Assembly (NCBI GenBank): GCA_963737265.1 | Contig: CAVTRY010000008.1 | Coordinates: forward strand, 1,446-65,445 | Length of the DNA: 64,000 nt | DNA from: an uncultured delta proteobacterium | GTDB lineage: Bacteria; Myxococcota_A; Polyangia; Fen-1088 | Reading direction: 5' to 3' | In this document: piece after piece, positions 1 through 64,000 of the stretch | Numbering within the stretch: position 1 is the stretch's first letter | Layout of the letters: each line of letters begins with the position of its first letter | The notes under the pieces: generated by a model | What the model saw: the letters and a program-made list of their open reading frames with translations, nothing else | Databases searched by the model: none | Told to the model about the DNA's origin: nothing | Position numbers and translations under genes: made by a program

Positions 1-162
1 CTTCACCCGTTGCACAACTTTCTCGCTGAACGGCTCCACGCCGTCGAGTAAGTCGCCAGGACAGAGAACCATCGTGCAGTCCATCTCACGAATGCGGGCG
101 AGGGCGCTATCGAGGCTGGCGACGTCGCCATGGATGTCCGAGAGGATCCCAACCTTGGTCAC
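1..162 (-). CDS. metallophosphoesterase, N-terminal part (gene runs off window start)
   Basis: Reverse translation is VTKVGILSDIHGDVASLDSALARIREMDCTMVLCPGDLLDG..., with D-x-H...GD metallophosphoesterase motifs. The GTG start overlaps the upstream stop (GTGA). Paralogue of 27361-27549. Confidence 0.6.
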   Translation of the reverse strand, partial: MTKVGILSDIHGDVASLDSALARIREMDCTMVLCPGDLLDGVEPFSEKVVQRVK

Positions 163-359
163 TTGGGCGGCTTTCGCTGGTCAATGAGCTTCCTCCGCTT
201 GCCGGCATCGTATTTGGCGAGCACTGCCAGCATTTCGCGCAAGTCGGCCTCGGCCTCATCTTTGGAATCACCGATGCCGTAGGCGCCTGGCACTTTTGGA
301 TCGTGTGCCGACCAGATGCCTTCTTCCTGGATGACAACTAGAGCGCGATCGTCCGGCAT
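159..359 (-). CDS. HicB-like (UPF0150) antitoxin-type small protein
   Basis: 66-aa reading MPDDRALVVIQEEGIWSAHDPKVPGAYGIGDSKDEAEADLREML.., taken from M31 of the 96-aa ORF. Its size and W.A..P..PG..G.G....EA pattern fit HicB-type proteins. Diverged paralogue at 27140-27364. Confidence 0.55.
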   Translation of the reverse strand: MPDDRALVVIQEEGIWSAHDPKVPGAYGIGDSKDEAEADLREMLAVLAKYDAGKRRKLIDQRKPPK

Positions 360-361
360 GC

Positions 362-543
362 TCACCGCAGTTTTTCCACGAGGATTGGCGCCTCTTCGTG
401 GATGAACTTCCAGATTTCTTCGGGCGTCGGCGGCTGCGGCCAGCCCCATGTGCCGGTTTCGTTATCGTCGCTGAATTCGTCCAGTCGCTCCCAATCGACG
501 CCGGGAAAGCGCTTTCGGGCCTCTGGCGGTTGGCGTTTGGCGC
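362..543 (-). pseudogene. DUF86/HepT-like protein, C-terminal half only (5' part replaced by repeat 544-680)
   Basis: ..[60 protein letters not shown] matches the C-terminal half of the 26818-27143 copy. The N-terminal part of the ORF (MGTYHDRAANLTGFLGPDGAFSSVF) is translation of the 140-bp repeat also found at 24536-24685. Confidence 0.5.
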
Positions 544-680
544 CGAAAACGCTCGAAAACGCCCCGTCAGGCCCCAGAAACCCGGTCAAGTTCGCTGCGC
601 GGTCGTGATAGGTCCCCACCTGATGCGGTCCGGCATGGTTCTCCGACGCTCAGAAAACCCCTTTGATTCGACTATGGTCC
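544..680. repeat. ~140-bp repeat, inverted copy of 24536-24685
   Basis: The reverse complement of 544-680 aligns almost base for base with 24536-24685, apart from one ~13-nt indel and a few substitutions. Confidence 0.85.
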
Positions 681-890
681 TCCCGGACGGTAGCGCATTC
701 GGATGTCGCCAGCCGCTGAGCGGATTGCTCAGTTTCCCTTACCGAGAAGCGGCCTGACCTGTCCGCGGGATTTAGGCACCAGACGGGACGACGGAAGGTA
801 TGCGCACACAGCTCGGCTGGGCGGGATGCTGAACTTCTACTACCGCGAGGCCGCATGACCATCGGCGATCGTTTACCGGACACCACGCGA

Positions 891-1844
891 TCAGAAGCAG
901 CAGCCGGTAACCGGCAGAGCCCAGCAGACTACGGTGCTGTCGGTTCTCACCGCGCAAGCTTCGCCGCCGGTACTCAGCGAAGTGAATATGCCCTGCGGGA
1001 CCGATGGTGGGTTCAATGCTGCCAGCCCCCAGCAAACAATTGTGCCGTCGGTTCTAAGACCGCATGCGGAACCCGTACCAACGCTGACCGAGGTGAAAGG
1101 ACCTCCGGGAATGCCACCTAGGACGCCACAAACCATCGAGCCGTCCGTCAGTATCCCGCAAATGTCGCTGTCGCCTGCGCTGACCGCGGCAAAAGAACCA
1201 CTCAAGGCGGTCCCTGCCCAAATTCCCCAGCAAGCCATACTCCGGTCCATGCGCAAGCCGCAGGCAAACCCATTGCCCGTGCTTACGGAGACGAACGTAC
1301 CCGAAGGCGAAGGAGGCGCCACGCCCCAGCAGGCGACCGTACCGTCGCCCCGCAGGGCGCAGGTACCAGAGCCCCCAGCACTCACGGCGACGAAGCTTCC
1401 GCCTGGCGACTCGATGTCGCCGGCCGAATCGTCGCCCCAGCATTCGATGCCGCCGTCGGTCTTCAGCCCACAGGCAAAGTCACCGCCTACACTAACCGAT
1501 GCGAACGAGCCATCGGGTGCGATCGCCTGGCCAACCTGATTAGCTCCCCAACAGGCAACTGTTCCATCGGTCTTAACTCCGCAGTCAGTGCCATAACCGA
1601 CGCTCACCGAAACGAAGGTCGCTCCGTCGGGCGGCCCCTGGATATAGGTGCTGCCGTCGAGGAGGCTACTTGGCCGCAGTAGATCCCCAGAAGTAGCAAG
1701 CGCAGTTTCGCCAGCGCCAGCGAAGGTGTCATGGACAAGAGAAGAAGAAGCGTCACCTGATGCGTCAGAACGAGTCCCAAGCGGAGGTGTACAGGCAAGG
1801 GTGAATAGCGCGAGCAAGACGGATCGTCTCATCGGTGTAATCAT
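891..1844 (-). CDS. RCC1/BLIP-II-type repeat lipoprotein
   Basis: N-terminal signal with lipobox (LLALFTLAC). Six or more repeats of the ..DG(T/S)(V/I)ACWG.. type, each followed by FxSVSxG..xxCG(L/V), typical of RCC1-like beta-propeller blades. Confidence 0.7.
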   Translation of the reverse strand: MITPMRRSVLLALFTLACTPPLGTRSDASGDASSSLVHDTFAGAGETALATSGDLLRPSSLLDGSTYIQGPPDGATFVSVSVGYGTDCGVKTDGTVACWGANQVGQAIAPDGSFASVSVGGDFACGLKTDGGIECWGDDSAGDIESPGGSFVAVSAGGSGTCALRGDGTVACWGVAPPSPSGTFVSVSTGNGFACGLRMDRSMACWGIWAGTALSGSFAAVSAGDSDICGILTDGSMVCGVLGGIPGGPFTSVSVGTGSACGLRTDGTIVCWGLAALNPPSVPQGIFTSLSTGGEACAVRTDSTVVCWALPVTGCCF

Positions 1845-2072
1845 AATAGCTTACGGTCGGGGAGCGACACCAATCAAGAGATTATTCTCCGCTCCGTCGG
1901 ACACGTGATGCCCTAGCATGAAGCAGCCCGACAATATGCCGCATCAGGTCAGGCCTGCTTTCACGAGAATGGAAAGCTCTCTCCGGTGTTCTGGGACTAT
2001 GCACGACGGGCCATTCCAAGCGACCTGCTGGGGTGGCCAAAGGCCTTCTCCTCGCTTTAGGTACGAAAGTAT

Positions 2073-4103
2073 TCAGGGGGTGCAACACAGAATAGCATGT
2101 GGGGCACCTGGGTAGCCGTCGGTTGAGTAATAGATCGTACTCAACCCTGCGACGTATTGGCCGCTCGGACATTGCCCTTTATAGAACGTATTGTCCCAAT
2201 CGGGACTTGAGTATCCTTGCGAATCACCTGAGTAGAAAATCTCCCGGTGACAGTTGTTGGTGGAGTGAGTAGTCACAGCCAACGGACAGCATAGCAACGT
2301 GTCCACATAGCCAGGTGTCGAGAAGTACGGGGCGGCATCTTGCGCAATTCCCTGTACGATTTCGTTCGGTCCACACTCTCCCTTTACAAAGCGATAGTCC
2401 CATTCCCCTGTATTTGTCGGCGGCACACGATTGTCTGCACCATGAAAGGACACTGCGTGACACTGGGAAGGCGTGCTCAATGTCTTACCAGCCGGGCCAC
2501 ACTGGACCGCATGTGCCTGGTTCGTTCCATTCGGGTACTTGGAAAGTCCGGTCACATAAGAACCTTGGTAGCACTCCCCTTTGTACTCGTACGGCGCCCA
2601 GTCGGCCGACAGCGGATTCCACTGGTACCCATAGTTCGTTAGCCAAAAGTTGCGAGGCGTGTTCCCAATATAAAAGGCTCCATTGGATGAATTGACTAAC
2701 CCGTACTCGACCGGATCTGTCGAACCTGTGCCGCTGGACTGGGTGCCTTGCCCTAGCACGAAGGTGTTGTCGGAGCCCTTGGATGTGACGACGAAGGAAT
2801 TGAAAAAGGACAAAGCTTGGCCGCTTCCCGAACGAGGGTCGGCCCCGCTCCCCATGCGCGTGAGCCAACTGGAATTGGTAGCCGGCATTTCCGCGATTTC
2901 ACCGCCAATTTGGAAACCGTCGGCTGAAGACTCGAAGCCACCACTGAAGTCGGACAGAGAAAAGTAGCCTAGCGTTCCCCCATAGGAACTCGGCTGCCCA
3001 GGATTAAACATGACATAGACGTACCACCCGGGAGGATTAGCCGAGCTGCTCCTGTAGATTTGGACCAACATTGATTGCTGAACTCCGCCTGGCACGCCCG
3101 TAGGAAGCAGAGCGTCTGGCGTTATAATGGAGGTTGTTCCCGGAAGTTGATGCCAGGTGAGTGTATTATGATATCCATTGTTTGTTGCGAGAACTTTGAA
3201 GTGCAGCTGGGTCGGCGCGCTTCCGTACTCTGTCGCGACCATCGAGCCGACCTCGATCGTCCTCATACAAGGAACGAGCGATTGCCCATTAGTGCCCACA
3301 GTCTTATCGTTATCGCAGGTATAGATCCCCTGCGTATTAATGCCACATCCACGCATCAGCCATAGCTGGGTTATGCTATGGTAGTATGTCACTTGTGGCG
3401 TTCCATAAGGAACCCCAGGCGTATATAGCATCCATTGTGTATTGGCTGTGGTAATACCATTGCCAGTGCCCCCCTGTTCCGAATTCTCCACGGCATGTAC
3501 ATACCCGGGAAGCTCAGGAAGGTCGGGGCATTCATAACCAGGCGTAGCAGGTGGGGCCGCGTGGCTCAAAGTTCTGTTTAGGAAAGCATCAAGTCCTCCG
3601 GCAGCTTGAATCTCCGCGAGGGTCTGGCGAAGAATGGGCACCGTCCCTTGCGGACAGACTCGGGGTTGGCCGTGGACGTCCGGGTATCCGTTGAACCAGA
3701 ATTCGTCTGAAGGTACAGGAGAAACGACAAGCAAACTCGTCACACTATCCGGCGGTTCGGGCGGCTGAGGGAGCACTGTATAGGGAGTTCCTTTTGCGGC
3801 CTGCACCTTGGCATCGGGCGTGGCGAAATAGTCCACGCAATCAATGGTCTCTCCCCCCTTGGTCAAGAAGGAATGTCTTATGTCGGCTGGGTGGTAACGA
3901 GCGTCTAGATACGTCTGAATCTTCGAGGTCTCCATCGGACTGAACGTCGAAGCGCTTGGCGTCTGACTTTGACTAGGTTGAGCGGTGGTTATCGGGCTCG
4001 TCACTGTGCTTCCCAGCTCCTGAAAAGGACGTTCGACATCGACACCGTCTGCCCTCGCTGCAAAACCCCGCTGCGCTGCTGAGCGACAATTACATCTCCC
4101 CAA
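2073..4103 (-). CDS. neprosin-like (DUF239, glutamic peptidase-type) domain protein with C-terminal Cys-rich repeats; probably 5'-truncated
   Basis: ..GGETIDCVDYFATPDAK.. resembles the neprosin activation-peptide motif (IDCVD), and ..TIEVGSMVATEYGS..LHFKVLATNNGY.. resembles the neprosin core. The C-terminus has three repeats of YKGEC/VKGEC/YKGQC ... LCC. The first ~30 codons of the ORF overlap an IS91 fragment (4011-4076). No signal peptide remains. The first internal Met is at 3935. Confidence 0.5.
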   Translation of the reverse strand: MGRCNCRSAAQRGFAARADGVDVERPFQELGSTVTSPITTAQPSQSQTPSASTFSPMETSKIQTYLDARYHPADIRHSFLTKGGETIDCVDYFATPDAKVQAAKGTPYTVLPQPPEPPDSVTSLLVVSPVPSDEFWFNGYPDVHGQPRVCPQGTVPILRQTLAEIQAAGGLDAFLNRTLSHAAPPATPGYECPDLPELPGYVHAVENSEQGGTGNGITTANTQWMLYTPGVPYGTPQVTYYHSITQLWLMRGCGINTQGIYTCDNDKTVGTNGQSLVPCMRTIEVGSMVATEYGSAPTQLHFKVLATNNGYHNTLTWHQLPGTTSIITPDALLPTGVPGGVQQSMLVQIYRSSSANPPGWYVYVMFNPGQPSSYGGTLGYFSLSDFSGGFESSADGFQIGGEIAEMPATNSSWLTRMGSGADPRSGSGQALSFFNSFVVTSKGSDNTFVLGQGTQSSGTGSTDPVEYGLVNSSNGAFYIGNTPRNFWLTNYGYQWNPLSADWAPYEYKGECYQGSYVTGLSKYPNGTNQAHAVQCGPAGKTLSTPSQCHAVSFHGADNRVPPTNTGEWDYRFVKGECGPNEIVQGIAQDAAPYFSTPGYVDTLLCCPLAVTTHSTNNCHREIFYSGDSQGYSSPDWDNTFYKGQCPSGQYVAGLSTIYYSTDGYPGAPHAILCCTP
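4011..4076 (+). pseudogene. IS91-family transposase C-terminal fragment
   Basis: Plus-strand translation SQLLKRTFDIDTVCPRCKTPLR matches SQLLKNTFEIDTVCPRCKTPLR of the intact transposase at 24731-26236. It is cut off by the IS21 left end at 4077. Confidence 0.75.
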
Positions 4104-4188
4104 AGACGACAGCTACGTCGCCCCGCTTTGAGGCGCGACGGTGACCGTGAGGTAGACCTCCAAGCCCGCAAGCGGGCAGGAGGCACCT

Positions 4189-5688
4189 TTGAAGCCGGTC
4201 ACCGACGCCCAAGTGAGGCGTTTGATGGAAGAGATGAGCAAGATTGGAAAAGTAGGCCAGGCCGCCATGAAGGCGGGCATGGACCGGAAGACAGGGCGGC
4301 GATACATCGCCGCGGGCAAGCTACCGTCGGAGCTACGGCAGCCGCGGTGGTGGCGGACGCGCCCTGACGCGTTCGCCGAGGACTGGCCAGCCGTGGCCAA
4401 GTTGCTGGAGGAAACGCCTGGGCTGGAGGCTCAGACGGTGCTGGAGCTGCTGGAGGCGAAGCAGCCAGGGCGGTACAACGAGAGCCATCTTCGGACAATG
4501 CAGCGGCGAATCCGTCGCTGGCGGGCCGAGCATGGTCCTGCGCGTGAGATTTGGTTCACGCAGGCGCATCGGCCCGGTGAAGCCGCGCAAACCGACTTCA
4601 CGTCGACGGCGGAGCTTGGTGTGACGATCGTGGGCCAGCTATTTGTGCACCTTTTGTGCGTGACGGTGCTGCCGTACTCGAACTGGCAATGGGCGACCGC
4701 GTGTCTGTCGGAGTCTCTGGCAGCGCTTCGGCGAGGGATCCAGTCGGCGCTGTTCCAGCTTGGGCGGGTGCCGCGATACCACCAAACCGACCACTCGACG
4801 GCGGCGACACATCAGATCGCTCGCGATGCGGAAGATCGCACTTTCAACGATGAATACAAGGCGGTCATGCGGCACCTCGGAATGGAGCCACGAACTACAG
4901 CCGTCGGGGCCAAGGAACAAAACGGCGATGTGGAGGCCAGCAACGGCGCGCTCAAGCGTCGGCTTGAACAAGCGCTGCTGGTGCGTGGCAGCCGCGACTT
5001 CGCGGACCAAGACGACTACGAACGCTTCGTAGCCAAGGTGGTCCGCAAAGCCAACGCTTCGCGAGGCCCGCGCGTCGCCGAGGAGATCGAAGCCATGCGG
5101 CCGCTGGTGGTGGAGCGTTTGCCGGAGTACGCAGAAATGACGGCACCTGTGGCGTCGACGAGCACCATCCGGGTCAAGTCGTGCGCCTACTCGGTGCCGT
5201 CGAGGCTGATCGGCGCACGGGTGAGAGTCCGCGTGTTCGAGCACCGAATCGAGGTGTACTACGCCGACAACTTGGAATTGGCCTGCGACAGGCTGCGAGG
5301 CAAGACCGCGCGCATCGACTACCGGCACGTCATCTGGTCTTTGGTGCGCAAGCCGGGCGCGTTTTCTCGCTACGTCTACCGAGAAGAGCTGTTTCCAAGC
5401 GTGACTTTCAGGCGGGCATACGACGCGATCCAGGCGACCAAGCCTGGAATCAAAGGCGACGTTGAATACCTGCGCATTCTTCACCTGGCCGCCAGCACGA
5501 TGGAAGCCGATGTCGAGCAAGCGCTCACGACTCTGCTTGCCGATGGGACCATCTTGACGGCGGATGCAACCAAGAAGAGATGCACACAGGCGACGGACAG
5601 TACCTATCCACCGAGCGTCCCCGCGCTCGAAGCACCGCTGGTCGATCTCGCGTCCTACGACCTGCTCCTCGAACAGGTGGCATCATGA
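4189..5688 (+). CDS. istA: IS21-family transposase IstA
   Basis: 499 aa with an N-terminal HTH and a DDE integrase core (..AAQTDFT.., ..YHQTDHSTA.., ..KEQNGDVEASNG..). TTG start preceded by AGGAGG. Followed by istB. Confidence 0.85.
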   Translation: MKPVTDAQVRRLMEEMSKIGKVGQAAMKAGMDRKTGRRYIAAGKLPSELRQPRWWRTRPDAFAEDWPAVAKLLEETPGLEAQTVLELLEAKQPGRYNESHLRTMQRRIRRWRAEHGPAREIWFTQAHRPGEAAQTDFTSTAELGVTIVGQLFVHLLCVTVLPYSNWQWATACLSESLAALRRGIQSALFQLGRVPRYHQTDHSTAATHQIARDAEDRTFNDEYKAVMRHLGMEPRTTAVGAKEQNGDVEASNGALKRRLEQALLVRGSRDFADQDDYERFVAKVVRKANASRGPRVAEEIEAMRPLVVERLPEYAEMTAPVASTSTIRVKSCAYSVPSRLIGARVRVRVFEHRIEVYYADNLELACDRLRGKTARIDYRHVIWSLVRKPGAFSRYVYREELFPSVTFRRAYDAIQATKPGIKGDVEYLRILHLAASTMEADVEQALTTLLADGTILTADATKKRCTQATDSTYPPSVPALEAPLVDLASYDLLLEQVAS

Positions 5689-6533
5689 CCAACGTCTCCG
5701 TAGACACGGTCAAGCCGAGCGCGCTCGACGCTCTGCTGGTGCTTCTGCGCGCGCTCAAGCTGCCTGCCTTCACCCGGCACGCCGAGGAGATCGCGATCAA
5801 GGCCAGCCGCGAGGGGTGGACCTTCAGCCAATACCTCCAGCACCTGGCCGAACTGGAAATCGAAGAGCGCCGAACCCGTCGCATCGATCGCGCGCTTCGC
5901 GATTCGGACCTTCCCACGGAGAAAACCCTGGCCACCCTGGAACGTGGTCGGCTGTCACCCAAGGTGATGAAGCAGATGGCGAGCCTGTGTGAGGGTGGCT
6001 TTGTCGAACGTGGGGAGAACCTGCTCGTCTTCGGACTGCCCGGCCGAGGCAAAAGTCACGTTGTGGCTGCCATCGGCCACGAACTCATCCGGCGCGGCTA
6101 CCGGGTCCTCTTCACGCCGACCTTCGCGCTTGTCCAGAGGCTGCTGGCCGCCAAGCGCGACCTTCGCCTGGAACGAGAACTGGCCGCGCTCGACATCTAT
6201 CACGCCGTGATCCTCGACGACATCGGCTACGTCCAGCAGAGCCGCGATGAAATGGAGGTCCTTTTCACCTTCCTGGCCGAGCGGTACGAACGCAAGAGCG
6301 TCCTCATCACCAGCAACCTGGTATTCAGCGATTGGATCCGCATTTTCAAGGATCCCATGACCACCGCCGCCGCCATCGACCGACTGGTCCACCACGCGGT
6401 CATCCTTGAGATGACCGGCCCCAGCTACCGCAGCGAAGAAGCACGAAAGAGAGGCGTCACCACCCCAGCGACAACTACGACAACTACCGATCAACCAACG
6501 ACAACTACCCCCGACAACAATGGGGCGATGTAA
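5685..6533 (+). CDS. istB: IS21-family helper ATPase IstB
   Basis: Walker A GLPGRGKSH and Walker B VILDDIGY, plus the IstB signature ..LITSNLVFSDW... The start at M36 of the ORF overlaps the istA stop (ATGA). Confidence 0.9.
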   Translation: MTNVSVDTVKPSALDALLVLLRALKLPAFTRHAEEIAIKASREGWTFSQYLQHLAELEIEERRTRRIDRALRDSDLPTEKTLATLERGRLSPKVMKQMASLCEGGFVERGENLLVFGLPGRGKSHVVAAIGHELIRRGYRVLFTPTFALVQRLLAAKRDLRLERELAALDIYHAVILDDIGYVQQSRDEMEVLFTFLAERYERKSVLITSNLVFSDWIRIFKDPMTTAAAIDRLVHHAVILEMTGPSYRSEEARKRGVTTPATTTTTTDQPTTTTPDNNGAM

Positions 6534-6569
6534 TTGACGTCACCGGGTGAATGTAGTTGACGTCCAGCA

Positions 6570-7213
6570 CCGAGGGACCGCGCGACACCGCGACACTGCT
6601 AAATGGGGGTGGTCCGGTGGGTTTCAATCCACGCGCGGGCCCGAGGGACCGCGCGACCAACCCTCGCAAGATTTCTCCACATGCTAAGAAGTTTCAATCC
6701 ACGCGCGGGCCCGAGGGACCGCGCGACCGAGCCTTCCGGCCGCCCGACAAGCTGCCAGGAGTTTCAATCCACGCGCGGGCCCGAGGGACCGCGCGACGCT
6801 CTGGCACGATCCCAGCGCGCCCTGATCAAGAGTTTCAATCCACGCGCGGGCCCGAGGGACCGCGCGACTTGCCCGAGTTTTTGCCCCGGCATCATGGGCT
6901 GGTTTCAATCCACGCGCGGGCCCGAGGGACCGCGCGACGAGCTGTCGTCGACGTGGCCGACCCAGCATTGATGTTTCAATCCACGCGCGGGCCCGAGGGA
7001 CCGCGCGACAGTTGAATGAAAGCGTCGGTGACTTCATGCACTTGTTTCAATCCACGCGCGGGCCCGAGGGACCGCGCGACACGGATCGCGACGATACTCT
7101 GGCAATGTCCAATCGTGTTTCAATCCACGCGCGGGCCCGAGGGACCGCGCGACCTGTTGGCGTCTACTCTGCTGGACTCGGGCGCAAGGTTTCAATCCAC
7201 GCGCGGGCCCGAG
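6570..7213 (-). CRISPR. CRISPR array, trailer-side segment (type I-C repeat)
   Basis: Composition: a 17-nt partial repeat (6570-6586), 8 full 37-bp repeats GTTTCAATCCACGCGCGGGCCCGAGGGACCGCGCGAC starting at 6621, 6691, 6761, 6832, 6902, 6973, 7044 and 7117, then a 25-nt partial repeat (7189-7213). Nine spacers of 33-36 bp. The minus-strand repeat ends ..GGATTGAAAC, typical of I-C. Confidence 0.95.
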
Positions 7214-7319
7214 TGTTGCCACGCAAACAGGCTGATGGGTTTGCGGTCCAGATAGCAGATGGGCATCGCGAAGGTGACAGGGTGCCTGTCACTTCCGTGA
7301 TGCCCATCATTGGGTCGGT

Positions 7320-7544
7320 TCAGAAGCAGTCGTCGTGAGGGCCGTCGGGGACAGATTCCCAGACGGCGTCAGGGGGCCTGGGTGTTTCGATCCCGCGCAA
7401 CGCCTGCAGGTCGGCGATGGCATCGCCATGGGCACGCCAGATGGCTGCGATGGCCCGCTCGAACACGTCGACGATGGTCAGGGCATACGATGCGTCCATT
7501 GGAGGCAGATGGATCTGGGCGTGTGGTGGCGGTGGGCGCCTCAT
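7320..7544 (-). CDS. small hypothetical protein (transposon cargo, translationally coupled to the TniB-like gene)
   Basis: 74-aa ORF whose start overlaps the TniB-like stop. No recognisable motifs. Confidence 0.3.
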   Translation of the reverse strand: MRRPPPPHAQIHLPPMDASYALTIVDVFERAIAAIWRAHGDAIADLQALRGIETPRPPDAVWESVPDGPHDDCF

Positions 7545-8356
7545 GCTGGATCCCTGGGTTCGGAGTCGACGATACGGGTGATGGCATCGCGCTCGACGAG
7601 TTTTCGCTTTCTGCGGGCGGCGTCGCGAAGGGCGGCGGTGGCGAGCCGGTCGAGGTCGCGCAAAGATCCGGCGGCGGCTTCGTGGAGCATGGCCAAGGCG
7701 TCGGCCGTGACAAGCTCGCGGTCGCAGCCTGATTGTTTGAGTCTGGAGCGAATGTAGTCGGCGGTGTCGTCCGGGGTCAGGGGCGCGACATTGAGCCGGG
7801 TGTAAATGCGCGAGTACAAGGATCGATTGCGACGGAGGACGAGCCTGTCGGAAAGTTCTGGCAGGCCGACGAGGACGAGGGACAGGAGCGCCCTACTGTC
7901 CCACTGGTAGTTCAGCAAAATGTGCAGATGATCCAGCATGTCTTGGTGGAGCAGGTGGGCCTCATCCAAGAGGAAGACCGGGTGAACACGCTCGCGGCCA
8001 AGATCTTCGACGTGGGAGGAGACGGCGAAGAAGAGAGCCGCGGCGGCGGCGGAAGGCGCGAGCCCCAAGGCGAGACAAAGCTGGCGATAGAAATCGCGGC
8101 GGCCGAGAGTGGCGTTGTGGCAGTAGGTCAGACGGAAACCAGTTTGCGGCAGCCTGTGGCGCAAGGCACGCAGGACGCAGGTTTTGCCGGCGCCGGGATC
8201 GCCAGTGAGGATAATGGACGCACGCTCATGGAGCGCCTCGCACAGCTCGTGTACCAGGGCCTCCTTGGAAGGCGGCATCCACAGGTCGACGTCGGCAATC
8301 TCCTTGGAGAAGGGGGCGCGTTCGAGGGCGAAGTGGCCGAGATAGGCAGGCGTCAT
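7541..8356 (-). CDS. AAA+ ATPase, TniB/ExeA-like transposition helper
   Basis: Walker A GDPGAGKT and Walker B VFLLDEAH. 271 aa. ATGA overlap with the upstream DDE transposase. Confidence 0.75.
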   Translation of the reverse strand: MTPAYLGHFALERAPFSKEIADVDLWMPPSKEALVHELCEALHERASIILTGDPGAGKTCVLRALRHRLPQTGFRLTYCHNATLGRRDFYRQLCLALGLAPSAAAAALFFAVSSHVEDLGRERVHPVFLLDEAHLLHQDMLDHLHILLNYQWDSRALLSLVLVGLPELSDRLVLRRNRSLYSRIYTRLNVAPLTPDDTADYIRSRLKQSGCDRELVTADALAMLHEAAAGSLRDLDRLATAALRDAARRKRKLVERDAITRIVDSEPRDPA

Positions 8357-9717
8357 CGGTCACCTCCTTGTGGCGAAGGGTTTCGGCCGACGGCTCGGTC
8401 GAGCAGCACGGAGGGCGGATCGAAGGGCACCGGTCGCGAGGCTTTTGTCGCATGTCCCCCGCCACGATTTGAGCGCTTTCGGCGGGCGTTCTTAGCAGGG
8501 TCGACGGGATGAAGAGGCAGCGCCTTTCCCTCGTGCTCGACCCACGGAGCTTCGTTCATGTCGACGAGGCAACGGGCCACCATGACCAGTCGCCCTGCGA
8601 GGAAGCCCTGGTCAAGCTCCCAGTCCGTACCCTCCAGTGGCAGCGTGGTATCTCGGCGTACGCGGCGGCGCACGCGCACGGTCAGCGCCTCGCGCAGCTT
8701 GTGCTCGTCAAAGCGGTCGGTGGGACGTTCGGCTGCCTCGTACACGCGCGCGGGCGCGCGGCCGAGCAGCGACGCGTGCGGCGCCTTGTGGTAGTGCTCG
8801 TCGAGAAAGGCCCACAGTCGCACGTTGATGTCGTGTAACGACGACACCTGGCCAAGAAAGTCGAGACATCCCTGGCGCAGGGTGCGCCAGAAGCGCTCCA
8901 TTTTTCCACGTGCCTGCGGGTCGTAGGGACGCGCGTGCAACAGGGAGACGCCCATGCGCGCACAAGCCGTGGACAAGATGTCGCCGCGATAGGTGCTGCC
9001 GTTGTCGAGGTACAAGGCATCGGGTGGCCCATGCCTGCGCAGGGCGCGCACAAACATGCCGAGCATATCCACCTCGCGCTCGGTGTGGTGCGCTTCCAGC
9101 GCGATGATGAAGCGAGAGGCATCGTCGAGAAGTCCGTGAATTCGCACCGGCATGTTTTTGCCGTCGACCGAAATCGCCGGGCCGTAACAGACATCACCGT
9201 GCCAGAGCGCCCCAGGCCGCTCGGCTTCCCAGCGCAGCCTGGTCTTCGGCCCCTTGCTATCGCGCATGGGAATGCGGTCCAGTCCCTCGTCGGCGAAAAG
9301 CCGCCGCACCGTCGAGGCCGACACCGCGTCCTTGCTCAATCGTCCGTCGAGGGTCAGGGTGCGAAGGATCAAGGGCACCGAAGCCGAGGGGTGCTCGCGC
9401 CGGATGTCGCACAGAAGCGTGCGCTGCTCCGCTGTCAGCTCCTGCGCGCGTCCACTATCGCTGCGTGGTTCGGGGCGCAGGGCATCTAGGCTTCCAGCTT
9501 TGTAGGCGTAGTACCAACGCTCCAGCGTCGGAATGGAGAATCTGCGCGTGCTGTCCGCTCCCGGCGGCCGGTAGCGCTCGGCGGCCAGATCTTTCAGCGT
9601 CGCCGCCAACTCTCCGTGGTCGAGATCTCGCCGGGTGAGTGCGCCGACGATCTCGCTGCGAAAGATGGCTACCTCCTCGGCATGGTCCTTGGGCTTCAGG
9701 CTTTGTAGGTCGGTCAT
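8353..9717 (-). CDS. DDE (rve) transposase, TniA/TnsB/MuA-like
   Basis: Integrase-core triad context WHGDV.., ..YLDNGSTY.., ..GKMERFW... Start set at M21 (MTDLQSL), with GAAGGGA upstream. The maximal ORF extends to 9777. Confidence 0.8.
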   Translation of the reverse strand: MTDLQSLKPKDHAEEVAIFRSEIVGALTRRDLDHGELAATLKDLAAERYRPPGADSTRRFSIPTLERWYYAYKAGSLDALRPEPRSDSGRAQELTAEQRTLLCDIRREHPSASVPLILRTLTLDGRLSKDAVSASTVRRLFADEGLDRIPMRDSKGPKTRLRWEAERPGALWHGDVCYGPAISVDGKNMPVRIHGLLDDASRFIIALEAHHTEREVDMLGMFVRALRRHGPPDALYLDNGSTYRGDILSTACARMGVSLLHARPYDPQARGKMERFWRTLRQGCLDFLGQVSSLHDINVRLWAFLDEHYHKAPHASLLGRAPARVYEAAERPTDRFDEHKLREALTVRVRRRVRRDTTLPLEGTDWELDQGFLAGRLVMVARCLVDMNEAPWVEHEGKALPLHPVDPAKNARRKRSNRGGGHATKASRPVPFDPPSVLLDRAVGRNPSPQGGDR

Positions 9718-9834
9718 GGTGTCCCTTCTGCAATCGCGGTGTGCGATGCAGGTAAAGCCATGCTTCATTCCGGCCACGCCTGGCAGGGATCTTCGCGGGT
9801 GGGCGAAGTCCCAGCGACGGGAAAAGTCTGATGG

Positions 9835-10467
9835 TCATCGCATAGCGAGCGTCGCTCCTTGGAAAGCCCGGGTTGCCACAGACGCCTCGTTCGAGGGCGG
9901 CGGCCCGAGTGAAGCGAGTCCCAACGCCGCCCGCTCAGCCGCCTGCCGTGCGGTGAAATCCGACGGCGAAGCGCGCAGTCCGGACAGCAGCGTGCCCGCA
10001 CGAATGGCGCGAATCCAGCGCCGCAACGTGGCCCAACCGGTGATGGCGGTCTCGCCGATGATCGTCCGCGGACTCGTCTGTCGCCGCACTTCCGCAATAG
10101 ACAATTTCTGCACCCCGAACAAGGCCAACGCCCACCCGACCGCAGACGAGGTGTAAAGCCGTCCCGGTATCGTTTCGCAAGGAACCACGGTGAGCACGGC
10201 GCCGCACTTGCAGAGAAAGCGACGGACGAGCAGCAAGACCATCTTGGGCACTTGCCCCGGTCCTGGCGGTCCCCAAAACTGTCTTGAGCGCAGCCCGTGC
10301 CCGATGATCCCAAGACTTGCTCCCGGCGGACAGCCAGCTCGTCCACATAGAGGGCAGGTGCTCGGTCTGAGCAAGTCCACGCCTGGCACTGCCGCCAACC
10401 AGAGCTTGACCCCGACCTTGCCATGCACGATTGTCTGAAGCGCTCCGTTCCTTTCGTTTCCTTTCAC
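9835..10467 (-). CDS. hypothetical zinc-ribbon protein (transposon-borne)
   Basis: 210-aa ORF with CPLCG ... CKCG cysteine pairs and a balanced composition. Two other overlapping frames look like GC artefacts. The function and the start codon are uncertain. Confidence 0.35.
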   Translation of the reverse strand: MKGNERNGALQTIVHGKVGVKLWLAAVPGVDLLRPSTCPLCGRAGCPPGASLGIIGHGLRSRQFWGPPGPGQVPKMVLLLVRRFLCKCGAVLTVVPCETIPGRLYTSSAVGWALALFGVQKLSIAEVRRQTSPRTIIGETAITGWATLRRWIRAIRAGTLLSGLRASPSDFTARQAAERAALGLASLGPPPSNEASVATRAFQGATLAMR

Positions 10468-10700
10468 GTCGGGTGCGGAGCACGACCAGGCAGGGTGGTG
10501 GATACGCCCTCCTGGTCACCTACATAGCTGCGGCCAGCGAGATGCCGATGCTCCTCCTTTCCCTGCCGCCACTACCCTGATTCCCCGCAAGCCGCCATGA
10601 ACATTTCCACGACGGGAATGATGGCGATTGTCCAACCGATGCCATCACGGAGGGAGCACAATCTCCCGCCGCTCAGCCGCACTCACACCGCCTCGGAACA

Positions 10701-13700
10701 CCGAGGGACCGCGCGACCTGGCGCTATCGGTGCGCTGGACTGGCACGTCCGAGGTTTCAATCCACGCGCGGGCCCGAGGGACCGCGCGACGTGTGCCGCC
10801 TTTGTAGTCAACAGGTAGCTCAACTGTTTCAATCCACGCGCGGGCCCGAGGGACCGCGCGACGCTGGCAAACTGCGGACACTGCTTCTCGATTGCAGGTT
10901 TCAATCCACGCGCGGGCCCGAGGGACCGCGCGACCCCACGCGTGCTAGGTGGCATCGTCAAATAGGCTGCGTTTCAATCCACGCGCGGGCCCGAGGGACC
11001 GCGCGACAATCTATTTTGCTCCAAGTGCGGCCGAGGCATGGGTTTCAATCCACGCGCGGGCCCGAGGGACCGCGCGACGGTTTCCTCTTCGGACTCGTCG
11101 GCGCCCTGCTGGTTTCAATCCACGCGCGGGCCCGAGGGACCGCGCGACCCTGCCGCTGACGCCTCTCGGCTCTCCGTTGCTTTTGTTTCAATCCACGCGC
11201 GGGCCCGAGGGACCGCGCGACCTGCCCGACTTGCAAGGGTGCGTGCACGGTCCTAGGTTTCAATCCACGCGCGGGCCCGAGGGACCGCGCGACCTCGACG
11301 ACGTGAGCTGGTTCGTCTGCGAGGAGGTTTCAATCCACGCGCGGGCCCGAGGGACCGCGCGACCTTCACCGAGTGGCACAGCACCAGAACAGACGAGTTT
11401 CAATCCACGCGCGGGCCCGAGGGACCGCGCGACCACCAAGGGTCCGCCGATGTCATGCGCCGTCGCGTTTCAATCCACGCGCGGGCCCGAGGGACCGCGC
11501 GACTTGAAGACAGGCGGCACACGCCGATCATTTTGCATAGTTTCAATCCACGCGCGGGCCCGAGGGACCGCGCGACGACTACAAAGGCGGCACACTGCTA
11601 GCGCCTGACGGTTTCAATCCACGCGCGGGCCCGAGGGACCGCGCGACGTGCGCGGCGATTTGCATGACGTGGAATTTGCAGTTTCAATCCACGCGCGGGC
11701 CCGAGGGACCGCGCGACTTGCTGGCGCCGTTACCATTCAGTATGCGCGCTGGGGTTTCAATCCACGCGCGGGCCCGAGGGACCGCGCGACCCCGCCCGAT
11801 GTTCTGGCATAGTTCAGCGCAATGGTTTCAATCCACGCGCGGGCCCGAGGGACCGCGCGACCCCGTGGAGTATCCCCCCGCTATTGCGACGTTTGTTTCA
11901 ATCCACGCGCGGGCCCGAGGGACCGCGCGACGTTATTCACGGGCGTGAATGACGTTCCAACGTCGGAGTTTCAATCCACGCGCGGGCCCGAGGGACCGCG
12001 CGACAGCCTGCCGTTGAAGTGCAACTAGCTATCCCGCTGGTTTCAATCCACGCGCGGGCCCGAGGGACCGCGCGACCGCCTGGAACGAATGTAATCCCTG
12101 CGGGATTGTGGTTTCAATCCACGCGCGGGCCCGAGGGACCGCGCGACTGACCCACGCGACGATAGACGACGAGCGATCACCGTTTCAATCCACGCGCGGG
12201 CCCGAGGGACCGCGCGACTGGGATACTGGGAGGTGTCACCATGGTGACAAAGTTTCAATCCACGCGCGGGCCCGAGGGACCGCGCGACCCGATGTGTACC
12301 CACTGCCGCCGCTTTCGCCTGTGTTTCAATCCACGCGCGGGCCCGAGGGACCGCGCGACTCGCTAGTTAGCATGTGGAACCTCTGCACAGTAGTTTCAAT
12401 CCACGCGCGGGCCCGAGGGACCGCGCGACACCCGTTGTTGTGGCGTTAGTTGCAAATATGCTTGGTTTCAATCCACGCGCGGGCCCGAGGGACCGCGCGA
12501 CGATCCGCTTGTCAGCACCCGGCTGGGGTAGGTAGGTGTTTCAATCCACGCGCGGGCCCGAGGGACCGCGCGACTACTGTGCCGAGGTACCACATGCTAA
12601 CTAGCGATGTTTCAATCCACGCGCGGGCCCGAGGGACCGCGCGACTGAGCAGCGGCGCGAGGAGCGCACGCGCGATGTTGTTTCAATCCACGCGCGGGCC
12701 CGAGGGACCGCGCGACATGTACTTCTCACCAAGGTACGGCCCGTGTTGTTTCAATCCACGCGCGGGCCCGAGGGACCGCGCGACGGTCGAACTCCGTGGC
12801 GAAGTAGCGGTTCTCCATCACGTTTCAATCCACGCGCGGGCCCGAGGGACCGCGCGACCCGTGGACCAGCCACCATGCGGTGCGGACCAAGGTTGTTTCA
12901 ATCCACGCGCGGGCCCGAGGGACCGCGCGACTCCAGCTAGGCAACCAGAATGCTTTCCAGCGCCCGCGTTTCAATCCACGCGCGGGCCCGAGGGACCGCG
13001 CGACGAGGTGGAGATCCGCCGAGCCGTCTCGCTCATGGTTTCAATCCACGCGCGGGCCCGAGGGACCGCGCGACACGAAACGACGCTTTACCCACGTGTG
13101 CCCCGGACCAGTTTCAATCCACGCGCGGGCCCGAGGGACCGCGCGACTCAATTTGGCCCACTACCGCAACAGTGCTGACCTTGTTTCAATCCACGCGCGG
13201 GCCCGAGGGACCGCGCGACTCGGGCTGTGGCCGCCGGTTGCCTTGCTCCACGAGTTTCAATCCACGCGCGGGCCCGAGGGACCGCGCGACCAGGACGGCC
13301 TCAAGCGGGTGGACATCGAGACCTGGTTTCAATCCACGCGCGGGCCCGAGGGACCGCGCGACCCTGCTGGGGCGCTTTGGCAGCTCACGCTAGACGTTTC
13401 AATCCACGCGCGGGCCCGAGGGACCGCGCGACACGTTGATGCTCGCAAACAACTACAAACAGCAGGTTTCAATCCACGCGCGGGCCCGAGGGACCGCGCG
13501 ACGTCGCCGTGAACAGGAGTATCTCGACAGTGCCAGGTTTCAATCCACGCGCGGGCCCGAGGGACCGCGCGACTATTTTACGGTTTTCAGGCTACGACCG
13601 ACAACCTAGTTTCAATCCACGCGCGGGCCCGAGGGACCGCGCGACGTCCGTCTGACTGATGACGTCGATGTTCATCTGGTTTCAATCCACGCGCGGGCCC

Positions 13701-14856
13701 GAGGGACCGCGCGACTGTGCCCCATCGAGGGACTGTCGAGATGGACGCAGGTTTCAATCCACGCGCGGGCCCGAGGGACCGCGCGACCGGTCATCGTCTC
13801 AAACGCGAATACATCGTAGTCGGTTTCAATCCACGCGCGGGCCCGAGGGACCGCGCGACCCGGCCGGTTACCACTTGTCCGGCACGCAAGCTGTTTCAAT
13901 CCACGCGCGGGCCCGAGGGACCGCGCGACCGCTTCGGCTTCCGCCGCAACCGGAGTTGAAACAGGTTTCAATCCACGCGCGGGCCCGAGGGACCGCGCGA
14001 CTAGAGGGATGGTCAAGGGTGATGGGCACACCATTGTTTCAATCCACGCGCGGGCCCGAGGGACCGCGCGACGTCAGCACAGCAGGCGCGGTAACAGCAT
14101 CAAATATAGGTTTCAATCCACGCGCGGGCCCGAGGGACCGCGCGACGCCAATAGCCAAAGCAAGCGCGTCGGCCCTGGTGAGTTTCAATCCACGCGCGGG
14201 CCCGAGGGACCGCGCGACGGGGGATTGACGTGCTCAAGATGTCCAAGGAAAGGTTTCAATCCACGCGCGGGCCCGAGGGACCGCGCGACGGGTCTTGGCA
14301 GTGTGACCAACGATGCGCAAACGTTTCAATCCACGCGCGGGCCCGAGGGACCGCGCGACCCCACAGCATCTCGCCCTGCCACCGCGTGAAGTATCGTTTC
14401 AATCCACGCGCGGGCCCGAGGGACCGCGCGACCATCATCTTCCAACGCTAAGGAGCTGACCCATGTTTCAATCCACGCGCGGGCCCGAGGGACCGCGCGA
14501 CGGCGCAAGTTCCCGACGGCGCTCATTCGCTCCGATGTTTCAATCCACGCGCGGGCCCGAGGGACCGCGCGACGGCATCAACGCCCTGGCCACGCTCTCC
14601 ACCGGCGAGTTTCAATCCACGCGCGGGCCCGAGGGACCGCGCGACCGCTGCGGGCCTTGTCGGATTATTGGGGTCAGCATGTTTCAATCCACGCGCGGGC
14701 CCGAGGGACCGCGCGACATGGAGCGTAAGCTCCTTCTGCAGATGCTCACGAGTTTCAATCCACGCGCGGGCCCGAGGGACCGCGCGACCCGCTCAGAAAA
14801 GCGTCTTTGCCGACTCCATGTTTCAATCCACGCGCGGGCCCGAGGGACCGCGCGAC
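10701..14856 (-). CRISPR. CRISPR array, leader-side segment (type I-C repeat)
   Basis: Starts with the remainder of the split repeat (10701-10717), then 58 full 37-bp repeats (first at 10754, last at 14820-14856). 58 spacers of 31-37 bp. The leader and cas2 lie directly beyond 14856. Confidence 0.97.
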
Positions 14857-15039
14857 GCACCCCCTTAGAATACAACGAATTCCGCATATCTACGAACGGT
14901 TCGGCGCGAGGGCTGCTTTTTAAGAGCAATTGCGCCACCGTCGCGGGCGGCGCCATGGTTGTACTCTTTGGTTTTCATAGAGCTATCTGACAGGCGCGAA
15001 CCGATCGGGGATTCCATGTCCACTCTACCTTCGCGCGCC
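14857..15039 (-). promoter_or_regulatory. CRISPR leader
   Basis: 183-bp non-coding stretch between the cas2 stop and the first repeat, visibly more AT-rich than its surroundings (..TTAGAATACAACGAATTCCGCATATCTACG..). Its position fits the I-C layout. Confidence 0.6.
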
Positions 15040-15330
15040 CTACACGATAAGGGAGCCCTCGAAGTCGATGCTCGGTTTGATGCCGTGGTGTTCGGCCTGC
15101 GCAAGGTCGTCTTGGCCCAGGAAATAGAAGCGCAGACTGTCCTCGTCGGGATCAAAGAGACGCAGAAGCTCGCCACGTAGCTTGATCCACAGGGCGTCCG
15201 GCAATTTGCACTCGAAGACCGAGAACTGCACGCGTTGCCCATAGCTCTCGCAGGCTTTGGCAATACGACGGAGGCGGCGACGCCCCTCCCTGCTTTCGGT
15301 GGAAACATCGTAGGTGACCAGAACGACCAT
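15040..15330 (-). CDS. cas2: CRISPR-associated endoribonuclease Cas2
   Basis: 96 aa beginning MVVLVTYDVS.., with ..RVQFSVFEC.. Lies beside cas1 and the array. Confidence 0.9.
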   Translation of the reverse strand: MVVLVTYDVSTESREGRRRLRRIAKACESYGQRVQFSVFECKLPDALWIKLRGELLRLFDPDEDSLRFYFLGQDDLAQAEHHGIKPSIDFEGSLIV

Positions 15331-15339
15331 GACCCTATC

Positions 15340-16365
15340 TCAACCAGCCGGATGAAATGGAGGAAATGTATCGAGATCCCCACGAAGCGTTCGCGCCAGC
15401 AGTCGCGCCTCAACATGCGGAACCAATCCCCAGGCTATCTCGTCGCCAAGCAAAGGATGGACGATGCTGGTCGCCTTGCGTTCCTGGTGTGTCTTGATGA
15501 CCAGTTTACGCGCCTCGTCCGTCAATTCGACGGCGCCACTTTCGGTGTGTCGGAAGTCGTCCGAGCGAAGCTGTTGATTGTTGACCATGGACAACACCAG
15601 TCGATCGGCCACCAGGGGACGCAAATGCTCCATCAAATCGAGCGCCAGGCCAGGTCGACCTGGCCTGAACGCGTGAAGGAAGCCAAGCGCTGGGTCCAGG
15701 CCATTGGCTTGAAGCGCGGACAAGCAGTCGTTCATCAGCAATGCGTACGCGAATGAGAGCAAACAATTCAGCGGATCGCGCGGTGGCCTGCGCTGGCGAG
15801 TGGTCCAGCGAAAGTCGTCGCTTTGCTGCCTGACCATGTCGCCGAAGACCTCGAAATATCGCGCTGCCGCCTCGCCTTCGCTGCCGCGCACCTGGTCGTG
15901 GGTCTCCATCCGTTGCGGATCGCTCATCCGCAAAGCCCGCGCAGCATCGCTCAGACGCACGGCCGCCTCGCCTTCGGCTTCCCGTGCTGCCCTTTGCAAG
16001 ACGTGACGTTGGTTTGCGATCTTGCCTTGAACGACGCTCTTCGCGATTGCCAGGCTGCGCCCCACATCCAGATGGCATTGCGTCTGGTTCAACCGCAAGA
16101 GTGCGCCGCTTTGGTTTGTGCCCTCGACTCGCCCACGAAAGCGCCCATGTTCGGTAAGGAACGAAATCCCGACTCCACGTTCGAGGCACAGGTACATCAA
16201 TTCCGGGCTGACGTAGACATGCCCCAGGCAGACGATGGATTCCAGGTGGTGCACGGGAACGCGCAGCCGTTGCTCGCGCTCGACTCGAACCGCGACCGTT
16301 TCGCCCTCCTTCAGCAAGGCCGTGTCCGCGGTCGTCACGTACAGCGTGTTGAGCAGAACAGCCAT
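15340..16365 (-). CDS. cas1: CRISPR-associated integrase Cas1 (I-C type)
   Basis: ~342 aa when started at M21 (MAVLLNTLYV..), directly after the cas4 stop. Lies between cas4 and cas2. The maximal ORF extends to 16425. Confidence 0.85.
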   Translation of the reverse strand: MAVLLNTLYVTTADTALLKEGETVAVRVEREQRLRVPVHHLESIVCLGHVYVSPELMYLCLERGVGISFLTEHGRFRGRVEGTNQSGALLRLNQTQCHLDVGRSLAIAKSVVQGKIANQRHVLQRAAREAEGEAAVRLSDAARALRMSDPQRMETHDQVRGSEGEAAARYFEVFGDMVRQQSDDFRWTTRQRRPPRDPLNCLLSFAYALLMNDCLSALQANGLDPALGFLHAFRPGRPGLALDLMEHLRPLVADRLVLSMVNNQQLRSDDFRHTESGAVELTDEARKLVIKTHQERKATSIVHPLLGDEIAWGLVPHVEARLLARTLRGDLDTFPPFHPAG

Positions 16366-16367
16366 AG

Positions 16368-16991
16368 TCACAGCTCCCGCATATAGGCCAAGAGCCGCCC
16401 ACGCGTTGGCAAGGACGGCATGCACAGGGTTCGTAAGCTACAACGCTCGCACTTCTTGCCCGGCTCTGGCTCAGGTGTTCGCCCATCTTGCAGCATGGAT
16501 GCGATGGCGGCGATGGCCGATTCCGTCTCTTGGCGAAGCCCCGCATCGAACTGCACCTCGCGCCGCCGCCGGGACGCGCCGAAATACAGCGCACCCGCCG
16601 GCACGACAACCTTCAGCATCTCCTCAAGGCACAGCGCCTGTGCATACAGTTGCAGCTCGGCATGGCGAAAGTTGTTGCGCACGCTGCGCTTGTACTCGAC
16701 CGGAAAGGGCCGGCCCGGCGGCGGATAGCCCAGATCGGAGAAGAACACCACCATGTCCGCTTTGCCGGCCAGCCCCAACCGGTCGCACTTGAGCGCCAGC
16801 GCCCGTGACTTCTTCATTCCCGGACGCTGTTCGAGTCCTGGGAGATCCACCTGCTCGTGCATTTCCTTCCCCTTGGCGGTGAGGACATTCTCCGCCCAAA
16901 GCCCCTCAAGGTGGATCAGTCCACACTGGCGCCGGCAGAAGCTCCAGTGCTCGATCGCAGAGATCGAGACGAGGCGTTCGTCGTCGTCCAT
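16368..16991 (-). CDS. cas4: CRISPR-associated exonuclease Cas4
   Basis: 207 aa with an N-terminal Cys (..HWSFCRRQCGL..) and a C-terminal Cys cluster (CERCSLRTLC), as in RecB-like Fe-S Cas4. Confidence 0.85.
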   Translation of the reverse strand: MDDDERLVSISAIEHWSFCRRQCGLIHLEGLWAENVLTAKGKEMHEQVDLPGLEQRPGMKKSRALALKCDRLGLAGKADMVVFFSDLGYPPPGRPFPVEYKRSVRNNFRHAELQLYAQALCLEEMLKVVVPAGALYFGASRRRREVQFDAGLRQETESAIAAIASMLQDGRTPEPEPGKKCERCSLRTLCMPSLPTRGRLLAYMREL

Positions 16992-17041
16992 GCGGCAGAA
17001 CCGATCGAAACGGTTACTGCCGCATGGCGAAGCGTGGGCGA

Positions 17042-17911
17042 TCAGAAGCCATCGATCTCTTCAGGCACTAGGCCGTCGAGTGTGGCAAGGGTGTAGCTGC
17101 CATCGGCCTTCACCGCCAAAGAGCGATGAACCTTGGCCGAAGAATACTGGCCGGACTTGCAGTTGTGGGGCCACCAAATCACCTTCGCGACCTCCATGCT
17201 GCCTTCGGGGCGAGCCGACGAGGCGTCGTTCTCGAATACCTTGGGCAGGAGTGCCTTGATGGTCTGAGCATCGGCGTCCGTGAAGCCAGTCCGCTCAGCG
17301 AGCTGTGGATTCATGGATCCAAACGTCACATATACGCCCTGGTCCACCCGATGTTTCATGCCCATGGTGTCCGAGCCGCGTTTTGAGCCATCGCCTTCAC
17401 CGCTCACACTCTTGGTGATCTGGGTACTGGTGACGCTGACGGGCTCAAGGCTGAATGCGGACTGAATCGTGACAGGGCCTCGGATACCGATCGACACGCC
17501 GGCATCGCCTTCCCCGTCAGCGCGCTTCTTCTTGTCTGCCTTGTAGGCGAACAGTTGACCAAAGGTGCGGACATCTAGCCACGTCTCGCACGCGCTTTTC
17601 GCGATCTTGGCGGCGTCCTTTTCCTTCGCAAGGACGGTATCGGCGCGGTCGCGCAGACTCTTGGCTTTGTCCATCTTGCGATCATCCGACTGAACGAAGA
17701 TGGCTTGCCCGGATCGCTCTCCTTCCGGGAGTGCCTTCCAGCGTTCCATCAAGCGATCACGGAGCTTTCGCTTCAGGCAGACATCGGTGATCTCGCCGAG
17801 GCCTGAATAGTCCGTCCGCGGACGGTTTCCATTGAGTGGATCTCCGTTGGGATTGGCGTTGCGGACCCGAAGGATGATGGCGAAATCGATCTTCTTGTTG
17901 AGACTTGGCAT
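17042..17911 (-). CDS. cas7: Cas7 (Csd2), type I-C backbone subunit
   Basis: ..IDFAIILRVRNANPNGDPLNGNRPRTD.. is the characteristic Csd2 N-terminus. The ATG at 17911 is preceded by GGAGA. Confidence 0.85.
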   Translation of the reverse strand: MPSLNKKIDFAIILRVRNANPNGDPLNGNRPRTDYSGLGEITDVCLKRKLRDRLMERWKALPEGERSGQAIFVQSDDRKMDKAKSLRDRADTVLAKEKDAAKIAKSACETWLDVRTFGQLFAYKADKKKRADGEGDAGVSIGIRGPVTIQSAFSLEPVSVTSTQITKSVSGEGDGSKRGSDTMGMKHRVDQGVYVTFGSMNPQLAERTGFTDADAQTIKALLPKVFENDASSARPEGSMEVAKVIWWPHNCKSGQYSSAKVHRSLAVKADGSYTLATLDGLVPEEIDGF

Positions 17912-17928
17912 GGGGGATCTCCTTGATG

Positions 17929-18339
17929 TCACTCGGCGGTAGCGGGAGTTGATTCGGTGTCCTCAGGTTCATGGCGGAGGGCTTGGCGTTGGCAGTGGTA
18001 GCCAAGCAGAAACTCGCCGGAAAGCGGACGATCATTGGTAAAGGCTTCCTTTTCATCCTGGGGCGAGAAGGCGCCAAGCAGTTGGTCGAGAAGCTTCTCC
18101 ATGTTCCAGAGGAAGCCTGCCCTCGAATTGCGAAGGCGTGCCTTGTACGGGGTGAGGGAGAGTTCGATGGTTCGCCAAGTGCTGTAGGGGTGATCTGCAA
18201 ACCGCTGCAGCAAGCGCGCGGCGGTCGTATCGCGATTCTCGCCCGCTACGTATAGGGCGCGACTTTCAAGGTGTTCCGCGGCGGCCAGCAAGCGACCGTA
18301 AAGGTAGTCCCGGGTCTTCCTGTCTTCTTGGAGAGCCAT
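17929..18339 (-). CDS. candidate Cas11c small subunit from an internal in-frame start within cas8c
   Basis: In-frame ATG at 18339 ([18 protein letters not shown]..) preceded by AAGGAAAGGGG about 7 nt upstream, giving ~136 aa. Type I-C systems are known to make Cas11 by internal translation of the cas8c 3' end. Confidence 0.45.
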   Translation of the reverse strand: MALQEDRKTRDYLYGRLLAAAEHLESRALYVAGENRDTTAARLLQRFADHPYSTWRTIELSLTPYKARLRNSRAGFLWNMEKLLDQLLGAFSPQDEKEAFTNDRPLSGEFLLGYHCQRQALRHEPEDTESTPATAE

Positions 18340-19878
18340 CGAATATCCCCTTTCCTTGTGGAATCCTTTGTACAAAGCACACGCGATGCCGAGGCACTTC
18401 TCCCATTCCCAGGGTTCAAGGCCAGGACGGTTGAAGACCCGGCGGCAACAGCTTGTGACGAGGTCGATCGGAATTGACAGACCGTCCACGATGCAAGGAA
18501 GCAGCCTTTCGACGGTTGCCTTCTTGAGTTTGTCGTCCAACCGTCGGCCGTAGGCGGCCTCCGCGATATCGCGCGGCGCGGGCGCACCAACAAATTTGGT
18601 TTCTTTGCCGAAGTTCTGGGGCCAGGCGAGGACGTCATGCCACGTTTGGATACGAACAAGGAACTCCGAGCCCTTGATCTCACGGTAGAACGTGATGGCC
18701 AACCGTCCTGTGGTCGCGGAATCCAACCCCATCACCACCACGTCATCGGTGTCACTTAGATTCGACCGATACCCAGCTATAGCGCGTTGAAGCCTGCGAG
18801 AGAACTCCTGCCCGACATCACCGACTTCGGCCGTCGGGCTGAGGGGATCCGGGGCATTTTGGTGTTGGTCTTCATTGAGAATATCCATTGTGTCTGCCCA
18901 AGGGTCGGGGATGGATTGGCCATTGACGGCCCACGCGACGAAGACCTGATCCCCGCTACGGGCTGCCTGCTTACGCCCGATTAGCCAGCGAAGGGCACTG
19001 TGCGCCTTCTGCGTGACTTCGAAGGAAACGCCAGCGGCCTGCGCGGCATTCGTGAAACGGCCAAGGAACGTGAAGCCGCTCGTGTCGTTGGCTGATATGA
19101 GCTTGGCCCGATCGGCGCTGTGGCGCAGTTTCTTGGGATGCTGCTCGGCCAATGCGGCGATGCGTCCGTCAACCTGACAGAGCCCCACGACAGACTGCCG
19201 ACTGGCGTAGAAGTCCTGCCAGGACCGAACCAGGTCGACATCCTCCCAGGTGCCGGTCGCCAGTTCGCCGTCACTTTCCACGCGCCACCTGATGAAAGCA
19301 TCTTCGGGTGCCTGCCCATTTGGGAGGCGCCTGAAAATTTCGGGCGCCTCTTCTTGCCCAGTCCATTCCTTGAGGAGCAGGGGCGGATCGGCCACGGGAT
19401 CAATCAATGGCAGGATTCCGGCGCCCACGAGGTCGGCGATGACATTTCCTCGCCCAACATAGGCGCTGATCGCCATCAACTTGGTCTGGCTGGGCGCAAA
19501 GGTAGTCCATCCTTCGAGAAGGTCCATGTAATCTGCACAAGGCGCTCCTGGGATCTTGGCGTATCCGGACGTGACCGTGCCGCCGTAGGTTCGGAAGTCC
19601 TTCGCGACGTATTGCAGGTTGTCGCAGAGAGGGTGTGTGGCGGGTTTGATGCCAGCTCGACCCGCAGAGTCCTCAGTGCATGGAATCAAGGTCTCCTGGT
19701 CATCTTTGGGGATGACCATCGCTCGCCGAAAGTTGCCTTCGCCATCGATCACGATTTCAATGTGCGCCTGCTGCGTGGTGTGCGCGATGGGCAAGAGCGC
19801 CTTGGCGTCCGGCAAATTCGAGCCAGCGCATCTCTCGTAGGTGTCGTAGAGCTTCTGCATCCAGGCCATGTCACGCAC
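17929..19878 (-). CDS. cas8c: Cas8c (Csd1), type I-C large subunit
   Basis: 649-aa ORF between cas5 and cas7, with size and position as in I-C operons. An alternative start is M4 at 19869. Confidence 0.8.
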
Positions 19879-20593
19879 CCCATTCGTCGGCTTCGACGGC
19901 CACTGGGTTCACATTCTCACCGACACCGAACCGCTTCGGGTTCATGTCGCGGACGAATTTGCGAATTGTGCACTCCTCGGGCCGGGGAAATCGCAGGGCA
20001 CCGTTCACCAGCTTTGGCATCCAGAAGCGTGCATGTAACTTCTTGTCGCCCGTCTCATCCGGATAGTCGAAGCCAAGAAACATCAGTCCGAACGCAAGCT
20101 CCCCGGCGCTGTCCAGATCCCCGTTGCCAGACCCGAACTCGCATGGCTCGACGTAGCCCTGGCAGTCTCGGGTGCCAAGGAAGATGTCTTGCCGTCCGCC
20201 CCGTTCCAGCATGCGTTGGGCGATGGCAAAATGCTTTCCGTCAACCCGGTCCTTGGCCAGGTCAGGTTGTGCCTCGTTCCATTCAAAGTGGGCCTGCACC
20301 TGGTATTCCACATCCGCGAGGAATGTGTAGATGGCCAGCGTATTGCCGCCGCCGTACTCCAGCGGCTTGCTTCCCTTGGTCTGCGTGCGGATCCGCTTCA
20401 TCACGCGCATCTGGTCGATGACCCACACAATGGTCGGCTTCCAGTAGATCGCCTTGGCGATGCCTTTCAGCGCCTCGTATGTCGGAATGTGGTACGAGCA
20501 CTTCTCGCCACCGATCTTGGTCAAGGGATCGGTGAAGAGCGCGTAGCGTCCCCAAGTCTTGAACTCAATCGTGTTTTTTTGCTTGTTCGACAT
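19871..20593 (-). CDS. cas5: Cas5d (type I-C, pre-crRNA processing subunit)
   Basis: From M45 of the ORF: [53 protein letters not shown].., a typical Cas5d N-terminus. Overlaps the cas3 3' end by 29 nt. Confidence 0.85.
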
Positions 20594-23063
20594 AGAGGAA
20601 TTCCCCCGGTGACACGGGCTCGGTGGAGAGCCCAAAGTCCCTGCTGTAGTAGCTTTCGTTGAGGTGGAAGATTTCTGTCCCTGGCTGAACTTCGCTAATC
20701 GCGTGCGCGTCCCTGAGCCGGTCAAACTCGTAGCTGAAGACGTTCACCGTGAATTGCTGTGCAGCACGCAGCAACCGGAATTGCTTTTCGACATCCGTCG
20801 CGGCGCATAGCCCTACGATGAGCTGCCGACCCTCCCCGTAAGGAACGACAACGCCTTTCGTTGGTGCATCGATGGCTTGGAAAGCTTCGTTTGCTGTTTT
20901 GAAGGATTGCCGAAAGTAGTTGGCCTTGCCTTGCTTGAATCCGGCCACTACCAGCGAGTTTGTGGACAGCATGTTCAACAGATCGTCGCCATGGCCTGCC
21001 TTGCTGGGATTGATTGGGTATCCCATCTCGTCCTTGCGAGCGAAGAAGTAGTTCTCGTAGAACCACGCCATGGCCTTTGGGGAAAGCAAATCGTTGTCGA
21101 ACCGCGCGGGATCGTCGCGGAAATCGTTGAGCACGCGTGCGGCCTTGTCCCGGGCTATGGCGATGTCTCGGAGTGAAGAGAGCGATTCCTCGGCCGGGTT
21201 GATGACGTGGACGAATCCTGACGGATTTCTTCCGTTTCGGTTGCAGCGGCCAGCGGCTTGCGCAATGGAGTCCAACCCCGCGGCAAACCGAATCACGCAT
21301 CCAAAGTCGACGTCTACGCCGGCCTCGATCAGCTGAGTGCTGACGCAGAGAGTACGCTCGTCATCAAGGAGCTGTTGACGAATCTTCGCCAGCGAGGACT
21401 TGCGGTGGGCCGGGCACATGCTTGTGCTGAGATGATGGGCCGGCAGGCCGGATCCCGTGACCATCTTGAACAAGGCACTTGCGGCTTTCTTGGTGTTCAC
21501 GACCACGAGGCAGCTTCCGGTGCGAGCGACTTCGGACTTGGCCAGGTCCGCGATATCGCGGTCATGCCAGCCGCCCGGCCGACGAGCATCCTTCACCTCG
21601 ACCCTTCGGAGTTTCGCGAAGGTGTCTTGGACGTCTGGGACGATTTCGCTTCCGAAGGTGATTTTCGCTGCGCCCTTCTTCTCGTCTACTTGGCCCAGCA
21701 GCGGTTGGGTCGCGGTGCAAAGGACCACCGTGCTCCCACCCTGCGCGGTAAGAAGGTTGATGGCGTTGTTGAAAAGGTGAATGCACCTGACCGGCAGGCT
21801 CTGGATTTCGTCGAAGATGATCACCGCTCGGGCAAGCTGATGCATGCGCCGGACACCTCGGGTGCCCCCGCCAAGAACAGCTTCGAGAAACTGCACGCTG
21901 GTTGTGTAAACCACAGGTGCATCCCAGTTCTCCGACAGGAGCTTGTTCTTCCAGCCTTGGTGCAGCGGCTCCAGGTTCGAGTGATGTTCCAGGACGACCT
22001 TGCCGCGGTCTTCTGGGCAGGAGTCAGGTTCAAGAATCCGACGGGCGACATCGGCGTTTTGGTCGATGATGGTGGTGAATGGCACCACGTAGATCACGCG
22101 ATCCAGGCCATGGGCACGGGCGTGATGAAGGGCGAAGCGAAGGCTGGCCAGGGTCTTGCCGCCACCAGTGGGGACGGTGAGAGTGAAGATGCCGCGTGGT
22201 CGGGATGCGGCTTGCCGACAGTGCTCGGAGATGTCCTGGCGAATGGCGTCGATCGGGTGTTTGGGCTTGAGCGTGATGAGATGTTCTTCGAGTCGATTTG
22301 CCAGGACATCCCAAGGCATGAACTCGCCATGCTGACGTTCTTGGGCGGCCCGGGGACGTTCGAAGTCGGCCGTATCTTCGCGGTCGGCATCGATCAAGCA
22401 GCTGAATAGAAAACGAACCAACAGTCCAAGCTGGAACTGGGCAACCTGGTTACTGTGGGACTTTTCTGGGGATCCCAGCGCGATGTCGCGGAGGTGTCCA
22501 GTGAAGGACGTGACGAGCGATTCATCCTGCAACAGGGTCGTTGCTCTTGCTCGAAGCCTTGGGTCGAGCTTGCCCAGGGATTCGTCAAAGTGAGATCGTG
22601 CCTCAGCTTTAAGCATCCTCCGGCTGAAGTCGTCGCGTGGTCCCTCGACCGGATCCGCCACCAAGCAGTCAATGAGCCCCGAATGATGGGATGCTATGCA
22701 AAGGGCCAGTGCTTGGCCCACGATGGGCCCCAAGGGACCAGCCTTGGTTAGCTCGTTCCATACTAACTTGGCACCTGCCGTCGAGTGGTCGACCTTACCT
22801 CTCTGCGCAGCCGGCACCTCGTCGTCACCGTCTGGGTTCTCCTTGCCCGTCACGCTTCGCAGGTAGTTTTGAAATGCATCGCTGTGTTTGCCGAGATCAT
22901 GAAGAAGCCCGATCAGCTCGCCGGCTGAACCAAGCCCCAGCTTGTTCGCCGACTGGGCGCATCGCCGGGCTGTTCCCTCAAGGTGATCGGATAGAGAGTG
23001 TTCCGCGCCATTGGACTCGCGCACGTGGGCGATCGGGGGGCGGCGATTCGCTTCCTTCTCCAT
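20565..23063 (-). CDS. cas3: Cas3 HD nuclease/helicase
   Basis: HD region (..[13 protein letters not shown]..; ..SHHSG..) and helicase motifs (TVPTGGGKT; IIFDEIQS; ..CTATQP..). Start set at M18 (MEKEANRR), just after the upstream gene's stop. Confidence 0.9.
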
Positions 23064-23073
23064 CCCCACCACC

Positions 23074-24126
23074 CTACGCCTCCCCTTTGTCACTACTGGA
23101 CAATGAATCGCCACTGAGCTCTGCCTCGATCTCCTCGACCGTGGGCAATCCGTCTTTCAGATCGGCGGGAAGGCTGGCGACGATCTTGGTCTCCCATTCG
23201 GCGACGCCGACGGGCTTTCGCAGGCCGCGCAGGGCGTATTCGGCGACCAGCTTGTTGCGCGAACGGCACAGCAGCAGGCCCACGCTGGGTTTGTCGTCGG
23301 GGTGGCGCAGCAGATCGTCGACGGCTGACAGGTAAAGGTTGATCTGGCCGACGTCGCCGGGACGGAAGGGCGTGGCTTTCAGCTCGATGACCACGTAGCG
23401 GCGCAGTTTCAGGTGATAGAAAAGCAGGTCGAGCAGGAAGGTTTCGTCGCCCACTTCCAAACGCACTTGGCGGCCGACGAAGGCGAAGCCCGAGCCCAGC
23501 TCCAGCAGGAAACGCTGAACGTGATCGACCAGCGCTTGCTCGACTTCGCGTTCGCGGCGCGGGTCGGCGGTACCCAGGAAATCGAAGAGGTAGGGATCTT
23601 TGAATACTTGGCTGGCCAGATCCGAATCCGCCGGGGGCAGGGTGTCCTTGAAGTTGTTGACGGCCTTGCCTTGGCGCTCGTGAGCGCGACCGTCGATCTG
23701 GATGGCCAGGATGTTGCGGCTCCAGCCATTTTGGACGCTTTGACGGATGTACCAGTCGCGAACGTTTCGGTCTTTGATACGTTGAATCAGCCGAACGACG
23801 TGTCCCCAAGGCAATTGTGAAACAAGCTGTTTCACCTTCTGCCTTTCCCGGTACGCATCCGCGAAGGCGCGCATGAAGAGCAGATTTCTCGGGGAAAGCC
23901 CCTTCATCTCGGGAAACGCAGCTTGCAGATCTGCGGCCAGACGATCGATGACGCGCGCGCCCCAGCCCTCGCGTGCCTGTCGATCGAGAATCACCCGTCC
24001 GATGTCCCAATAAAGTAAGACCATGGCCGAATTCGCGGCCAGAACGACACGCAGGCGTTCTTGCCGAACGCGGTCTTTGATTTCGGCCAGAGCCGCGGCG
24101 TAGTCCTTGGGAAGATCCGATCGCAT
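23074..24126 (-). CDS. DUF1016/YhcG-family PDDEXK-type nuclease-like protein
   Basis: ..LYWDIGRVI.., ..LPWGHVVRLI.., ..NGWSRNIL.., ..DPYLFDFLG.., ..GFAFVGRQVRLEVGDETFLLDLLFYHLKLRRYVVIELK.. is the DUF1016 pattern with a D...(D/E)xK-like core. Start set at M44 of the ORF. Confidence 0.7.
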   Translation of the reverse strand: MRSDLPKDYAAALAEIKDRVRQERLRVVLAANSAMVLLYWDIGRVILDRQAREGWGARVIDRLAADLQAAFPEMKGLSPRNLLFMRAFADAYRERQKVKQLVSQLPWGHVVRLIQRIKDRNVRDWYIRQSVQNGWSRNILAIQIDGRAHERQGKAVNNFKDTLPPADSDLASQVFKDPYLFDFLGTADPRREREVEQALVDHVQRFLLELGSGFAFVGRQVRLEVGDETFLLDLLFYHLKLRRYVVIELKATPFRPGDVGQINLYLSAVDDLLRHPDDKPSVGLLLCRSRNKLVAEYALRGLRKPVGVAEWETKIVASLPADLKDGLPTVEEIEAELSGDSLSSSDKGEA

Positions 24127-24488
24127 CGGGGCCACTGGGAACAGTGCCTCCTCGCGCGAGCGTCCGCGGACCATCCGGGCATCCCTACGGGGGCAAGCAG
24201 ATCTTCGGTCAGCATCAGGGCCACGACTTCGGTGGGATTCACGGGTATGGCCCACGAGCTCTCGCTGGTTTCGAGCAGTCGCCAGCGCCCGTCTTCGTTG
24301 GTCAGGGGAAAGCCTGCCTGCTGCAGGACTTCGAGGTCGCGGTAAAGAGTCCGCGTGGACTGCTTTTCCTCTAAGGCGTCCTTCAGCTCAGCGGCTGTCA
24401 TGCCACGCCTCGCGGCCTCAAGCGCACGCAGCAGCCGCCACTGCCGGATGAACTGCGCACCTCGATGGACAGGTCTGTCAGCGGTCAT
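23991..24488 (-). pseudogene. YafY/WYL-type HTH regulator, N-terminal HTH part only (probably truncated)
   Basis: ..FIRQWRLLRALEAARRGMTAAELKDALEEKQSTRTLYRDLEVLQQAGFPL..DGRWRL.. is a DeoR/YafY-type HTH. After ~110 aa the ORF loses similarity and runs into the DUF1016 gene. No WYL domain is seen. Confidence 0.45.
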
Positions 24489-24535
24489 GCCGCACCAGTG
24501 TACTCCCGGTCGGCCAGGTGCGATATGGAACGACG

Positions 24536-24685
24536 GGACCATAGTCGAATCAAAGGGGTTTTCTGAGCCGCGGAAATGAATGCCGGAGAACCATGCCGGA
24601 CCGCATCGGGTGGGGACCTATCACGACCGCGCAGCGAACTTGACCGGGTTTCTGGGGCCTGACGGGGCGTTTTCGAGCGTTTTCG
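24536..24685. repeat. ~150-bp repeat, inverted copy of 544-680; lies just 3' of the IS91-family transposase gene
   Basis: Direct alignment with the reverse complement of 544-680. It sits 46 bp downstream of the transposase stop, so it may be the ori-IS-side end of the IS91-family element. Confidence 0.85.
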
Positions 24686-24730
24686 AGCACGCGAGGCAGT
24701 CTACTCGATCCCGCCCTTGTCGACGTGCCG

Positions 24731-26236
24731 TCAGTTCAGCCAGTCTCCGCCCTCGCCACCAGATTGCGAGGGAGGCGGTCGTGCGGGCCAGAGTTTTGGC
24801 GCACAGGTGGGCAGGCCCATGGCCTTGAGGATTTTCTTGATGGTGTCCTCGGTCTCGATCATGGCGATGAGGCGCAGAGGTGTTTTGCAGCGAGGGCAGA
24901 CGGTGTCGATCTCGAACGTATTTTTCAGAAGCTGGGACCAGGAAATGTAGTGTGAAAGTGGCAGTGAAGGCTTGTCGTCTTCCTCGGGCGCGGCCACGGC
25001 GGCGACTGGGACGACTTGGCTGCGGAGGCTGGAGTGCGAGGAGATGACCCCCGAGTATCTGACGACATGCCGACGAGGAGGGGGAACCAAGGCCGCCAAG
25101 CGCGCAATAAGGGCGAGCGGCGCAAGGTCAACTGACGATGTGCCATCGGACCAAGGCCGCTTGAACTCCAGCCTCACGTGACCGTCGTCGAGGATCTTGA
25201 GGCGGTCGTTGGCCAGGGGCGGGCGCAAGATGTACTTGCACAGGTTCTCGCGACCCTTCTTGTCGTTGGCGGCGACCTTGGTCTGAGCATGCAGGTTAAA
25301 CCCGGCTTGCTGGCCGCATAGCTTGCCCTTGGCCACGGGAGTGGCGTCTGGGTCGAGCACGATACGCACGAGAGCGCGCTTGTGCGCAGGACCGGCGGGA
25401 GAGGCGCCAGCGGTGGCGGCGGCCAACAAGCGGGCCAGGAGCGGATCTTTGTCGCCCATGGTTTCGTCGGTGACGACGGTGACCTCACCGTCGCCGGGGG
25501 CGGTAACGAGGGTGATGACACCGCGACGCTTTAGGAAGCGGAGGATGCGCTTGCTGGCGCGCGCGACGATGGCAAGGACGTCCTGTTGGGCAAGTTCCGG
25601 CGCCGGGTGGAAGATGGGCGCACCGCCGTCGCGCCCAGGGGCGTAGCAGCCATCGAGCTGGAGGACATGAAAATGCGGTGAGAGCCGCAGGTCGCTGTTG
25701 GCGCGCTGGATGACAGTGACGGCGCCACACTCGCCGTCGGCAATACCCCGATCTGCCATGCGCTTGCGATAGTTGGACGCCACGGTGTCGATGAAGATGC
25801 GCAGGACTTGGCCGAGTAGTTTTCCGTCGAAGGCCAAGGGAAACCTCAGAGGGAAAGGCAGCGTAAGCACGAATTGTCGGATGGGCACTTCGGGCAGCAC
25901 GTGGTCGACGAGAGTCAGCGCCCCCGCGTTCATGCGTCTGCCGCCACAGCTCGGACAGAAACCACGACCTTTGCAGGACCAAGCCACCGCATACCGCTCG
26001 TGGCAGGTTTTACAGAAAAGTTGTGCGAAGCCCCGCGCCAAGATTCCACACCCTAGGAAGTCGTGCAGCTCGTCGGTGACGAAGCTGGGCAGCGTGCGGC
26101 CGTCGGACTTGTCGGTCCACTCCTGCTCGAAGGTCAGAAGATGCTGCTGGAGCACCTGGAAAAGGGCGGTCTTTTCCGGCTCCCGGCGGGCATAGGTGTA
26201 CCCGGTCGCAGGTTTTGCGCATGCCGCTGCCTCCAT
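24731..26236 (-). CDS. IS91-family transposase
   Basis: Zinc-binding N-terminus (CKTCHERYAVAWSCKGRGFCPSCGGRRM), HUH-type motif (SPHFHVLQLDG), ..LCKYILRPP.., and C-terminal CPRCKTPL. 501 aa. Confidence 0.85.
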   Translation of the reverse strand: MEAAACAKPATGYTYARREPEKTALFQVLQQHLLTFEQEWTDKSDGRTLPSFVTDELHDFLGCGILARGFAQLFCKTCHERYAVAWSCKGRGFCPSCGGRRMNAGALTLVDHVLPEVPIRQFVLTLPFPLRFPLAFDGKLLGQVLRIFIDTVASNYRKRMADRGIADGECGAVTVIQRANSDLRLSPHFHVLQLDGCYAPGRDGGAPIFHPAPELAQQDVLAIVARASKRILRFLKRRGVITLVTAPGDGEVTVVTDETMGDKDPLLARLLAAATAGASPAGPAHKRALVRIVLDPDATPVAKGKLCGQQAGFNLHAQTKVAANDKKGRENLCKYILRPPLANDRLKILDDGHVRLEFKRPWSDGTSSVDLAPLALIARLAALVPPPRRHVVRYSGVISSHSSLRSQVVPVAAVAAPEEDDKPSLPLSHYISWSQLLKNTFEIDTVCPRCKTPLRLIAMIETEDTIKKILKAMGLPTCAPKLWPARPPPSQSGGEGGDWLN

Positions 26237-26317
26237 GAAGGAGGATGTCGGTCAGCGGGGCACGGAAGTTGCGTGAGCCCCGCAGTGCTCTTGCTCAAGC
26301 CTTGCGGGGCGTTGTGA

Positions 26318-26440
26318 CCGCACCGTCTGAGCCGCTCGCTGCTCGACTTCGCCAAGCTGATGGACCGGTTCAACCGCGCCAACGTCGCGTTCGTGAGCGT
26401 GACCCAGAACTTCTCGACGGCCGATGCCATGGGGGGGCGC
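26318..26440 (+). pseudogene. serine recombinase catalytic-domain fragment
   Basis: [42 protein letters not shown] matches the ..DRLSRS...L...F...GV.FVSVTE.FDT...MGR.. block of resolvase/invertase-type enzymes. It lacks the N-terminal catalytic Ser region and is fused in frame to unrelated sequence. Confidence 0.6.
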
Positions 26441-26866
26441 CTGGGCGATTTTCTGCCCGAGAGCGGAATTGTGCTCGACGTGGGCTGCGGCTTCGGCGTG
26501 GCCGCGGCGTGGACCCTGGCGCGTTCGTCCGACCTGCGCGTGGTCGCGCTTGAGCCCGACGAGGACCGCGCCGATGTCGCGCGCTTCGTGCTGGGCGCGG
26601 CCGGTGAAGTGCATGAGGGCCCGGCGCCCGCGGACTTGCCCGAGGTGGCCGCGGCGGCGGTCTTGTGCCTCGATGTTATCCACCACCTCGACGACCAAGC
26701 CCTGGCCGCGACGCTCGGCCACCTGCGCCGGTGTCTTCCGCTTGCGGGCAAACTGGTGTTGCGGGCGACGGTGCCGGCGGGCAAGGGCAGGGCAGGCTCG
26801 GTGCGAGCCCTGCCTTTGGATTGCCGACATCGTCGAGGCTTGCCGACGGCTCACCAAACTCGTTGA
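26441..26866 (+). pseudogene. class I SAM-dependent methyltransferase fragment
   Basis: ..[23 protein letters not shown].. (motif I and post-I) and ..[18 protein letters not shown]... It has no start codon of its own and its 3' end is out of frame with the next gene. Confidence 0.5.
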
Positions 26867-27143
26867 GGGGGTGGACTTCGCCACCTTCGCCGCAGAATCA
26901 GACGCCGGCATCATCTTGAACGCGAATGCTCAGATGCACCTGTACCACCACGTGGGCGAAGGCGCCAAACAGCAATCGCCCGAAGCCCGGAGACGCTATC
27001 CCGGTGTCGACTGGGCTCGACTAGATAAATTCAGCGATGACAATGAGACCGGCACCTGGGGCTGGCCGCGCCCCCCAACGCCTGAAGAGATCTGGAAGTT
27101 CATCCACGAAGAGGCGCCAATCCTCGTCGAAAAACTGCGATGA
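26818..27143 (+). CDS. DUF86/HepT-like protein (start unclear, possibly 5'-damaged)
   Basis: ..[50 protein letters not shown].. fits the DUF86 N-terminal pattern, followed by ..[23 protein letters not shown]. No canonical start codon lies at the domain boundary. Confidence 0.5.
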
Positions 27144-27364
27144 GCATTTCAGACGATCGCGCTCTCGTCTTCGTCGAGGAAGACGGCTTGTGGTCGGCGC
27201 ACGACCCGGACGTGCCCGGCGCTTACGGCCTCGGTCCTACGCGCGAGGCCGCCGAGGCTGACTTGCGCATGGCCCTGGAGCTGCTGGCCGAGTACGAGGC
27301 CGGCGAGCGGAGGAAGAAGCTCATTGACGAGGACAAAGACCTCTTGCGAAAGCCGTCCGAGTGA
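27140..27364 (+). CDS. HicB-like (UPF0150) antitoxin-type small protein
   Basis: 74 aa, [42 protein letters not shown]... Overlaps both neighbours (ATGA/GTGA). Diverged paralogue of 159-359. Confidence 0.55.
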   Translation: MSISDDRALVFVEEDGLWSAHDPDVPGAYGLGPTREAAEADLRMALELLAEYEAGERRKKLIDEDKDLLRKPSE

Positions 27365-27549
27365 CCAAGGTTGGGATCGTCTCGGAAAACCACGGCGACG
27401 TCACCAGCCTCGACAGCGCTCACGCCCATATTCGCGGGATGGGCTGCACGATGGTTCTTTGCCTTGGCGACCTACTCGACATCGAGCCCTTCGGCGAAGA
27501 ACTCCCCGCGGCCGACGGCGAGCGGGTGCCTAGCCTCGTCGAATGGTGA
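27361..27549 (+). pseudogene. metallophosphoesterase, truncated to 62 codons
   Basis: MTKVGIVSENHGDVTSLDSAHAHIRGMGCTMVLCLGDLLD.. then a premature stop. The paralogue at 1-162 reads on beyond this point. Confidence 0.55.
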
Positions 27550-27575
27550 CTTCTACTCGACCGCCTTCTAGTGGG

Positions 27576-29855
27576 CTATGGAGGCGTCAATTTCTTCTCG
27601 ACGATCTCTATTCCGGTCGCAGCGCGACTGTTGCCCGGATCCAGTTGAATGGCAGCACGATAGTGGTCCATGGCTTCGCGATAGCGACGCATGCTTTGAT
27701 AGTATTTACCGAGGGCGAGATGGGCGCGGAGGCCGCCGCCCATGTCTAGGGCCTGTCGCCCAAGTTGGATAGCCTCGATGCTGTTCCCGGCCTCAAATGC
27801 CCTTTCCGCGTCGAGGAGCAGGCTGTCGGCAGATGGTTCGTCGGTTTGCCCCGTGGAGGAATGCTTTCCCGATCGCGCCGACCGGGGCGGGCTGGGTCTG
27901 GCGGAAACGTCGACCGGCGGGACTCTTTGGACAGGAACCGCGACGTCGGCATCGGGCGGCGAAGTCCTTGGCTGTACGTCAGGGATGGAATTGGAATGCA
28001 CTGGCCGTATCTCGGGCACTTGGACGTTTGGCTTGCCATCGGAGACGGCGTTGCCGCGCCGATTCACGACGAGCAGGGCGGCCCCGCCGGCAAGAACCAG
28101 TGCCGTTGCTGTTCCGGCCAGGGCGACCTTGAACCACGTGCGATGGAACACCGCTGGCGGCGCACCGAGTTTGGCGACAATCTTGTCGATCTCTAGCCCC
28201 AAGGCAGCCATCGTCGCGTGGCGTTCTTCTGGATCTCGCGCCAAACATTTCATGACCAACTGGCAGATTGCCGGCGGCAGGTCAGGCCGATGATGGGAGA
28301 TCGGCGTGGCGTCGAGGGTGGCTTTCCTTGCAAGGATTTCCTCTGCCCCCTCGTGGGGGAGCTTCTTCGTCAGCAGTTCGTAGAGAACTTCGCCCACGGC
28401 ATAGATGTCGATCTTGGGCGTCGCGGGCTTTCCTTGCCCCTGTTCGGGAGCCATGTAGGCGAACGTGCCGATGAGATCCCCGACTCTTGTCAGCGCGGAT
28501 TCGCCGACGTCGAGTCGGGCCAGACCGAAGTCCAGGATCTTCACGAAATCGGGGTTACCGCCCTGGTTCACGAGCATCACGTTGCCCGGCTTCAGATCCC
28601 GGTGAATCACGCCGGCTTCGTGGGCCGCTGCAAGCGCCTGGCAGATCTGCGAGGCAATCGACAAGGCACGCAAGGGCTCGAACGGCCCCTCCTTGAAGAG
28701 GATCCGGTCGAGCGACTCGCCTTGGAGCAGCTCCATCGCGAGGTAGAGAAACTTGCCGTCGCCCGAGGGACCGAAACGTACAATATCGACGACGTGCGGG
28801 TTGGCGATGAGCGAGATCGACTCTGCTTCACGCCGGAAACGCTCTTCGATCTCTCGCGTGCGCCCCCTAGGATGCAGGACCTTGAGTGCAACATGGTTGG
28901 CCGTTTCGAGGTGTTCCGCCTCATAGACGCGACCCATGCCGCCCTCGCCCAGCACCTTTAGGATCTTGTATTCGCCAATCTCATCGCCGGCGGTTGGGTT
29001 CTGTGCCCACCCTCGTTTATCGAGCGAGGCTTGGAGGATCAACTTGATTCCACCGGCCAGCAGTTGCTGGCTTTCTTGGGCCTCGCTTTCGCGCACGCCG
29101 GGGAAAATGTCTTCCAGCCAGGACGCTACTTTCCGCCTGTCACCGTCGGAAGGCGCGTAATCAAGGAGAAAACCTCTTACCGCGGCCAGGGCTTCAGCTG
29201 GCGAGATTCCCTCTTCGAGGAGGCAAGGAACGACCTTGGCCAGCTGCGGTGGAAATGTCGGGAATGGCAGATCGCGGAGAATGCCGGCGAGCGGCAGAAT
29301 ATCCTTGGCGACCCGGATGTCGATCTCGGCGCGAGGGTGAAAACCAAGCCGGTAGCCAGCGACTTTCACGTCTCCCGAATAGCCGACCATGATCGTCCGC
29401 TGCGAGACATTGCCATGCACGCGGTTCGAGCCTTCGAAGTCGTGGAAGTAGTCCACCGCCGCGAAGATGTCGTGGGCCACCACCGCGCCAAGCTCGGGCG
29501 GAAGCGGCACGGACTGTTTCGCGGCTTGGTCGCGGATGGCTCCGAGCGACTTTCCAGCGACATTTTCCATCACGACCCCGACCTCCCCATCCACTTCGGT
29601 GCAGACAAGCACCTTGGCCAGATTGGGCGAAGTCATTCTGGCGAGAACCTTCGCGTCGGCTCTTGCGGCGTCGTCTTTCGCCACCCGAGGGCCGAGAGTT
29701 TTCCCCGCTTGGAGCGGCCTTTTCTTGATCACCCACGGCTCCGTCGCACCGTTGATCGCCAAAAGGTAGACAGATTGCTCGCCCTCGTCGGAGAGCGGCT
29801 TCAACAGCGCGTATGAGCCGTAGAGGCTTGGAAGGGTAGTTGGAATCCGTGACAC
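27576..29855 (-). CDS. Ser/Thr protein kinase with N-terminal kinase-like (degenerate) domain, TM segment and C-terminal TPR
   Basis: The active domain has GEGGMGRVYEAEH, VALKVL, HRDLKPGNVML, DFGLA and APE. The N-terminal ~250 aa are kinase-like, but the catalytic loop reads VHGNVSQRTI and there is no DFG. TM helix VALAGTATALVLAGGAALLVV. TPR-like tail. Confidence 0.85.
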   Translation of the reverse strand: MSRIPTTLPSLYGSYALLKPLSDEGEQSVYLLAINGATEPWVIKKRPLQAGKTLGPRVAKDDAARADAKVLARMTSPNLAKVLVCTEVDGEVGVVMENVAGKSLGAIRDQAAKQSVPLPPELGAVVAHDIFAAVDYFHDFEGSNRVHGNVSQRTIMVGYSGDVKVAGYRLGFHPRAEIDIRVAKDILPLAGILRDLPFPTFPPQLAKVVPCLLEEGISPAEALAAVRGFLLDYAPSDGDRRKVASWLEDIFPGVRESEAQESQQLLAGGIKLILQASLDKRGWAQNPTAGDEIGEYKILKVLGEGGMGRVYEAEHLETANHVALKVLHPRGRTREIEERFRREAESISLIANPHVVDIVRFGPSGDGKFLYLAMELLQGESLDRILFKEGPFEPLRALSIASQICQALAAAHEAGVIHRDLKPGNVMLVNQGGNPDFVKILDFGLARLDVGESALTRVGDLIGTFAYMAPEQGQGKPATPKIDIYAVGEVLYELLTKKLPHEGAEEILARKATLDATPISHHRPDLPPAICQLVMKCLARDPEERHATMAALGLEIDKIVAKLGAPPAVFHRTWFKVALAGTATALVLAGGAALLVVNRRGNAVSDGKPNVQVPEIRPVHSNSIPDVQPRTSPPDADVAVPVQRVPPVDVSARPSPPRSARSGKHSSTGQTDEPSADSLLLDAERAFEAGNSIEAIQLGRQALDMGGGLRAHLALGKYYQSMRRYREAMDHYRAAIQLDPGNSRAATGIEIVEKKLTPP

Positions 29856-29956
29856 CCGGTCCCGACGCTAACCCCGGTTATGGGCAGTGACAAGGATCCA
29901 CGTTCGCGCTGTCTCGATTCAGGCTACTGTAGGCGACTGGAAACGACGGCACCATC

Positions 29957-31672
29957 ATGGCTACCGAAAAGGTTCGCCTCGCCAGCATCGCACTTGGACC
30001 GCTCTTGCGTCGGCGCGGAACATCTCCCGCTGTCGGGGCCACGCAGCGTCGGGCGATCCAGGCGCTGGACAAGGCACTGGTCGAGAACGATCCACGAAAA
30101 CAGGAGGATGCGATTCGCTTGGCGACGGCAGAGCTACGAAACTGCCAGCACTTGGCCGAGCAGTCCAGCCGTGAAGCCGACCGCGGGCAGCTCGACGGTG
30201 TGAACCAAGCCTTGATCCTGATAGCGCCGGCCACAGCACCCGCGCCGCCTAGATCGTCGGTGTTTCTGGCACCCAGCCCCGCCCCAGCCAGCGAAATTCT
30301 CCATCCCCCCGGCCAACCGGTGGCGCCGTTCAAACTTGTGCCACCACCGATTCCACCCCAGGCGCGACCTGCCCCTCTTGCCGCCTCACCAACGGCGGAA
30401 GCGCGCATTCGGACGCCCAAAACCAAGTCGCTCGATTTTCCCACGGCTCGCGTCCGGCTGGACGGCCTTCTCAAGGGAGTCCGGGTTATTCATGTCAGGC
30501 TTGACGATCCGTTGACCACCCTTCGCGAAGTCAGCGTCGCCGGTCTCGAACTCGATAAGATCGTCCAGGTGACAAAGTGGCTTGGGGCCAAGCACATCCC
30601 TGCGTTTCTCGAAGCGGCCGAAAAGGCCGAGAACGTGGAGGAACGGCTTGTAGCCCATGCGGCGCTCGTTCACCTCGGCGTGCCAGATGGTGCCGAGAAA
30701 ATGATAACCATGGTCGCGAAGGCTGCAATGGACAAGCCGCCCGGTACAACTGCCACGATTTTGCGTACCCTCGCCAATGCGGGTGTTCTCGATGGCCTGG
30801 TTAAACTCTTCTTGGGCCGGCCCGAGATCGCGCTTTGCAAGGTGCTCCTGCCTGTTCTTTGGGAAAATGGATTGCTGTCGTCTGACCAACTACTAAATCT
30901 TGCAAACCATCCCGACGACGAGGTGTCCGCTGAAGCGGCGGTAGCGCTTGCGTGGGCTGGCGATGCCCGCGGCGCCCAGATGCTCTTGGCGTGGGCGCGC
31001 GCGACTTCGGACCCGCGACGGGCGAATGCCTTTCTTTTCGCGGCGGTGGCTCTTGGGTTGGTCGAGGCCCTTGCCGAGGTACGAGCGCGGCTCACGGAAT
31101 GCAAAGATAGCGTCCATGGCGCCCACCATCTTATCGAGGCGCTCGCGATCGCTGGCGACGGTTCAGATGCCGTTCGGTTGGTGGCGTTTGCCGCGCGGCC
31201 TGAAGCCGAGGTCGATGTTGATGTCGGCCAGGCCGTTCTCGCGGCTGCCAATTTGGGGTGCGCGGAAATCCTTCCATCGCTGTCCGCTTTCGCGGAGCGC
31301 GTGCGCCCGGACATCCTGACGGAAGCCCGAAGCATGATTCTCGGAGACGGTCGCTCGCACCATCCCGGCACGATTCCATCGCCGTCGACCACCCGAATGC
31401 TTCGAGGTCAGCCGTGGTCGGTAGCCGGGGTGCTTGAGAGCCTCGCCGCGCTTGACCGTCCAGTTTGGTCGCAGCGGCGATCGGCCCTGGAGATCCGCGT
31501 GCGCACGGGGCTGGTGCCCCCGACCGGGTTTCCGCTGCTCGCGTCGGCCGCTGCCCGTGCCGAGCTGTTGGCGAAATGGGAAACGCATTTCGCGAAGGCA
31601 GGTGCGAAGCTCGCGCCAGGTGGATGGTACTACCAAGGCAAGCCCGCCAGATCAGCAGGGGGTATCCGATGA
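29957..31672 (+). CDS. HEAT/ARM-like repeat protein, function unknown
   Basis: 571 aa with a Pro/Ala-rich linker followed by a helical-repeat region (..LVAHAALVHLG..; ..AAVALAWAGD..; ..LFAAVALGL..). Its stop overlaps the DUF2169 start (ATGA). Confidence 0.5.
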   Translation: MATEKVRLASIALGPLLRRRGTSPAVGATQRRAIQALDKALVENDPRKQEDAIRLATAELRNCQHLAEQSSREADRGQLDGVNQALILIAPATAPAPPRSSVFLAPSPAPASEILHPPGQPVAPFKLVPPPIPPQARPAPLAASPTAEARIRTPKTKSLDFPTARVRLDGLLKGVRVIHVRLDDPLTTLREVSVAGLELDKIVQVTKWLGAKHIPAFLEAAEKAENVEERLVAHAALVHLGVPDGAEKMITMVAKAAMDKPPGTTATILRTLANAGVLDGLVKLFLGRPEIALCKVLLPVLWENGLLSSDQLLNLANHPDDEVSAEAAVALAWAGDARGAQMLLAWARATSDPRRANAFLFAAVALGLVEALAEVRARLTECKDSVHGAHHLIEALAIAGDGSDAVRLVAFAARPEAEVDVDVGQAVLAAANLGCAEILPSLSAFAERVRPDILTEARSMILGDGRSHHPGTIPSPSTTRMLRGQPWSVAGVLESLAALDRPVWSQRRSALEIRVRTGLVPPTGFPLLASAAARAELLAKWETHFAKAGAKLAPGGWYYQGKPARSAGGIR

Positions 31673-32727
31673 GCCTGATCGTCAATCTGACGGACTCCGA
31701 AGTCGCCTATGTCCTAGGCATGGGATGCGATGGCCAGTGGCAGGTCACCGCCGTGGTGAAGACCACGTACGTCTGGAATCAGTCGGGCGAGGTGAGTCCC
31801 GTTCCGGCTTCGCCAATCACGACCATGGACGAGATCGCGGGTGAAGGCGCTGCCTCCAGCCTGTTGCGCGCTCGCGAGCTCGCGCCCCCCAAGCCCAATC
31901 TCGATGTCCTGCTCGTCGGGGCCATCGCCTTCCCGAATGCCATCGCCGAGGTCGACGTCGAGCTGAAGGTCGGATCCCGCTTACGCAAAAGAGCCCGAGT
32001 TTTCGGAGATCGCGTTTGGGTGCCCGGCATGGTGGCGGATCTGGTGCCGTCGCAGCCGCGGCCGGTGACTTGTGTACCCATCACCTGGGAACGGAGCTAC
32101 GGCGGCACGGATCCGGACGATTCGACCTACGTCGACCGACGCAATCCGGCGGGCTCGGGCGTGGCCAAGGATTTGAAGACGCTGCACGGCCGACCGGCAC
32201 CCAATTTCGAACATCCCGAGAAAGCCATCGGCGCGCTGATGGGAACGCCCGACCCCATCGCCTTTGGCCCTGTGGCTGCGCATTGGCAGCAAAGGATCGC
32301 CTTGGCCGGGGCCTATGACGAGGCTTGGGAGAAATCGCGCCGCCCCTTGCCGCCCGAGGATTTCTCACCCGCGTTCTTCAATGTCGCCCCCGCAGATCAG
32401 CGGTTGGACGGTTACCTGGCGGGCGAGGAGGTTCGTCTGCATAACCTGACCACGGCGGTCCACGATCATTTCAATCTGCCCGCGTCCGCGATCCCCATCG
32501 CGTTCGTGACCAGCGACGATTTCACGGAAGAAATCGCCGAGGTCGATACCCTCGTGATCGAGCCGGAAGAGCGGCGGTTCTCCTTGCTCTGCAAAGCCCA
32601 GGCGACGCTCGGCGAAGGCCCGCGATCCCTCGGGCGCATTGTCGTCGGCGCGATGACCGACGAAATTCGGGATGCGGTCGGAAGTGGCGGGCCATACATT
32701 CTGGCGGTGGAACCGGAGGGCGAGTAG
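31669..32727 (+). CDS. DUF2169 domain protein (T6SS-associated adaptor family)
   Basis: ..PKPNLDVLLVGAIAFP...VELKVGSRLRKRARVFGDRVW.., ..TWERSYGG.., ..NPAGSG.., ..PNFEHP.., ..FGPVAAHWQQRIALAGAYDEAWEKSRRPLPPEDFSPAFFNVAPADQ..GEEVRLHNL.. follows the DUF2169 consensus along its length. Confidence 0.8.
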   Translation: MSLIVNLTDSEVAYVLGMGCDGQWQVTAVVKTTYVWNQSGEVSPVPASPITTMDEIAGEGAASSLLRARELAPPKPNLDVLLVGAIAFPNAIAEVDVELKVGSRLRKRARVFGDRVWVPGMVADLVPSQPRPVTCVPITWERSYGGTDPDDSTYVDRRNPAGSGVAKDLKTLHGRPAPNFEHPEKAIGALMGTPDPIAFGPVAAHWQQRIALAGAYDEAWEKSRRPLPPEDFSPAFFNVAPADQRLDGYLAGEEVRLHNLTTAVHDHFNLPASAIPIAFVTSDDFTEEIAEVDTLVIEPEERRFSLLCKAQATLGEGPRSLGRIVVGAMTDEIRDAVGSGGPYILAVEPEGE

Positions 32728-33752
32728 TGAGCGGACTCGCCATCGAGGCCGTCGGCGCAATCACGCCGGTGGGCGAGGACGCACCAGCGAGCGTCGGTTC
32801 AATCTTCACGGATGTCCGAACGTTCGATCCGCTTCCCATCGAGGGTGCGGATGGCAAGCTGGTTACGGGAGCGGCCACGCCAATTTCCCGTGCGGTGGAT
32901 GGTCTTGACCGGCTGGTGATGTTGGGTGCGTTCGCCTTGCGCGAAGCGACCGAAAGGCTGGCCAAGGGCACCGAGCTTGGCCTTGTGGTCTGCGCACCGG
33001 CGGAGAAGGACGAGGCCGGTCTCGTCGGACAGACTGCGTCCTTCCTGGCGCGGCTTGCAGCCGAAGCCGATGTCGCAACCACGCCCAAGGCCAGCCGTGT
33101 CTTCTCTTCGGGTAGGAACGCCACGCTTGAAGCCCTTGTCTTCGCGCAGGCAGCGCTACGCTCGCAGGACGTCCCAGCCGTGTGCCTGCTCGGCGTGGAC
33201 AGCCTGGTGACCAAGGCTCGGCTAACGAAGATGGTCAGGAGCGCGTCGGCGGGAGCGGAACCGATTGTGCCCGGTGAAGCGGCGGCGGCTATCCTCCTGA
33301 CCCGTCGTCAAGGACCGAGCTCGCTTGCCATCCTGGTCGGTGCCGGGGCAGCCGAGGCATCGTCGCGTAGCGTACCGCCGAGTCGGCCCAATCCGGGTAG
33401 CGACATCGTCTCGTCCATCGCGAAGACCTCGGCCGAGGCCGGGTTGCCCAAGGGAACATTCACAGCCCTGCTGCACGACCTTCCCGCATCGCAGGCTGGA
33501 TTTGAGGAGCTGACCTGGCTCAAGGGCTGTTCTTCAATTCGTGCTTCGATGAATATTTTGTCACCCTCGTTCTCGGTTGGGGAAACCGGGGCGGCGAGCG
33601 GGGTTCTTTCGTTGGTCACGCTAGCGTTCTTGATCGCGAAAGGGGTGGTGACCGAGCCTGGCCTTTGCCTGTTCACGTTGGAGGGTAATCGTCACGGCGT
33701 GGCGATCATGACGCCTCCGTTGCAGCGGAAAACCAGCAAGGCCGTCGGGTGA
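32727..33752 (+). CDS. beta-ketoacyl synthase-like (thiolase-fold) protein lacking the active-site Cys
   Basis: N-terminal ..IEAVGAITPVGEDA.. and C-terminal ..GETGAASGVLSLVTLAFLI.. resemble KAS enzymes. The position of the catalytic Cys reads ..SGRNATLEAL... The GTG start abuts the DUF2169 stop. Confidence 0.45.
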   Translation: MSGLAIEAVGAITPVGEDAPASVGSIFTDVRTFDPLPIEGADGKLVTGAATPISRAVDGLDRLVMLGAFALREATERLAKGTELGLVVCAPAEKDEAGLVGQTASFLARLAAEADVATTPKASRVFSSGRNATLEALVFAQAALRSQDVPAVCLLGVDSLVTKARLTKMVRSASAGAEPIVPGEAAAAILLTRRQGPSSLAILVGAGAAEASSRSVPPSRPNPGSDIVSSIAKTSAEAGLPKGTFTALLHDLPASQAGFEELTWLKGCSSIRASMNILSPSFSVGETGAASGVLSLVTLAFLIAKGVVTEPGLCLFTLEGNRHGVAIMTPPLQRKTSKAVG

Positions 33753-33762
33753 AGACGGAGAC

Positions 33763-33862
33763 CGTGGCCGTGGTCGTGGCCGTGGCCGTGGCCGAGCAAC
33801 TTTTCCTCTGTGCTGCCACGACCACGACCACGGGGACGGCCACGGCCACGGCCACGGGGACG
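33763..33862. repeat. inverted hexamer microsatellite (GTGGCC/GTGGTC)n ... (GGCCAC/GACCAC)n forming a long imperfect hairpin
   Basis: CCGTGGCCGTGGTCGTGGCCGTGGCCGTGGCC, a 22-nt loop, then GCCACGACCACGACCACGGGGACGGCCACGGCCACGGCCACGG. Located between the KAS-like gene and the kinase. Confidence 0.8.
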
Positions 33863-33989
33863 ACCGCTTTCTTTACCCAGCGGGCTGACGGTGGCCAAGT
33901 CCCCGCTCGCTTACTCCGGCCCTGTTCCGCGCGACGGGGCCGGTATATGTTCCACTCTGCCGTCCCCGCAAGGGGCGGAAGACACGACC

Positions 33990-35795
33990 ATGCTTAGCAA
34001 TATTCTTCTTGGCAATACCTTCGGCAGCTACCGAATCGTGCATAGAATCGGCGAGGGCGGCATGGGTGAGGTCTATCTCGCCGAACACATGCACATGCAG
34101 CGGATGGCCGCCATCAAGGTGCTACGCCCGCAGTACGCCGCGAATGTCGAGCTTGTGGAGCGATTTTTCGCCGAGGCCAGATCCGCGAACCTCATAAACC
34201 ACCCCGCCATCGTCGAAATCTACGACTGCGCAACGCTTCCGGACGGCAGCGCCTACATCGTGATGGAGTACCTGGAAGGCCAGACGCTGGGGGCCGCCCT
34301 CGGACGGCTGGGCTGCGTCAGCGAGGCGCTAACATTGGTGGATCTATCGTGGCAAATCGCCACCGCGCTCCAGGCCGCGCACGACAAGGGCATCATTCAC
34401 CGGGATCTCAAGCCGGACAACATCTTCCTGACCTTCCTGCCCGACCAGGCACCGAACCCGGTGGTCAAGATCCTCGACTTCGGTATCGCCAAGCTCCTGC
34501 ATTCCACCGTCAAGGCCACGCAAACCGGCAGCTTGCTCGGTACCCCGCTTTACATGTCGCCCGAACAGGCGCGCGGTTCGGGCCTGGTCGATCACCGCAC
34601 CGACATCTATTCGCAGGGCTGCATCATGTTCGAGATGACGACCGGCCGTCCGCCATTCGTCCGAGAAGGCGTGGGCGAGCTGATTATTGCCCACGCCTCG
34701 GAGATTCCACCGGCACCGTCGATCATCAAACCGTCGATCCCGCCAGAAATAGACCAGCTCATCATCCAAATGCTGGCCAAGAACCCGGCGCATCGGCCGC
34801 AGAGCATGCAGGAAATCGCCACCCGTCTGGACGTGTTTCGCGTTAAGAAAAGCGCCATGGCGGCGACCCGTCCGTTCCTGCCGGATCTGGATGACGGTCA
34901 CACCAGCCAGTATCGACGACCGCTTCCGTCGGCGCCGGACCCCGGCCCCGAGGCCAAGCCACGCCCGCGAAAGGTAGCTGCGACAGCGATCCTTCCGCCC
35001 TCCGAGCGAGACTTCCGGTCGCCCCGTTCCGTGATCCGACATCCGATGGTTGCCGAGCACTCATGGATCGCACGCGTCCAGGAGACTTCGCCCGGCCGGT
35101 CGCCCCAGCGCGGGGTGGTTCCCATGCCGCGGCCAAGCACGCCCCCCAGCGCCGCGTCCGACGCCGGCACTGTGAATCCAGTTTCGTCCCGCCCCTTCGC
35201 CGGCTACCTTCTTCGGATAGCCGGCGGACTTCTGATTGGCGGCATGATCGTTCTCATCGTGTTGGTGACTCGGAAGACGCGGGAGGCCAAGGACGCCCCA
35301 CAGAGCGCCCCGCAGAGCGCCACCCCGGTGGAAGTCGTGCTTCCCGTGCTGGCGCCTTCACCAAGCCCCGCCGCGGTGCCCACCCCGCAAGCCGCGGCTC
35401 TTCCACCCGCGACGGCGCCGTCGTCCGCCACCGCCACGATGGGCAGCACGACAAACGCAGCACCCGATAAACCTAAGCGACCATCCAATCGCCAGCCGAC
35501 CACCGACACAGGTCGCGACGCCAATCGATTGCGCAAGCGGCTACGCGCCGAAGCCATGGACGCCGCGAAGGACGCGTTTATGGATGGCAACTTTGCCACC
35601 GCCGCGATCCAAGCCGAGCGCGCGATAAGGCACGGGGCGGGCGTGCATGGCTATCTCTTCCTTGCGGAAAGTCAGATGCGCCTTCGAGCTTACCCAGAAG
35701 CTATACGAGCCTACACATCGGTGCTTGAGTTAGATCCCGATAATTCCATCGCGAAGCTTGGAATCCGCGTCTGCATATCTCAAATTTCACACTGA
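33990..35795 (+). CDS. Ser/Thr protein kinase with TM segment and C-terminal TPR
   Basis: GEGGMGEVYLAEH, AIKVL, HRDLKPDNIFL, DFGIA and SPE. TM helix LLRIAGGLLIGGMIVLIVLV. TPR-like tail. Start set at MLSNILLG. It ends 9 nt before cassette gene A1. Confidence 0.85.
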   Translation: MLSNILLGNTFGSYRIVHRIGEGGMGEVYLAEHMHMQRMAAIKVLRPQYAANVELVERFFAEARSANLINHPAIVEIYDCATLPDGSAYIVMEYLEGQTLGAALGRLGCVSEALTLVDLSWQIATALQAAHDKGIIHRDLKPDNIFLTFLPDQAPNPVVKILDFGIAKLLHSTVKATQTGSLLGTPLYMSPEQARGSGLVDHRTDIYSQGCIMFEMTTGRPPFVREGVGELIIAHASEIPPAPSIIKPSIPPEIDQLIIQMLAKNPAHRPQSMQEIATRLDVFRVKKSAMAATRPFLPDLDDGHTSQYRRPLPSAPDPGPEAKPRPRKVAATAILPPSERDFRSPRSVIRHPMVAEHSWIARVQETSPGRSPQRGVVPMPRPSTPPSAASDAGTVNPVSSRPFAGYLLRIAGGLLIGGMIVLIVLVTRKTREAKDAPQSAPQSATPVEVVLPVLAPSPSPAAVPTPQAAALPPATAPSSATATMGSTTNAAPDKPKRPSNRQPTTDTGRDANRLRKRLRAEAMDAAKDAFMDGNFATAAIQAERAIRHGAGVHGYLFLAESQMRLRAYPEAIRAYTSVLELDPDNSIAKLGIRVCISQISH

Positions 35796-35804
35796 GTTGA
35801 CATC

Positions 35805-36698
35805 ATGCGAACAGTCTCCATAGCCGTTCTCCTCCTTCTTGTAGGAGGTTCCGCATTCGCGGGCACACCGGACACCATCGCCATCGCGGTCGATACCGGA
35901 ACCCTGAACCCGAAGATCGCCGCGGACATTCGAGACGGCATTGCCGCCCAGGTCCTGGCCGGCCTGCGGGAGAATAAGATCGATCTCGTGCCGTTCACCG
36001 ACGCCGACGTTCTTGGCGAAGCCGTCGACTGCGCGGGGCCACCTTGCCTTGAGGGAATCGCGCGGCTTTCGCACCTAGCCCTGATAGCCCAGGTGCAGCT
36101 TCGCGCGAAAAAATCTGAACGGAAGGGAAAGCTGGACTACACCGTCGCGATCCTGGCTGCCCGCGCTGTCCCCGAATCCCAGTCATGGCGCGATACGAGC
36201 GCCTGTCCTGGCTGCGATCCCGAAGGCGTGAAAGACGTGGTCTTCCTTCTTGCCTCGACCCTCGGCGAACGCATCGCCGCCGAGATCCGCAAGCCAGCCC
36301 CAGCCCCAGCGCCAGCCCTAGCGCGACCGGTTGCGACCGTGCGCCCAACCCCACCGCCAGCCACCATCGCGATGCCACCGCTACCAGCGCGCGAGCCCGA
36401 CTGGTTCGTGCCGCGGTATTTGTCGGTCGGCGTGCTGGTGGGTGGGGCGGTGGTGGCGGGGACGGGCGTTTATCTGCTGCATCTGAATGGGAAAGGAACG
36501 TGCGACCTGGCGACGCCCAAGAAGCTCTGCACGCGAAGCTACGACACAAAAGCCATCGGCGCGGGTCTGCTGGTCGGTGGCGGATTGGCACTGCTAGGCG
36601 GCGTTGCTGGCCTAGTTTTTTATGGTCCCAATACCGACGGCTCGCACCTGGCCCTAACCTTCACCGGATCGTCAATTTCGGTTTCTGGAGGATTCTGA
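35805..36698 (+). CDS. cassette 1 protein A: signal peptide, globular domain, Pro-rich linker, two Gly-rich TM segments
   Basis: 297 aa beginning MRTVSIAVLLLLVGGSAFAG. Contains ..AVDCAGPPCL.., a PAPAPAP linker, and TM segments LSVGVLVGGAVVAGTGVYLL and IGAGLLVGGGLALLGGVAGLVF. Paralogues at 42813, 49872 and 57925. Confidence 0.7.
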   Translation: MRTVSIAVLLLLVGGSAFAGTPDTIAIAVDTGTLNPKIAADIRDGIAAQVLAGLRENKIDLVPFTDADVLGEAVDCAGPPCLEGIARLSHLALIAQVQLRAKKSERKGKLDYTVAILAARAVPESQSWRDTSACPGCDPEGVKDVVFLLASTLGERIAAEIRKPAPAPAPALARPVATVRPTPPPATIAMPPLPAREPDWFVPRYLSVGVLVGGAVVAGTGVYLLHLNGKGTCDLATPKKLCTRSYDTKAIGAGLLVGGGLALLGGVAGLVFYGPNTDGSHLALTFTGSSISVSGGF

Positions 36699-38716
36699 TG
36701 CGCAACATGCTGAAGGGTATTCCCCTGCTAACCGTGCTGGCGCTCTCCTGCACGAAGCCAACCCCAAACTACTGCGCCAAAAACAGCGATTGCAGCGGCG
36801 GGTTGGTTTGCAATGTGGCGTGGGCGATGTGCGTCGTCCCCGACGCCGCCGTTGCGCCGGTGGTCGACGCGGGGGGCGCCGACGCGCCTGCGGACACGGC
36901 CGTAGACTCGCCGGTGGTGGTCGACGGCGGCGGATCTCCTGTCGACGGCGGCGGATCTCCTGTCGACGCATCCACCGTGGAGGTCGCGCAGACCAGCGAG
37001 GCTGGGCGCCCAGTCGATGGTCGCGTGGCTGATGCTGCCCTGCCGGATGTCTACGTTCCGGATGGACCGGGAACCTGCGGGGTGAACGGCGACTGCACCG
37101 ATCCGACGAAGGCGTTTTGCGTGGCGGGCGTGTGCGTGGGATGCCAGGGAGCGGGCGCGACTGCGTGCGGGGCGCAGGCGTGCGATACGGTTTCGGGGAA
37201 ATGCGTGGAGTGCGTCGCCGATACTGGCTGCACGAAAGATCCGGCAAAGGGTTTCTGCGTGCTGAATGCTTGCACGGCTTGCAGTACCACGGGGGCAACC
37301 GGCTGCGCCCTGCGTTCGGACGGGAGGACGGCTTGCGCACCTAGCGGAGCCTCGGCCGGTCAGTGCGTGGAATGCATCGCGGATGCCGGCTGCACGAAAG
37401 ACCCGGCGAAGGCCTTCTGCGTGGCCAACGCCTGCACGGGCTGCGGTACCAGCGGGGCGACCGGCTGCGCCGCGCGCACGGATGGGAGGACGGCTTGCGC
37501 ACCCAGCGGAGCCTCGGCCGGTCAGTGCGTGGAGTGTCTCGCCGACACGGGCTGCACGAAAGACCCGACGAAGGGCTTCTGCGTGGCCAACGCCTGCACC
37601 GGCTGCAACACGCCCGGCGCGACGGGCTGTACCGGGCGAACCGACGGCAAGCTTGTCTGCGCGCCCAGCGGAACGGCGGCCGGACAGTGCGTGGAATGTG
37701 CCGGGGACAGCCAGTGTACCTCCAATGTGGCCAAGGGCTTCTGCGTGGCGAACGCCTGCACGGGTTGCAACACCCCAGGCGCGACAGGCTGTGCGGCGCG
37801 GACCGATGGCAAGGCCGTCTGTGCCGCCGCCGGGACCCTTGCCGGGCAATGCGTGGCCTGCGCATCCAGCGGCGATTGCAAGGTCGCGACGAGCCCAATC
37901 TGCACTGCCGTCAACGTCTGCGTCGCCTGCACGGCGGACAGCCAGTGCGTTGCAAAGCTCGGCACGACAGGAAACCCCGGCGTGTGCATGAGCAATATCG
38001 ACGGTCATTGCGCGACGGACGCGGAAACCATCTACGTGCATAACGTGACCGGGTGTACGAATAGCACGACCAGCGGGACGGCGGCGGTGCCCTTTTGCGA
38101 TGGCAAATCCGGCGTGAACGCGGTCGCCAGCACGACCGGCAAGATTCTGGCCGTCATGGTGGGTGCCCTGGCCGATTTCAGCATCTCGGTTCCAGCGAAG
38201 GTGGTCACGGTGGTTGGAAAGGGTGCGGTCATCACGCCCGCTGCCTTCAACGACGGCATCGACGTCACGGCCGGCGAGGTGTACCTGCGTGGCATCACAG
38301 TACAAGGAAGCCTGAGCGCGGGAACCAAGATCGGCATCAACGCCGGGACCGGCGTCACCTTGCACATGGACACATGCTCCGTCATCGGCAACCCCGGCGG
38401 CGGCATTCTGCTCAACGGCGCCGCCTTCGACATCGAGGACACCACCGTCACCGGAAATGGGCCGGGGACGACTGGCCCAACCTCATGGGGAGGAATCTTG
38501 GTAAACGCACTTCCCGCCAGCGGCCCGACGACGCTCAACCTGGTGACGGTTCAGAACAACAAGCAGGTGGGGCTGGCCTGCTCCGCCGCCGTCTCCGGCA
38601 CCGGTGTGCTTGCTACCGGGAACGCAGGTGGCGTGGACATCGGCGCCTCCTGCGGCTTCACCTCCTGCTCTACCTCCGCCGCCAGTGCTACCTGCGGAGC
38701 ACAGGGCACCCCGTAA
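36698..38716 (+). CDS. cassette 1 protein B: lipoprotein with six ~54-aa Cys-rich repeats and C-terminal parallel beta-helix-like region
   Basis: Lipobox LTVLALSC. Repeats of CVECxADxGCTKDPxKxFCVxNACTGCxTxGATGC..DG...CAPSG..AGQ. Beta-helix-like ..GNPGGGILLNGAAFDIEDTTVTGNGPG... The start overlaps the A1 stop (TGATG). Confidence 0.75.
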   Translation: MRNMLKGIPLLTVLALSCTKPTPNYCAKNSDCSGGLVCNVAWAMCVVPDAAVAPVVDAGGADAPADTAVDSPVVVDGGGSPVDGGGSPVDASTVEVAQTSEAGRPVDGRVADAALPDVYVPDGPGTCGVNGDCTDPTKAFCVAGVCVGCQGAGATACGAQACDTVSGKCVECVADTGCTKDPAKGFCVLNACTACSTTGATGCALRSDGRTACAPSGASAGQCVECIADAGCTKDPAKAFCVANACTGCGTSGATGCAARTDGRTACAPSGASAGQCVECLADTGCTKDPTKGFCVANACTGCNTPGATGCTGRTDGKLVCAPSGTAAGQCVECAGDSQCTSNVAKGFCVANACTGCNTPGATGCAARTDGKAVCAAAGTLAGQCVACASSGDCKVATSPICTAVNVCVACTADSQCVAKLGTTGNPGVCMSNIDGHCATDAETIYVHNVTGCTNSTTSGTAAVPFCDGKSGVNAVASTTGKILAVMVGALADFSISVPAKVVTVVGKGAVITPAAFNDGIDVTAGEVYLRGITVQGSLSAGTKIGINAGTGVTLHMDTCSVIGNPGGGILLNGAAFDIEDTTVTGNGPGTTGPTSWGGILVNALPASGPTTLNLVTVQNNKQVGLACSAAVSGTGVLATGNAGGVDIGASCGFTSCSTSAASATCGAQGTP

Positions 38717-38738
38717 TCTTCAAGCAAACGGGATCCCC

Positions 38739-39851
38739 ATGGGCAAAGTCTTCATCAACGGTCGTCTCGCCGTCTGGGAAAACGGCCCCGGCATCTCCAT
38801 CGCCTTCCCCGACGTGTGCCTGTGCCCGCCCGGTCCGCCCGCGGGTCCCGTCCCCGTGCCGCTCACCAACACCGTCACCGCCCAAGATCTCGTCAACTGC
38901 GCCGCCACCGTCTTCATCGACGGCCAACCCGTCGCCCACCGCGATTCCTACTTCGCCAAGTCCACCGGCAACGAGGTATCCCGCAACACCGGCGGCGGCA
39001 TCACCAGCCACGCCGTGCAAGGCAAGGCCTACTTCGGCAGCTACTCACCCAACGTCCTCATCGAAGGCAAGCCAGCCGTCCGCCACCTCGACCTCGTGAC
39101 CCACAACCACCTCGACCCCATGCCCACCAACTGCCCGCCCGCCGTATGGGTCTCCGAAGCCAGCCCCGACCTGCCGCCACCAATCCCCAAGAACAAGACC
39201 AACGTTCTTCAGGAAGGCACGGACTGGATCGAGATCTCCTTGGTGGACGAAGCCGACGAGCCCATCCCGTACACGCCGTTTCGCTTCAAGACACCAAAGC
39301 AAGCCTTGGTCGAGGGCCGTTTCCTGTGGGGCGGGAAGCTGACCATTCGCAAAATGGCCCAGGGACGGTGCGAGCTGGTTCTGCCGGAAGTCGATGCCAT
39401 AGCCAACCCAGCCAATCCAAACTCGTCCGCCCGCGCCCCGGCGAACACGATTCGCTATCGTCCGGGGCAGCCGCTCTTGCTGGTGTCGGGAAAAGGCTAC
39501 CGTGTGTTCGTTGCGCAAATGCGAACGCTGTTCGTTGAGTTGCCCCTTCCCCAATCGGCAGCCAAAGCCGACCGCTACACCTTGCGAAGCGATGACGGTA
39601 CGTACGGCGTGTCCAAGACTGTCGCCGACGATCTGGTGAAGGAAGACGACATCCTGACCCTGGCGTTCCCGAAAGTGATCGCAGGGCCGAAGTACGCCCT
39701 GGCCCACGACGACTGCGCCGGACACTCTCACGACATCTTCGCCGGGTTGACCTTCGACAACCTGTTCCCGAAAGAACCGTGCTCGCCTTATGACGAGCCG
39801 GTGGCGGCCACCGATCTACGATTTGGCGTTGGGCAGCGCAGAAACGGATAG
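38739..39851 (+). CDS. cassette 1 protein C: PAAR-like DUF4150 protein with C-terminal extension
   Basis: ..FPDVCLCPPGPPAGPVPVPLTN...VFIDGQPVAHRDSYFAKSTGNEVS..GGGITSHAVQGKAYFGSYSPNVLIEGKPAVRHLDLVTHNH.. matches the DUF4150 (PAAR-like) consensus. 370 aa. Confidence 0.85.
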   Translation: MGKVFINGRLAVWENGPGISIAFPDVCLCPPGPPAGPVPVPLTNTVTAQDLVNCAATVFIDGQPVAHRDSYFAKSTGNEVSRNTGGGITSHAVQGKAYFGSYSPNVLIEGKPAVRHLDLVTHNHLDPMPTNCPPAVWVSEASPDLPPPIPKNKTNVLQEGTDWIEISLVDEADEPIPYTPFRFKTPKQALVEGRFLWGGKLTIRKMAQGRCELVLPEVDAIANPANPNSSARAPANTIRYRPGQPLLLVSGKGYRVFVAQMRTLFVELPLPQSAAKADRYTLRSDDGTYGVSKTVADDLVKEDDILTLAFPKVIAGPKYALAHDDCAGHSHDIFAGLTFDNLFPKEPCSPYDEPVAATDLRFGVGQRRNG

Positions 39852-39855
39852 GACC

Positions 39856-41874
39856 ATGGCCAGGCACAAGATCGACTTCGAGGAAGAAGACCTCAAGCCC
39901 AACTGGCGCTACGAGGTCAAGCCCCGGCTTTACACGCCACCAGGCCAGAACCCGCCGCCGCTGGCGAACAAGAACGGCCCAACACGGGCGGTGGTTCGCG
40001 TAGCGCCAGCGGATCGGCGGCTGGACAACGAGACCCCTGCCGATCCGCAGTCTCCCGACATCACCGGTAGATACCAAAGCGATGGCGCCAAGGAGGCGTC
40101 AGGCAAGCCCGCCTTCCTTCTGCACGTGAACCAGGCCGGCAAGCACGTCGAGGCCTTGCTGGTGCGGCTGCCGCACGGACATCAGCATGGCTCGATCGCG
40201 CAGCAGCGGTTCTATGCGGATCTGAAGGGTGATGGCGTGTTCGCCGCGAGCACGCCCACCGTAGCCGAGGGAGCCACGGTCGAGGGTGTGTCCGGCGAGA
40301 TTCGCCAGCAGGGCGAGGAATTGATCGTCAACCTGCCGGTCTGGGATGGCCTGGACGGGACCACGTTTTATCTGCGCGACAAGCGCGCGACCTTTCTCGA
40401 TCAATCGTTGGATTCCTTGATCGAAGCCGAAGGCGCGGTGGTGGGACAGGATCCGGAGATCAAGGCCCTGGTCGAGAGCATCGAGAACCTGCCGCTTTCG
40501 GATGCCCAACGATCTCGTCTGCGCCAGGTCTTCACACCCGAGATACTCGATCCATTGCTTAAAGATTGCTTCGGCCACGGCTCGAAAGACGACGACATCA
40601 GAAGATCCGCGGTCGTTGGCTCGGCCGAGCAGTTGGACATTTACCTTGGCAAGGCGTTCGACCAGTCAAGCTGGTCACACCAGCAATGGCCGCAGGTGCT
40701 TCAATACGTGCGCACCGTCCTGACGATGCAAACGGTGGTCATCAACGACAGTCGACGCTCCGAGTTAGATTGGATCGAGGCGGTTGCCGCCGAGGCCATT
40801 CCCGATGCCGACTATTTGGTTCATCCGACGGCCACCAACCCAGACAAGGGCCAACCAACAGAGTTACCCAACTTGCGACGCTTGCTGGGGGTGACAGAGC
40901 AATCCGGATACAATGTTGTCCACAAGTACGAGGTGACGGTCGACTTAAAAGCCCACGACACCTCGCCCAAGAGATTCGGTCTGGCACCGTTTCACCTGCG
41001 AGCATACGAGGGAGCCATCAAGATCACCCAGCTCCGCTCGTCCGCCGATGAGGGCTGGCTTTACAGCTACAAGATGATCCTCGTGGGTGGTGCAGCGATA
41101 TTGGGCAAAGGTGGTGCCGAGGACTTGAACGCAAGTGGTTCGTTCAAGTCGAGCACCAACTGGACACCCGCCGACTTTCCGGGGTGGGTGCTTCTTCATG
41201 ACGGCGGGGCCTGGGCTGGAAAGAAACCGCCGAGCGCGAAGGAGACTCTTGGTGTCGGCCACCGAGAAGCGGTCCTGGTCCTGAAAGGCCGGGGCAACCA
41301 TCGCGAGCAACTGTTTCCGCTCAAAGGCGCTGATGCGCTCCGGGATGGGCTCGGTGGTGAGTACTCGTTCACGTGGGGAAGAATCTATGACTTGGATACG
41401 GACCTGTCCGAAATCGACTATAGCCGTCCGATGAAGCACTCGGAACGAGTTGTGACGACGCGAACAGAGGACAACGTCCACTTCGAGTTCGGAAGCGCTC
41501 TGCTCAAAGGCGCCGGGCGATATCAGGTGCGGGTATTGTGCGCAATCTGGTTGCGCTGGTTGGAATCCGCGAGAAGTACCCTTCACATCGTTGGCCACGC
41601 CGACACGGTGGATACGAAACAGCACAACGACGAGCTTTCTCTCATGCGCGCCACGAACGTCGTCCGAGCAATCAAGGGCATTCTCGGCCCCAAGCTCGGA
41701 ATCCCGGATGATGCCATCACGTTCTTTGGTCGAGGGAAACAAGAAGCCGACGAGGACAAATCGGCCAGGGAAAGGGCTGTCGGGCACCGGCTTCGGGATA
41801 CGCCCGACGTTCGATTCCGAAAAGTCGAGATCGAGCTGAATGGGCAATGCGTGCTGGTTCTGTGGGGTGCTTGA
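39856..41874 (+). CDS. cassette 1 protein D: large protein without signal peptide, C-terminal OmpA-like peptidoglycan-binding domain (candidate effector)
   Basis: 672 aa. The C-terminus ..LHIVGHADTVDTKQHNDELSLMRATNVVRAI..FFGRGKQE.. fits OmpA_C (GH.D..G....N..LS..RA..V). It starts 4 nt after the C1 stop. Confidence 0.65.
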   Translation: MARHKIDFEEEDLKPNWRYEVKPRLYTPPGQNPPPLANKNGPTRAVVRVAPADRRLDNETPADPQSPDITGRYQSDGAKEASGKPAFLLHVNQAGKHVEALLVRLPHGHQHGSIAQQRFYADLKGDGVFAASTPTVAEGATVEGVSGEIRQQGEELIVNLPVWDGLDGTTFYLRDKRATFLDQSLDSLIEAEGAVVGQDPEIKALVESIENLPLSDAQRSRLRQVFTPEILDPLLKDCFGHGSKDDDIRRSAVVGSAEQLDIYLGKAFDQSSWSHQQWPQVLQYVRTVLTMQTVVINDSRRSELDWIEAVAAEAIPDADYLVHPTATNPDKGQPTELPNLRRLLGVTEQSGYNVVHKYEVTVDLKAHDTSPKRFGLAPFHLRAYEGAIKITQLRSSADEGWLYSYKMILVGGAAILGKGGAEDLNASGSFKSSTNWTPADFPGWVLLHDGGAWAGKKPPSAKETLGVGHREAVLVLKGRGNHREQLFPLKGADALRDGLGGEYSFTWGRIYDLDTDLSEIDYSRPMKHSERVVTTRTEDNVHFEFGSALLKGAGRYQVRVLCAIWLRWLESARSTLHIVGHADTVDTKQHNDELSLMRATNVVRAIKGILGPKLGIPDDAITFFGRGKQEADEDKSARERAVGHRLRDTPDVRFRKVEIELNGQCVLVLWGA

Positions 41875-42467
41875 TGCGCCGAAGGGCGACGTGCTTCATG
41901 GTCGGGCTCGCCTTCAGTGCAGCGAGTGCTTGCCACAAGAAGACGCCCGAGGGCCTCCCCTTCGCGTACGTCGAGGCCATCTCGGCGATGGCCGACGAGG
42001 CCGTGAAACATTGTGATCGCCTGCTGCACGAGAAGGTTTGCTATGACGTTCTCGGCGACGAGAGAAATCCCAATGCCGATGCTATGGAGGGCGCTCCCCG
42101 CGTCCCCCTCCCTGACAATCCGTTGGGCGGGGCCGCCGAGCTACGCCTGCTTATGGCAAGCTGCGCCTCGACCCACGAACACGACAATCCTCGTCTTTGG
42201 TGCAACGCCAGGAGCCTCGTCAAGACGCGACTCCCGCTGGAGTGCATCGAATTCAGGCTATTCGGTTCGTGGCCTGCGGTGAATCCCCAGGAGAACGAGG
42301 GCATGAGCGTGTCGGTGGCGGCCAACCCGGCATGCAAGGCTCCGTGGGTCGAAGTTGCGGCGGTCCGAAAGACGCCCGGCGGAGACTGGTTCTCGCTCAA
42401 CGCCTACTTCCTACCGAAAAAGTGGCTCGACAAGCATCCAGAGGACGCCAAGGATGCAAAGAAGTAG
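41874..42467 (+). CDS. cassette 1 protein E: small Cys-containing lipoprotein (candidate immunity protein)
   Basis: 197 aa with lipobox GLAFSAASAC. The start overlaps the D1 stop (TGATG). Paralogue at 48908-49486 with a diverged middle and an identical 3' end. Confidence 0.6.
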   Translation: MRRRATCFMVGLAFSAASACHKKTPEGLPFAYVEAISAMADEAVKHCDRLLHEKVCYDVLGDERNPNADAMEGAPRVPLPDNPLGGAAELRLLMASCASTHEHDNPRLWCNARSLVKTRLPLECIEFRLFGSWPAVNPQENEGMSVSVAANPACKAPWVEVAAVRKTPGGDWFSLNAYFLPKKWLDKHPEDAKDAKK

Positions 42468-42535
42468 CGGCACCAGAACAGGCTCGGCGCAAAAAAGCGG
42501 CCTTTTTCGCCGGGGGACCCCTTCGCGATGCTGGA

Positions 42536-42625
42536 AGCGCTTGCCCGAACGCCGGGTAAGGTCCGCAGCCCAACGAATCTGCACGCCGGGCGGCCGGGTG
42601 ACCTTTTCCGCCGACCGGCGGGTGC
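42536..42625. repeat. 42-bp tandem repeat (~1.5 copies) containing palindrome ACCCGGC-G-GCCGGGT variants
   Basis: ..GCCCGAACGCCGGGTAAGGTCCGCAGCCCAACGAATCTGC ACGCCGGGCGGCCGGGTGACC... Followed by a ~190-bp block that is conserved upstream of A2, A3 and A4. Confidence 0.7.
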
Positions 42626-42812
42626 GCCTTGGGCGTCCGGTCAGGCGTTCGGCGTCACGGGTTGGTTCGAGCGAGCGAGTGCGTGCCTATCTTCCGGGTC
42701 GGGGTTAGCATGTCGCGGCTAATAGCTACGTGGATCCGCGGCCCGCGTGTCAAACCGGGCTTCGGTTTCAGCCACCGACCAAATCGACGAATATCCCACA
42801 GAGCCGACCACC

Positions 42813-43721
42813 ATGAGACTACCCGCAGCCTTGCTCTTCCTCATCGCCAGTCATCCCGGTCATCCCGCCAACGCCGGCGTGCCCAACGCCGTGGCCATCG
42901 CGGTGGACACCACCGGCCTCGGCCAGAAAATCGCGGCGCCGGTGCGGGATGGCATCGCGGCCCAGGTCTTGGATGGCCTTCGCGCTGCCAACATCGATTT
43001 CATCCCCACCGAGGAAACGAAGATCGTTGCGCGGATAGTGGATTGCGCTGGACTCGAGTGCCTTCGCAATATCGCCAAGTCCGAGAACCTGGATTGGGTG
43101 GTGCAAGTTCGGGTGCGGGCCAGGGAAGCGACCAAGAAGGGCAAGACCGACTACGTGGTCTCGATCGCCGTGGTCCGCGATGCGCCCGATCGCGGTGCAT
43201 GGCACGAGGAAGCCGACTGCCCCGGTTGCGAGGGCGGCGAGATCGAGCACATGGCTTCACTGATGGCGGGGGAGATCGCTGGACACATTAAGGTCGATGC
43301 TCCGCCAGCCAGCACCGCGCCCGCGCCGGCAAAGGCGCCTTCCGTGGTGGCAACGCAGCCGGCACCGTTGCAAGCACCGCCGCCGCCAGCGACCTTCGTA
43401 AAGCCACCGCTACCAGCGCCGGAGCCTGCCTGGTACGTGCCGCGGTATTGGTGGGTGGGTACGCTCGCGGGCGGGGCGGTGTTGGCGGGGGCGGGTGTTT
43501 ATCTGCTGCACATCGACGGGCGAGGCACCTGCGACTTGGCCGCGCCGAACCAACAATGCGCGGAGAGGTACAAGACGCAGGGCCTTGGCATCGGCATGGT
43601 GGCCGGTGGTGGTTTGGCATTGCTCGGCGGACTTGCGGGGCTGACCCTTTTCGCACCTCCCGCGGGCAGCACGGGCATTGGATTCGATGGCTCTTCAATC
43701 TCGATCTCGGGGGAATTCTGA
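42813..43721 (+). CDS. cassette 2 protein A
   Basis: 302 aa from MRLPAALLFLIASHPG... Near-identical to A3 and A4, and the same architecture as A1. Confidence 0.7.
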   Translation: MRLPAALLFLIASHPGHPANAGVPNAVAIAVDTTGLGQKIAAPVRDGIAAQVLDGLRAANIDFIPTEETKIVARIVDCAGLECLRNIAKSENLDWVVQVRVRAREATKKGKTDYVVSIAVVRDAPDRGAWHEEADCPGCEGGEIEHMASLMAGEIAGHIKVDAPPASTAPAPAKAPSVVATQPAPLQAPPPPATFVKPPLPAPEPAWYVPRYWWVGTLAGGAVLAGAGVYLLHIDGRGTCDLAAPNQQCAERYKTQGLGIGMVAGGGLALLGGLAGLTLFAPPAGSTGIGFDGSSISISGEF

Positions 43722-45763
43722 TGTGGTCACAAAGCGCAACACGCGGACTTCTTCTGGTGGCAATGCTGACAGCGGGTTGCACGGAGCGGAATCCCGACTA
43801 CTGCGCCAAGAACAGCGATTGCAGCGGTCATCGCATCTGCGATGTCGTTCGAGCAACCTGCGTGTCGCCCGACGCCGCCGTTGCGCCGGTAGGCGACGCG
43901 GGGGTCGGCGACGTGGCCGCGGACACGGCCGTAGACTCGCCGGTGGTGGTCGACGGCGGCGGATCTCCTGTCGACGGCGGCGGATCGGCTGTCGACGCAT
44001 CGGCGCCGGTTGACGTCGCGCAGGACAGCGAGGCTGGGCGTCCGGTCGATGCTCGGGTGGCTGATGCTGCCCTGCCGGATGTCTACGTTCCGGATGGACC
44101 GGGAACCTGCGGGGTGAACGGCGACTGCACCGATCCGACGAAGGCGTTTTGCGTGGCGGGCGTGTGCGTGGGATGCCAGGGAGCGGGCGCGACTGCGTGC
44201 GGGGCGCAGGCGTGCGATACGGTTTCGGGGAAATGCGTGGAGTGCGTCGCCGATACTGGCTGCACGAAAGATCCGGCAAAGGGTTTCTGCGTGCTGAATG
44301 CTTGCACGGCTTGCAGTACCACGGGGGCAACCGGCTGCGCCCTGCGTTCGGACGGGAGGACGGCTTGCGCACCTAGCGGAGCCTCGGCCGGTCAGTGCGT
44401 GGAATGCATCGCGGATGCCGGCTGCACGAAAGACCCGGCGAAGGCCTTCTGCGTGGCCAACGCCTGCACGGGCTGCGGTACCAGCGGGGCGACCGGCTGC
44501 GCCGCGCGCACGGATGGGAGGACGGCTTGCGCACCTAGCGGAGCCTCGGCCGGTCAGTGCGTGGAGTGTCTCGCCGACACGGGCTGCACGAAAGACCCGA
44601 CGAAGGGCTTCTGCGTGGCCAACGCCTGCACCGGCTGCAACACGCCCGGCGCGACGGGCTGTACCGGGCGAACCGACGGCAAGCTTGTCTGCGCGCCCAG
44701 CGGAACGGCGGCCGGGCAGTGCGTGGAATGTGCCGGGGACAGCCAGTGTACCTCCAGTGTGGCCAAGGGCTTCTGCGTGGCCAACGCCTGCACGGGTTGC
44801 AACACCCCAGGCGCGACAGGCTGTGCGGCGCGGACCGATGGCAAGGCCGTCTGTGCCGCCGCCGGGACCCTTGCCGGGCAATGCGTGGCCTGCGCATCCA
44901 GCGGCGATTGCAAGGTCGCGACGAGCCCAATCTGCACTGCCGTCAACGTCTGCGTCGCCTGCACGGCGGACAGCCAGTGCGTGGCAAAGCTCGGCACGAC
45001 AGGAAACCCCGGTGTGTGCATGAGCAATATCGACGGTCATTGCGCGACCGATGCGGAAACCATCTACGTGCATAACGTGACCGGGTGTACGAATAGCACG
45101 ACCAGCGGGACGGCGGCGGTGCCCTTTTGCGACGCCACGATCGGCGTGAACGCAGCCGTGAGCACCAACGGAAAGATCCTGGCCGTGCTGACCGGGGCCT
45201 TGAGCAGTTTCTCGGTATCGGTTTCGGCCAAGCCGCTCACCATCGCCGGAAAGGCCACGACGATAACCCCCATTGGATTCAGCGACGGCATCGACGTCAC
45301 GGCCGGCGAGGTCTACCTGCGTGGCATCACGGTGCAAGGAAGCCCGAGCGCGGGAACCAAGATCGGCATCAACGCCGGCACCGGCGTCACCCTGCACATG
45401 GATACCTGCTCCATCGTCGGCAACCCCGGCGGCGGCATCCTGCTCAACGGCGCCGCCTTCGACATCGAGAACACGACCGTCACAGGGAATGGGCCGGGGA
45501 CGTTTAGTGGACTTCCATGGGGTGGTGTCCTTATACAAAACATTCCCGCAAGCGGCCCGACGACGCTCAACCTGGTGACGGTTCAGAACAATAAGCAGGT
45601 GGGGCTGGCCTGCTCCGCCGCCGTCTCCGGCACCGGTGTGCTTGCTACCGGAAATAACAACAACTCACCCAGTCCTTCCGATCAAATCGGCGCCTCCTGC
45701 GGCTTCACCTCCTGCTCCACCTCCGCCGCCAGCGCCACCTGCGGCGCGCAGAGCACCCCCTGA
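43721..45763 (+). CDS. cassette 2 protein B (Cys-rich repeat / beta-helix lipoprotein)
   Basis: Lipobox LVAMLTAGC. The central ~1 kb is almost identical in DNA to B1. TGATG overlap with A2. Confidence 0.75.
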   Translation: MWSQSATRGLLLVAMLTAGCTERNPDYCAKNSDCSGHRICDVVRATCVSPDAAVAPVGDAGVGDVAADTAVDSPVVVDGGGSPVDGGGSAVDASAPVDVAQDSEAGRPVDARVADAALPDVYVPDGPGTCGVNGDCTDPTKAFCVAGVCVGCQGAGATACGAQACDTVSGKCVECVADTGCTKDPAKGFCVLNACTACSTTGATGCALRSDGRTACAPSGASAGQCVECIADAGCTKDPAKAFCVANACTGCGTSGATGCAARTDGRTACAPSGASAGQCVECLADTGCTKDPTKGFCVANACTGCNTPGATGCTGRTDGKLVCAPSGTAAGQCVECAGDSQCTSSVAKGFCVANACTGCNTPGATGCAARTDGKAVCAAAGTLAGQCVACASSGDCKVATSPICTAVNVCVACTADSQCVAKLGTTGNPGVCMSNIDGHCATDAETIYVHNVTGCTNSTTSGTAAVPFCDATIGVNAAVSTNGKILAVLTGALSSFSVSVSAKPLTIAGKATTITPIGFSDGIDVTAGEVYLRGITVQGSPSAGTKIGINAGTGVTLHMDTCSIVGNPGGGILLNGAAFDIENTTVTGNGPGTFSGLPWGGVLIQNIPASGPTTLNLVTVQNNKQVGLACSAAVSGTGVLATGNNNNSPSPSDQIGASCGFTSCSTSAASATCGAQSTP

Positions 45764-45778
45764 CCAAGGCGAGTCCCC

Positions 45779-46891
45779 ATGGGCAAAGTCTTCATCAACG
45801 GTCGTCTCGCCGTCTGGGAAAACGGCCCCGGAATGTCCATCGCCTTCCCCGACGTGTGCCTGTGCCCGCCCGGTCCACCCGCCGGACCAGTCCCGGTTCC
45901 GCTCACCAACAACGTCACCGCCCAAGATCTCGTCAACTGCGCCGCCACCGTCTTCATCGACGGCCAGCCCGTCGCCCACCGCGATTCCTACTTCGCCAAA
46001 TCCACCGGTAACGAGGTATCCCGCAACACCGGCGGCGGCGTCACCAGCCACGCCGTGCAAGGCAAAGCCTACTTCGGCGGCTACTCACCCAACGTCCTCA
46101 TCGAAGGCAAGCCAGCCGTCCGCCACCTCGACCTCGTCACCCACAACCACCTCGACCCCATGCCCACCAACTGCCCGCCCGCTGTCTGGGTCTCCGAAGC
46201 CAGCCCCGACCTGCCGCCGCCAATCCCCAAGAACAAGACCAACGTCCTTCAGGAAGGCACGGATTGGATTGAGATATCCTTGGTGGACGAAGCCGACGAG
46301 CCCATCCCGTACACGCCGTTTCGCTTCAAGACACCAAAGCAAGCCTTGGTCGAGGGCCGTTTCCTGTGGGGCGGGAAGCTGACCATTCGCAAAATGGCCC
46401 AGGGACGGTGCGAGCTGGTTCTGCCAGAAGTCGATGCCATAGCCGACCCAGCCAATCCAAACTCGTCCGCCCGCGCCCCGGCGAACACGATTCGCTATCG
46501 TCCGGGGCAGCCGCTCTTGCTCGTGTCGGGGAAAAGCTACCGTGTGTTCGTCGCGCAAATGCGAACGCTGTTTGTCGAGCTGCCCCTTCCCCCATCGGCG
46601 TCGAAAGCCGACCGCTACACCTTGCGAAGCGATGACGGCACGTACGGCGTGTCCAAGACTGTCGCCGACGATCTGGTGAAGGAAGACGACATCCTGACCC
46701 TGGCGTTCCCGAAAGTGACCGCGGGGCCGAAGTACGCCCTGGCCCACGACGACTGCGCCGGACACTCTCACGACATCTTCGCCGGGTTGACCTTCGACGA
46801 GCTGTTCCCGAAAGAACCGTGCTCGCCTTATGACGAGCCGGTGGCGGCCACCGATCTACGATTTGGCGTTGGGCACCGCAGAAACGGATAG
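45779..46891 (+). CDS. cassette 2 protein C (PAAR-like DUF4150)
   Basis: 370 aa, a few substitutions away from C1 and C4. Same DUF4150 motifs. Confidence 0.85.
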   Translation: MGKVFINGRLAVWENGPGMSIAFPDVCLCPPGPPAGPVPVPLTNNVTAQDLVNCAATVFIDGQPVAHRDSYFAKSTGNEVSRNTGGGVTSHAVQGKAYFGGYSPNVLIEGKPAVRHLDLVTHNHLDPMPTNCPPAVWVSEASPDLPPPIPKNKTNVLQEGTDWIEISLVDEADEPIPYTPFRFKTPKQALVEGRFLWGGKLTIRKMAQGRCELVLPEVDAIADPANPNSSARAPANTIRYRPGQPLLLVSGKSYRVFVAQMRTLFVELPLPPSASKADRYTLRSDDGTYGVSKTVADDLVKEDDILTLAFPKVTAGPKYALAHDDCAGHSHDIFAGLTFDELFPKEPCSPYDEPVAATDLRFGVGHRRNG

Positions 46892-46895
46892 GACC

Positions 46896-48908
46896 ATGGC
46901 CAGGCACAAGATCGACTTCGAGGAAGAAGACCCCAAGCCCAACTGGCGCTACGAGGTCAAGCCCCGGCTCTACACGCCACCTGGCCAGAAGCCCCCGCCG
47001 CTGGCCAACAAGAACGGCCCGACACGGGCGGTGGTTCGCGTGGCGCCCGCGGATCGGCGGCTGGACAACGAGACCCCTGCCGATCCGCAGTCTCCCGACA
47101 TCACCGGTAGATACCAAAGCGATGGCGCCAAGGAGGCGTCAGGCAAGCCCGCCTTCCTTCTGCACGTGAACCAGGCCGGCAAGCACGTCGAGGCCTTGCT
47201 GGTGCGGCTGCCGCACGGACATCAGCATGGCTCGATCGCGCAGCAGCGGTTCTATGCGGATCTGAAGGGTGATGGCGTGTTCGCCGCGAGCACGCCCACC
47301 GTAGCCGAGGGAGCCACGGTCGAGGGTGTGTCCGGCGAGATTCGCCAGCAGGGCGAGGAATTGATCGTCAACCTGCCGGTCTGGGATGGCCTGGACGGGA
47401 CCACGTTTTATCTGCGCGACAAGCGCGCGACCTTTCTCGATCAATCGTTGGATTCCTTGATCGAAGCCGAAGGCGCGGTGGTGGGACAGGATCCGGAGAT
47501 CAAGGCCCTGGTCGAGAGCATCGAGAACCTGCCACTTTCGGATGCCCAACGATCTCGTCTGCGCCAGGTCTTCACACCCGAGATACTCGATCCATTGCTT
47601 AAAGATTGCTTCGGCCACGGCTCGAAAGACGACGACATCAGAAGATCCGCGGTCGTTGGCTCGGCCGAGCAGTTGGACATTTACCTTGGCAAGGCGTTCG
47701 ACCAGTCAAGCTGGTCACACCAGCAATGGCCGCAGGTGCTTCAATACGTGCGCACCGTCCTGACGATGCAAACGGTGGTCATCAACGACAGTCGACGCTC
47801 CGAATTAGATTGGATCGAGACGGTCGCCGCCGAGGCCATTCCCGATGCCGACTATTTGGTTCATCCGACGGCCACCAACCCAGACAAGGGCCAACCAACC
47901 GAGTTTCCCAACTTGACTCGGCTTCTTGGGATCACGGAGCAACACGGGAGCGGCGCCGTTCACAAGTACCTGGTGGATGTCGATTTGACGGCACACGACA
48001 CCTCGCCCAAGAAATTCGGTCTGGCGCCGTTTCACTTGCGGGCATACGAAGGAACAGTCACCGTGTCAAAGATGGATTCGACAGGCCGAAAGGATTGGGT
48101 GCATCCCTACAAGATGGCGCTCGTTGGTCCGGCTGTCATCCTGGGTAAGGGTGGCGCGGAAGACGTCAAGGCAAGGGGCTCATTCGAGTCGAGCACCAAC
48201 TGGACACCCGCCGACTTTCCAGGGTGGGTGATTCTCCACGATGCTGGTGTATGGGCGGGAAATAGGCTTCCAGTAACGAAGGAACTCGTTGCTGTGGGCC
48301 ATCGCGAGCCTGTCCTTGTCCTAAGAGGTCGGGGCAACCATCGTGAGCAACTGTTCCCGCTCAAAGGCGCTGATGCGCTCCGGGAGGGGCTCGGTGGTGA
48401 GTACTCGTTCACGTGGGGAAGAATCTACGACCTGGACACGGACCTGTCCGAAATCGACTACAGCCGCCCGATGAAGCACTCGGAACGAGTGGTGACGACG
48501 CGAACAGGGGACAACGTGCACTTCGAGTTCGGGAGCGCTTTGCTGAAGGGCGCCGGGCGATATCAGGTGCGGGTATTGTGCGCGATTTGGTTGCGCTGGT
48601 TGGAATCCGCGAGAAGCACCCTTCGCATCGTTGGCCACGCCGACACGGTGGATACGAAACGGCGCAACGACGAGCTTTCTCTCATGCGCGCCACGAATGT
48701 CGTCCGGGCGATCGAGGGCATTCTTGGCCCCAAGCTCGCAATTCCGGATATCAAGCCCCTGGGGCTAGGGAAACAAGAAGCCGACGAGGACAAAGCAGCC
48801 AGGGAAAGGGCAGTCGGGCACCGGCTTCGGGATACGCCCGACGTTCGATTCCGAAAAGTCGAGATCGAGCTGAATGGGCAATGCGTGCTGGTGTTGTGGG
48901 GAGCTTGA
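46896..48908 (+). CDS. cassette 2 protein D (OmpA-like C-terminus, candidate effector)
   Basis: 670 aa. The first ~340 aa are essentially identical to D1, the patch at about aa 345-480 is diverged, and the OmpA-like C-terminus is conserved. Confidence 0.65.
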   Translation: MARHKIDFEEEDPKPNWRYEVKPRLYTPPGQKPPPLANKNGPTRAVVRVAPADRRLDNETPADPQSPDITGRYQSDGAKEASGKPAFLLHVNQAGKHVEALLVRLPHGHQHGSIAQQRFYADLKGDGVFAASTPTVAEGATVEGVSGEIRQQGEELIVNLPVWDGLDGTTFYLRDKRATFLDQSLDSLIEAEGAVVGQDPEIKALVESIENLPLSDAQRSRLRQVFTPEILDPLLKDCFGHGSKDDDIRRSAVVGSAEQLDIYLGKAFDQSSWSHQQWPQVLQYVRTVLTMQTVVINDSRRSELDWIETVAAEAIPDADYLVHPTATNPDKGQPTEFPNLTRLLGITEQHGSGAVHKYLVDVDLTAHDTSPKKFGLAPFHLRAYEGTVTVSKMDSTGRKDWVHPYKMALVGPAVILGKGGAEDVKARGSFESSTNWTPADFPGWVILHDAGVWAGNRLPVTKELVAVGHREPVLVLRGRGNHREQLFPLKGADALREGLGGEYSFTWGRIYDLDTDLSEIDYSRPMKHSERVVTTRTGDNVHFEFGSALLKGAGRYQVRVLCAIWLRWLESARSTLRIVGHADTVDTKRRNDELSLMRATNVVRAIEGILGPKLAIPDIKPLGLGKQEADEDKAARERAVGHRLRDTPDVRFRKVEIELNGQCVLVLWGA

Positions 48909-49486
48909 TGCGTGGAAGGAACGCGTGTCTCATCGTCGGGCTCGCCTTCAGTTCAGCGAGTGGTTGCCACAAGAAGACGCCAGCAGGAATTTCCTTCGCC
49001 TATGTCGACGCCGTCTCCGCGTTGGCCGATCAGACGGCAAAATACTGCGATCATCTTTTGCGCGAGAGTGCTTGCTACAGCGCCTTGAGCATAAATCCCG
49101 ACAATGAACACCGACTGGCCGTTCCTTTGCCTGACAATCCGCTGGGTGGCATCCCCGAGCTGCGCCAACTGAAAGCAAAATGCGATTCCGCCGACGAGCA
49201 CAACAACCACCAACTCTGGTGCGACGCCAAGAGCGTAGTCAAAACCCGACTTCCAAGAGAATGTGAAATGTTTAGCCTCTTCGGCTCTTGGCCAGTGGTC
49301 AACCGGCTAGAGAAGGAAGGCGTCACCGTGTCAGTGGTGGACGACCCGGCATGCAAGGCTCCGTGGGTCGAGGTTGCGGCGGTCCGAAAAACGCCCGGCG
49401 GAGACTGGTTCTCGCTCAACGCCTACTTCCTACCGAAAAAGTGGCTCGATGAGCATCCAGAGGACGCCAAGGATGCAAAGAAGTAG
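48908..49486 (+). CDS. cassette 2 protein E (small lipoprotein, candidate immunity)
   Basis: Lipobox GLAFSSASGC. TGATG overlap with D2. About half of its residues are identical to E1, and the last ~45 aa are identical. Confidence 0.6.
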   Translation: MRGRNACLIVGLAFSSASGCHKKTPAGISFAYVDAVSALADQTAKYCDHLLRESACYSALSINPDNEHRLAVPLPDNPLGGIPELRQLKAKCDSADEHNNHQLWCDAKSVVKTRLPRECEMFSLFGSWPVVNRLEKEGVTVSVVDDPACKAPWVEVAAVRKTPGGDWFSLNAYFLPKKWLDEHPEDAKDAKK

Positions 49487-49556
49487 AGGCACCCGAACGG
49501 GCTCGGCGCGAAGAGCGGCCTTTTTCGCCGGGGTACCCCTTCGCGATGCTGGAAAT

Positions 49557-49680
49557 GCTTACCCGACGGCCGGGCAAGGTCTGCGCGCGAGCGGGTCTGC
49601 TCATCCTACGGCCGGGTAAGCTCCGCAGCCCAGCGGATCTGATCTCCGGGCGGCCGGGTAACCTTTTCCGCCCACGGCGG
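49557..49680. repeat. 42-bp tandem repeat (~2.5 copies)
   Basis: TTACCCGACGGCCGGGCAAGGTCTGCGCGCGAGCGGGTCTGC / TCATCCTACGGCCGGGTAAGCTCCGCAGCCCAGCGGATCTGA / TCTCCGGGCGGCCGGGTAACC.. Confidence 0.75.
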
Positions 49681-49871
49681 GTGCGTCTTGGGCCGCCGGT
49701 CAAGCGCTCGGCGTCACGGGTTGGTTCGAGCGAGCGAGTGCGTGCCTATCTCCCGCGTCGGGGTTAGCATGTCGCGGCTAAGATATACGTGAACCCGCGG
49801 CCCGCGCGCCGAGGCGGGCTTCGCTTTCAGCCACCGACCAAATCGACCAACATCCCACAGCGCCGACCACC

Positions 49872-50780
49872 ATGAGACTACCCGCAGCCTTGCTCTTTCT
49901 CCTCGCCAGTCATCCCGGTCATCCCGCCAACGCCGGCGTGCCCAACACCGTGGCCATCGCGGTGGACACCATCGGCCTCGGCCAGAAAATCACGGCGCCG
50001 GTGCGGGGTGGCATCGCGGCCCAGGTCCTGGATGGTCTCCGCGCTGCCAACATCGATTTCATCCCCACCGAGGAAACGAAGATCGTTGCGCGGATAGTGG
50101 ATTGCGCTGGACTCGAGTGCCTTCGCAATATCGCCAAGTCCGAGAACCTGGATTGGGTGGTGCAGGTTCGGGTGCGGGCCAGGGAAGCAACCAAGAAGGG
50201 CAAGTCTGACTACGTGGTCTCGATTACCGTGGTCCGCGATGCGCCCGATCGCGGTGCATGGCACGAGGAAGCCGACTGCCCCGGTTGCGAGGGCGGCGAG
50301 ATCGAGCACATGGCTTCACTGATGGCGGGGGAGATCGCTGGACACATTAAGGTCGATGCTCCGCCAGCCAGCACCGCGCCCGCGCCGGCAAAGGCGCCTT
50401 CCGTGGTGGCAACGCAGCCGGCACCGTTGCAAGCACCGCCGCCGCCAGCGACCTTCGTAAAGCCACCGCTACCAGCGCCGGAGCCTGCCTGGTACGTGCC
50501 GCGGTATTGGTCGGTGGGTACGCTCGCGGGCGGGGCGGTGTTGGCGGGGGCGGGTGTTTATCTGCTGCACATCGACGGGCGAGGCACCTGCGACTTGGCC
50601 GCGCCGAACCAACAATGCGCGGAGAGGTACAAGACGCAGGGCCTTGGCATCGGCATGGTGGCCGGTGGTGGTTTGGCATTGCTCGGCGGACTTGCGGGGC
50701 TGACCCTTTTCGCACCTCCCGCGGGCAGCACGGGCATTGGATTCGATGGCTCTTCAATCTCGATCTCGGGGGAATTCTGA
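49872..50780 (+). CDS. cassette 3 protein A
   Basis: 302 aa, near-identical to A2 and A4. Confidence 0.7.
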   Translation: MRLPAALLFLLASHPGHPANAGVPNTVAIAVDTIGLGQKITAPVRGGIAAQVLDGLRAANIDFIPTEETKIVARIVDCAGLECLRNIAKSENLDWVVQVRVRAREATKKGKSDYVVSITVVRDAPDRGAWHEEADCPGCEGGEIEHMASLMAGEIAGHIKVDAPPASTAPAPAKAPSVVATQPAPLQAPPPPATFVKPPLPAPEPAWYVPRYWSVGTLAGGAVLAGAGVYLLHIDGRGTCDLAAPNQQCAERYKTQGLGIGMVAGGGLALLGGLAGLTLFAPPAGSTGIGFDGSSISISGEF

Positions 50781-52807
50781 TGTGGTCACAAAGCGCAACA
50801 CGCGGACTTCTTCTGGTGGCAATGCTGACAGCGGGTTGCACGGAGCGGAATCCCGACTACTGCGCCAAGAACAGCGATTGCAGCGGTCATCGCATCTGCG
50901 ATGTCGTTCGAGCAACCTGCGTGTCGCCCGACGCCGCCGTCACGCCGGTGGTCGACGCGGGCGTCGCCGACGTGGCCGCGGATACTGCCGTGGACTCGCC
51001 GGTGGTGGTCGACGGCGGCGGATTTCCTGTCGACGGCGGCGGATCTCCTGTCGACGCATCCACCGTGGAGGTCGCGCAGACCAGCGAGGCTGGGCGCCCA
51101 GTCGATGGTCGCGTGGCCGATGCTGCCCTGCCGGATGTCTACGTTCCGGATGGGCCGGGAACCTGCGGGGTGAACGGCGACTGCGCCGATCCGACGAAGG
51201 CGTTTTGCGTGGCGGGCGTGTGCGTGGGATGCCAGGGCGCGGGCGCGACTGCGTGCGGGGCGCAGGCGTGCGATACGGTTTCGGGGAAATGCGTGGAATG
51301 CGTCGCCGATACTGGCTGCACGAAAGATCCGGCAAAGGGTTTCTGCGTGCTGAATGCTTGCACGGCTTGCAGTACCACGGGGGCGACTGGCTGTGCCGCG
51401 CGCGCGGATGGGAAGACGGCTTGCGCACCTAGCGGAACGTTAGCCGGTCAGTGCGTGGAATGCATCGCGGATGCCGGCTGCACGAAAGACCCGACGAAGG
51501 CCTTCTGCGTGGCGAACGCCTGCACGGGCTGCGGCGCCAGCGGGGCGACCGGCTGTGCCGCGCGCACGGATGGGAAGACGTCCTGTGCGGCTAGCGGAGC
51601 CTCCGCCGGCCAGTGCGTGGAGTGTCTCGCCGACACGGGCTGCACGAAAGATCCGGCGAAAGGCTTCTGCGTGGCCAACGCCTGCACCGGCTGCAACACG
51701 CCCGGCGCGACGGGCTGTACCAGGCGAACCGACGGCAAGCTTGTCTGCGCGCCCAGCGGAACGGCGGCCGGGCAGTGCGTGGAATGTACCGGGGACAGCC
51801 AATGTACCTCCAATGTGGCCAAGGGCTTCTGCGTGGCGAACGCCTGCACGGGTTGCAACACCCCAGGCGCGACAGGCTGTGCGGCGCGGACCGATGGCAA
51901 GGCCGTCTGTGCCGCCGCCGGGACCCTTGCCGGGCAATGCGTGGCCTGCGCATCCAGCGGCGATTGCAAGGTCGCGACGAGCCCAATCTGCACTGCCGTC
52001 AACGTCTGCGTCGCCTGCACGGCGGACAGCCAGTGCGTGGCAAAGCTCGGCGCGACAGGAAACCCGGGCGTGTGCATGAGCAACCTCGACGGCCATTGCG
52101 CGACCGATGCGGAGACGGTCTACGTGCAGAACGTGACGGCGTGTTCGAATAATATCGCGACCGGCGGAACGTCGGCGGTGCCCTACTGCGATACCGCGTT
52201 CGGTGTGAACGCGGCGGCGAGCACCAACGGAAAGATCCTGACCGTGCTGGCCGGGGCCTTGAGCAGTTTCTCGGTATCGGTTTCGGCCAAGCCGCTCACC
52301 ATCGTCGGAAAGGCCGCGACGATAACCCCCATTGGATTCAACGACGGCATCGACGTCACGGCCGGCGAGGTGTACCTGCGTGGCATCACGGTCCAAGGAA
52401 GCCTGAGCGCGCAAACCAAGATCGGCATCAACGCCGGCGCCAGCGTCACCCTGCACATGGATACCTGCTCCATCGTCGGCAACCCCGGCGGCGGCATCCT
52501 GCTGAACGGCGCCGCCTTCGACATCGAGAACACGACCATCACAGGGAATGGGCCGGGAACGTTGGGACTCGCTAGCTGGGGTGGAATCGCAGTCAATAAC
52601 CCACCCGCCAGCGGCCCGACGACGCTCAACCTGGTGACGGTTCAGAACAACAAGCAGGTGGGGCTGGCCTGCTCCGCCGCCGTCTCCGGCACCGGTGTGC
52701 TTGCTACCGGGAACGCAGGTGGCGTGGACATCGGCGCCTCCTGCGGCTTCACCTCCTGCTCTACCTCCGCCGCCAGTGCTACCTGCGGAGCACAGGGCAC
52801 CCCGTAA
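50780..52807 (+). CDS. cassette 3 protein B (Cys-rich repeat / beta-helix lipoprotein)
   Basis: 675 aa with the same lipobox and repeat architecture. TGATG overlap with A3. Confidence 0.75.
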   Translation: MWSQSATRGLLLVAMLTAGCTERNPDYCAKNSDCSGHRICDVVRATCVSPDAAVTPVVDAGVADVAADTAVDSPVVVDGGGFPVDGGGSPVDASTVEVAQTSEAGRPVDGRVADAALPDVYVPDGPGTCGVNGDCADPTKAFCVAGVCVGCQGAGATACGAQACDTVSGKCVECVADTGCTKDPAKGFCVLNACTACSTTGATGCAARADGKTACAPSGTLAGQCVECIADAGCTKDPTKAFCVANACTGCGASGATGCAARTDGKTSCAASGASAGQCVECLADTGCTKDPAKGFCVANACTGCNTPGATGCTRRTDGKLVCAPSGTAAGQCVECTGDSQCTSNVAKGFCVANACTGCNTPGATGCAARTDGKAVCAAAGTLAGQCVACASSGDCKVATSPICTAVNVCVACTADSQCVAKLGATGNPGVCMSNLDGHCATDAETVYVQNVTACSNNIATGGTSAVPYCDTAFGVNAAASTNGKILTVLAGALSSFSVSVSAKPLTIVGKAATITPIGFNDGIDVTAGEVYLRGITVQGSLSAQTKIGINAGASVTLHMDTCSIVGNPGGGILLNGAAFDIENTTITGNGPGTLGLASWGGIAVNNPPASGPTTLNLVTVQNNKQVGLACSAAVSGTGVLATGNAGGVDIGASCGFTSCSTSAASATCGAQGTP

Positions 52808-52829
52808 TCTTCAAGCAAACGGGATCCCC

Positions 52830-54047
52830 ATGGGCAAAGTCTTCATCAACGGTCGTCTCGCCGTCTGGGAAAACGGCCCCGGCATCTCCATCGCCTTCCC
52901 CGACGTGTGCCTGTGCCCGCCCGGTCCGCCCGCGGGTCCCGTCCCCGTGCCGCTCACCAACACCGTCACCGCCCAAGATCTCGTCAACTGCGCCGCCACC
53001 GTCTTCATCGACGGCCAGCCCGTCGCCCACCGCGATTCCTACTTCGCCAAATCCACCGGTAACGAGGTATCCCGCAACACCGGCGGCGGCGTCACCAGCC
53101 ACGCCGTGCAAGGCAAAGCCTACTTCGGCGGCTACTCACCCAACGTCCTCATCGAAGGCAAGCCAGCCGTCCGCCACCTCGACCTCGTGACCCACAACCA
53201 CCTCGACCCCATGCCCACCAACTGCCCGCCCGCCGTCTGGGTCTCCGAAGCCAGCCCCGACCTGCCGCCGGTGCAGCCGAGGAGGTACACGAAGGTACTG
53301 CACGAGGGCAAGGAATGGGTCGAGATCGACATGGTGGATCTCGAAGGCGAAGCCGTCGCCTACGAGAACTACAGTGCGAAGACCCCCACCGGCGAAAAGA
53401 TCGAAGGCCGCAGCCTTCTCGCCGGAATCGTCACGTTCAAAGGGCTCGCCAAGGGCGACTGCCGGATCGTCTTTCCCAGTATCGACGCCAACCCGTTTTC
53501 GCCGGGCCGCAAGCCAGCCGACAAGATCGACCCCGGCACGTCCAGCCGGGGCGAGCGCTCGAAGGCGGACAAGATCTACATCGCCGGCAAAACCCTCGCG
53601 CTGGCCACCGGAAGGAAGTACCGGGTCGAGCTTCCCCGCCGGCCGAGCTTTTGGCTTGAGCTGACCATCGAGCACCGCAATGCCGAGCCACAAGGCTGCG
53701 CGTACGTCCTGCGCAGCACCGACGGAACCTACCAAGCGGAGCGGACGTTGGCGGACGACCTATCTCGCAGCGCCGGCTCCCTCGTTTTGCAATTCGCGGA
53801 TCTGCTGGCGGACAAGGCGTACACGCTGATTCACAAGTTGGGCAGGGATGCCGGAACGCGTGTGCTCTTCCACGACATGCCCTACGAGCGCCTGCGCGGG
53901 CACGCGTGGAACGCCTACGAGGCGCAGCCCGACGGCGAGTCCCCCATCGAGGATGTGACGGCCGACTTGCACCGGCTGCTGCATGCCCGCGAGCTCGGCG
54001 ACGACCCCGACGAAGAGACATTGCCGGGTTTCGCGGGGCCGGCATGA
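52830..54047 (+). CDS. cassette 3 protein C': PAAR-like DUF4150 with a divergent C-terminal extension
   Basis: The N-terminal ~150 aa are identical in type to C1, C2 and C4. From ..SPDLPP|VQPRRYTKVLHEGKEWVEIDMVDLEGE.. (about nt 53271) the sequence is a distant variant. 405 aa. Confidence 0.8.
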   Translation: MGKVFINGRLAVWENGPGISIAFPDVCLCPPGPPAGPVPVPLTNTVTAQDLVNCAATVFIDGQPVAHRDSYFAKSTGNEVSRNTGGGVTSHAVQGKAYFGGYSPNVLIEGKPAVRHLDLVTHNHLDPMPTNCPPAVWVSEASPDLPPVQPRRYTKVLHEGKEWVEIDMVDLEGEAVAYENYSAKTPTGEKIEGRSLLAGIVTFKGLAKGDCRIVFPSIDANPFSPGRKPADKIDPGTSSRGERSKADKIYIAGKTLALATGRKYRVELPRRPSFWLELTIEHRNAEPQGCAYVLRSTDGTYQAERTLADDLSRSAGSLVLQFADLLADKAYTLIHKLGRDAGTRVLFHDMPYERLRGHAWNAYEAQPDGESPIEDVTADLHRLLHARELGDDPDEETLPGFAGPA

Positions 54048-56362
54048 GCCCGATTCCAGCCCGTGCCGAGGTTGGCATCAACTTCGTGCGGTGGGATGCG
54101 CGCTTCCTCTTCTATCGCGATCTGCCGCGACCAGCGGGTAGCCCCGGCGACAGGGTGACCACGCCGGTCAAGAACTGCTGGCTCTACATCTTCGACCCAT
54201 TCGGACCATTGCTGTTCGAGGTCTATGCCGATGCCGATGGCCTGTATCACGAGGTCGATACGACGAAGCACGCCGGCAAGGACATCAGACCGTTCGCGCT
54301 GGAAGGCCAGGCGGTGCGCCCCACCCTGCCGCTGCTGGCTGGCCAGCGGACGTCCAAGGGGACGATCCCCATCTTCCACTGGATCTTGCCGTCGCCGTTT
54401 CAATTGCCGTGGTCACGCTTCCCGCACCTCACGCACCTGGAAACAAACAACGACGGCCCGCGTGGCGATTTCAGAAAATGGGCCGAGGGCACCCGCCAGC
54501 TATCTCACTTCGTGCCGAGGTTTCAAGAAGACACAGGGAACCCGTTGCCCGAAACGGCGGTTCCTTCCCCGTGGCTGCATGCCCAGGCCCTCGGCCGATG
54601 CTTCCAAATCGCGCAAGAGCGGTGGCTGTCGGGCTTTCTCGACGACACCGCCCGCATGGAACGCAAGACCCTGCGCTCGTACGTGCGATCCATCGAATCG
54701 ATCGTGGGCAAAGAGCGCTTCGAGCGCGACATGCTGGATCTCATCGACAAGCTCGCCTTCGAGACCGAGGAGAGGCACGACAAGGAGCAAGAGGAGTTTC
54801 CGCCTACCGAGCTGGTCGGGGCGCGCACCGCGCTGATCGGCTACCTGAAAAGCCCACGCTATCTGGCCATGCGCGACGATGCCCTGGCGTCGCCCGACCC
54901 GCGCGCCCTGGCGACTTTCGCCGAGATCCAGGCCACGGCGGAATCGGGCCTGGAAGGCGTGGCCGGCGATCCTGCTTACCGCGCGTCCGTGTTGCGCGAC
55001 AACCCCAAGCTTTTCAAGAAAGAGGCCGAGGAGGTATCGACCGAGGTTAAGTCCTTCATCGAGGCCCACCCGGAAGCCATGTACGACCAGCCCGCGAGCC
55101 TCGGCTGGAAGGAACAGCGCAAGGCCCTCAAATCGTACTGGTACCTGGTCAAGGCGTATATCGCACAGATCGAATGGATCGCGCCGCGCAGGTTGACGAG
55201 GGATCTCAAGACCTTTGGCCGCGAGCTGTTTGGCGTGCTGGTGGAGTTCGATTTGGCCGAAGGGACGGCGGCTCGGCGGATGCCCGACGGAACCATCAAG
55301 TGGCCACGCCTCGTGGTCAGCCCACAGACCAAGGCCCGTCTGTCCGATAGGTATTCGAACAACCTGGAATGGAACACCTTCTTCGTCGTGCTCGATGCCT
55401 ACAACCTCATCATGGCCTGCCAGGAACAAGCCAAAGGCAAGACCGACATGAAGACCGTGGTGAGCGCCATGGGCGCTTTCCTGAACACCGTGGCCGCCGC
55501 CGTCGAGGCGACATTACAGCGGCAAGGAGCGAAGCACCTGATCGTCACCGACAAGATGATCGCCGAGCTGGCCGAGGGCGCGGGCAAAACCAGCGCGAGG
55601 AAAGGATCGGGAAGCTTCGCGGTCACGCTGCGGAAGTTTAACCAGCCGAAGACGATTGGAGCGATGGGGAAGTTGTTGGGGGCACTGGGGTCTGCCTTCG
55701 AGGCTTGGAGCCAAATTCAGCAGGCGAAAGGGGCGGATTCCGAATTGGACCCAGATGTGGCCCTGGCACATCGAGTTTCGGCAGGGGCGAATATTGCAGT
55801 GACAGCAGGCTATTTCATCGGATTTTTCGGGACCGTGTGTGGAATCGCGGTAGGTACAGCCGTCGCCTGGCCGCTGGCCTTGGTGGCAATTGGCTCGTGG
55901 CTGGTTCTCGGCGGGACGGTCACGGATTTGGGGGCAAAGCTGGTCTTGCTGCATCTGAAGAAGGATCCGCTGGAGAATTGGTTGAAGGTCACGCCATGGG
56001 CGCGTGGGGCAAGATTCCGGATTGAAAGCTTCGACGAACAGGTTAAGGCCTTTCATAGGGCGCTGGTAGGACTGCATGTGAACATCCGCCCCGGCCTCAC
56101 CGGCTTCGACGTGACAGTCGAATCACGAGTTGTCCAGTCCCCCGCCCAGGTCTATCTCGAGCTCGAATGGCTGGGCGAAGCCGGTCCTGAGCCGTTGAAG
56201 AACGCTATGGCACCCATGACAGCAGCGGAATACCTGAGTCCAAGCCAATTCAGACATACCGAGTTCGCTTCGCCCGTGAGGACCGTGACAGCCCGCGTGC
56301 GCCTGCTCCTGGATGGCGAGTGGTATCCGGAGGAGCCGGCGGTGTTCAACTACCCGGAGTAG
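54044..56362 (+). CDS. cassette 3 protein D': unrelated large protein with C-terminal Gly/Ala-rich TM helix cluster (candidate membrane-active toxin, possibly VasX-like)
   Basis: 772 aa with an ATGA overlap with C'. N-terminal ..NCWLYIFDPFGPLLFEVYADADGLYHEV... C-terminal hydrophobic cluster ..ANIAVTAGYFIGFFGTVCGIAVGTAVAWPLALVAIGSWLVLGG... No OmpA-like domain. Confidence 0.5.
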   Translation: MSPIPARAEVGINFVRWDARFLFYRDLPRPAGSPGDRVTTPVKNCWLYIFDPFGPLLFEVYADADGLYHEVDTTKHAGKDIRPFALEGQAVRPTLPLLAGQRTSKGTIPIFHWILPSPFQLPWSRFPHLTHLETNNDGPRGDFRKWAEGTRQLSHFVPRFQEDTGNPLPETAVPSPWLHAQALGRCFQIAQERWLSGFLDDTARMERKTLRSYVRSIESIVGKERFERDMLDLIDKLAFETEERHDKEQEEFPPTELVGARTALIGYLKSPRYLAMRDDALASPDPRALATFAEIQATAESGLEGVAGDPAYRASVLRDNPKLFKKEAEEVSTEVKSFIEAHPEAMYDQPASLGWKEQRKALKSYWYLVKAYIAQIEWIAPRRLTRDLKTFGRELFGVLVEFDLAEGTAARRMPDGTIKWPRLVVSPQTKARLSDRYSNNLEWNTFFVVLDAYNLIMACQEQAKGKTDMKTVVSAMGAFLNTVAAAVEATLQRQGAKHLIVTDKMIAELAEGAGKTSARKGSGSFAVTLRKFNQPKTIGAMGKLLGALGSAFEAWSQIQQAKGADSELDPDVALAHRVSAGANIAVTAGYFIGFFGTVCGIAVGTAVAWPLALVAIGSWLVLGGTVTDLGAKLVLLHLKKDPLENWLKVTPWARGARFRIESFDEQVKAFHRALVGLHVNIRPGLTGFDVTVESRVVQSPAQVYLELEWLGEAGPEPLKNAMAPMTAAEYLSPSQFRHTEFASPVRTVTARVRLLLDGEWYPEEPAVFNYPE

Positions 56363-57341
56363 ACACCTTGCCCTTTGGTGGGGCCAGGTATTTGCGCAGG
56401 AAACCGGCGAGCAGATTCGCGGTCCCGCAGATTGGGGAACAGGAGAAAACCCCCTGAACAATGACCAATTCTCCCGCATCACCATCGCCAACGACCCTGA
56501 CCGCACCCTCGTGAGCGTCGAAGGTGCGTACGGTCCCCCGGTGCCGAAGGAAGACTTCCCTCTTTCCTTTCCGAAAGGTAGCCACGCTGGCACGCCGGCC
56601 GTCATAGACAATCCAGCACGGGCCTAGCGTGCTCAGAATGGCGGCCGCCACGGCTATGACCGTTGCGTACGTTGGAAGAAAAACAAATGGGAAGAAGGCT
56701 ATCCCCGGCGCTGTCAGCATGGCTACCCCCACGCCCACGACCCATTGGCGCGCACTGCCGAAGTTGGCGATGGAGACGCTGTTCTCGTCGTACCCGACAA
56801 CATCGGCTCCGGATTCGGCCAACAAGGGAAGAAAACTTCTTTCGGAATCCTCGCCCAGCGACGCTCCTAAAAAGCGTTCGAGGATCGCCGAGGCTTCGAC
56901 CCGTTCGACCTCGTCTGAGGTCACACGTGCGGGAACAGACGCAGTCGGGAAATCCCAGTCCGCTGGGGAGCAGCCATGTGGAAGTTCGATGGTCCACTGA
57001 CCATCCCCCAGATCTATGAACATGCTTCTGGTTCCGCGTTTCAGCACGAGAAAACGCCGACCACGATCGGCTAGCCAAATGAGGAAGAACGTCGGGAACG
57101 CCCCAAGTAGGAGCCAAGGAATCGAAGGCCCGAGCTTGGAATCCACCCATCTGGCAATCACCAAAAAGAGCGCAAGGAGAAACCAGAACATCGTAAACCA
57201 CGCCGCCTTGGCGATGGCGGGAGCCGTCAAGGGAAACACAATCTCGTCGTCGCTGATCTTCTTGATGCGGTAGCAGCGGCGCAAAAGCGCCTTCTCGTCT
57301 TCCGTGAGATGAGCCGCTGGTGTTTGTGCCCCGTCTGACAT
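56346..57341 (-). CDS. multi-pass membrane protein (candidate immunity protein for D')
   Basis: 331 aa with several TM helices (WFTMFWFLLALFLVIA; WLLLGAFPTFFLIWL; VGVGVAMLTAPGIAFFPFVFL; TVIAVAAAILSTL). Convergent with D', overlapping it by 17 nt. Confidence 0.55.
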   Translation of the reverse strand: MSDGAQTPAAHLTEDEKALLRRCYRIKKISDDEIVFPLTAPAIAKAAWFTMFWFLLALFLVIARWVDSKLGPSIPWLLLGAFPTFFLIWLADRGRRFLVLKRGTRSMFIDLGDGQWTIELPHGCSPADWDFPTASVPARVTSDEVERVEASAILERFLGASLGEDSERSFLPLLAESGADVVGYDENSVSIANFGSARQWVVGVGVAMLTAPGIAFFPFVFLPTYATVIAVAAAILSTLGPCWIVYDGRRASVATFRKGKREVFLRHRGTVRTFDAHEGAVRVVGDGDAGELVIVQGVFSCSPICGTANLLAGFLRKYLAPPKGKVSTPGS

Positions 57342-57483
57342 GGCTGCTGCGCCCCAGGCCGGATTTTGCGCACGATTCGCGATGGAGACAAGACAATCCC
57401 CCGCAACGAGAATTCACCGACCGGCGCGAGCCAGCGCCGGTCCCAAGCCACGAGACGAAGTGAGTCGGGATGCGGATCCGGGT

Positions 57484-57735
57484 GTCACACGCCGGCCGTG
57501 TAGGCCCCGCAGCTCAGCGGAAGGGCTCACCCGGCGGCCGGGTAAGGTCCGCAGCTCAGCGGAGGCGCTCACCCGGCGGCTGGGTAAGGTACGCAGCTGG
57601 GCGGATCTGCTTACCCGACGGCCGGGTAAGCTCCGCAGCTCAGCGGATCCGCTCATCCGCCGGCCGGGTAGGGTCCGCAGCCCAACGGATCTGCTTACAA
57701 GGCGGCCGGGTGACCTTTTCCGCCGACCGGCGGGT
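57484..57735. repeat. 42-bp tandem repeat (~5.5 copies)
   Basis: Units such as CTCACCCGGCGGCCGGGTAAGGTCCGCAGCTCAGCGGAGGCG, each carrying ACCCGGC-G-GCCGGGT or a close variant. The 57340-57834 ORF with RRPGKVRSSAE repeats is its translation. Confidence 0.85.
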
Positions 57736-57924
57736 GCGTCTTGGGCCGCCGGTCAAGCGCTCGGCGTCACGGGTTGGTTCGAGCGAGCGAGTGCGTGCCT
57801 ATCTCCCGCGTCGGGGTTAGCATGTCGCGGCTAAGATATACGTGAACCCGCGGCCCGCGCGCCGAGGTGGGCTTCGGTTTCAGCCACCGACCAAATCGAC
57901 GAATATCCCACAGAGCCGACCACC

Positions 57925-58833
57925 ATGAGACTACCCGCAGCCTTGCTCTTCCTCATCGCCAGTCATCCCGGTCATCCCGCCAACGCCGGCGTGCCCAACG
58001 CCGTGGCCATCGCGGTGGACACCACCGGCCTCGGCCAGAAAATCGCGGCGCCGGTGCGGGATGGCATCGCGGCCCAGGTCTTGGATGGCCTTCGCGCTGC
58101 CAACATCGATTTCATCCCCACCGAGGAAACGAAGATCGTTGCGCGGATAGTGGATTGCGCTGGGATCGAGTGCCTTCGCAATATCGCCAAGTCCGCCAAC
58201 CTGGATTGGGTGGTGCAAGTTCGGGTGCGGGCCAGAGAAGCAACCAAGAAGGGCAAGTCTGACTACGTGGTCTCGATCGCCGTGGTAGGCGATGCGCCCG
58301 ATCGCGGTGCATGGCACGAGGAAGCCGACTGCCCCGGTTGCGAGGGCGGCGAGATCGAGCACATGGCTTCACTGATGGCGGGGGAGATCGCTGGACACAT
58401 TAAGGTCGATGCTCCGCCAGCCAGCACCGCGCCCGCGCCGGCAAAGGCGCCTTCCGTGGTGGCAACGCAGCCGGCACCGTTGCAAGCACCGCCGCCGCCA
58501 GCGACCTTCGTAAAGCCACCGCTACCAGCGCCGGAGCCTGCCTGGTACGTGCCGCAGTATTGGTGGGTGGGTACGCTCGCGGGCGGGGCGGTGTTGGCGG
58601 GGGCGGGTGTTTATCTGCTGCACATCGACGGGCGAGGCACCTGCGACTTGGCCGCGCCGAACCAACAATGCGCGGAGAAGTACAAGACGCAGGGCCTTGG
58701 CATCGGCATGGTGGCCGGTGGTGGTTTGGCATTGCTCGGCGGACTTGCGGGGCTGACCCTTTTCGCACCTCCCGCGGGCAGCACGGGCATTGGATTCGAT
58801 GGCTCTTCAATCTCGATCTCGGGGGAATTCTGA
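57925..58833 (+). CDS. cassette 4 protein A
   Basis: 302 aa, near-identical to A2 and A3. Confidence 0.7.
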   Translation: MRLPAALLFLIASHPGHPANAGVPNAVAIAVDTTGLGQKIAAPVRDGIAAQVLDGLRAANIDFIPTEETKIVARIVDCAGIECLRNIAKSANLDWVVQVRVRAREATKKGKSDYVVSIAVVGDAPDRGAWHEEADCPGCEGGEIEHMASLMAGEIAGHIKVDAPPASTAPAPAKAPSVVATQPAPLQAPPPPATFVKPPLPAPEPAWYVPQYWWVGTLAGGAVLAGAGVYLLHIDGRGTCDLAAPNQQCAEKYKTQGLGIGMVAGGGLALLGGLAGLTLFAPPAGSTGIGFDGSSISISGEF

Positions 58834-60862
58834 TGTGGTCACAAAGCGCAACACGCGGACTTCTTCTGGTGGCAATGCTGACAGCGGGTTGCACGGAGCG
58901 GAATCCCGACTACTGCGCCAAGAACAGCGATTGCAGCGGTCATCGCATCTGCGATGTCGTTCGAGCAACCTGCGTGTCGCCGACGCCGCCGTTGCGCCGG
59001 TGGTCGACGCGGGCGTCGCCGACGTGGCCGCGGATACTGCCGTGGACTCGCCGGTAGTGGTCGACGGCGGCGGATCTCCTGTCGACGGCGGCGGATCTCC
59101 TGTCGACGCATCGACGCCGGTGGAGGTCGCGCAGACCAGCGAGGCTGGGCGCCCAGTCGATGGTCGCGTGGCTGATGCTGCCTTGCCGGACGTTTACGTT
59201 CCGGATGGACGGGGAACCTGCGGGGTGAACGGCGACTGCACCGATCCGACGAAGGTGTTTTGCGTGGCGGGCGTGTGCGTGGGATGCCAGGGAGCGGGCG
59301 CGACTGCGTGCGGGGCGCAGGCGTGCGATACGGTTTCGGGGAAATGCGTGGAATGCGTCGCCGATACTGGCTGCACGAAAGATCCGGCAAAGGGTTTCTG
59401 CGTGCTGAATGCTTGCACGGCTTGCAGTACCACGGGGGCAACCGGCTGCGCCCTGCGTTCGGACGGGAGGACGGCTTGCGCACCTAGCGGAGCCTCGGCC
59501 GGTCAGTGCGTGGAATGCATCGCGGATGCCGGCTGCACGAAAGACCCGGCGAAGGCATTCTGCGTGGCCAACGCCTGCACGGGCTGCGGTACCAGCGGGG
59601 CGACCGGCTGTGCCGCGCGCACGGATGGGAAGACGTCCTGTGCGGCTAGCGGAGCCTCCGCGGGCCAGTGCGTGGAGTGTCTCGCCGACACGGGCTGCAC
59701 GAAAGACCCGACGAAGGGCTTCTGCGTGGCCAACGCCTGCACCGGCTGCAACACGCCCGGCGCGACGAGCTGTACCGGGCGAACCGACGGCAAGCTCGTC
59801 TGCTCAACCAGCGGAACGGCCGCTGGTCAATGCGTGGAATGCTCCGGAGACAGCCAGTGCACCTCCAGTGTGGCCAAGGGCTTCTGCGTGGCGAACGCCT
59901 GCACCGGTTGCAACACCCCAGGCGCGACAGGCTGTGCGGCGCGGACCGACGGCAAGGCCGTCTGTGCCGCCGCCGGGACCTTGGCCGGGCAATGCGTGGC
60001 CTGCGCATCCAGCGGCGATTGCAAGGTCGCGACGAGCCCAATCTGCACTGCCGTCAACGTCTGCGTCGCCTGCACGGCGGACAGCCAGTGCGTGGCAAAG
60101 CTCGGCGCGACAGGAAACCCGGGCGTGTGCATGAGCAACCTCGACGGCCATTGCGCGACCGATGCGGAGACGGTCTACGTGCAAAACGTGACCGGGTGTT
60201 CGAATAGCCTGACCAGCGGGACTGCGGCGGCGCCCTTCTGCGATGCCACGATCGGCGTGAACGCAGCCGTGAGCACCAACGGAAAGATCCTGGCCGTACT
60301 GGCCGGGGCCTTGAGCAGTTTCTCGGTATCGGCACCGGCGAAGCCACTCACCATCGTCGGAAAGGCCGCGACGGTAACCCCGGCTGCCTTCAGCGACGGC
60401 ATCGACGTCACGGCCGGCGAGGTGTACCTGCGTGGCATCACGGTGCAAGGAAGCCCGAGCGCGGGAACCAAGATCGGCATCAACGCCGGCACCGGCGTCA
60501 CCCTGCACATGGACACCTGCTCCATCGTCGGCAACCCCGGCGGAGGCATCCTGCTCAACGGCGCCGCCTTCGACATCGAGAACACGACCGTCACAGGGAA
60601 TGGGCCGGGGACGTTTAGTGGACTTCCATGGGGTGGTGTCCTTATACAAAACATTCCCGCAAGCGGCCCGACGACGCTCAACCTGGTGACGGTTCAGAAC
60701 AATAATGGCGGCGGTGTAGCCTGCTCCGGTGCCATCACCGGCACCGGTGTCTTGGCCACAGGGAATACCAATACCGTGAGCCAAATCGGCGCAACCTGCG
60801 GCTTCACCTCCTGCTCCACCTCCGCCGCCAGCTCCACCTGCGGCGCGCAGAGCACCCCCTGA
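58833..60862 (+). pseudogene. cassette 4 protein B, frameshifted after ~49 codons
   Basis: The signal/lipobox exon frame (58833-59057) and the body frame (58790-60862) differ by one base. TGCGTGTCGCC-GACGCC at 58971-58986 lacks one C compared with B2 and B3 (TGCGTGTCGCCCGACGCC). Confidence 0.75.
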
Positions 60863-60878
60863 CCAAGGCGAGTCTTCC

Positions 60879-61991
60879 ATGGGCAAGGTCTTTATCAACG
60901 GTCGCCTCGCCGTCTGGAAAAACGGCCCCGGCATGTCCATCGCCTTCCCCGACGTGTGCCTGTGCCCGCCAGGTCCACCCGCGGGTCCTGTCCCCGTTCC
61001 GCTCACCAACACCGTCACCGCCCAAGATCTCGTCAACTGCGCCGCCACCGTCTTCGTCTACGGCCAGCCCGTCGCCCACCGCGATTCCTACTTCGCCAAG
61101 TCCACCGGCAACGAGGTATCCCGCAACACCGGCGGCGGCATCACCAGCCACGCCGTGCAAGGCAAAGCCTACTTCGGCAGCTACTCACCCAACGTCCTCA
61201 TCGAAGGCAAGCCAGCCGTCCGCCACCTCGACCTCGTCACCCACAACCACCTCGACCCGATGCCCACCAACTGCCCGCCCGCCGTCTGGGTCTCCGAAGC
61301 CAGCCCCGACCTGCCGCCGCCAATCCCCAAGAACAAGACCAACGTTCTTCAGGAAGGCACGGACTGGATCGAGATCTCCTTGGTGGACGAAGCCGACGAA
61401 CCCATCCCGTACACGCCGTTTCGCTTCAAGACACCAAGGCAAGCCTTGGTCGAGGGCCGTTTCCTGTGGGGAGGGAAGCTGACCATTCGCAAAATGGCCC
61501 AGGGACGGTGCGAGCTGGTTCTGCCGGAAGTCGATGCTATAGCCAACCCAGCCAATCCAAACTCGTCCGCCCGCGCCCCGGCGAACACGATTCGCTATCG
61601 TCCGGGGCAGCCGCTCTTGCTCGTGTCGGGGAAAAGCTACCGTGTGTTCGTCGCGCAAATGCGAACGCTGTTTGTCGAGCTGCCCCTTCCCCCATCGGCG
61701 TCGAAAGCCGACCGCTACACCTTGCGAAGCGATGACGGCACGTACGGCGTGTCCAAGACCGTCGCCAACGATCTGGTGAAGGAAGACGACATCCTGACCC
61801 TGGCGTTCCCGAAAGTGATCGCAGGGCCGAAGTACGCCCTGGCCCACGACGACTGCGCCGGACACTCTCATGACATCTTCGCCGGGTTGACCTTCGACGA
61901 GCTGTTCCCGAAAGAACCGTGCTCGCCTTATGACGAGCCGGTGGCGGCCACCGATCTACGATTTGGCGTTGGGCACCGCAGAAACGGATAG
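60879..61991 (+). CDS. cassette 4 protein C (PAAR-like DUF4150)
   Basis: 370 aa, a few substitutions away from C1 and C2. Confidence 0.85.
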   Translation: MGKVFINGRLAVWKNGPGMSIAFPDVCLCPPGPPAGPVPVPLTNTVTAQDLVNCAATVFVYGQPVAHRDSYFAKSTGNEVSRNTGGGITSHAVQGKAYFGSYSPNVLIEGKPAVRHLDLVTHNHLDPMPTNCPPAVWVSEASPDLPPPIPKNKTNVLQEGTDWIEISLVDEADEPIPYTPFRFKTPRQALVEGRFLWGGKLTIRKMAQGRCELVLPEVDAIANPANPNSSARAPANTIRYRPGQPLLLVSGKSYRVFVAQMRTLFVELPLPPSASKADRYTLRSDDGTYGVSKTVANDLVKEDDILTLAFPKVIAGPKYALAHDDCAGHSHDIFAGLTFDELFPKEPCSPYDEPVAATDLRFGVGHRRNG

Positions 61992-61995
61992 GACC

Positions 61996-63945
61996 ATGGC
62001 CAGGCACAAGATCGACTTCGAGGAAGAAGACCCCAAGCCCAACTGGCGCTACGAGGTCAAGCCCCGGCTTTACACGCCACCTGGCCAGAAGCCGCCGCCG
62101 CTGGCCAACAAGAACGGCCCGACGCGGGCCGTGGTTCGCGTAGCGCCCGCGGATCGGCGGCTGGACAACGAGACCCCTGCCGATCCGCAGTCTCCCGACA
62201 TCACCGGTAGATACCAGAGCGAGGGCGCCAAGGAGGCGTCAGGCAAGCCCGCCTTCCTTCTGCACGTGAACCAGGCCGGCAAGCACGTCGAGGCCTTGCT
62301 GGTGCGGCTGCCGCACGGACATCAGCATGGCTCGATCGCGCAGCAGCGGTTCTATGCGGACCTGAAGGGGGACGGCGTGTTCGCCGCGAGCACGCCCACC
62401 GTAGCCGAGGGAGCCACGGTCGAGGGTGTGTCCGGCGAGCTTCGCCAGCAGGGCGAGGAATTGATCGTCAACTTGCCGGTCTGGGATGGCCTGGACGGGA
62501 CCACTTTTCATCTGCGCGACAAGCGCGCGACCTTTCTCGATCAATCGTTGGATTTCTTGATCGAAGCACAGGACGCCATTGTCGGCGCGAACGAGGCCAT
62601 TAGGAAACTGATCGAAAGCACGGAAGAGCAGCCTCTTTCCGATGCCCAAAGAAGCCGTCTGCGCCAGGTGTTCGCCCCGGAGGAGATCAACCCTCTTCTC
62701 AAGGCCTACTACGACTCCAGCTCGGCCGATAGATCGAGCGCTCTGGCCGACCGTCTGAGGCTGGCGGAGAGGCTGGACGGCTATGTTCGGGATGCACTCG
62801 ACCAGTCGAGGTGGGCCGCACAGCAAGAGCCGCAGGTCCTCGAATACGTCCGAACCATCTTGGCCACTCAGCGTGCCGACATGAACCAGAGCCGGCGCTC
62901 CGAACTGGAGTGGATCGAAGCCATCGTCGCGGACTCTTTCGATACCAAGAAAGCGCTGGTGACGGGATACGACGGCGTTTTCGACTGGAGCAAATTTCTG
63001 CCAAACTTGCGTCGCCTGCTGGGCACCTCGGAGCCCCTCAGAGATGGTGCTGTTCGCGAGTATCGAGTCGTGGTCGACCTGAAAGCCCACGATACCTCGC
63101 CCAAGAAATTCGGTCTGGCGCCGTTTCACCTGCGAGCATATGAGGGAACCATCGATATCACCCAGCTCCCATCGTCCGCCGACAAGGGCTGGTTTCACCG
63201 CTATAAGATAATCCTCGTGGGTGGTGCTGCGATTTTGGGCAAGGGCGGCGCGGAAGCCGTCGAGGCAAAAGGTTCGTTCAAGTCGAGCACCAACTGGACT
63301 CCCGCCGACTTTCCAGGGTGGGTGCTTCTTCATGATGGCGGGGCCTGGGCCGGAAAGAAACCGCCCAACGCGAAAGGGACTCTTGGTGTCGGCCACCGAG
63401 AGGTGGTCCTGGTTCTGAAAGGCCGGGGCAACCATCGCGAGCAACTGTTTCCACTCGAAGGTGCTGATGCGCTTCGTGAAGGAATTGGTACCGAGTACTC
63501 GTTCACGTGGGGAAGAATCTACGACCTGGACACGGACCTGTCCGAAATCGACTACAGCCGTCCGATGAAGCACTCGGAACGAGTTGTGACGACGCGAACA
63601 GGGGACAACGTGCACTTCGAGTTCGGGAGCGCCCTGCTCAAAGGCGCCGGGCGATATCAGGTGCGGGTATTGTGCGCGATTTGGTTGCGCTGGTTGGAAT
63701 CCGCGAGAAGCACCCTTCGCATCGTTGGCCACGCCGACACGGTGGATACGAAACGGCGCAACGACGAGCTTTCTCTCATGCGCGCCACGAATGTCGTCCG
63801 GGCGATCGAGGGCATTCTTGGCCCCAAGCTCGCAATTCCGGATATCAAGCCCCTGGGGCTAGGGAAACAAGAAGCCGACGAGGACAAAGCAGCCAGGGAA
63901 AGGGGTTCATCGCGCGTTCGGGTGATTGCGAAGGCAACGGCGTAG
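61996..63945 (+). CDS. cassette 4 protein D, mosaic and 3'-truncated variant
   Basis: The N-terminal ~200 aa match D1 and D2, and aa ~205-400 are strongly diverged. The OmpA-like region is present, but similarity stops at ..EDKAARER| (about nt 63904) and is replaced by GSSRVRVIAKATA*. No E gene follows. Confidence 0.6.
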   Translation: MARHKIDFEEEDPKPNWRYEVKPRLYTPPGQKPPPLANKNGPTRAVVRVAPADRRLDNETPADPQSPDITGRYQSEGAKEASGKPAFLLHVNQAGKHVEALLVRLPHGHQHGSIAQQRFYADLKGDGVFAASTPTVAEGATVEGVSGELRQQGEELIVNLPVWDGLDGTTFHLRDKRATFLDQSLDFLIEAQDAIVGANEAIRKLIESTEEQPLSDAQRSRLRQVFAPEEINPLLKAYYDSSSADRSSALADRLRLAERLDGYVRDALDQSRWAAQQEPQVLEYVRTILATQRADMNQSRRSELEWIEAIVADSFDTKKALVTGYDGVFDWSKFLPNLRRLLGTSEPLRDGAVREYRVVVDLKAHDTSPKKFGLAPFHLRAYEGTIDITQLPSSADKGWFHRYKIILVGGAAILGKGGAEAVEAKGSFKSSTNWTPADFPGWVLLHDGGAWAGKKPPNAKGTLGVGHREVVLVLKGRGNHREQLFPLEGADALREGIGTEYSFTWGRIYDLDTDLSEIDYSRPMKHSERVVTTRTGDNVHFEFGSALLKGAGRYQVRVLCAIWLRWLESARSTLRIVGHADTVDTKRRNDELSLMRATNVVRAIEGILGPKLAIPDIKPLGLGKQEADEDKAARERGSSRVRVIAKATA

Positions 63946-64000
63946 CCGCCGCTCCGGGGGCCGGCAAGGCGCTTCGCGCCTCCTCCGCTTCGCTCCGGCC

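Follow-up and report, generated by a model that had tools for sequence, protein, structure and literature searches.

Facing oriIS ends of two separate IS91/ISCR-like copies probably bracket an unmobilised accessory CRISPR-Cas locus in an uncultured Myxococcota

Insertion sequences of the IS91/ISCR group (IS91, IS801, IS1294 and ISCR1-type elements) move by rolling circle with an HUH Y2 transposase that combines Y2_Tnp and Zn_Tnp_IS91 domains. Targets of known IS91-family members are GTTC, CTTG and GTCC. The two ends differ from each other and are not inverted, terIS having a subterminal hairpin and oriIS being conserved. The transposase gene tnpA has terIS on its upstream side and oriIS on its downstream side; when termination fails, neighbouring DNA past terIS is mobilised as well (PMC13181058). 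Two other kinds of system are relevant here: solo or orphan ends, which are left when an IS decays, and IS-flanked or transposon-borne CRISPR-Cas loci, such as those in composite transposons and CRISPR-associated transposons.

We analysed a window of 64,000 nucleotides, the whole stretch of DNA presented, whose contig (C8) extends 1.4 kb beyond its left edge. The window holds a type I-C CRISPR-Cas locus bracketed by inverted IS copies, as in IS-flanked loci. A sequence-only reading had proposed that the 24-kb segment between the inverted repeats could be invertible, could have been captured by IS91-type transposition, or could be a product of recombination between two element ends. The features are listed below; MPE stands for metallophosphoesterase, gene X for the gene which that reading called DUF86-like, and C followed by a number for a contig of the same genome.

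1-177, minus strand: left module, N-terminal part of MPE; the translation matches Metallophos_2 homologues
159-359, minus strand: left module, HicB-like small ORF, 66 aa, homologous to the N-terminal domain of a HicB-like/MPE fusion
362-544, minus strand: left module, last 60 codons of gene X, cut at 544
544-680, plus strand: putative solo oriIS-side end of an IS91/ISCR-like element, without transposase; inner edge at 544
4011-4076, plus strand: third IS91 remnant, 66 bp of a transposase from a second subfamily, directly next to IS21
4076-6569, plus strand: IS21-family element (istA, istB; Pfam and NCBIfam)
6570-14857, minus strand: type I-C CRISPR array, 66 repeats
about 7214-10700: rve/AAA_22 transposon, 3.5 kb, splitting the array (Pfam/NCBIfam)
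15040-23114, minus strand: type I-C cas2-cas1-cas4-cas7-cas8c-cas5-cas3 operon (Pfam)
23074-24542, minus strand: DUF1016/YhcG gene and HTH remnant of a WYL-type regulator (Pfam)
24537-26287, minus strand: intact IS91/ISCR-like element, oriIS end at 24537, terIS end at ~26287; bounds from copy comparison
24731-26236, minus strand: tnpA, 501 aa (Y2_Tnp and Zn_Tnp_IS91)
26288-26793, plus strand: 506 bp of putatively carried DNA past terIS, a methyltransferase fragment (Methyltransf_25 match)
26794-27143, plus strand: right module, C-terminal 116 codons of gene X, without a start codon, cut by the IS unit
27140-27364, plus strand: right module, HicB-like small ORF, 74 aa
27361-27549, plus strand: right module, MPE remnant with a weak Metallophos_2 match

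The intact element on the right resembles the IS91/ISCR group in its transposase and in the organisation of its ends. The transposase matches Y2_Tnp with 82 bits (cut-off 20.9) and Zn_Tnp_IS91 with 55.7 bits (cut-off 26.3), and its translation shows an HFHVL (HUH) motif. The NCBIfam model for ISCR clade Ia (NF052416) aligns over nearly the full length (E 2.7e-89), scoring 300 bits against a curated cut-off of 925, while the IS91 equivalog model (NF033538) scores 89.8 against 125. Both scores fall below the NCBIfam cut-offs; the element is a divergent relative rather than an equivalog of the curated sets. Multi-copy comparison placed terIS and oriIS on the upstream and downstream sides of tnpA, respectively. 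The sequences of these ends show no relation to each other, and there are no terminal inverted repeats. The ter end carries a subterminal hairpin with a 7-bp stem at about 26287 (z -2.2 versus shuffles). For the whole ori end, folded as single-stranded DNA, stability did not exceed that of shuffles (z +1.5 to +2.4). Near both ori ends, scans for sigma-70 promoters and terminators gave nothing on the relevant strand, and an Rfam search of 1-30000 returned no family. Every copy finishes with ATGGTC and then C or A, or with ATGGCC, and the GGTC/GTCC may belong to the target or to the IS. This short motif at the ori junction resembles the targets of known members; both the target tetranucleotide and the cleavage sites are predictions from copy alignments. 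The element lacks orf121. Judged by its sequence, it is a new ISCR-like element.

Like other members of the group, this lineage carries adjacent DNA on the terIS side only. The ~140-bp end gave 30 BLAST matches in its own genome, and 26 ori ends could be aligned. All 26 terminate in ...CCTATGGTC and then pass into unrelated flanks; 23 run directly into the 3' end of a transposase gene, and the only solo ends are the left window copy and C13:257881. Flanks common to copies on the ter side, anchored at the IS boundary, extend for 29, 43, 117, 186, 199, 515 and at least 800 bp, and ori-side flanks were never shared among the aligned own-genome copies. Sharing that is limited to terIS-side DNA is the mark of one-ended transposition, a process that, as read from these copies, has clearly been active in this IS lineage. 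The sequence-only reading had named dispersal of the 140-bp sequence as a refutation of its own proposal; the sequence recurs at unrelated sites, in every case as the end of an IS, which largely refutes the idea of a discrete unit.

The right element appears to bear the same mark. Positions 24939-26793 are 99.9% identical to C14:427533-429387, and the DNA beyond is unrelated. The 506 bp past terIS would have been picked up by one-ended transposition and moved together with the IS, making the unit 24537-26793. No direct repeat was found at the flanks of this unit. The outer flank of its ori end has a 99.6% identical paralogue at C23:541145-541403, which stops exactly at the IS end. A resolvase fragment, considered as a candidate in the 506 bp, had no Pfam support.

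The two repeats were confirmed as inverted and nearly identical: 544-680 matches the reverse complement of 24536-24685 at 90% over 150 nt (BLAST), with a longest exact run of 77 nt, and a repeat search of the window gave arms of 109 nt at 96% (544-652 and 24577-24685). An insertion of ~13 bp, at about 24570-24583, is private to the right copy. The IS91-family transposase lies as close to the right repeat as had been stated, its stop codon being 46 bp from the repeat's inner edge, and the proposed tie to IS91 is borne out, with both repeats matching IS91-family ends. They are probably the oriIS-side termini of this multi-copy rolling-circle IS. The left copy is only 90% identical to the right one; it is 100% identical to C12:30281-30418 and C14:431080-431210. 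Aligned with the 25 other copies, its authentic outer terminus, ...CTATGGTC, falls at 679/680.

At its inner edge, position 544, the left copy joins gene X. The junction within the gene had been recognised correctly; the DUF86/HepT-like label finds only weak support, a HepT-like match of E=0.063 on the full-length C11 paralogue. Neither window copy of gene X matched HepT-like (PF01934), nor did either satisfy the RX4HXY motif. JGI metagenome contigs scanned for the 34-nt left junction gave no match. The left copy resembles the solo ends of decayed IS, having one authentic terminus and nothing else, and being fused to a truncated neighbour gene. Its transposase and terIS end are missing, as are 167 bp of the adjoining gene, probably through a deletion by illegitimate recombination, with 1 nt of microhomology visible. 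The left and right copies are likely to be separate members of the family that were not made as a pair.

On this evidence we consider it probable that the facing oriIS ends of two separate IS91/ISCR copies bracket an accessory CRISPR-Cas locus that neither has mobilised. The two ends would face each other across the region, with the modules on the cargo side of each element. Transfer would start at oriIS, pass through the transposase gene and reach terIS and the DNA past it, so the 24 kb lies on the side that neither copy can mobilise. Since the repeats are common IS ends, present in 26 copies, the CRISPR locus is probably no self-contained unit that moves or inverts.

The content of the segment is consistent with this explanation. 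Pfam confirmed the genes attributed to it, including RCC1_2 and Neprosin domains, IS21, the transposon, the cas operon, DUF1016 and the regulator remnant. The HTH remnant is homologous to a full WYL-WCX regulator upstream of cas3 in a relative (G012), and a full paralogue of the truncated regulator is present at C18:278864-280015. The right element is co-directional with the truncated regulator, the DUF1016 gene and the cas operon. Exact-protein look-ups of the RCC1-like and DUF1016 genes returned no record. The interior is a mosaic, with IS21, the transposon in the array, the third IS91 fragment and mixed composition, and a compositional boundary that had been suggested as a check was not seen: there is no single step at the repeats. 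The IS21 element has more than 20 near-identical loci in the same genome (99.7-99.9%, BLAST). The 66-bp IS91 remnant matches C14:444817-444880 and three other loci at 100% over 64 nt, and window positions 24872-24937 at 91%. Spacers compared with the same genome and the fetched loci showed no match to IS91, IS21 or the rve/AAA_22 transposon. A homologous type I-C locus was found in only one of 12 same-genus genomes, G012, where a full WYL regulator lies alongside and the genome has no IS91 match; these relatives are distant MAGs (44-66% aa identity), too far apart for fine synteny. We read the interior as an accessory type I-C CRISPR-Cas locus riddled with IS, and not as a transposon or a programmed invertible segment.

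The modules outside the repeats had been described as inverted, diverged paralogues, and this holds: further inverted arms pair 189-544 with 26961-27316 at 79% nt identity, and 43-177 with 27346-27480 at 86%. They appear to be truncated copies of a dispersed operon consisting of gene X and then a HicB-like/MPE fusion, the two-gene arrangement seen in G001, G008, G010 and G012. Of the earlier description of separate HicB-like and MPE genes, the MPE family is supported (a full-length YfcE-like, calcineurin-like homologue in G001 matches Metallophos_2 with 71.1 bits, E 1.3e-19), and the separation is not, the two being one fused ORF in relatives. The HicB-like ORFs gave no significant Pfam family match. 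Both window copies of the MPE are damaged. The left one runs on past the window's left edge and has a frameshift in that part (frame break at C8:1031-1625). The right one is truncated, family homology ending at ~27503 (codon 48) in an alignment of four paralogues. A GTTC where the right module ends was considered as a pseudo-terIS and dismissed, since it is within chance expectation and that boundary is not defined to the nucleotide.

Within this genome the module family has at least four copies with mosaic relationships. Full-length gene X (~290 aa) is found at C11:909231-910490 and in G001 (L010:5308-6187), and homology of the right copy to the C11 gene reaches the junction (CEPC motif). The left and right copies of gene X are each other's closest, at 88% aa, and no other copy exceeds 52%. 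The HicB-like ORFs are 62% identical at the aa level, and for the right one the C11 paralogue is the nearer match, at 85%. The left MPE part is closer to a C21 paralogue. Among same-genus MAGs, in which the flanking HEAT-like gene is 44-50% identical (aa), the module was never on the same contig as the operon of that gene.

Most likely, the modules are old IS91-linked passengers, or else the elements landed beside two old paralogues. Two observations count against fully separate histories or against a single simple origin. Both modules touch IS91 in the same arrangement, with truncated gene X towards the terIS side, which is unlikely if they are fully independent and implies shared history or a landing preference. 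The modules have also diverged by 16-27%, whereas the IS parts match other copies at 90-100%, so that a single origin of IS plus cargo needs later IS replacement or gene conversion.

One refinement of our explanation, rather than a competitor to it, is a plausible though not favoured account of the modules as passengers of one ancestral unit (oriIS, tnpA, terIS, truncated gene X, HicB-like, MPE). That unit would have inserted twice in opposite orientation; gene conversion or re-insertion would later have renewed the IS parts, and the left copy would then have lost its transposase. The equal relative arrangement on both sides argues for it, as do the mutually closest gene X C-termini and the lack, in both modules, of the linker that joins HicB-like to MPE elsewhere. 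The cut in the right MPE at codon 48 is where the far end of a carried piece might be expected, and module and IS91 were duplicated together in G008 (a 5.2-kb duplication) and lie in the same arrangement in G001. In both relatives, however, the orientation of the module towards IS91 is opposite to that in the window. The truncation points of gene X also differ (26794 versus the equivalent of 26961), a methyltransferase fragment separates terIS from gene X on the right, within the unit 99.9% identical on C14, and the right HicB-like ORF and left MPE have closer relatives on C11 and C21. A looser and rather unlikely extension is that the gene X and HicB-like/MPE operon is a recurrent passenger, or a preferred landing site, of this ISCR-like element in a Myxococcota genus. 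Two units of IS plus cargo would have come to stand head to head around the locus, their facing ends would let it flip now and then by homologous recombination, and the right element may read through into the truncated regulator, DUF1016 and the cas operon.

Returning to two separate copies with facing ends, the repeats could still serve as substrates for RecA-dependent recombination that flips the 24-kb segment at some frequency or that gave rise to the arrangement seen today. We regard this as improbable. The arms would offer an exact run of 77 nt and a 109-nt stretch at 96%, and both lie in non-coding or pseudogene DNA, so that inversion would disrupt nothing. But the repeat is short, with a 13-bp indel between its copies, the assembly has one orientation with no alternative junction elsewhere in the genome (BLAST), no ORF tested within 1-30000 has a recombinase or invertase domain, and no known switch architecture was recognised. 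The claim that 680-24536 is an invertible unit is unsupported, its inverted sequence being a 26-copy IS end.

Capture of the region by one-ended IS91 transposition, or as a composite transposon with two ends, is very improbable: it could draw on the evident activity of the process in this lineage and on the accessory status of the I-C locus within the genus, but both copies have the segment on the far side of their oriIS terminus when cargo is always on the terIS side, the inverted polarity of the ends leaves no ori-to-ter path across it, the interior is compositionally mosaic, and G012 has a homologous locus in a genome without IS91.

In the window, then, two separate IS91/ISCR copies probably face each other across a locus that differs from IS-flanked and transposon-borne CRISPR-Cas by the wrong polarity of its ends, its transposase-less left end and its mosaic interior. 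Nothing indicates that the 24-kb block has moved in the past, and the idea of this CRISPR-Cas locus as a transposon or a switch, attractive but unsupported, is removed. Which side of a rolling-circle IS91/ISCR element can move depends on the polarity of its ends, and here CRISPR-Cas is on the wrong side. For a rolling-circle element, a solo oriIS could in principle be nicked in trans, and the left one would then mobilise the DNA on its inner side, that is, the left module. As a by-product, the analysis describes an ISCR-like element in an uncultured soil/fen Myxococcota with clear genomic footprints of one-ended transposition, which may be of modest interest for the study of ISCR gene capture outside clinical Proteobacteria.

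We searched positions 1-30000 of the window for repeats, and found these inverted pairs around the CRISPR-Cas region (percentages are identities):

544-652 / 24577-24685, inverted pair, 109 nt, 96%
629-697 / 24519-24587, inverted pair, 80%
189-544 / 26961-27316, inverted pair, 356 nt, 79%
43-177 / 27346-27480, inverted pair, 86%
4011-4076 / 24872-24937, additional inverted pair, 91%; 4011-4076 is a third IS91 fragment, from a different subfamily

By BLAST, the first two pairs merge into 544-680 versus 24536-24685 (90% identical over 150 nt), with a longest exact stretch of 77 nt and a ~13-bp insertion private to the right copy. The repeat search and BLAST thus confirm the inverted ~140-bp repeats described in the sequence-only reading, which was correct in their coordinates; the match is far beyond chance. 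Pfam bore out the interior genes it had named, as well as an IS91-family transposase beside the right repeat (ORF 24731-26236, minus strand, with Y2_Tnp and Zn_Tnp_IS91).

The same reading had asked whether further copies of the repeat flank IS91-family genes. Our search of the 25 contigs (6.55 Mb) of the window's genome returned ~30 matches, and we aligned 26 oriented copies. In 23 of the 26, the repeat leads without interruption into the same transposase gene at its 3′ end, one copy retains part of that 3′ end, and only two, the left window copy and C13:257881, are without any transposase. All aligned copies share the outer end ...CCTATGGTC (in a few, ...ATGGCC), and the sequence past it is unrelated between copies, which marks it as a genuine terminus of the element. 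In the left copy, the authentic outer end is preserved at 679/680, and the inner edge at 544 is a simple cut. As the left copy is 100% identical to C12:30281-30418 and C14:431080-431210 and 90% identical to the right copy, the window copies are not each other's source. The transposase aligned over nearly its full length with NCBIfam "ISCR element clade Ia" (E 2.7e-89); its match to the IS91 equivalog was weaker, and both scored under the curated cut-off. All near relatives of the transposase came from uncultured Myxococcota MAGs of soil and fen origin, and remoter ones from a few Fibrobacterota MAGs. The element is a divergent IS91/ISCR-like one, and each repeat is a separate IS91/ISCR-type end, the right one part of an intact element and the left one a solo remnant; such copies number in the dozens across the genome.

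Some ori ends have their last 15-30 nt re-duplicated in short tandem repeats, such as ...CTATGGTCCCTATGGTCC... (C12:46105-46292, C19:9996-10183, C14:431074-431261). Just outside the left terminus, a 26-codon remnant ending ...RLGGMLNFYYREAA* (780-858, plus strand) resembles, by eye, the C terminus of an rve-type transposase.

In experiments with IS91, terIS is the left end, adjoining orf121 and tnpA, and oriIS is the right end, beside which lies the target tetranucleotide; transposition starts at oriIS and finishes at terIS, and termination fails in 1-14%, so that adjacent DNA is co-mobilised (PMC13181058). Read from inner to outer edge, the left end runs 544 to 680 (plus strand) and the right end 24685 to 24537. 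It follows that the oriIS termini point towards one another, with the CRISPR-Cas segment outside the oriIS end of each element; on the cargo side, both elements have the flanking module. Thus, neither element can carry the CRISPR-Cas segment. Passive inversion across the 77 nt of exact identity would be physically possible. As no invertase is present, the segment between the repeats is not a programmed switch, and the facing polarity, which gives no ori-to-ter path across the segment, rejects a composite transposon. Capture by one-ended IS91 transposition, which had been proposed from the sequence, fails because the segment is beyond oriIS of both copies and cargo flanks are on the ter side only.

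Comparison of copies placed the canonical ter boundary of the right element at ~26278-26287, with a subterminal hairpin (7-bp stem). Identity extends past this boundary: 24939-26793 is 99.9% identical to C14:427533-429387, and the extra 506 bp is a methyltransferase fragment. The transposed unit is therefore 24537-26793, IS plus carried DNA. A shorter stretch, 25707-26464, is 99.7% identical to C12:19733-20490, and all three loci differ past the ends of the shared stretches. On the other side, the regulator remnant and DUF1016 start (23940-24536) form a patchwork: 24278-24536 is 99.6% identical to C23:541145-541403, the match ending exactly at the IS terminus, and a full-length WYL-type regulator locus (C18:278864-280340) is 89% identical to 24179-24508 and 99% to 23940-24187. 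This locus adjoins an apparent second cas operon (ORF starting MSAQFLQIHTLTS).

The flanking modules (left, 1-544; right, 26794-27549) comprise gene X, a HicB-like part and a metallophosphoesterase (MPE). The DUF86/HepT-like identity first given to X did not hold, as neither window copy matched a Pfam family and the full-length paralogue at C11:909231-910490 is HepT-like at E=0.063 only. The window pieces represent the C-terminal portion of a gene of ~290 aa, which is whole in C11 and relatives. In four relatives (G001, G008, G010 and G012), the HicB-like domain and MPE share a single ORF, 310-390 aa long (Metallophos_2 E 1.3e-19). Both window modules are debris. On the right, X is cut at 26794 and lacks a start codon, and MPE is cut at codon 48 (~27503); on the left, X is cut at 544, 167 bp deeper into the gene, and MPE has a frameshift just outside the window. 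The genome holds at least four module copies (two on the window's contig, C8, and one each on C11 and C21), and relationships among them are mosaic. For X, the C-termini of the left and right modules are mutual closest relatives (88% aa; at most 52% to all others); the right HicB part is nearer C11 than the left copy (85% versus 62% aa), and in its MPE part the left module is nearer C21 (90.5% versus 81% nt). The degenerate C21 module adjoins two nested MITE-like repeats (~170 and ~190 nt; C21:79476-79848), of which most contigs carry 97-100% identical copies, dozens in all.

Module and adjoining IS91 copy have the same relative arrangement on both sides. Common descent from an IS-plus-cargo unit, with the IS parts later refreshed, fits parts of the data, as do independent insertions adjoining two old paralogues. 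In G008, a 5.2-kb duplication (99.9%) spans X, HicB-MPE, a 1.4-kb spacer and IS91, and G001 has the same arrangement; in both, module orientation to the IS is the reverse of the window's. In G010 and G012, no IS91 is near the module, and the association is therefore recurrent, not universal. At least 12 copies of this transposase (94% aa), all on one strand, lie within 130 kb of a single G008 contig (C9:1-131000; loci L008, L009, L013-L023).

Composition of the 24-kb interior is mixed, with no single step in GC or tetranucleotides coinciding with the repeats. The RCC1-repeat and neprosin-like genes (681-4075) are a compositional outlier (GC 0.572; tetranucleotide r 0.744, <5th percentile of 3-kb genome windows), the cas operon has a GC of 0.596 (genome average 0.634), and the insertion sequences match the genome's typical composition. 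The IS21 is one of >20 near-identical copies in the genome; the interior also holds a regulator remnant and a transposon inside the CRISPR array. The last 389 bp of this transposon (10313-10701) recur at C14:391313-391701 and its last 116 bp at C15:149792-149907, each abutting an IS21 left end at differing junctions, which may be relevant to the odd IS21/CRISPR junction at 6569/6570. The IS91 transposase gene, ori end, HTH remnant, DUF1016 and whole cas operon are co-directional (23074-26236, minus strand), and we found no terminator-like site on that strand between the transposase gene and the cas operon. Read-through from the IS into the operon would be conceivable, the more so because the WYL regulator is truncated.

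A homologous I-C system was present in one of 12 same-genus MAGs, G012 (Cas8c 66% aa), in the order array, cas operon and full WYL-WCX regulator; its neighbourhood differs from the window's, and its genome has no IS91 match anywhere. In the relatives examined, the kinase/HEAT-like operon bordering the window's right module and the module itself never shared a contig. Look-ups for other assemblies of the locus (exact RCC1-like and DUF1016 proteins; the left junction in JGI metagenome contigs) found nothing.

Across the window's own genome, IS91/ISCR-like copies (C14:450906, C23:543304, C23:1715 and others) share boundary-anchored flanks of 29, 43, 117, 186, 199, 515 and at least 800 bp past the ter boundary, and no flank past the ori terminus was common to the copies compared. 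This pattern matches the co-mobilisation that follows failed termination in IS91 (PMC13181058). Shared ter flanks with differing ori flanks are thus the footprint that one-ended transposition has left throughout the genome of this uncultured Myxococcota MAG.

Follow-up and report, generated by a model that had tools for sequence, protein, structure and literature searches.

A transposon of an abundant three-gene family in the repeat hairpin of a type I-C CRISPR array, probably placed there by chance

A transposable element splits one repeat of a long CRISPR array at the loop of the repeat's predicted hairpin, which raises the question of whether CRISPR repeats, or hairpins, are preferred targets of such elements. 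We examined this question in the window (i.e., the whole stretch of 64,000 nucleotides analyzed here) and in loci carrying related elements. The insertion is quite probably a chance event caused by a member of a widespread three-gene family and retained in neutral DNA, with no specific targeting of the CRISPR array, since roughly 100 further copies are located in unrelated DNA.

The host array (positions 6570 to 14856, minus strand) has 67 spacers; of its repeats, 66 are intact, one is split, and another is truncated. We counted 66 perfect copies of the plus-strand repeat, GTTTCAATCCACGCGCGGGCCCGAGGGACCGCGCGAC (37 nt), where chance alone would give 0 matches. Transcription of the array runs from the leader (positions 14857 to 15039) towards position 6570, and cas2 and cas1c adjoin position 14857. 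The intact cas operon (positions 15040 to 23114, minus strand) includes cas2, cas1c, cas4, cas7c, cas8c, cas5c, and cas3, and its products scored above the curated NCBIfam cutoffs for Cas1c, Cas7/Csd2, Cas8c/Csd1, Cas5c, Cas4, Cas2, and the Cas3 HD domain. The cas3 product passed the HD-domain model only and was below the cutoffs of the helicase-core and subtype I-G models. The operon order, the minus-strand repeat end (ATTGAAAC), and the 5' stem-loop are all those of a type I-C CRISPR-Cas system, and the host locus is of this type. The original prediction had described 68 repeats, an intact cas operon, and nine spacers on the trailer side of the element, all of which we recovered; however, position 6570 is not a natural trailer end, as the repeat there is truncated by an IS21-family element.

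This separate element (positions 4077 to 6569, plus strand), which removed the old end of the array, contains istA (positions 4189 to 5688) and istB (to position 6533; Pfam IstB_IS21 at 4e-56). It carries terminal inverted repeats, and its ends are confirmed by a stand-alone 2493-bp contig (L121). Its right end (…GTCCAGCA) abuts CCGAGGGACC of the truncated repeat (positions 6570 to 6586). The left flank is not CRISPR and shows no duplication, and the history of this element therefore involves rearrangement.

The element of interest spans positions 7214 to 10700 (3487 bp, genes on the minus strand), with its right end at 7214 and its left end at 10700. It is flanked by the first 25 nt (positions 7189 to 7213, plus strand) and the last 17 nt (positions 10701 to 10717, plus strand) of one 37-nt repeat. 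These parts sum to 42 nt (i.e., 37 + 5), and the sequence CCGAG is found at both junctions (positions 7209 to 7213 and 10701 to 10705), so that the split repeat with a perfect 5-bp target-site duplication stands as originally described. The predicted fold of the repeat has a 7-bp stem, 2 additional pairs, and a tetraloop; repeat nucleotides 13 to 17 make up the duplication and cover the tetraloop plus one base, in line with the proposed insertion at the loop of the predicted stem. The element starts with TGTTGCC and ends with GGAACA (TGTT…AACA overall). Two copies from a related metagenome-assembled genome (MAG), L001 and L002, show 93% nucleotide identity over exactly element positions 1 to 3487 and have unrelated flanks. 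The ends are thus independently confirmed, since the homology stops at exactly 7214 and 10700, and they are also reproduced in stand-alone contigs beginning or ending there. Another copy (L098) is 100% identical to the element over 3057 nt and is located in a different, protein-coding site; the element has therefore moved recently and is an intact, recently mobile transposon copy.

There is room for four ORFs only in the element, and the four that had been proposed (a DDE/rve transposase, an AAA_22 ATPase, a 74-aa ORF, and a 210-aa zinc-ribbon protein) were all borne out. The transposase (positions 8353 to 9720, minus strand; 455 aa from ATG, with an alternative GTG start at 9777) contains the Pfam domains HTH_32, rve, and rve_3, and an alignment places its intact D/D/E residues (HGD, LDNG, and KMER) on the catalytic triad motifs of the retroviral integrase core. 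The ExeA-like ATPase (positions 7541 to 8356, minus strand; 271 aa; Pfam AAA_22 at 3e-25) has Walker A (GDPGAGKT) and Walker B (LLDEAH) motifs that are invariant in alignment A2, and it is presumed to be a target-capture and regulatory partner of the transposase. The small orf74 (positions 7320 to 7544, minus strand), the start of which overlaps the ATPase stop, is confined to close relatives: tblastn detected it at 61 to 89% in L001, L002, L004, L005, and L007, and it was called as a 69- to 75-aa gene in L081 and L092 to L095.

The remaining gene, orf210 (positions 9835 to 10467, minus strand), encodes a helical protein with a zinc ribbon (CxxC…H…CxC), the cysteines and histidine of which are invariant in alignment A1. 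In all related loci covering this region, a homolog is present upstream of the transposase gene; the conserved core of the family therefore consists of three genes, of which orf210 is the first, and the description of a minimal two-gene element has to be abandoned. Family searches with the two small proteins, as had been suggested, were informative for one of them: relatives of orf210 weakly matched DUF6431 and Zn_ribbon_ISL3, and a plasmid homolog is annotated as a "DUF6431 domain-containing protein," while orf74 matched no protein family in Pfam, NCBIfam, or PHROG. The AlphaFold2 model of the orf210 product (pLDDT, 87.8) had no fold match in PDB (best E value, 0.94) or BFVD.

The right terminal region (positions 7214 to 7310) comprises the terminus TGTTGCCACGCA with the motifs GATGGGCATC (position 7258) and GATGCCCATC (position 7299), and the left terminal region (positions 10600 to 10700) comprises the terminus …CGCCTCGGAACA with GATGCCATC (position 10638) and a CCATCATT half-site. 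The subterminal motifs noticed originally are real and take the form GATG(N1-3)CATC: of 13 occurrences in the window, 6 are inside the element, and 3 of these lie within 100 nt of an end. Those of the right region are conserved in L081, L004, and L005 and are probably transposase-binding sites.

Entry into the array would have followed ordinary DDE transposition. The transposase would bind the subterminal GATG…CATC motifs and expose terminal CA-3' ends. The ATPase would capture the target DNA, and joining of the ends to it would be staggered by 5 bp across the tetraloop of a single type I-C repeat; CTCGG/CCGAG would then be doubled by gap repair. Copies may persist where they do little harm, such as in CRISPR arrays and other insertion sequence (IS) elements. 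The two crRNAs flanking the split repeat would no longer be processable because the Cas5c hairpin is destroyed, and the 8 more distal trailer spacers would depend on read-through across 3.5 kb. The leader, the cas operon, and the 57 spacers on the leader side that retain intact repeats on both flanks are likely to be unaffected.

The family is very abundant. We found 3327 transposase clusters at an E value of ≤1e-10 among the 8000 candidates scored and 328 confirmed stretches of the family in GTDB genomes. No description of the three-gene family was found in the literature searched, and the labels given by annotation pipelines are generic (e.g., "DDE-type integrase," "ExeA family protein," and "DUF6431"). 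Target sites were compared across 118 other loci, including 80 genome loci kept and 38 metagenome loci of the close subfamily. Target-site duplications were identified at 23 sites, all with TGTT…AACA ends, and measured 5 bp (15 sites), 6 bp (5 sites), 7 bp (2 sites), or 4 bp (1 site). The ends and the duplication proposed for the window copy thus recur at other copies, but a 5-bp duplication is not a fixed signature of the family. One pair of copies (L070/L071) is arranged as CCGAC[IS]CGCGG…27 kb…CGCGG[IS]CCGAC; this single case looks like a cointegrate, as replicative transposition of the Mu-like type would give.

The duplicated sites are unrelated, non-palindromic sequences, and many copies (L001, L004, L038, L094, and L096) lie within other IS elements. 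Direct contact with a CRISPR array was seen for just two of the 80 genome loci, L002 and L031; L038 is nested in another IS that itself lies in an array. The 38 metagenome loci, which have about 22 distinct right flanks and 10 distinct left flanks, include no CRISPR flanks. Arrays are therefore adjoined by 2 of the 118 other loci in the family; for the close subfamily, the figure is about 2 of 25 distinct sites. An array-targeting class would have most of its copies in arrays, with position and orientation fixed relative to the repeat, and this family does not. The proposal that repeats or hairpins are preferred targets was to fail if other copies occupied unrelated sites, and this is what we observed.

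Three points run against the chance reading, i.e., the hit of L002 in an orthologous array, the low probability under a uniform-genome model, and the bond shared with IS21. The first two bear on an alternative in which the close subfamily genuinely, though loosely, prefers type I-C arrays, without a fixed attachment position. Such a preference could possibly arise if the array were transcribed or formed R-loops, if Cas1-Cas2 or host bending proteins were bound to it, or if the zinc ribbon of orf210 recognized it. L002 belongs to the same subfamily and lies, in the opposite orientation, in a spacer of the orthologous type I-C array carried by a related genome; the leader-cas2-cas1-cas4 region of this array is 91% identical to that of the window, the two arrays have no spacers in common, and L002 is an insertion independent of that in the window. 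The MAG of L002 contributes only two copies to the 80 loci kept. L031, on a Gemmatimonadales contig from a different phylum, abuts a I-C-like array. If insertions were uniform over the genome and arrays made up 0.1 to 0.2% of it, at least two array hits would be expected with a P value of about 0.002 to 0.02, and precedents for the targeting of arrays are provided by cyanobacterial Tn7-like elements and phage ΦAP1.1 (PMC11837452). The excess vanishes, however, if arrays represent 1 to 2% of insertion-tolerant DNA, as two array hits in 60 to 100 sites are then unremarkable. Moreover, the three array-associated insertions differ in position (the repeat loop, 9 nt from a repeat, and nucleotide 34 of a spacer) and occur in both orientations, unlike the fixed position and 82% occupancy of the Tn7-like elements, and the orf210 product resembles TniQ/TnsD neither in sequence nor in fold. 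Together with the small share of copies that adjoin arrays, these observations make a loose array preference unlikely.

A second alternative is that the tip of the GC-rich repeat hairpin represents a structural hot spot for DDE transposons with an AAA+ target-capture ATPase. The tetraloop of the predicted hairpin falls within the duplication, and the junction of the IS21-family element at position 6570 falls on the same repeat bond as 10700|10701, a coincidence expected by chance in 1/71 to 2/71 of cases (P of about 0.014 to 0.03). Strict loop specificity is known for IS1397 and ISKpn1 (IS3 family), which insert in the loops of REP palindromes. Severe bending of target DNA by the Mu and IS21 transpososomes, as reported in work cited in PMC10045372, would also be compatible with such a hot spot. 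Against this, the other 22 duplicated sites showed no excess of dyad symmetry (3 to 10 of 20 symmetric pairs, approximately the random level), L002 and L031 are in spacers rather than loops, and the shared bond is one coincidence, spotted post hoc and involving an element with a rearranged history. We consider a hairpin hot spot rather improbable. An assembly artefact, i.e., a chimeric join at a repeated element, is far less credible still: mismatched flanks are often seen in metagenome contigs of the family (e.g., L083/L089, L100 to L104, and L031), but a chimera would not yield flanks that together restore one repeat exactly, allowing for a 5-bp duplication, a repeat spacing of 3561 nt across the element (7189 to 10754 minus 4 nt; 72 nt from 7117 to 7189), and a normal repeat unit after removal of the element and the duplication.

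A broader reading, in which type I-C arrays and specifically the repeat hairpin tip are favored by DDE transposons with an AAA+ target-capture ATPase, would explain the orthologous-array hits, the location of L031 next to a I-C-like array, and IS21 at the identical bond. We regard it as doubtful; if true, it would represent a structure- or transcription-driven route for the erosion of CRISPR memory by IS elements, distinct from the protein-guided array targeting of cyanobacterial Tn7-like elements. With chance insertion as the preferred reading, the event itself is ordinary, as CRISPR arrays interrupted by IS elements are not new. Mainly, it illustrates how long arrays of the myxobacterial type are fragmented and shortened by IS elements, here with the probable loss of two crRNAs, eight more at risk, and the old array end removed by IS21. 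Of modest use are a clean definition (ends, duplication, and three-gene core) of a very abundant family, a zinc-ribbon protein with a confidently predicted fold that has no match in PDB or BFVD, and two small statistical oddities, namely, the double hit of orthologous arrays and the bond shared with IS21.

As first suggested, the element is a DDE transposon that encodes an AAA+ helper ATPase, has TGT/ACA termini, and, flanked by a 5-bp duplication, sits at the tip of a type I-C repeat hairpin; the Tn7/Tn5053 part of the label originally given to it does not hold. With Tn7 and Tn5053/Tn402, it shares an rve transposase with an ATPase, TGT…ACA ends, and, at the window copy, a 5-bp duplication. 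Set against the Tn7-like pattern of such ends, several transposase-binding repeats, and a 5-bp duplication, it gives a mixed picture: the ends and subterminal motifs are there, but duplications in the family range from 4 to 7 bp. However, Pfam and NCBIfam searches of the four ORFs yielded no match to TnsA, TniQ, TniB (PF05621), Mu-transpos_C, or a resolvase. Membership in the Tn7-like group was rejected on the lack of TnsA and on orf210, which had no PF06527 (TniQ) match even at an E value of ≤10 and no TniQ-like fold, although PDB includes TniQ-containing structures. Membership in Tn5053/Tn402 was rejected on the lack of a TniA Mu-transpos_C domain, TniB, TniQ, and the TniR resolvase. The family also differs from both groups in having no site-specific targeting.

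Mu-like (B3/D3112-type) phages are related through their A and B proteins, to which the transposase (PHROG 310, "transposase," 1e-36) and the ATPase (PHROG 296, "DNA transposition protein," 3e-27) are homologous, and share TG…CA ends and 5 bp as the commonest duplication. These matches indicate relatedness rather than phage membership, because PHROG families are built by remote-homology clustering; the element has no phage genes or Mu-transpos_C, its duplication is not fixed at 5 bp, and its transposase, at about 455 aa, is shorter than the phage profile, which has about 690 positions. The best-scoring transposase model was that of IS481 (NF033577; residues 69 to 345), with which the element shares an N-terminal HTH, an rve core, and a variable duplication length. 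The score of 177 bits is below the NCBIfam equivalog cutoff of 224, and IS481 elements have a single gene in about 1 kb (1 to 1.5 kb), whereas this element has 3487 bp and three conserved genes, including those for the ATPase and zinc-ribbon protein. IS21 elements likewise combine a DDE transposase and a downstream ATPase helper with multiple subterminal repeats and TG…CA ends, but the IstA and IstB-type helper models gave only 27.7 bits (cutoff, 160) and 24.7 bits (cutoff, 200), respectively; as a positive control, the neighboring true IS21 gave 190.6 bits with IstB_IS21. The ATPase here is of the AAA_22 type rather than IstB_IS21, and there is an additional conserved upstream gene. IS1397 and ISKpn1 resemble the window copy as DDE insertion sequences located in the loop of a repeated palindrome, but the present family is not strictly loop specific. 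Finally, cyanobacterial Tn7-like array-targeting transposons encode TnsAB-TnsC-TnsD and insert at a fixed spacer position beside a recognized repeat, with 18 of 22 elements in arrays (82% occupancy; Chacon Machado & Peters 2025, PMC11837452). They resemble our element in being small, cargo-free transposons inside CRISPR arrays and differ from its family, in which 2 of 118 other loci adjoin arrays and both position and orientation vary.

The 3487-bp element that interrupts the type I-C CRISPR array of the window (6570-14856) belongs to an abundant family and, in our assessment, probably represents a routine IS-type insertion in a locus that tolerates such events. The array has a 37-nt repeat (GTTTCAATCCACGCGCGGGCCCGAGGGACCGCGCGAC on the + strand and GTCGCGCGGTCCCTCGGGCCCGCGCGTGGATTGAAAC on the - strand) present in 66 perfect copies, against zero expected by chance. 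The repeat is predicted to fold into a 7-bp stem with two further pairs and a tetraloop, with energies of −18.3 kcal/mol for RNA (z = −2.0) and −10.5 kcal/mol for DNA (z = −2.2). At its right end, the array adjoins a leader of 183 bp (14857-15039) and a complete operon of type I-C (cas2, cas1c, cas4, cas7c, cas8c, cas5c, and cas3), for which the subtype-specific NCBIfam models exceed their cutoffs; the array is therefore transcribed right to left. Just past cas3 lies an IS91/ISCR-like transposase gene (24731-26236, - strand; 300 bits against a curated cutoff of 925), and the CRISPR-Cas neighborhood is rich in IS elements.

A single repeat is split by the element, with its first 25 nt at 7189-7213 and its last 17 nt at 10701-10717. 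When the halves are joined, they yield one whole repeat plus a 5-bp direct duplication, CCGAG, which corresponds to repeat nucleotides 13 to 17 (i.e., the tetraloop and one base). The 3487 bp in between start with TGTTGCC and end with GGAACA, and nine spacers remain on the trailer side. Two loci of one deltaproteobacterial MAG (L001 and L002) share 93% identity with the element over exactly positions 1 to 3487 and have unrelated flanks, and several metagenome contigs begin or end precisely at the element termini. The split repeat and ends had thus been described accurately in the original prediction. Another copy (L098) is 100% identical over 3057 nt and has a different, protein-coding right flank, indicating that the window element moved recently. 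At the 10690-10712 junction, the left terminus of the element shares a hexamer with the target, creating a small inverted repeat (CCTCGG-AACA-CCGAGG); this repeat is absent from the other insertion sites, and the shared hexamer is probably a coincidence.

To characterize the targets of other copies, we scanned one genome per GTDB species for the transposase, which gave 80 loci, and added 38 loci from a metagenome right-end scan and look-ups of close relatives. We rebuilt 23 insertion sites with duplications, all with TGTT…AACA ends; the duplications measured 5 bp (15 sites), 6 bp (5 sites), 7 bp (2 sites), or 4 bp (1 site). The 23 target sequences are mutually unrelated, and a preference for palindromes was rejected, with 3 to 10 of 20 symmetric pairs around the sites, which is near the random level. 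Only 2 of the 80 genome loci (L002 and L031) directly contact an array, and no CRISPR was found beside the 38 added loci, which gave approximately 22 distinct flanks on the right and 10 on the left. Apparent arrays at six loci (L006, L036, L042, L049, L053, and L079) consist of tandem repeats or coding repeats. Position and orientation vary among the three array-associated insertions: the window copy lies in a repeat loop; the L002 copy interrupts a spacer, 9 nt away from the next repeat, and is inverted relative to the window copy; and the L031 copy lies at nucleotide 34 of a spacer. In L031 (1-245), a Gemmatimonadales MAG contig, the left end of a family member abuts an I-C-like array with the repeat GTCCCTCCCGTCGTCGTGCGGGAGGGTGGATTGAAAC; its unrelated right flank reflects either a rearrangement or a chimeric assembly. 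In Sorangium sp. So ce513 (L038), a CRISPR array (3580-9250) is broken by a different IS, which itself carries a family member; the repeats of that array are 36 nt long, and a segment of approximately 700 bp that contains the first repeat region is present in duplicate, once on each side. Copies inside other IS elements (L001, L004, L038, L094, and L096) fit retention in dispensable DNA. The proposal that repeats or hairpins are preferred targets finds no support among these approximately 100 other copies.

A structural hot spot at the tip of the palindrome is nonetheless conceivable. An IS21-family element with istA and istB (4077-6569) truncates the trailer end of the array, which is therefore not the natural end. 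Its right end (…GTCCAGCA) abuts a partial repeat, CCGAGGGACCGCGCGAC, at 6570 (extending to 6586), and the junction bond, between repeat nucleotides 17 and 18, is the same as that at 10700|10701. The chance of such a shared bond is about 0.014 to 0.03, for a coincidence spotted after the fact. A passage in PMC10045372 cites strong bending of target DNA by Mu and IS21 transpososomes, and this is what makes such a hot spot conceivable. The ends of the IS21 element were confirmed by a stand-alone contig (L121; 2493 bp); its left flank is non-CRISPR and lacks a duplication, pointing to a later deletion or rearrangement. The last 200 nt of a Logan contig (L120; SRR28012276) carry the same IS21 inside orf210 of another element copy, so the two elements cocirculate and nest in each other. 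Upstream of the IS21 element are two large open reading frames (ORFs) (891-4103, - strand), one of 676 amino acids (aa) that matched no NCBIfam family and one of 317 aa that is repeat rich, with internal 45-nt repeats at 915-1364.

The other oddity is L002, from a related MAG, in which positions 1-10898 are orthologous to the type I-C locus of the window (91% nucleotide identity across leader-cas2-cas1-cas4). Its array has at least 104 repeats, which differ by 2 nt from those of the window, and its element copy is flanked by a 4-bp duplication, CATG. No spacers common to the two arrays were found, which precluded an empty-site comparison, and L002 is therefore a separate, second insertion into the "same" array. 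The probability of at least two array hits in 60 to 100 other sites is approximately 0.002 to 0.02 if insertion is uniform over a genome with 0.1 to 0.2% array DNA and approximately 0.12 to 0.6 if arrays make up 1 to 2% of tolerated DNA. Overall, neither arrays nor hairpin tips are likely to be genuine hot spots, and we favor ordinary insertion into a tolerant locus.

All four element genes lie on the - strand and are thus codirectional with array transcription. The first, orf210 (10467-9835), encodes a protein with a helical domain after an invariant zinc-ribbon signature, CxxC…H…CxC, and its homologs occur upstream of the transposase gene in every related locus covering that region. The conserved core thus comprises three genes rather than the two of the minimal element originally predicted. 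Relatives of orf210 match DUF6431 and Zn_ribbon_ISL3 weakly, and a distant plasmid homolog, just upstream of its DDE gene, is annotated as a DUF6431 domain-containing protein. AF2 gave a confident model for orf210 (pLDDT, 87.8; pTM, 0.84), and Foldseek found nothing significantly similar to it in PDB (best E value, 0.94) or BFVD (best E value, 0.24); the protein may, from this model, have an uncharacterized fold that is conserved throughout a very large IS family. A TniQ/TnsD-like selector role is unsupported, as orf210 has neither a TniQ Pfam hit nor a match to its fold in these databases. The 455-aa transposase (9720-8353) contains HTH_32, rve, and rve_3 domains, and alignment to the retroviral integrase core places its D/D/E residues at the catalytic triad motifs. 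The 271-aa ATPase (8356-7541) contains an AAA_22 domain with invariant Walker motifs. Its shallow alignment (sequences with ≥72% identity) led to an AF2 model too poor for fold comparison (pLDDT, 59.9), and a profile search of PDB sequences returned generic P-loop matches and nothing more specific. The last gene, orf74 (7544-7320), occurs only in close relatives. Subterminal GATG(N1-3)CATC motifs are enriched in the element (6 of the 13 in the window, 3 of these within 100 nt of an end) and resemble multiple transposase-binding sites. In the element and the leader, neither promoter nor terminator signals rose above the shuffled expectation.

The window element has intact DDE and Walker motifs, together with TG…CA termini and a staggered-cut duplication. 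In the proposed mechanism, the transposase would bind the subterminal motifs, the ATPase would capture target DNA, and strand transfer would span the tetraloop with a stagger of 5 bp. One MAG contig (CAVXQZ010000003.1) carries two identical direct copies 27 kb apart (L070 and L071, each at 5038-8609), with flanks CCGAC[IS]CGCGG … CGCGG[IS]CCGAC (i.e., both outer flanks are CCGAC and both inner flanks are CGCGG). A cointegrate joining a circular donor to the chromosome would be expected to have its duplications swapped in this way, and this single case hints at replicative transposition without a resolvase. The DNA between the copies carries ordinary genes, for a glycosyltransferase and a radical SAM/SPASM protein, as well as a further transposase gene.

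Because type I-C CRISPR RNA (crRNA) processing needs the repeat hairpin, mature crRNAs should be lost for the two spacers that border the split repeat (10718-10753 and 7154-7188). The eight more distal spacers would depend on read-through across the element, whereas the 57 leader-side spacers, both flanking repeats of which are intact, and the cas genes should be unaffected. A repeat-integrating phage, ΦAP1.1, silences downstream spacers, as discussed in a passage of PMC11837452. Spacer targeting of the element was also considered and rejected: a comparison of all 67 spacers to the masked window and every locus gave only partial, GC-rich matches in inconsistent places, the best of them 25/33. 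The spacer at 6728-6760 has this match to the orf210 region of L014 and a 16-nt exact match to the transposase gene of L006; with inconsistent positions and strands, these similarities probably reflect GC-rich chance.

The best model for the transposase is IS481 (177 bits against a cutoff of 224), and scores for IS21 transposase and helper models are far below their cutoffs. The transposase matches PHROGs family 310 ("transposase"; 1e-36) and the ATPase matches family 296 ("DNA transposition protein"; 3e-27), which are the counterparts of the Mu-like phage A and B proteins. The element ORFs contain no TnsA, TniB-family, TniQ, Mu-transpos_C, or resolvase domain, and the earlier Tn7/Tn5053/Mu-like label was thus too specific and partly wrong. 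The element belongs to none of Tn7, Tn5053, IS21, and IS481. Its family includes at least 3327 transposase clusters (E ≤ 1e-10, among 8000 candidates scored), many of which are on contigs of approximately 3.4 to 3.8 kb, as expected of a multicopy element. The source annotations of family proteins are generic labels, and literature searches (DUF6431; AAA_22 with rve; IS481 with AAA+ ATPase) found no published account of this abundant family. Unlike a cyanobacterial Tn7-like array-targeting family, in which TnsD dictates a fixed position within the spacer for 18 of 22 elements (PMC11837452), it enters arrays without a fixed position or orientation. In its way of working, which combines a transposase with an ATPase helper, the element is like Mu- or IS21-type transposons.

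Follow-up and report, generated by a model that had tools for sequence, protein, structure and literature searches.

A 64,000-nt stretch of DNA, here called the window, contains a tandem array of four cassettes in which a PAAR-like (DUF4150) gene, C, is preceded by genes for two envelope proteins, A and B, and followed by a gene for a putative cargo protein, D. The locus raises the question of whether the array belongs to a type VI secretion system (T6SS) or is a system in its own right, and of what part the two envelope proteins play in it.

Layout of the array

Self-BLASTN resolves four tandem units, at ~35805-42467, 42813-49486, 49872-57341 and 57925-63945, with 90-96% nucleotide identity over 2.4-5.9 kb and with repeat breakpoints at 36749, ~39178/53269 and 42551/49611/57663 (Table 1). 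The results confirm the fourfold tandem organization described in the initial annotation, and the sequence likewise bears out the TGATG overlaps at A/B and D/E and the 4-nt gap between C and D; the gap between B and C is 22 nt, and B and C are therefore probably co-transcribed. The initial annotation had the same gene order recurring four times. However, the order A-B-C-D-E applies to cassettes 1 and 2; cassette 3 has another C tail, a D unrelated to D1 and, instead of E, a four-TM membrane protein encoded on the opposite strand, and cassette 4 has a frameshifted B, which is either a pseudogene or a homopolymer sequencing error, and a truncated D. Cassette 4 had also been thought to extend past 63945, but the homology of D4 is lost near 63905 and a stop codon follows at 63945, so that D4 has a truncated OmpA domain and is not followed by an E gene in the 55 nt left before the window ends. 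Finally, A and B had been called invariant, but A1 is only 48% identical to A2-A4, and the B copies are 86-93% identical to one another.

Table 1. Features of the chaperone region and of the four cassettes in the window.
Feature	Coordinates	Strand	Description or basis
up1, 571-aa HEAT/armadillo-like repeat protein	29957..31672	+	opens T6SS accessory set
DUF2169 (TvpA-type) chaperone	31465..32727	+	PF09937, E = 2.7e-73; true start probably near 31670
up3, thiolase-like PRK06147 protein, TvpD-like predicted PAAR chaperone	32727..33752	+	NF004798
Receptor-type Ser/Thr kinase	33810..35795	+	Pkinase E = 7e-50, plus TPR
A1	35805..36698	+	signal peptide, PelC/LptE-like periplasmic domain, Pro-rich linker, two TM helices
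B1 lipoprotein	36698..38716	+	six 54-aa 8-Cys repeats, C-terminal beta-helix
C1	38739..39851	+	DUF4150/PIPY spike-tip domain aa 1 to ~145, D1-type C-terminal extension
D1, putative cargo effector	39856..41874	+	beta-sandwich, helical region, beta-barrel, OmpA-like peptidoglycan-binding domain
E1 lipoprotein, putative immunity to D1	41874..42467	+	lipobox SAASAC; overlaps D stop codon
Spacer, cassettes 1/2	42468..42812	no strand	conserved; one 42-nt unit (alignment of three junctions; TRF)
A2, A2-type paralogue	42813..43721	+	48% identical to A1
B2	43721..45763	+	sequence, self-comparison
C2	45779..46891	+	97% identical to C1
D2, D1-type	46896..48908	+	variable block aa 330-470
E2 lipoprotein	48908..49486	+	69% identical to E1
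Spacer, cassettes 2/3	49487..49871	no strand	42-nt repeat x2.3
A3	49872..50780	+	sequence
B3	50780..52807	+	sequence
C3	52830..54047	+	C1's PIPY domain, other C-terminal extension
D3, BTH_I2691/Tke5/VasX-like membrane-targeting effector	54044..56362	+	NF041559; TM helices 584-616
I3, putative immunity to D3	56346..57341	-	331 aa, about 4 TM helices; convergent, overlaps D3 end
Spacer, cassettes 3/4	57342..57924	no strand	42-nt repeat x5.4
A4	57925..58833	+	sequence
B4, frameshifted	58833..60862	+	1-nt deletion, CCC run near 58981
C4, C1-type	60879..61991	+	sequence comparison
D4, D1-type	61996..63945	+	variable block aa 170-350; OmpA domain cut

The copy number, as distinct from the array itself, could in principle be an assembly artefact, with fewer cassettes expanded or chimerised by the assembler: the source is apparently a metagenome-derived contig of 70,819 nt, the homopolymer frameshift in B4 is typical of long-read errors, and a short-read assembly (L012) from a sample with an identical A1 protein breaks at the start of the repeat. 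However, nucleotide divergence between the copies is 4-10%, with copy-specific mosaic blocks in D and E, A1 is distinct from A2, the cargo of cassette 3 is different, the number of 42-nt units differs between spacers, and each of two related loci, L006 and L007, independently contains at least two cassettes. We consider an artefact very unlikely, and we conclude that the fourfold repeat is real.

DUF4150 carriers and T6SS chaperone genes

Domain searches identify C as a DUF4150 PAAR-like protein, as first annotated (PF13665; E = 1.6e-28 for C1 and 2.5e-28 for C3; 99 bits vs. a cutoff of 31). Sliding-identity comparison of C1 with C3 gives about 100% identity for aa 1-145 and 10-40% identity beyond, and C3 shares 88% identity with the only C of L006. 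The published carrier motif is P(I/V)P(Y/F) (PMC11883445); the corresponding residues in C1-C4 are P39-V-P-L42, in which both prolines are kept and Leu is present instead of an aromatic residue.

Genes for a T6SS chaperone set, overlooked in the initial annotation, are located 2-4 kb upstream of the array and encode a putative HEAT-repeat protein (up1), a DUF2169 protein and a thiolase-like PRK06147 protein (up3). The DUF2169 gene precedes C1 by 6 kb in the same orientation; DUF2169 proteins are chaperones for DUF4150/PIPY spike tips (PMC11883445, PMC13373197) and are reported to co-occur strictly with VgrG-DUF4150 spikes (PMC11883445). The match of up3 to NF004798 has E = 8.1e-34 over 311/341 aa, at 117 bits, below the equivalog cutoff of 342, and PRK06147 is a class II Tvp component (PMC13373197). 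The match of up1 to HEAT_2 is weak (E = 1.4e-4; 22.5 bits, below the Pfam cutoff of 27.7); in both L006 and L013 a homologue of up1 precedes DUF2169 (83% and 31% identity, respectively), and in 'synteny type A' of DUF2169 clusters up1 would correspond to the armadillo-like protein (PMC11883445). Domain searches of the large ORFs of the window detect no VgrG, Hcp or sheath domain, in agreement with the initial annotation, and no T6SS core gene is found in the window; up1, DUF2169, up3 and the kinase, which fill positions 29957-35795, give no match to DUF6484 (TvpC). In one relative, JGI 3300075153, the gene order is VgrG (with Phage_GPD, Phage_base_V and Gp5_trimer_C domains), a 557-aa protein of the size of up1, DUF2169, a 339-aa protein, kinase, A-like, B-like, Tox-PAAR-like and D1-like. 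The chaperone genes upstream of the array and the vgrG gene before the same gene order in this relative indicate that C is a DUF4150 'PIPY' spike-tip carrier, that D is its putative cargo, and that E or I3 is a putative immunity protein.

These findings also bear on a reading offered in the initial annotation, in which the locus is an envelope-anchored, T6SS-independent system that has co-opted a PAAR-like fold. The lack of vgrG, hcp and sheath genes in the window and the envelope location of A, B and E are in line with that reading; however, DUF2169 and thiolase-like chaperone genes are adjacent, with the strict association of DUF2169 with VgrG-DUF4150 spikes noted above, the equivalent locus of a relative is headed by vgrG, D3 matches a T6SS effector family, and C and D have no signal peptides. 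We consider such a system extremely improbable.

Putative cargo and immunity proteins

D1 has neither a signal peptide nor a transmembrane segment and ends in an OmpA-like domain (PF00691, aa 543-640, 32.1 bits vs. a gathering cutoff of 27.2), for which the top Foldseek matches are all OmpA-like (YiaD, OprF, Pal, TagL); both the missing signal peptide and the OmpA-like C-terminus had been noted initially, as had the lipoprotein nature of E, which holds for E1 and E2 (lipoboxes). AF2 modelling and Foldseek searches, with a mediocre model (pLDDT 61), recognise no toxic fold in D1. D1, D2 and D4 are identical over aa 1-165 and 87-100% similar over aa 480-600, with variable central blocks, and both D and E are polymorphic among the cassettes, in a mosaic pattern. 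A profile search with the D1 body retrieves 471 representative proteins; in some of them it lies at the C-terminal end of a larger protein that has no signal peptide and contains a protease (Peptidase_S8, trypsin), Peptidase_M15 or eCIS marker (eCIS_core) domain, a pattern in line with D being an injected cargo. E follows the D homologues in L013-L016.

D3 is a different protein: it has 772 aa, 22% identity to D1, no OmpA domain and C-terminal transmembrane helices. It matches NF041559 on aa 448-675 with E = 7.1e-17, at 61 bits vs. a cutoff of 150 and over the C-terminal 200 model positions only, and its N-terminus has no MIX domain or other Pfam match, even at E values up to 5. The BTH_I2691/Tke5/VasX-type family is described as one of pore-forming effectors (PMC12909789, PMC13133200). 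D3 shares with this family the C-terminal membrane-active region, the hydrophobic helices and a neighbouring multi-TM immunity candidate, but scores below the family cutoff and has no MIX domain, and its loading would depend on the C-terminal extension of a separate PIPY protein. I3 adjoins the D3 homologues in L006 and L007. Gene position, coupling, predicted compartment and co-variation suggest that D/E and D3/I3 are probably effector-immunity pairs.

The A-B envelope pair

The architecture initially given for A (signal peptide, globular domain, Pro-rich linker and two Gly-rich helices) agrees with the sequence and with an AF2 model, in which aa 22-165 of A1 are folded at pLDDT 82-94; that given for B also holds: B has a lipobox, its six ~54-aa repeats contain 8 Cys each and recur with a tandem period of 162 nt, and its tail is a beta-helix. 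The cleavage site of A is of signal peptidase I type (AFA|G), with no lipobox. A has no Pfam or NCBIfam match, and a search with A1 finds homologues in only 15 clusters among 5.8 billion proteins; B has more than 177 relatives, bearing Pfam DUF8331 (PF27011) and Beta_helix (PF13229). Foldseek matches aa 22-165 of A to PelC and LptE (E about 2e-4; TM about 0.5), periplasmic proteins tied to outer-membrane export machines. The predicted alpha/beta fold is similar, but there is no sequence similarity, A is not a lipoprotein and adds a Pro-rich linker and two TM helices, and it is paired with a Cys-rich lipoprotein instead of a barrel protein.

A-B is found without C-D-E at at least 10 loci (L001, L003, L008, L010, L011, L019, L020, L021, L024, L026, L029), of which 6-8 have common neighbours, in the order aldolase, pfk, a 204-aa gene, A, B and a ~460-aa gene, and the pair is conserved in Polyangia-type Myxococcota. 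C-D-E is found without A-B at four loci, directly after DUF2169 and the thiolase-like gene in L013/L014, and also in L015/L016. Only in the clade of the window is A-B joined to C-D-E, and there a kinase-A-B block lies between the chaperone genes and C. We conclude that A-B and C-D-E are separable modules. The initial annotation, which had A-B always preceding the PAAR-like gene and proposed neighbourhood analysis of the A/B-DUF4150 linkage as a check, is thus correct for the clade of the window and incorrect for distant relatives, in which A-B lies mostly in a core-gene setting. For these relatives the outcome is in essence the one that the initial annotation had named as evidence against its proposal.

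If A and B, possibly with the receptor kinase, were real T6SS accessory parts, each cassette would depend on them as a module for envelope sensing, surface recognition or self-protection. Several observations fit this hypothesis and weigh against the view that A-B is a mere passenger: the order kinase-A-B-C is kept in the window, L006, L007, L018 and JGI 3300075153, with A 62-87% identical to A1; dN/dS is 0.25-0.46 in every A and B copy, indicating purifying selection; and A1 and A2 are ancient paralogues, both retained in the island. Moreover, every cassette starts with A-B, including the old two-cassette state in L006 (cassette 1 plus a deletion remnant in which A2(1-162) is fused to D1(593-672), followed by E) and in L007 (a second A after I3), the B-C gap is short, and the kinase, with one TM helix (aa 468-486, by hydropathy) and a TPR tail outside the membrane, forms with A and B a set reminiscent of the Pseudomonas aeruginosa H1-T6SS, in which the PpkA kinase is accompanied by the lipoprotein TagQ and the periplasmic protein TagR. 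However, A-B is autonomous elsewhere, C-D-E stands beside equivalent chaperone genes without A-B in L013/L014, the kinase is not duplicated along with the cassettes, the window ORFs searched contain no FHA or PppA partner, and tandem amplification duplicates anything inside the unit. We regard the hypothesis as possible but rather doubtful.

The A-B/C linkage kept in the window's own clade leaves room for a clade-specific role of A-B. In one such role, which we consider unlikely, kinase-A-B would be an envelope module of the T6SS island in this clade, and the toxin of each cassette would be matched by recognition proteins specific to that cassette. B would then be a lipoprotein exposed at the surface, its beta-helix variable, with the PelC/LptE-like A as its partner; the two would detect or attach to neighbouring cells and use the receptor kinase for signalling. 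Such a recognition-coupled toxin cassette would share the logic of TagQR-PpkA or of TraA kin recognition.

Most likely, the A-B copies are paralogues of a core envelope pair that were amplified together with the rest of each unit.

Proposed organization of the island

We conclude that the island is an unusual form of a known weapon locus and no separate new system. The region is probably an island of auxiliary T6SS effectors, of the DUF2169/DUF4150 ('PIPY', Tvp) type, in a Myxococcota-like genome, with A-B as co-amplified passengers. From the initial reading of the locus as a T6SS cargo-effector/immunity array, the assignments of C as carrier, D as putative effector and E as putative immunity protein are retained, in view of the DUF2169 and thiolase-like neighbours, the vgrG of a relative, the family match of D3, the C-D-E unit and the mosaic D/E; the proposal that A and B are accessory or self-protection parts gains no support from co-occurrence.

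In the organization that we propose, by analogy with established families, carriers C1-C4 would share a single chaperone set made up of the HEAT/ARM-like protein, DUF2169 and the thiolase-like PRK06147 protein. Because the PIPY domains (aa 1 to ~145) are essentially identical in C1-C4, all four could cap one VgrG spike, and because the C-terminal extension of C varies with the downstream cargo, the extension is probably a cargo-specific adaptor. D1, D2 and D4, a family with an OmpA-like peptidoglycan-binding domain, would probably act in the target periplasm and be neutralised by lipoprotein E, and D3 would be a Tke5/VasX/BTH_I2691-like membrane-depolarising toxin, probably neutralised by the four-TM I3. 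The variable unit, comprising C-tail, D and immunity gene, would be exchanged between constant flanks: to its left, A-B with the coding sequence for the PIPY domain, and to its right, the spacer and its 42-nt repeats. Unequal recombination would have amplified the whole unit. A-B, as paralogues of a tightly coupled envelope pair normally found alone at a conserved chromosomal locus, would supply long homology tracts for amplification.

With one chaperone set, four carriers, identical spike-docking domains and swapped cargo-binding tails, the array offers a natural test of T6SS modularity, and the combination of identical docking domains with swapped tails places the specificity determinant at ~residue 145 of C and in the first ~165 residues of D. 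The D1 body represents an uncharacterised cargo family with a peptidoglycan-binding domain, and A-B an uncharacterised envelope gene pair of a PelC/LptE-like membrane protein and a Cys-repeat beta-helix lipoprotein, which, if needed by the cassettes, would constitute a new envelope coupling to T6SS firing or immunity.

Comparison with known systems

The closest parallels are 'synteny type A' (Sachar et al. 2025, PMC11883445) and Tvp class II (Monlezun et al. 2026, PMC13373197). Shared features are DUF2169, PRK06147, a possible armadillo/HEAT-like protein, and a DUF4150 carrier followed by an effector and an immunity gene, with vgrG upstream in a relative. The window differs in having no DUF6484 (TvpC) gene and no vgrG, in the receptor kinase and A-B that lie between the chaperone genes and the DUF4150 gene, in having four DUF4150 genes per chaperone set, and in the motif PVPL rather than the published one.

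Rhs and CdiA polymorphic toxin arrays combine a constant delivery part with a swappable toxin tip and immunity gene, and include orphan modules. The array shares with them a constant 5' region, a variable toxin/immunity region, tandem or orphan copies and mosaic recombination, and the remnant in L006 likewise retains an immunity gene; here, however, carrier and toxin are separate proteins, and two entire envelope genes, A and B, which form no part of the delivery protein, belong to the constant region.

PpkA-TagQRST is the threonine phosphorylation pathway of the Pseudomonas aeruginosa H1-T6SS. The island resembles it in having a membrane-spanning Ser/Thr kinase beside a periplasmic/membrane protein and a lipoprotein in a T6SS locus. 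However, A and B have no sequence similarity to TagQ or TagR, the window ORFs searched contain no homologues of FHA, PppA or TagQ/R/S/T, and A-B elsewhere occurs without any kinase or T6SS genes.

The cassette array is real

Self-BLASTN shows four tandem units in the window, as initially proposed, built from genes for envelope proteins (A, B), a carrier (C), a cargo (D), and an immunity candidate (E). Cassettes 1 and 2 are 90.4% identical across 36749-42563; cassettes 2, 3, and 4 match one another at 94-96%, with matches beginning at ~42551, 49611, and 57663; and all four have in common the region between the B start and approximately residue 145 of C. The inter-cassette spacers contain, in order, about 1, 2.3, and 5.4 copies of a 42-nt unit; an ORF-like reading in the third spacer (57340-57834) is probably spurious. 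Assembly artefact, the concern attached to the initial annotation, is contradicted by 4-10% divergence between copies, by copy-specific mosaics, by the differing 42-nt copy numbers, and by the presence of at least two cassettes in two other assemblies. In a short-read assembly of a sample with an identical A1 protein, a 3.1-kb contig breaks exactly where the repeat begins; this contig was the sole match to A1, and exact-sequence searches with A4, C4, and D4 for sequence beyond 64 kb gave no match. We conclude that the array is real, with four as its probable copy number. Because the breakpoints are placed as they are, we infer that the array grew by unequal recombination, for which A-B and the 42-nt-repeat spacers would supply homology, and that the unit exchanged would be the variable segment (C tail, D, and immunity gene) between constant flanks.

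Cassettes share a layout and differ in content

Translation of re-called ORFs bears out the proposed coupling and protein features: A/B and D/E overlap as TGATG, and C/D are separated by 4 nt (B/C, by 22 nt); A carries a signal peptide plus a pair of Gly-rich hydrophobic helices; in B there are a lipobox and six repeats of 54 aa, each with 8 Cys; C matches Pfam Tox-PAAR-like (E = 1.6e-28); D1 has an OmpA domain (aa 543-640) exceeding the Pfam cutoff; and E1 and E2, which are 69% identical, carry lipoboxes. The claim that one gene order recurs four times holds for the tandem units, but not for all of their contents. In cassette 3, C3 departs from C1 past ~aa 145, D3 (772 aa) is merely 22% identical to D1, and a 331-aa protein (I3, putative immunity) is encoded on the opposite strand. 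In cassette 4, B4 appears frameshifted by a 1-nt deletion within a CCC run near 58981, homology of D4 ends near 63905 with a stop at 63945, and no E is found within the 55 nt remaining to the window end. Nor are A and B invariant, as had been stated: A1 is just 48% identical to A2-A4, and B copies are 86-93% identical. A1-type and A2-type proteins form deep, separate branches of a neighbour-joining tree; the two are thus paralogues of long standing rather than products of recent duplication.

A, B, E, and I3 have no Pfam or NCBIfam match, relaxed thresholds included, and B has no match in a PDB sequence search. The A family is rare (15 clusters among 5.8 billion proteins); the B family is far larger (>177 Cys-repeat/beta-helix matches, with DUF8331 and Beta_helix). 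The periplasmic domain of A is predicted well (pLDDT 82-94), and in Foldseek the model is similar to PelC and LptE (E about 2e-4, TM about 0.5), a predicted likeness of fold only. A conserved GSSISVSGGF-like motif whose last residue is aromatic forms the C-terminus of all A homologues (e.g. 36660-36695), where AF2 confidence is low; the motif resembles an outer-membrane protein beta-signal, which is odd given two predicted helical TM segments.

Carrier tails vary with cargo

Over the first ~145 residues of C (the PIPY domain, the N-terminal DUF4150 spike-tip part, with PVPL at 39-42), the four copies hardly differ; the tail varies with cargo, with 10-40% identity between C1 and C3 types. D3 matches the BTH_I2691 T6SS effector family with E = 7e-17, under the family cutoff; its members Tke5 and VasX are described in two reports (PMC12909789, PMC13133200) as pore-forming, membrane-depolarising toxins.

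D1, D2, and D4 are identical at aa 1-165 and 87-100% similar at aa 480-600, with differing central blocks. D1 is rare in a direct search (11 clusters); searching 1.84 billion representatives with a profile yields 471 relatives. A PDB sequence search gives weak OmpA matches only. The AF2 model of D1 is mediocre (pLDDT 61) and comprises a beta-sandwich, a helical region, eight long strands, and an OmpA-like domain; it contains no enzyme fold, and the OmpA-like domain alone is recognised by Foldseek. A FABP/lipocalin identity for the central barrel was rejected, the resemblance being too weak. Many relatives are longer proteins without signal peptides, in which the D1 body is C-terminal and the N-terminal parts include subtilase, trypsin-like, and M15 peptidase domains; one has two copies of eCIS_core, a domain that marks contractile-injection cargo. 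The expected fusions to VgrG or PAAR were not found among these longer relatives. The fusions to proteases, M15 peptidases, and eCIS_core, the lack of signal peptides, and the OmpA-like domain support the reading of the D1 body as a putative injected, peptidoglycan-targeting module.

A-B and C-D-E are separable modules

The initial annotation held that A and B always precede the PAAR-like gene; gene neighbourhoods in other genomes limit this to the window's clade. In a Polyangia MAG (L013/L014), C-D-E lies directly 3' of up1-like, DUF2169, and thiolase-like genes, the kinase, A, and B all being absent, and in L015/L016 C-D-E stands on its own. At loci with more distant A (38-48% identity; a scan with a 7-sequence A alignment took in at least two loci), B is immediately 3' of A in every one, and no C, D, E, or DUF2169 is found in the flanks of any: these are L001, L003, L008, L010, L011, L019, L020, L021, L024, L026, and L029. 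Among these stand-alone loci, six to eight have common neighbours (aldolase, pfk, 204-aa gene, A, B, convergent ~460-aa gene), marking an orthologous core-genome locus. We conclude that the two modules can exist apart and that the window's clade alone has them joined.

A ~450-aa protein with no Pfam match on record (L001 13011-14351) is encoded convergently just 3' of B in eight stand-alone loci (L001, L010, L011, L020, L021, L024, L026, and L029), and the 204-aa protein divergently 5' of A in seven; each is a candidate functional partner for the A-B pair.

The co-occurrence data favour A-B as passengers of the cassettes. Four observations speak for A-B as an accessory component instead: all copies are under purifying selection (dN/dS 0.25-0.46), both old A paralogues have been kept, B and C lie 22 nt apart, and gene order is conserved in the clade; against the co-occurrence data, we consider such a role rather unlikely. 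Membership of a PpkA-TagQR pathway was rejected: partner genes are missing among the window ORFs searched, and A-B is found alone elsewhere.

T6SS accessory genes precede the array

Among the ORFs searched there are no VgrG, Hcp, or sheath genes in the window, as had been noted; overlooked, however, were same-strand T6SS accessory genes directly upstream of A1 (Table). These chaperone genes are flanked by two TPR Ser/Thr kinases, both kept in the close relative L006.

The order in L006 is minus-strand kinase, up1, DUF2169, up3, kinase, A, B, C3-type, D3-type, I3. After I3, a single ORF (17810-18526) joins A2-type residues 1-162 to D1-type residues 593-672 (the last 80), with an intact E homologue 3' of it: this is what a deletion has left of a second cassette, whose immunity gene is retained as an orphan. 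L007 has a kinase gene tail (cut by the contig end), A, B, C3-type, D3-type, I3, and a second A. In JGI 3300075153, the order runs from VgrG through genes for a 557-aa protein, DUF2169, and a 339-aa protein to kinase, A-like, B-like, Tox-PAAR-like, and D1-like genes. Since VgrG heads this last order, at least one relative carries the whole arrangement as a vgrG island; a multi-cassette state is older than this genome, as L006 and L007 show.

The first 30 kb of the window contains mobile and defence elements, including a DUF1016 nuclease. The mobile elements upstream of the island may be the cause of the absence, before up1, of the vgrG present in a relative. A ~600-nt stretch adjoining the IS21-type genes (6618-7213) is 75-78% similar to the CRISPR array. 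An RCC1-type protein, of the kind at the window start, is also encoded 3' of the D1-like gene in JGI 3300075153.

Table. Features of the window
Feature	Position	Strand	Remark
RCC1-repeat protein	891-1844	-	window start
Neprosin-domain protein	2073-4103	-	window start
IS21-type pair	4189-6533		rve/Mu-C transposase, IstB
Second rve integrase	7541-9777		with AAA_22 ATPase
CRISPR array	10754-~14860		58 x 37-nt repeat GTTTCAATCCACGCGCGGGCCCGAGGGACCGCGCGAC; spacers about 33-36 nt
Cas4	16368-16991	-	type I-C-like, beside CRISPR array
Cas7	17042-17932	-	type I-C-like, beside CRISPR array
Csd1/Cas8c	17929-19878	-	type I-C-like, beside CRISPR array
Cas3	20565-23114	-	HD and helicase domains; type I-C-like, beside CRISPR array
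IS91/Y2 transposase	24731-26236
Second Ser/Thr kinase	27576-29855	-	C-terminal TPR repeats; other side of chaperone genes
up1, HEAT-like repeat protein	29957-31672	+	weak HEAT_2 match
DUF2169	31465-32727	+	E = 2.7e-73
up3, thiolase-like PRK06147 protein	32727-33752	+	E = 8e-34
Receptor-type Ser/Thr kinase	33810-35795	+	one TM helix, TPR tail
42-nt tandem repeat	42551-42600, 49565-49661, 57485-57711		consensus about GACGGCCGGGTAAGGTCCGCAGCTCAGCGGATCTGCTCACCC; in each inter-cassette spacer
I3, 331-aa protein	56346-57341	-	cassette 3; ~four TM helices; opposite to C3/D3

Proposed mechanism and comparison with known systems

By analogy with the known families, DUF2169 and its partners would keep the PIPY domain of C fit to cap VgrG, and the C tail would recruit D. 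D1-type cargo would act in the periplasm, with lipoprotein E protecting, and D3 on the inner membrane, with I3 protecting.

According to Sachar et al. 2025 (PMC11883445), DUF2169 genes occur strictly together with VgrG-DUF4150 spikes, and 'synteny type A' includes genes for DUF6484, DUF2169, a thiolase-like protein, and an armadillo-like protein; Tvp class II, a class of DUF2169-DUF4150 T6SS clusters, has DUF2169 (TvpA) and PRK06147 (TvpD), as defined by Monlezun et al. 2026 (PMC13373197). Gene content in the window largely follows this pattern, but vgrG and DUF6484 are lacking. We conclude that the region is probably an auxiliary effector island for T6SS and belongs to the known DUF2169/DUF4150 kind. 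We found no description of an arrangement like the present one in the literature. What is unusual here is that one chaperone set would serve four carrier-effector-immunity cassettes, that a clade-specific kinase-A-B insertion is present, that paralogues of a core envelope pair are amplified with every cassette, and that the cargo includes a hitherto uncharacterised OmpA-domain family.
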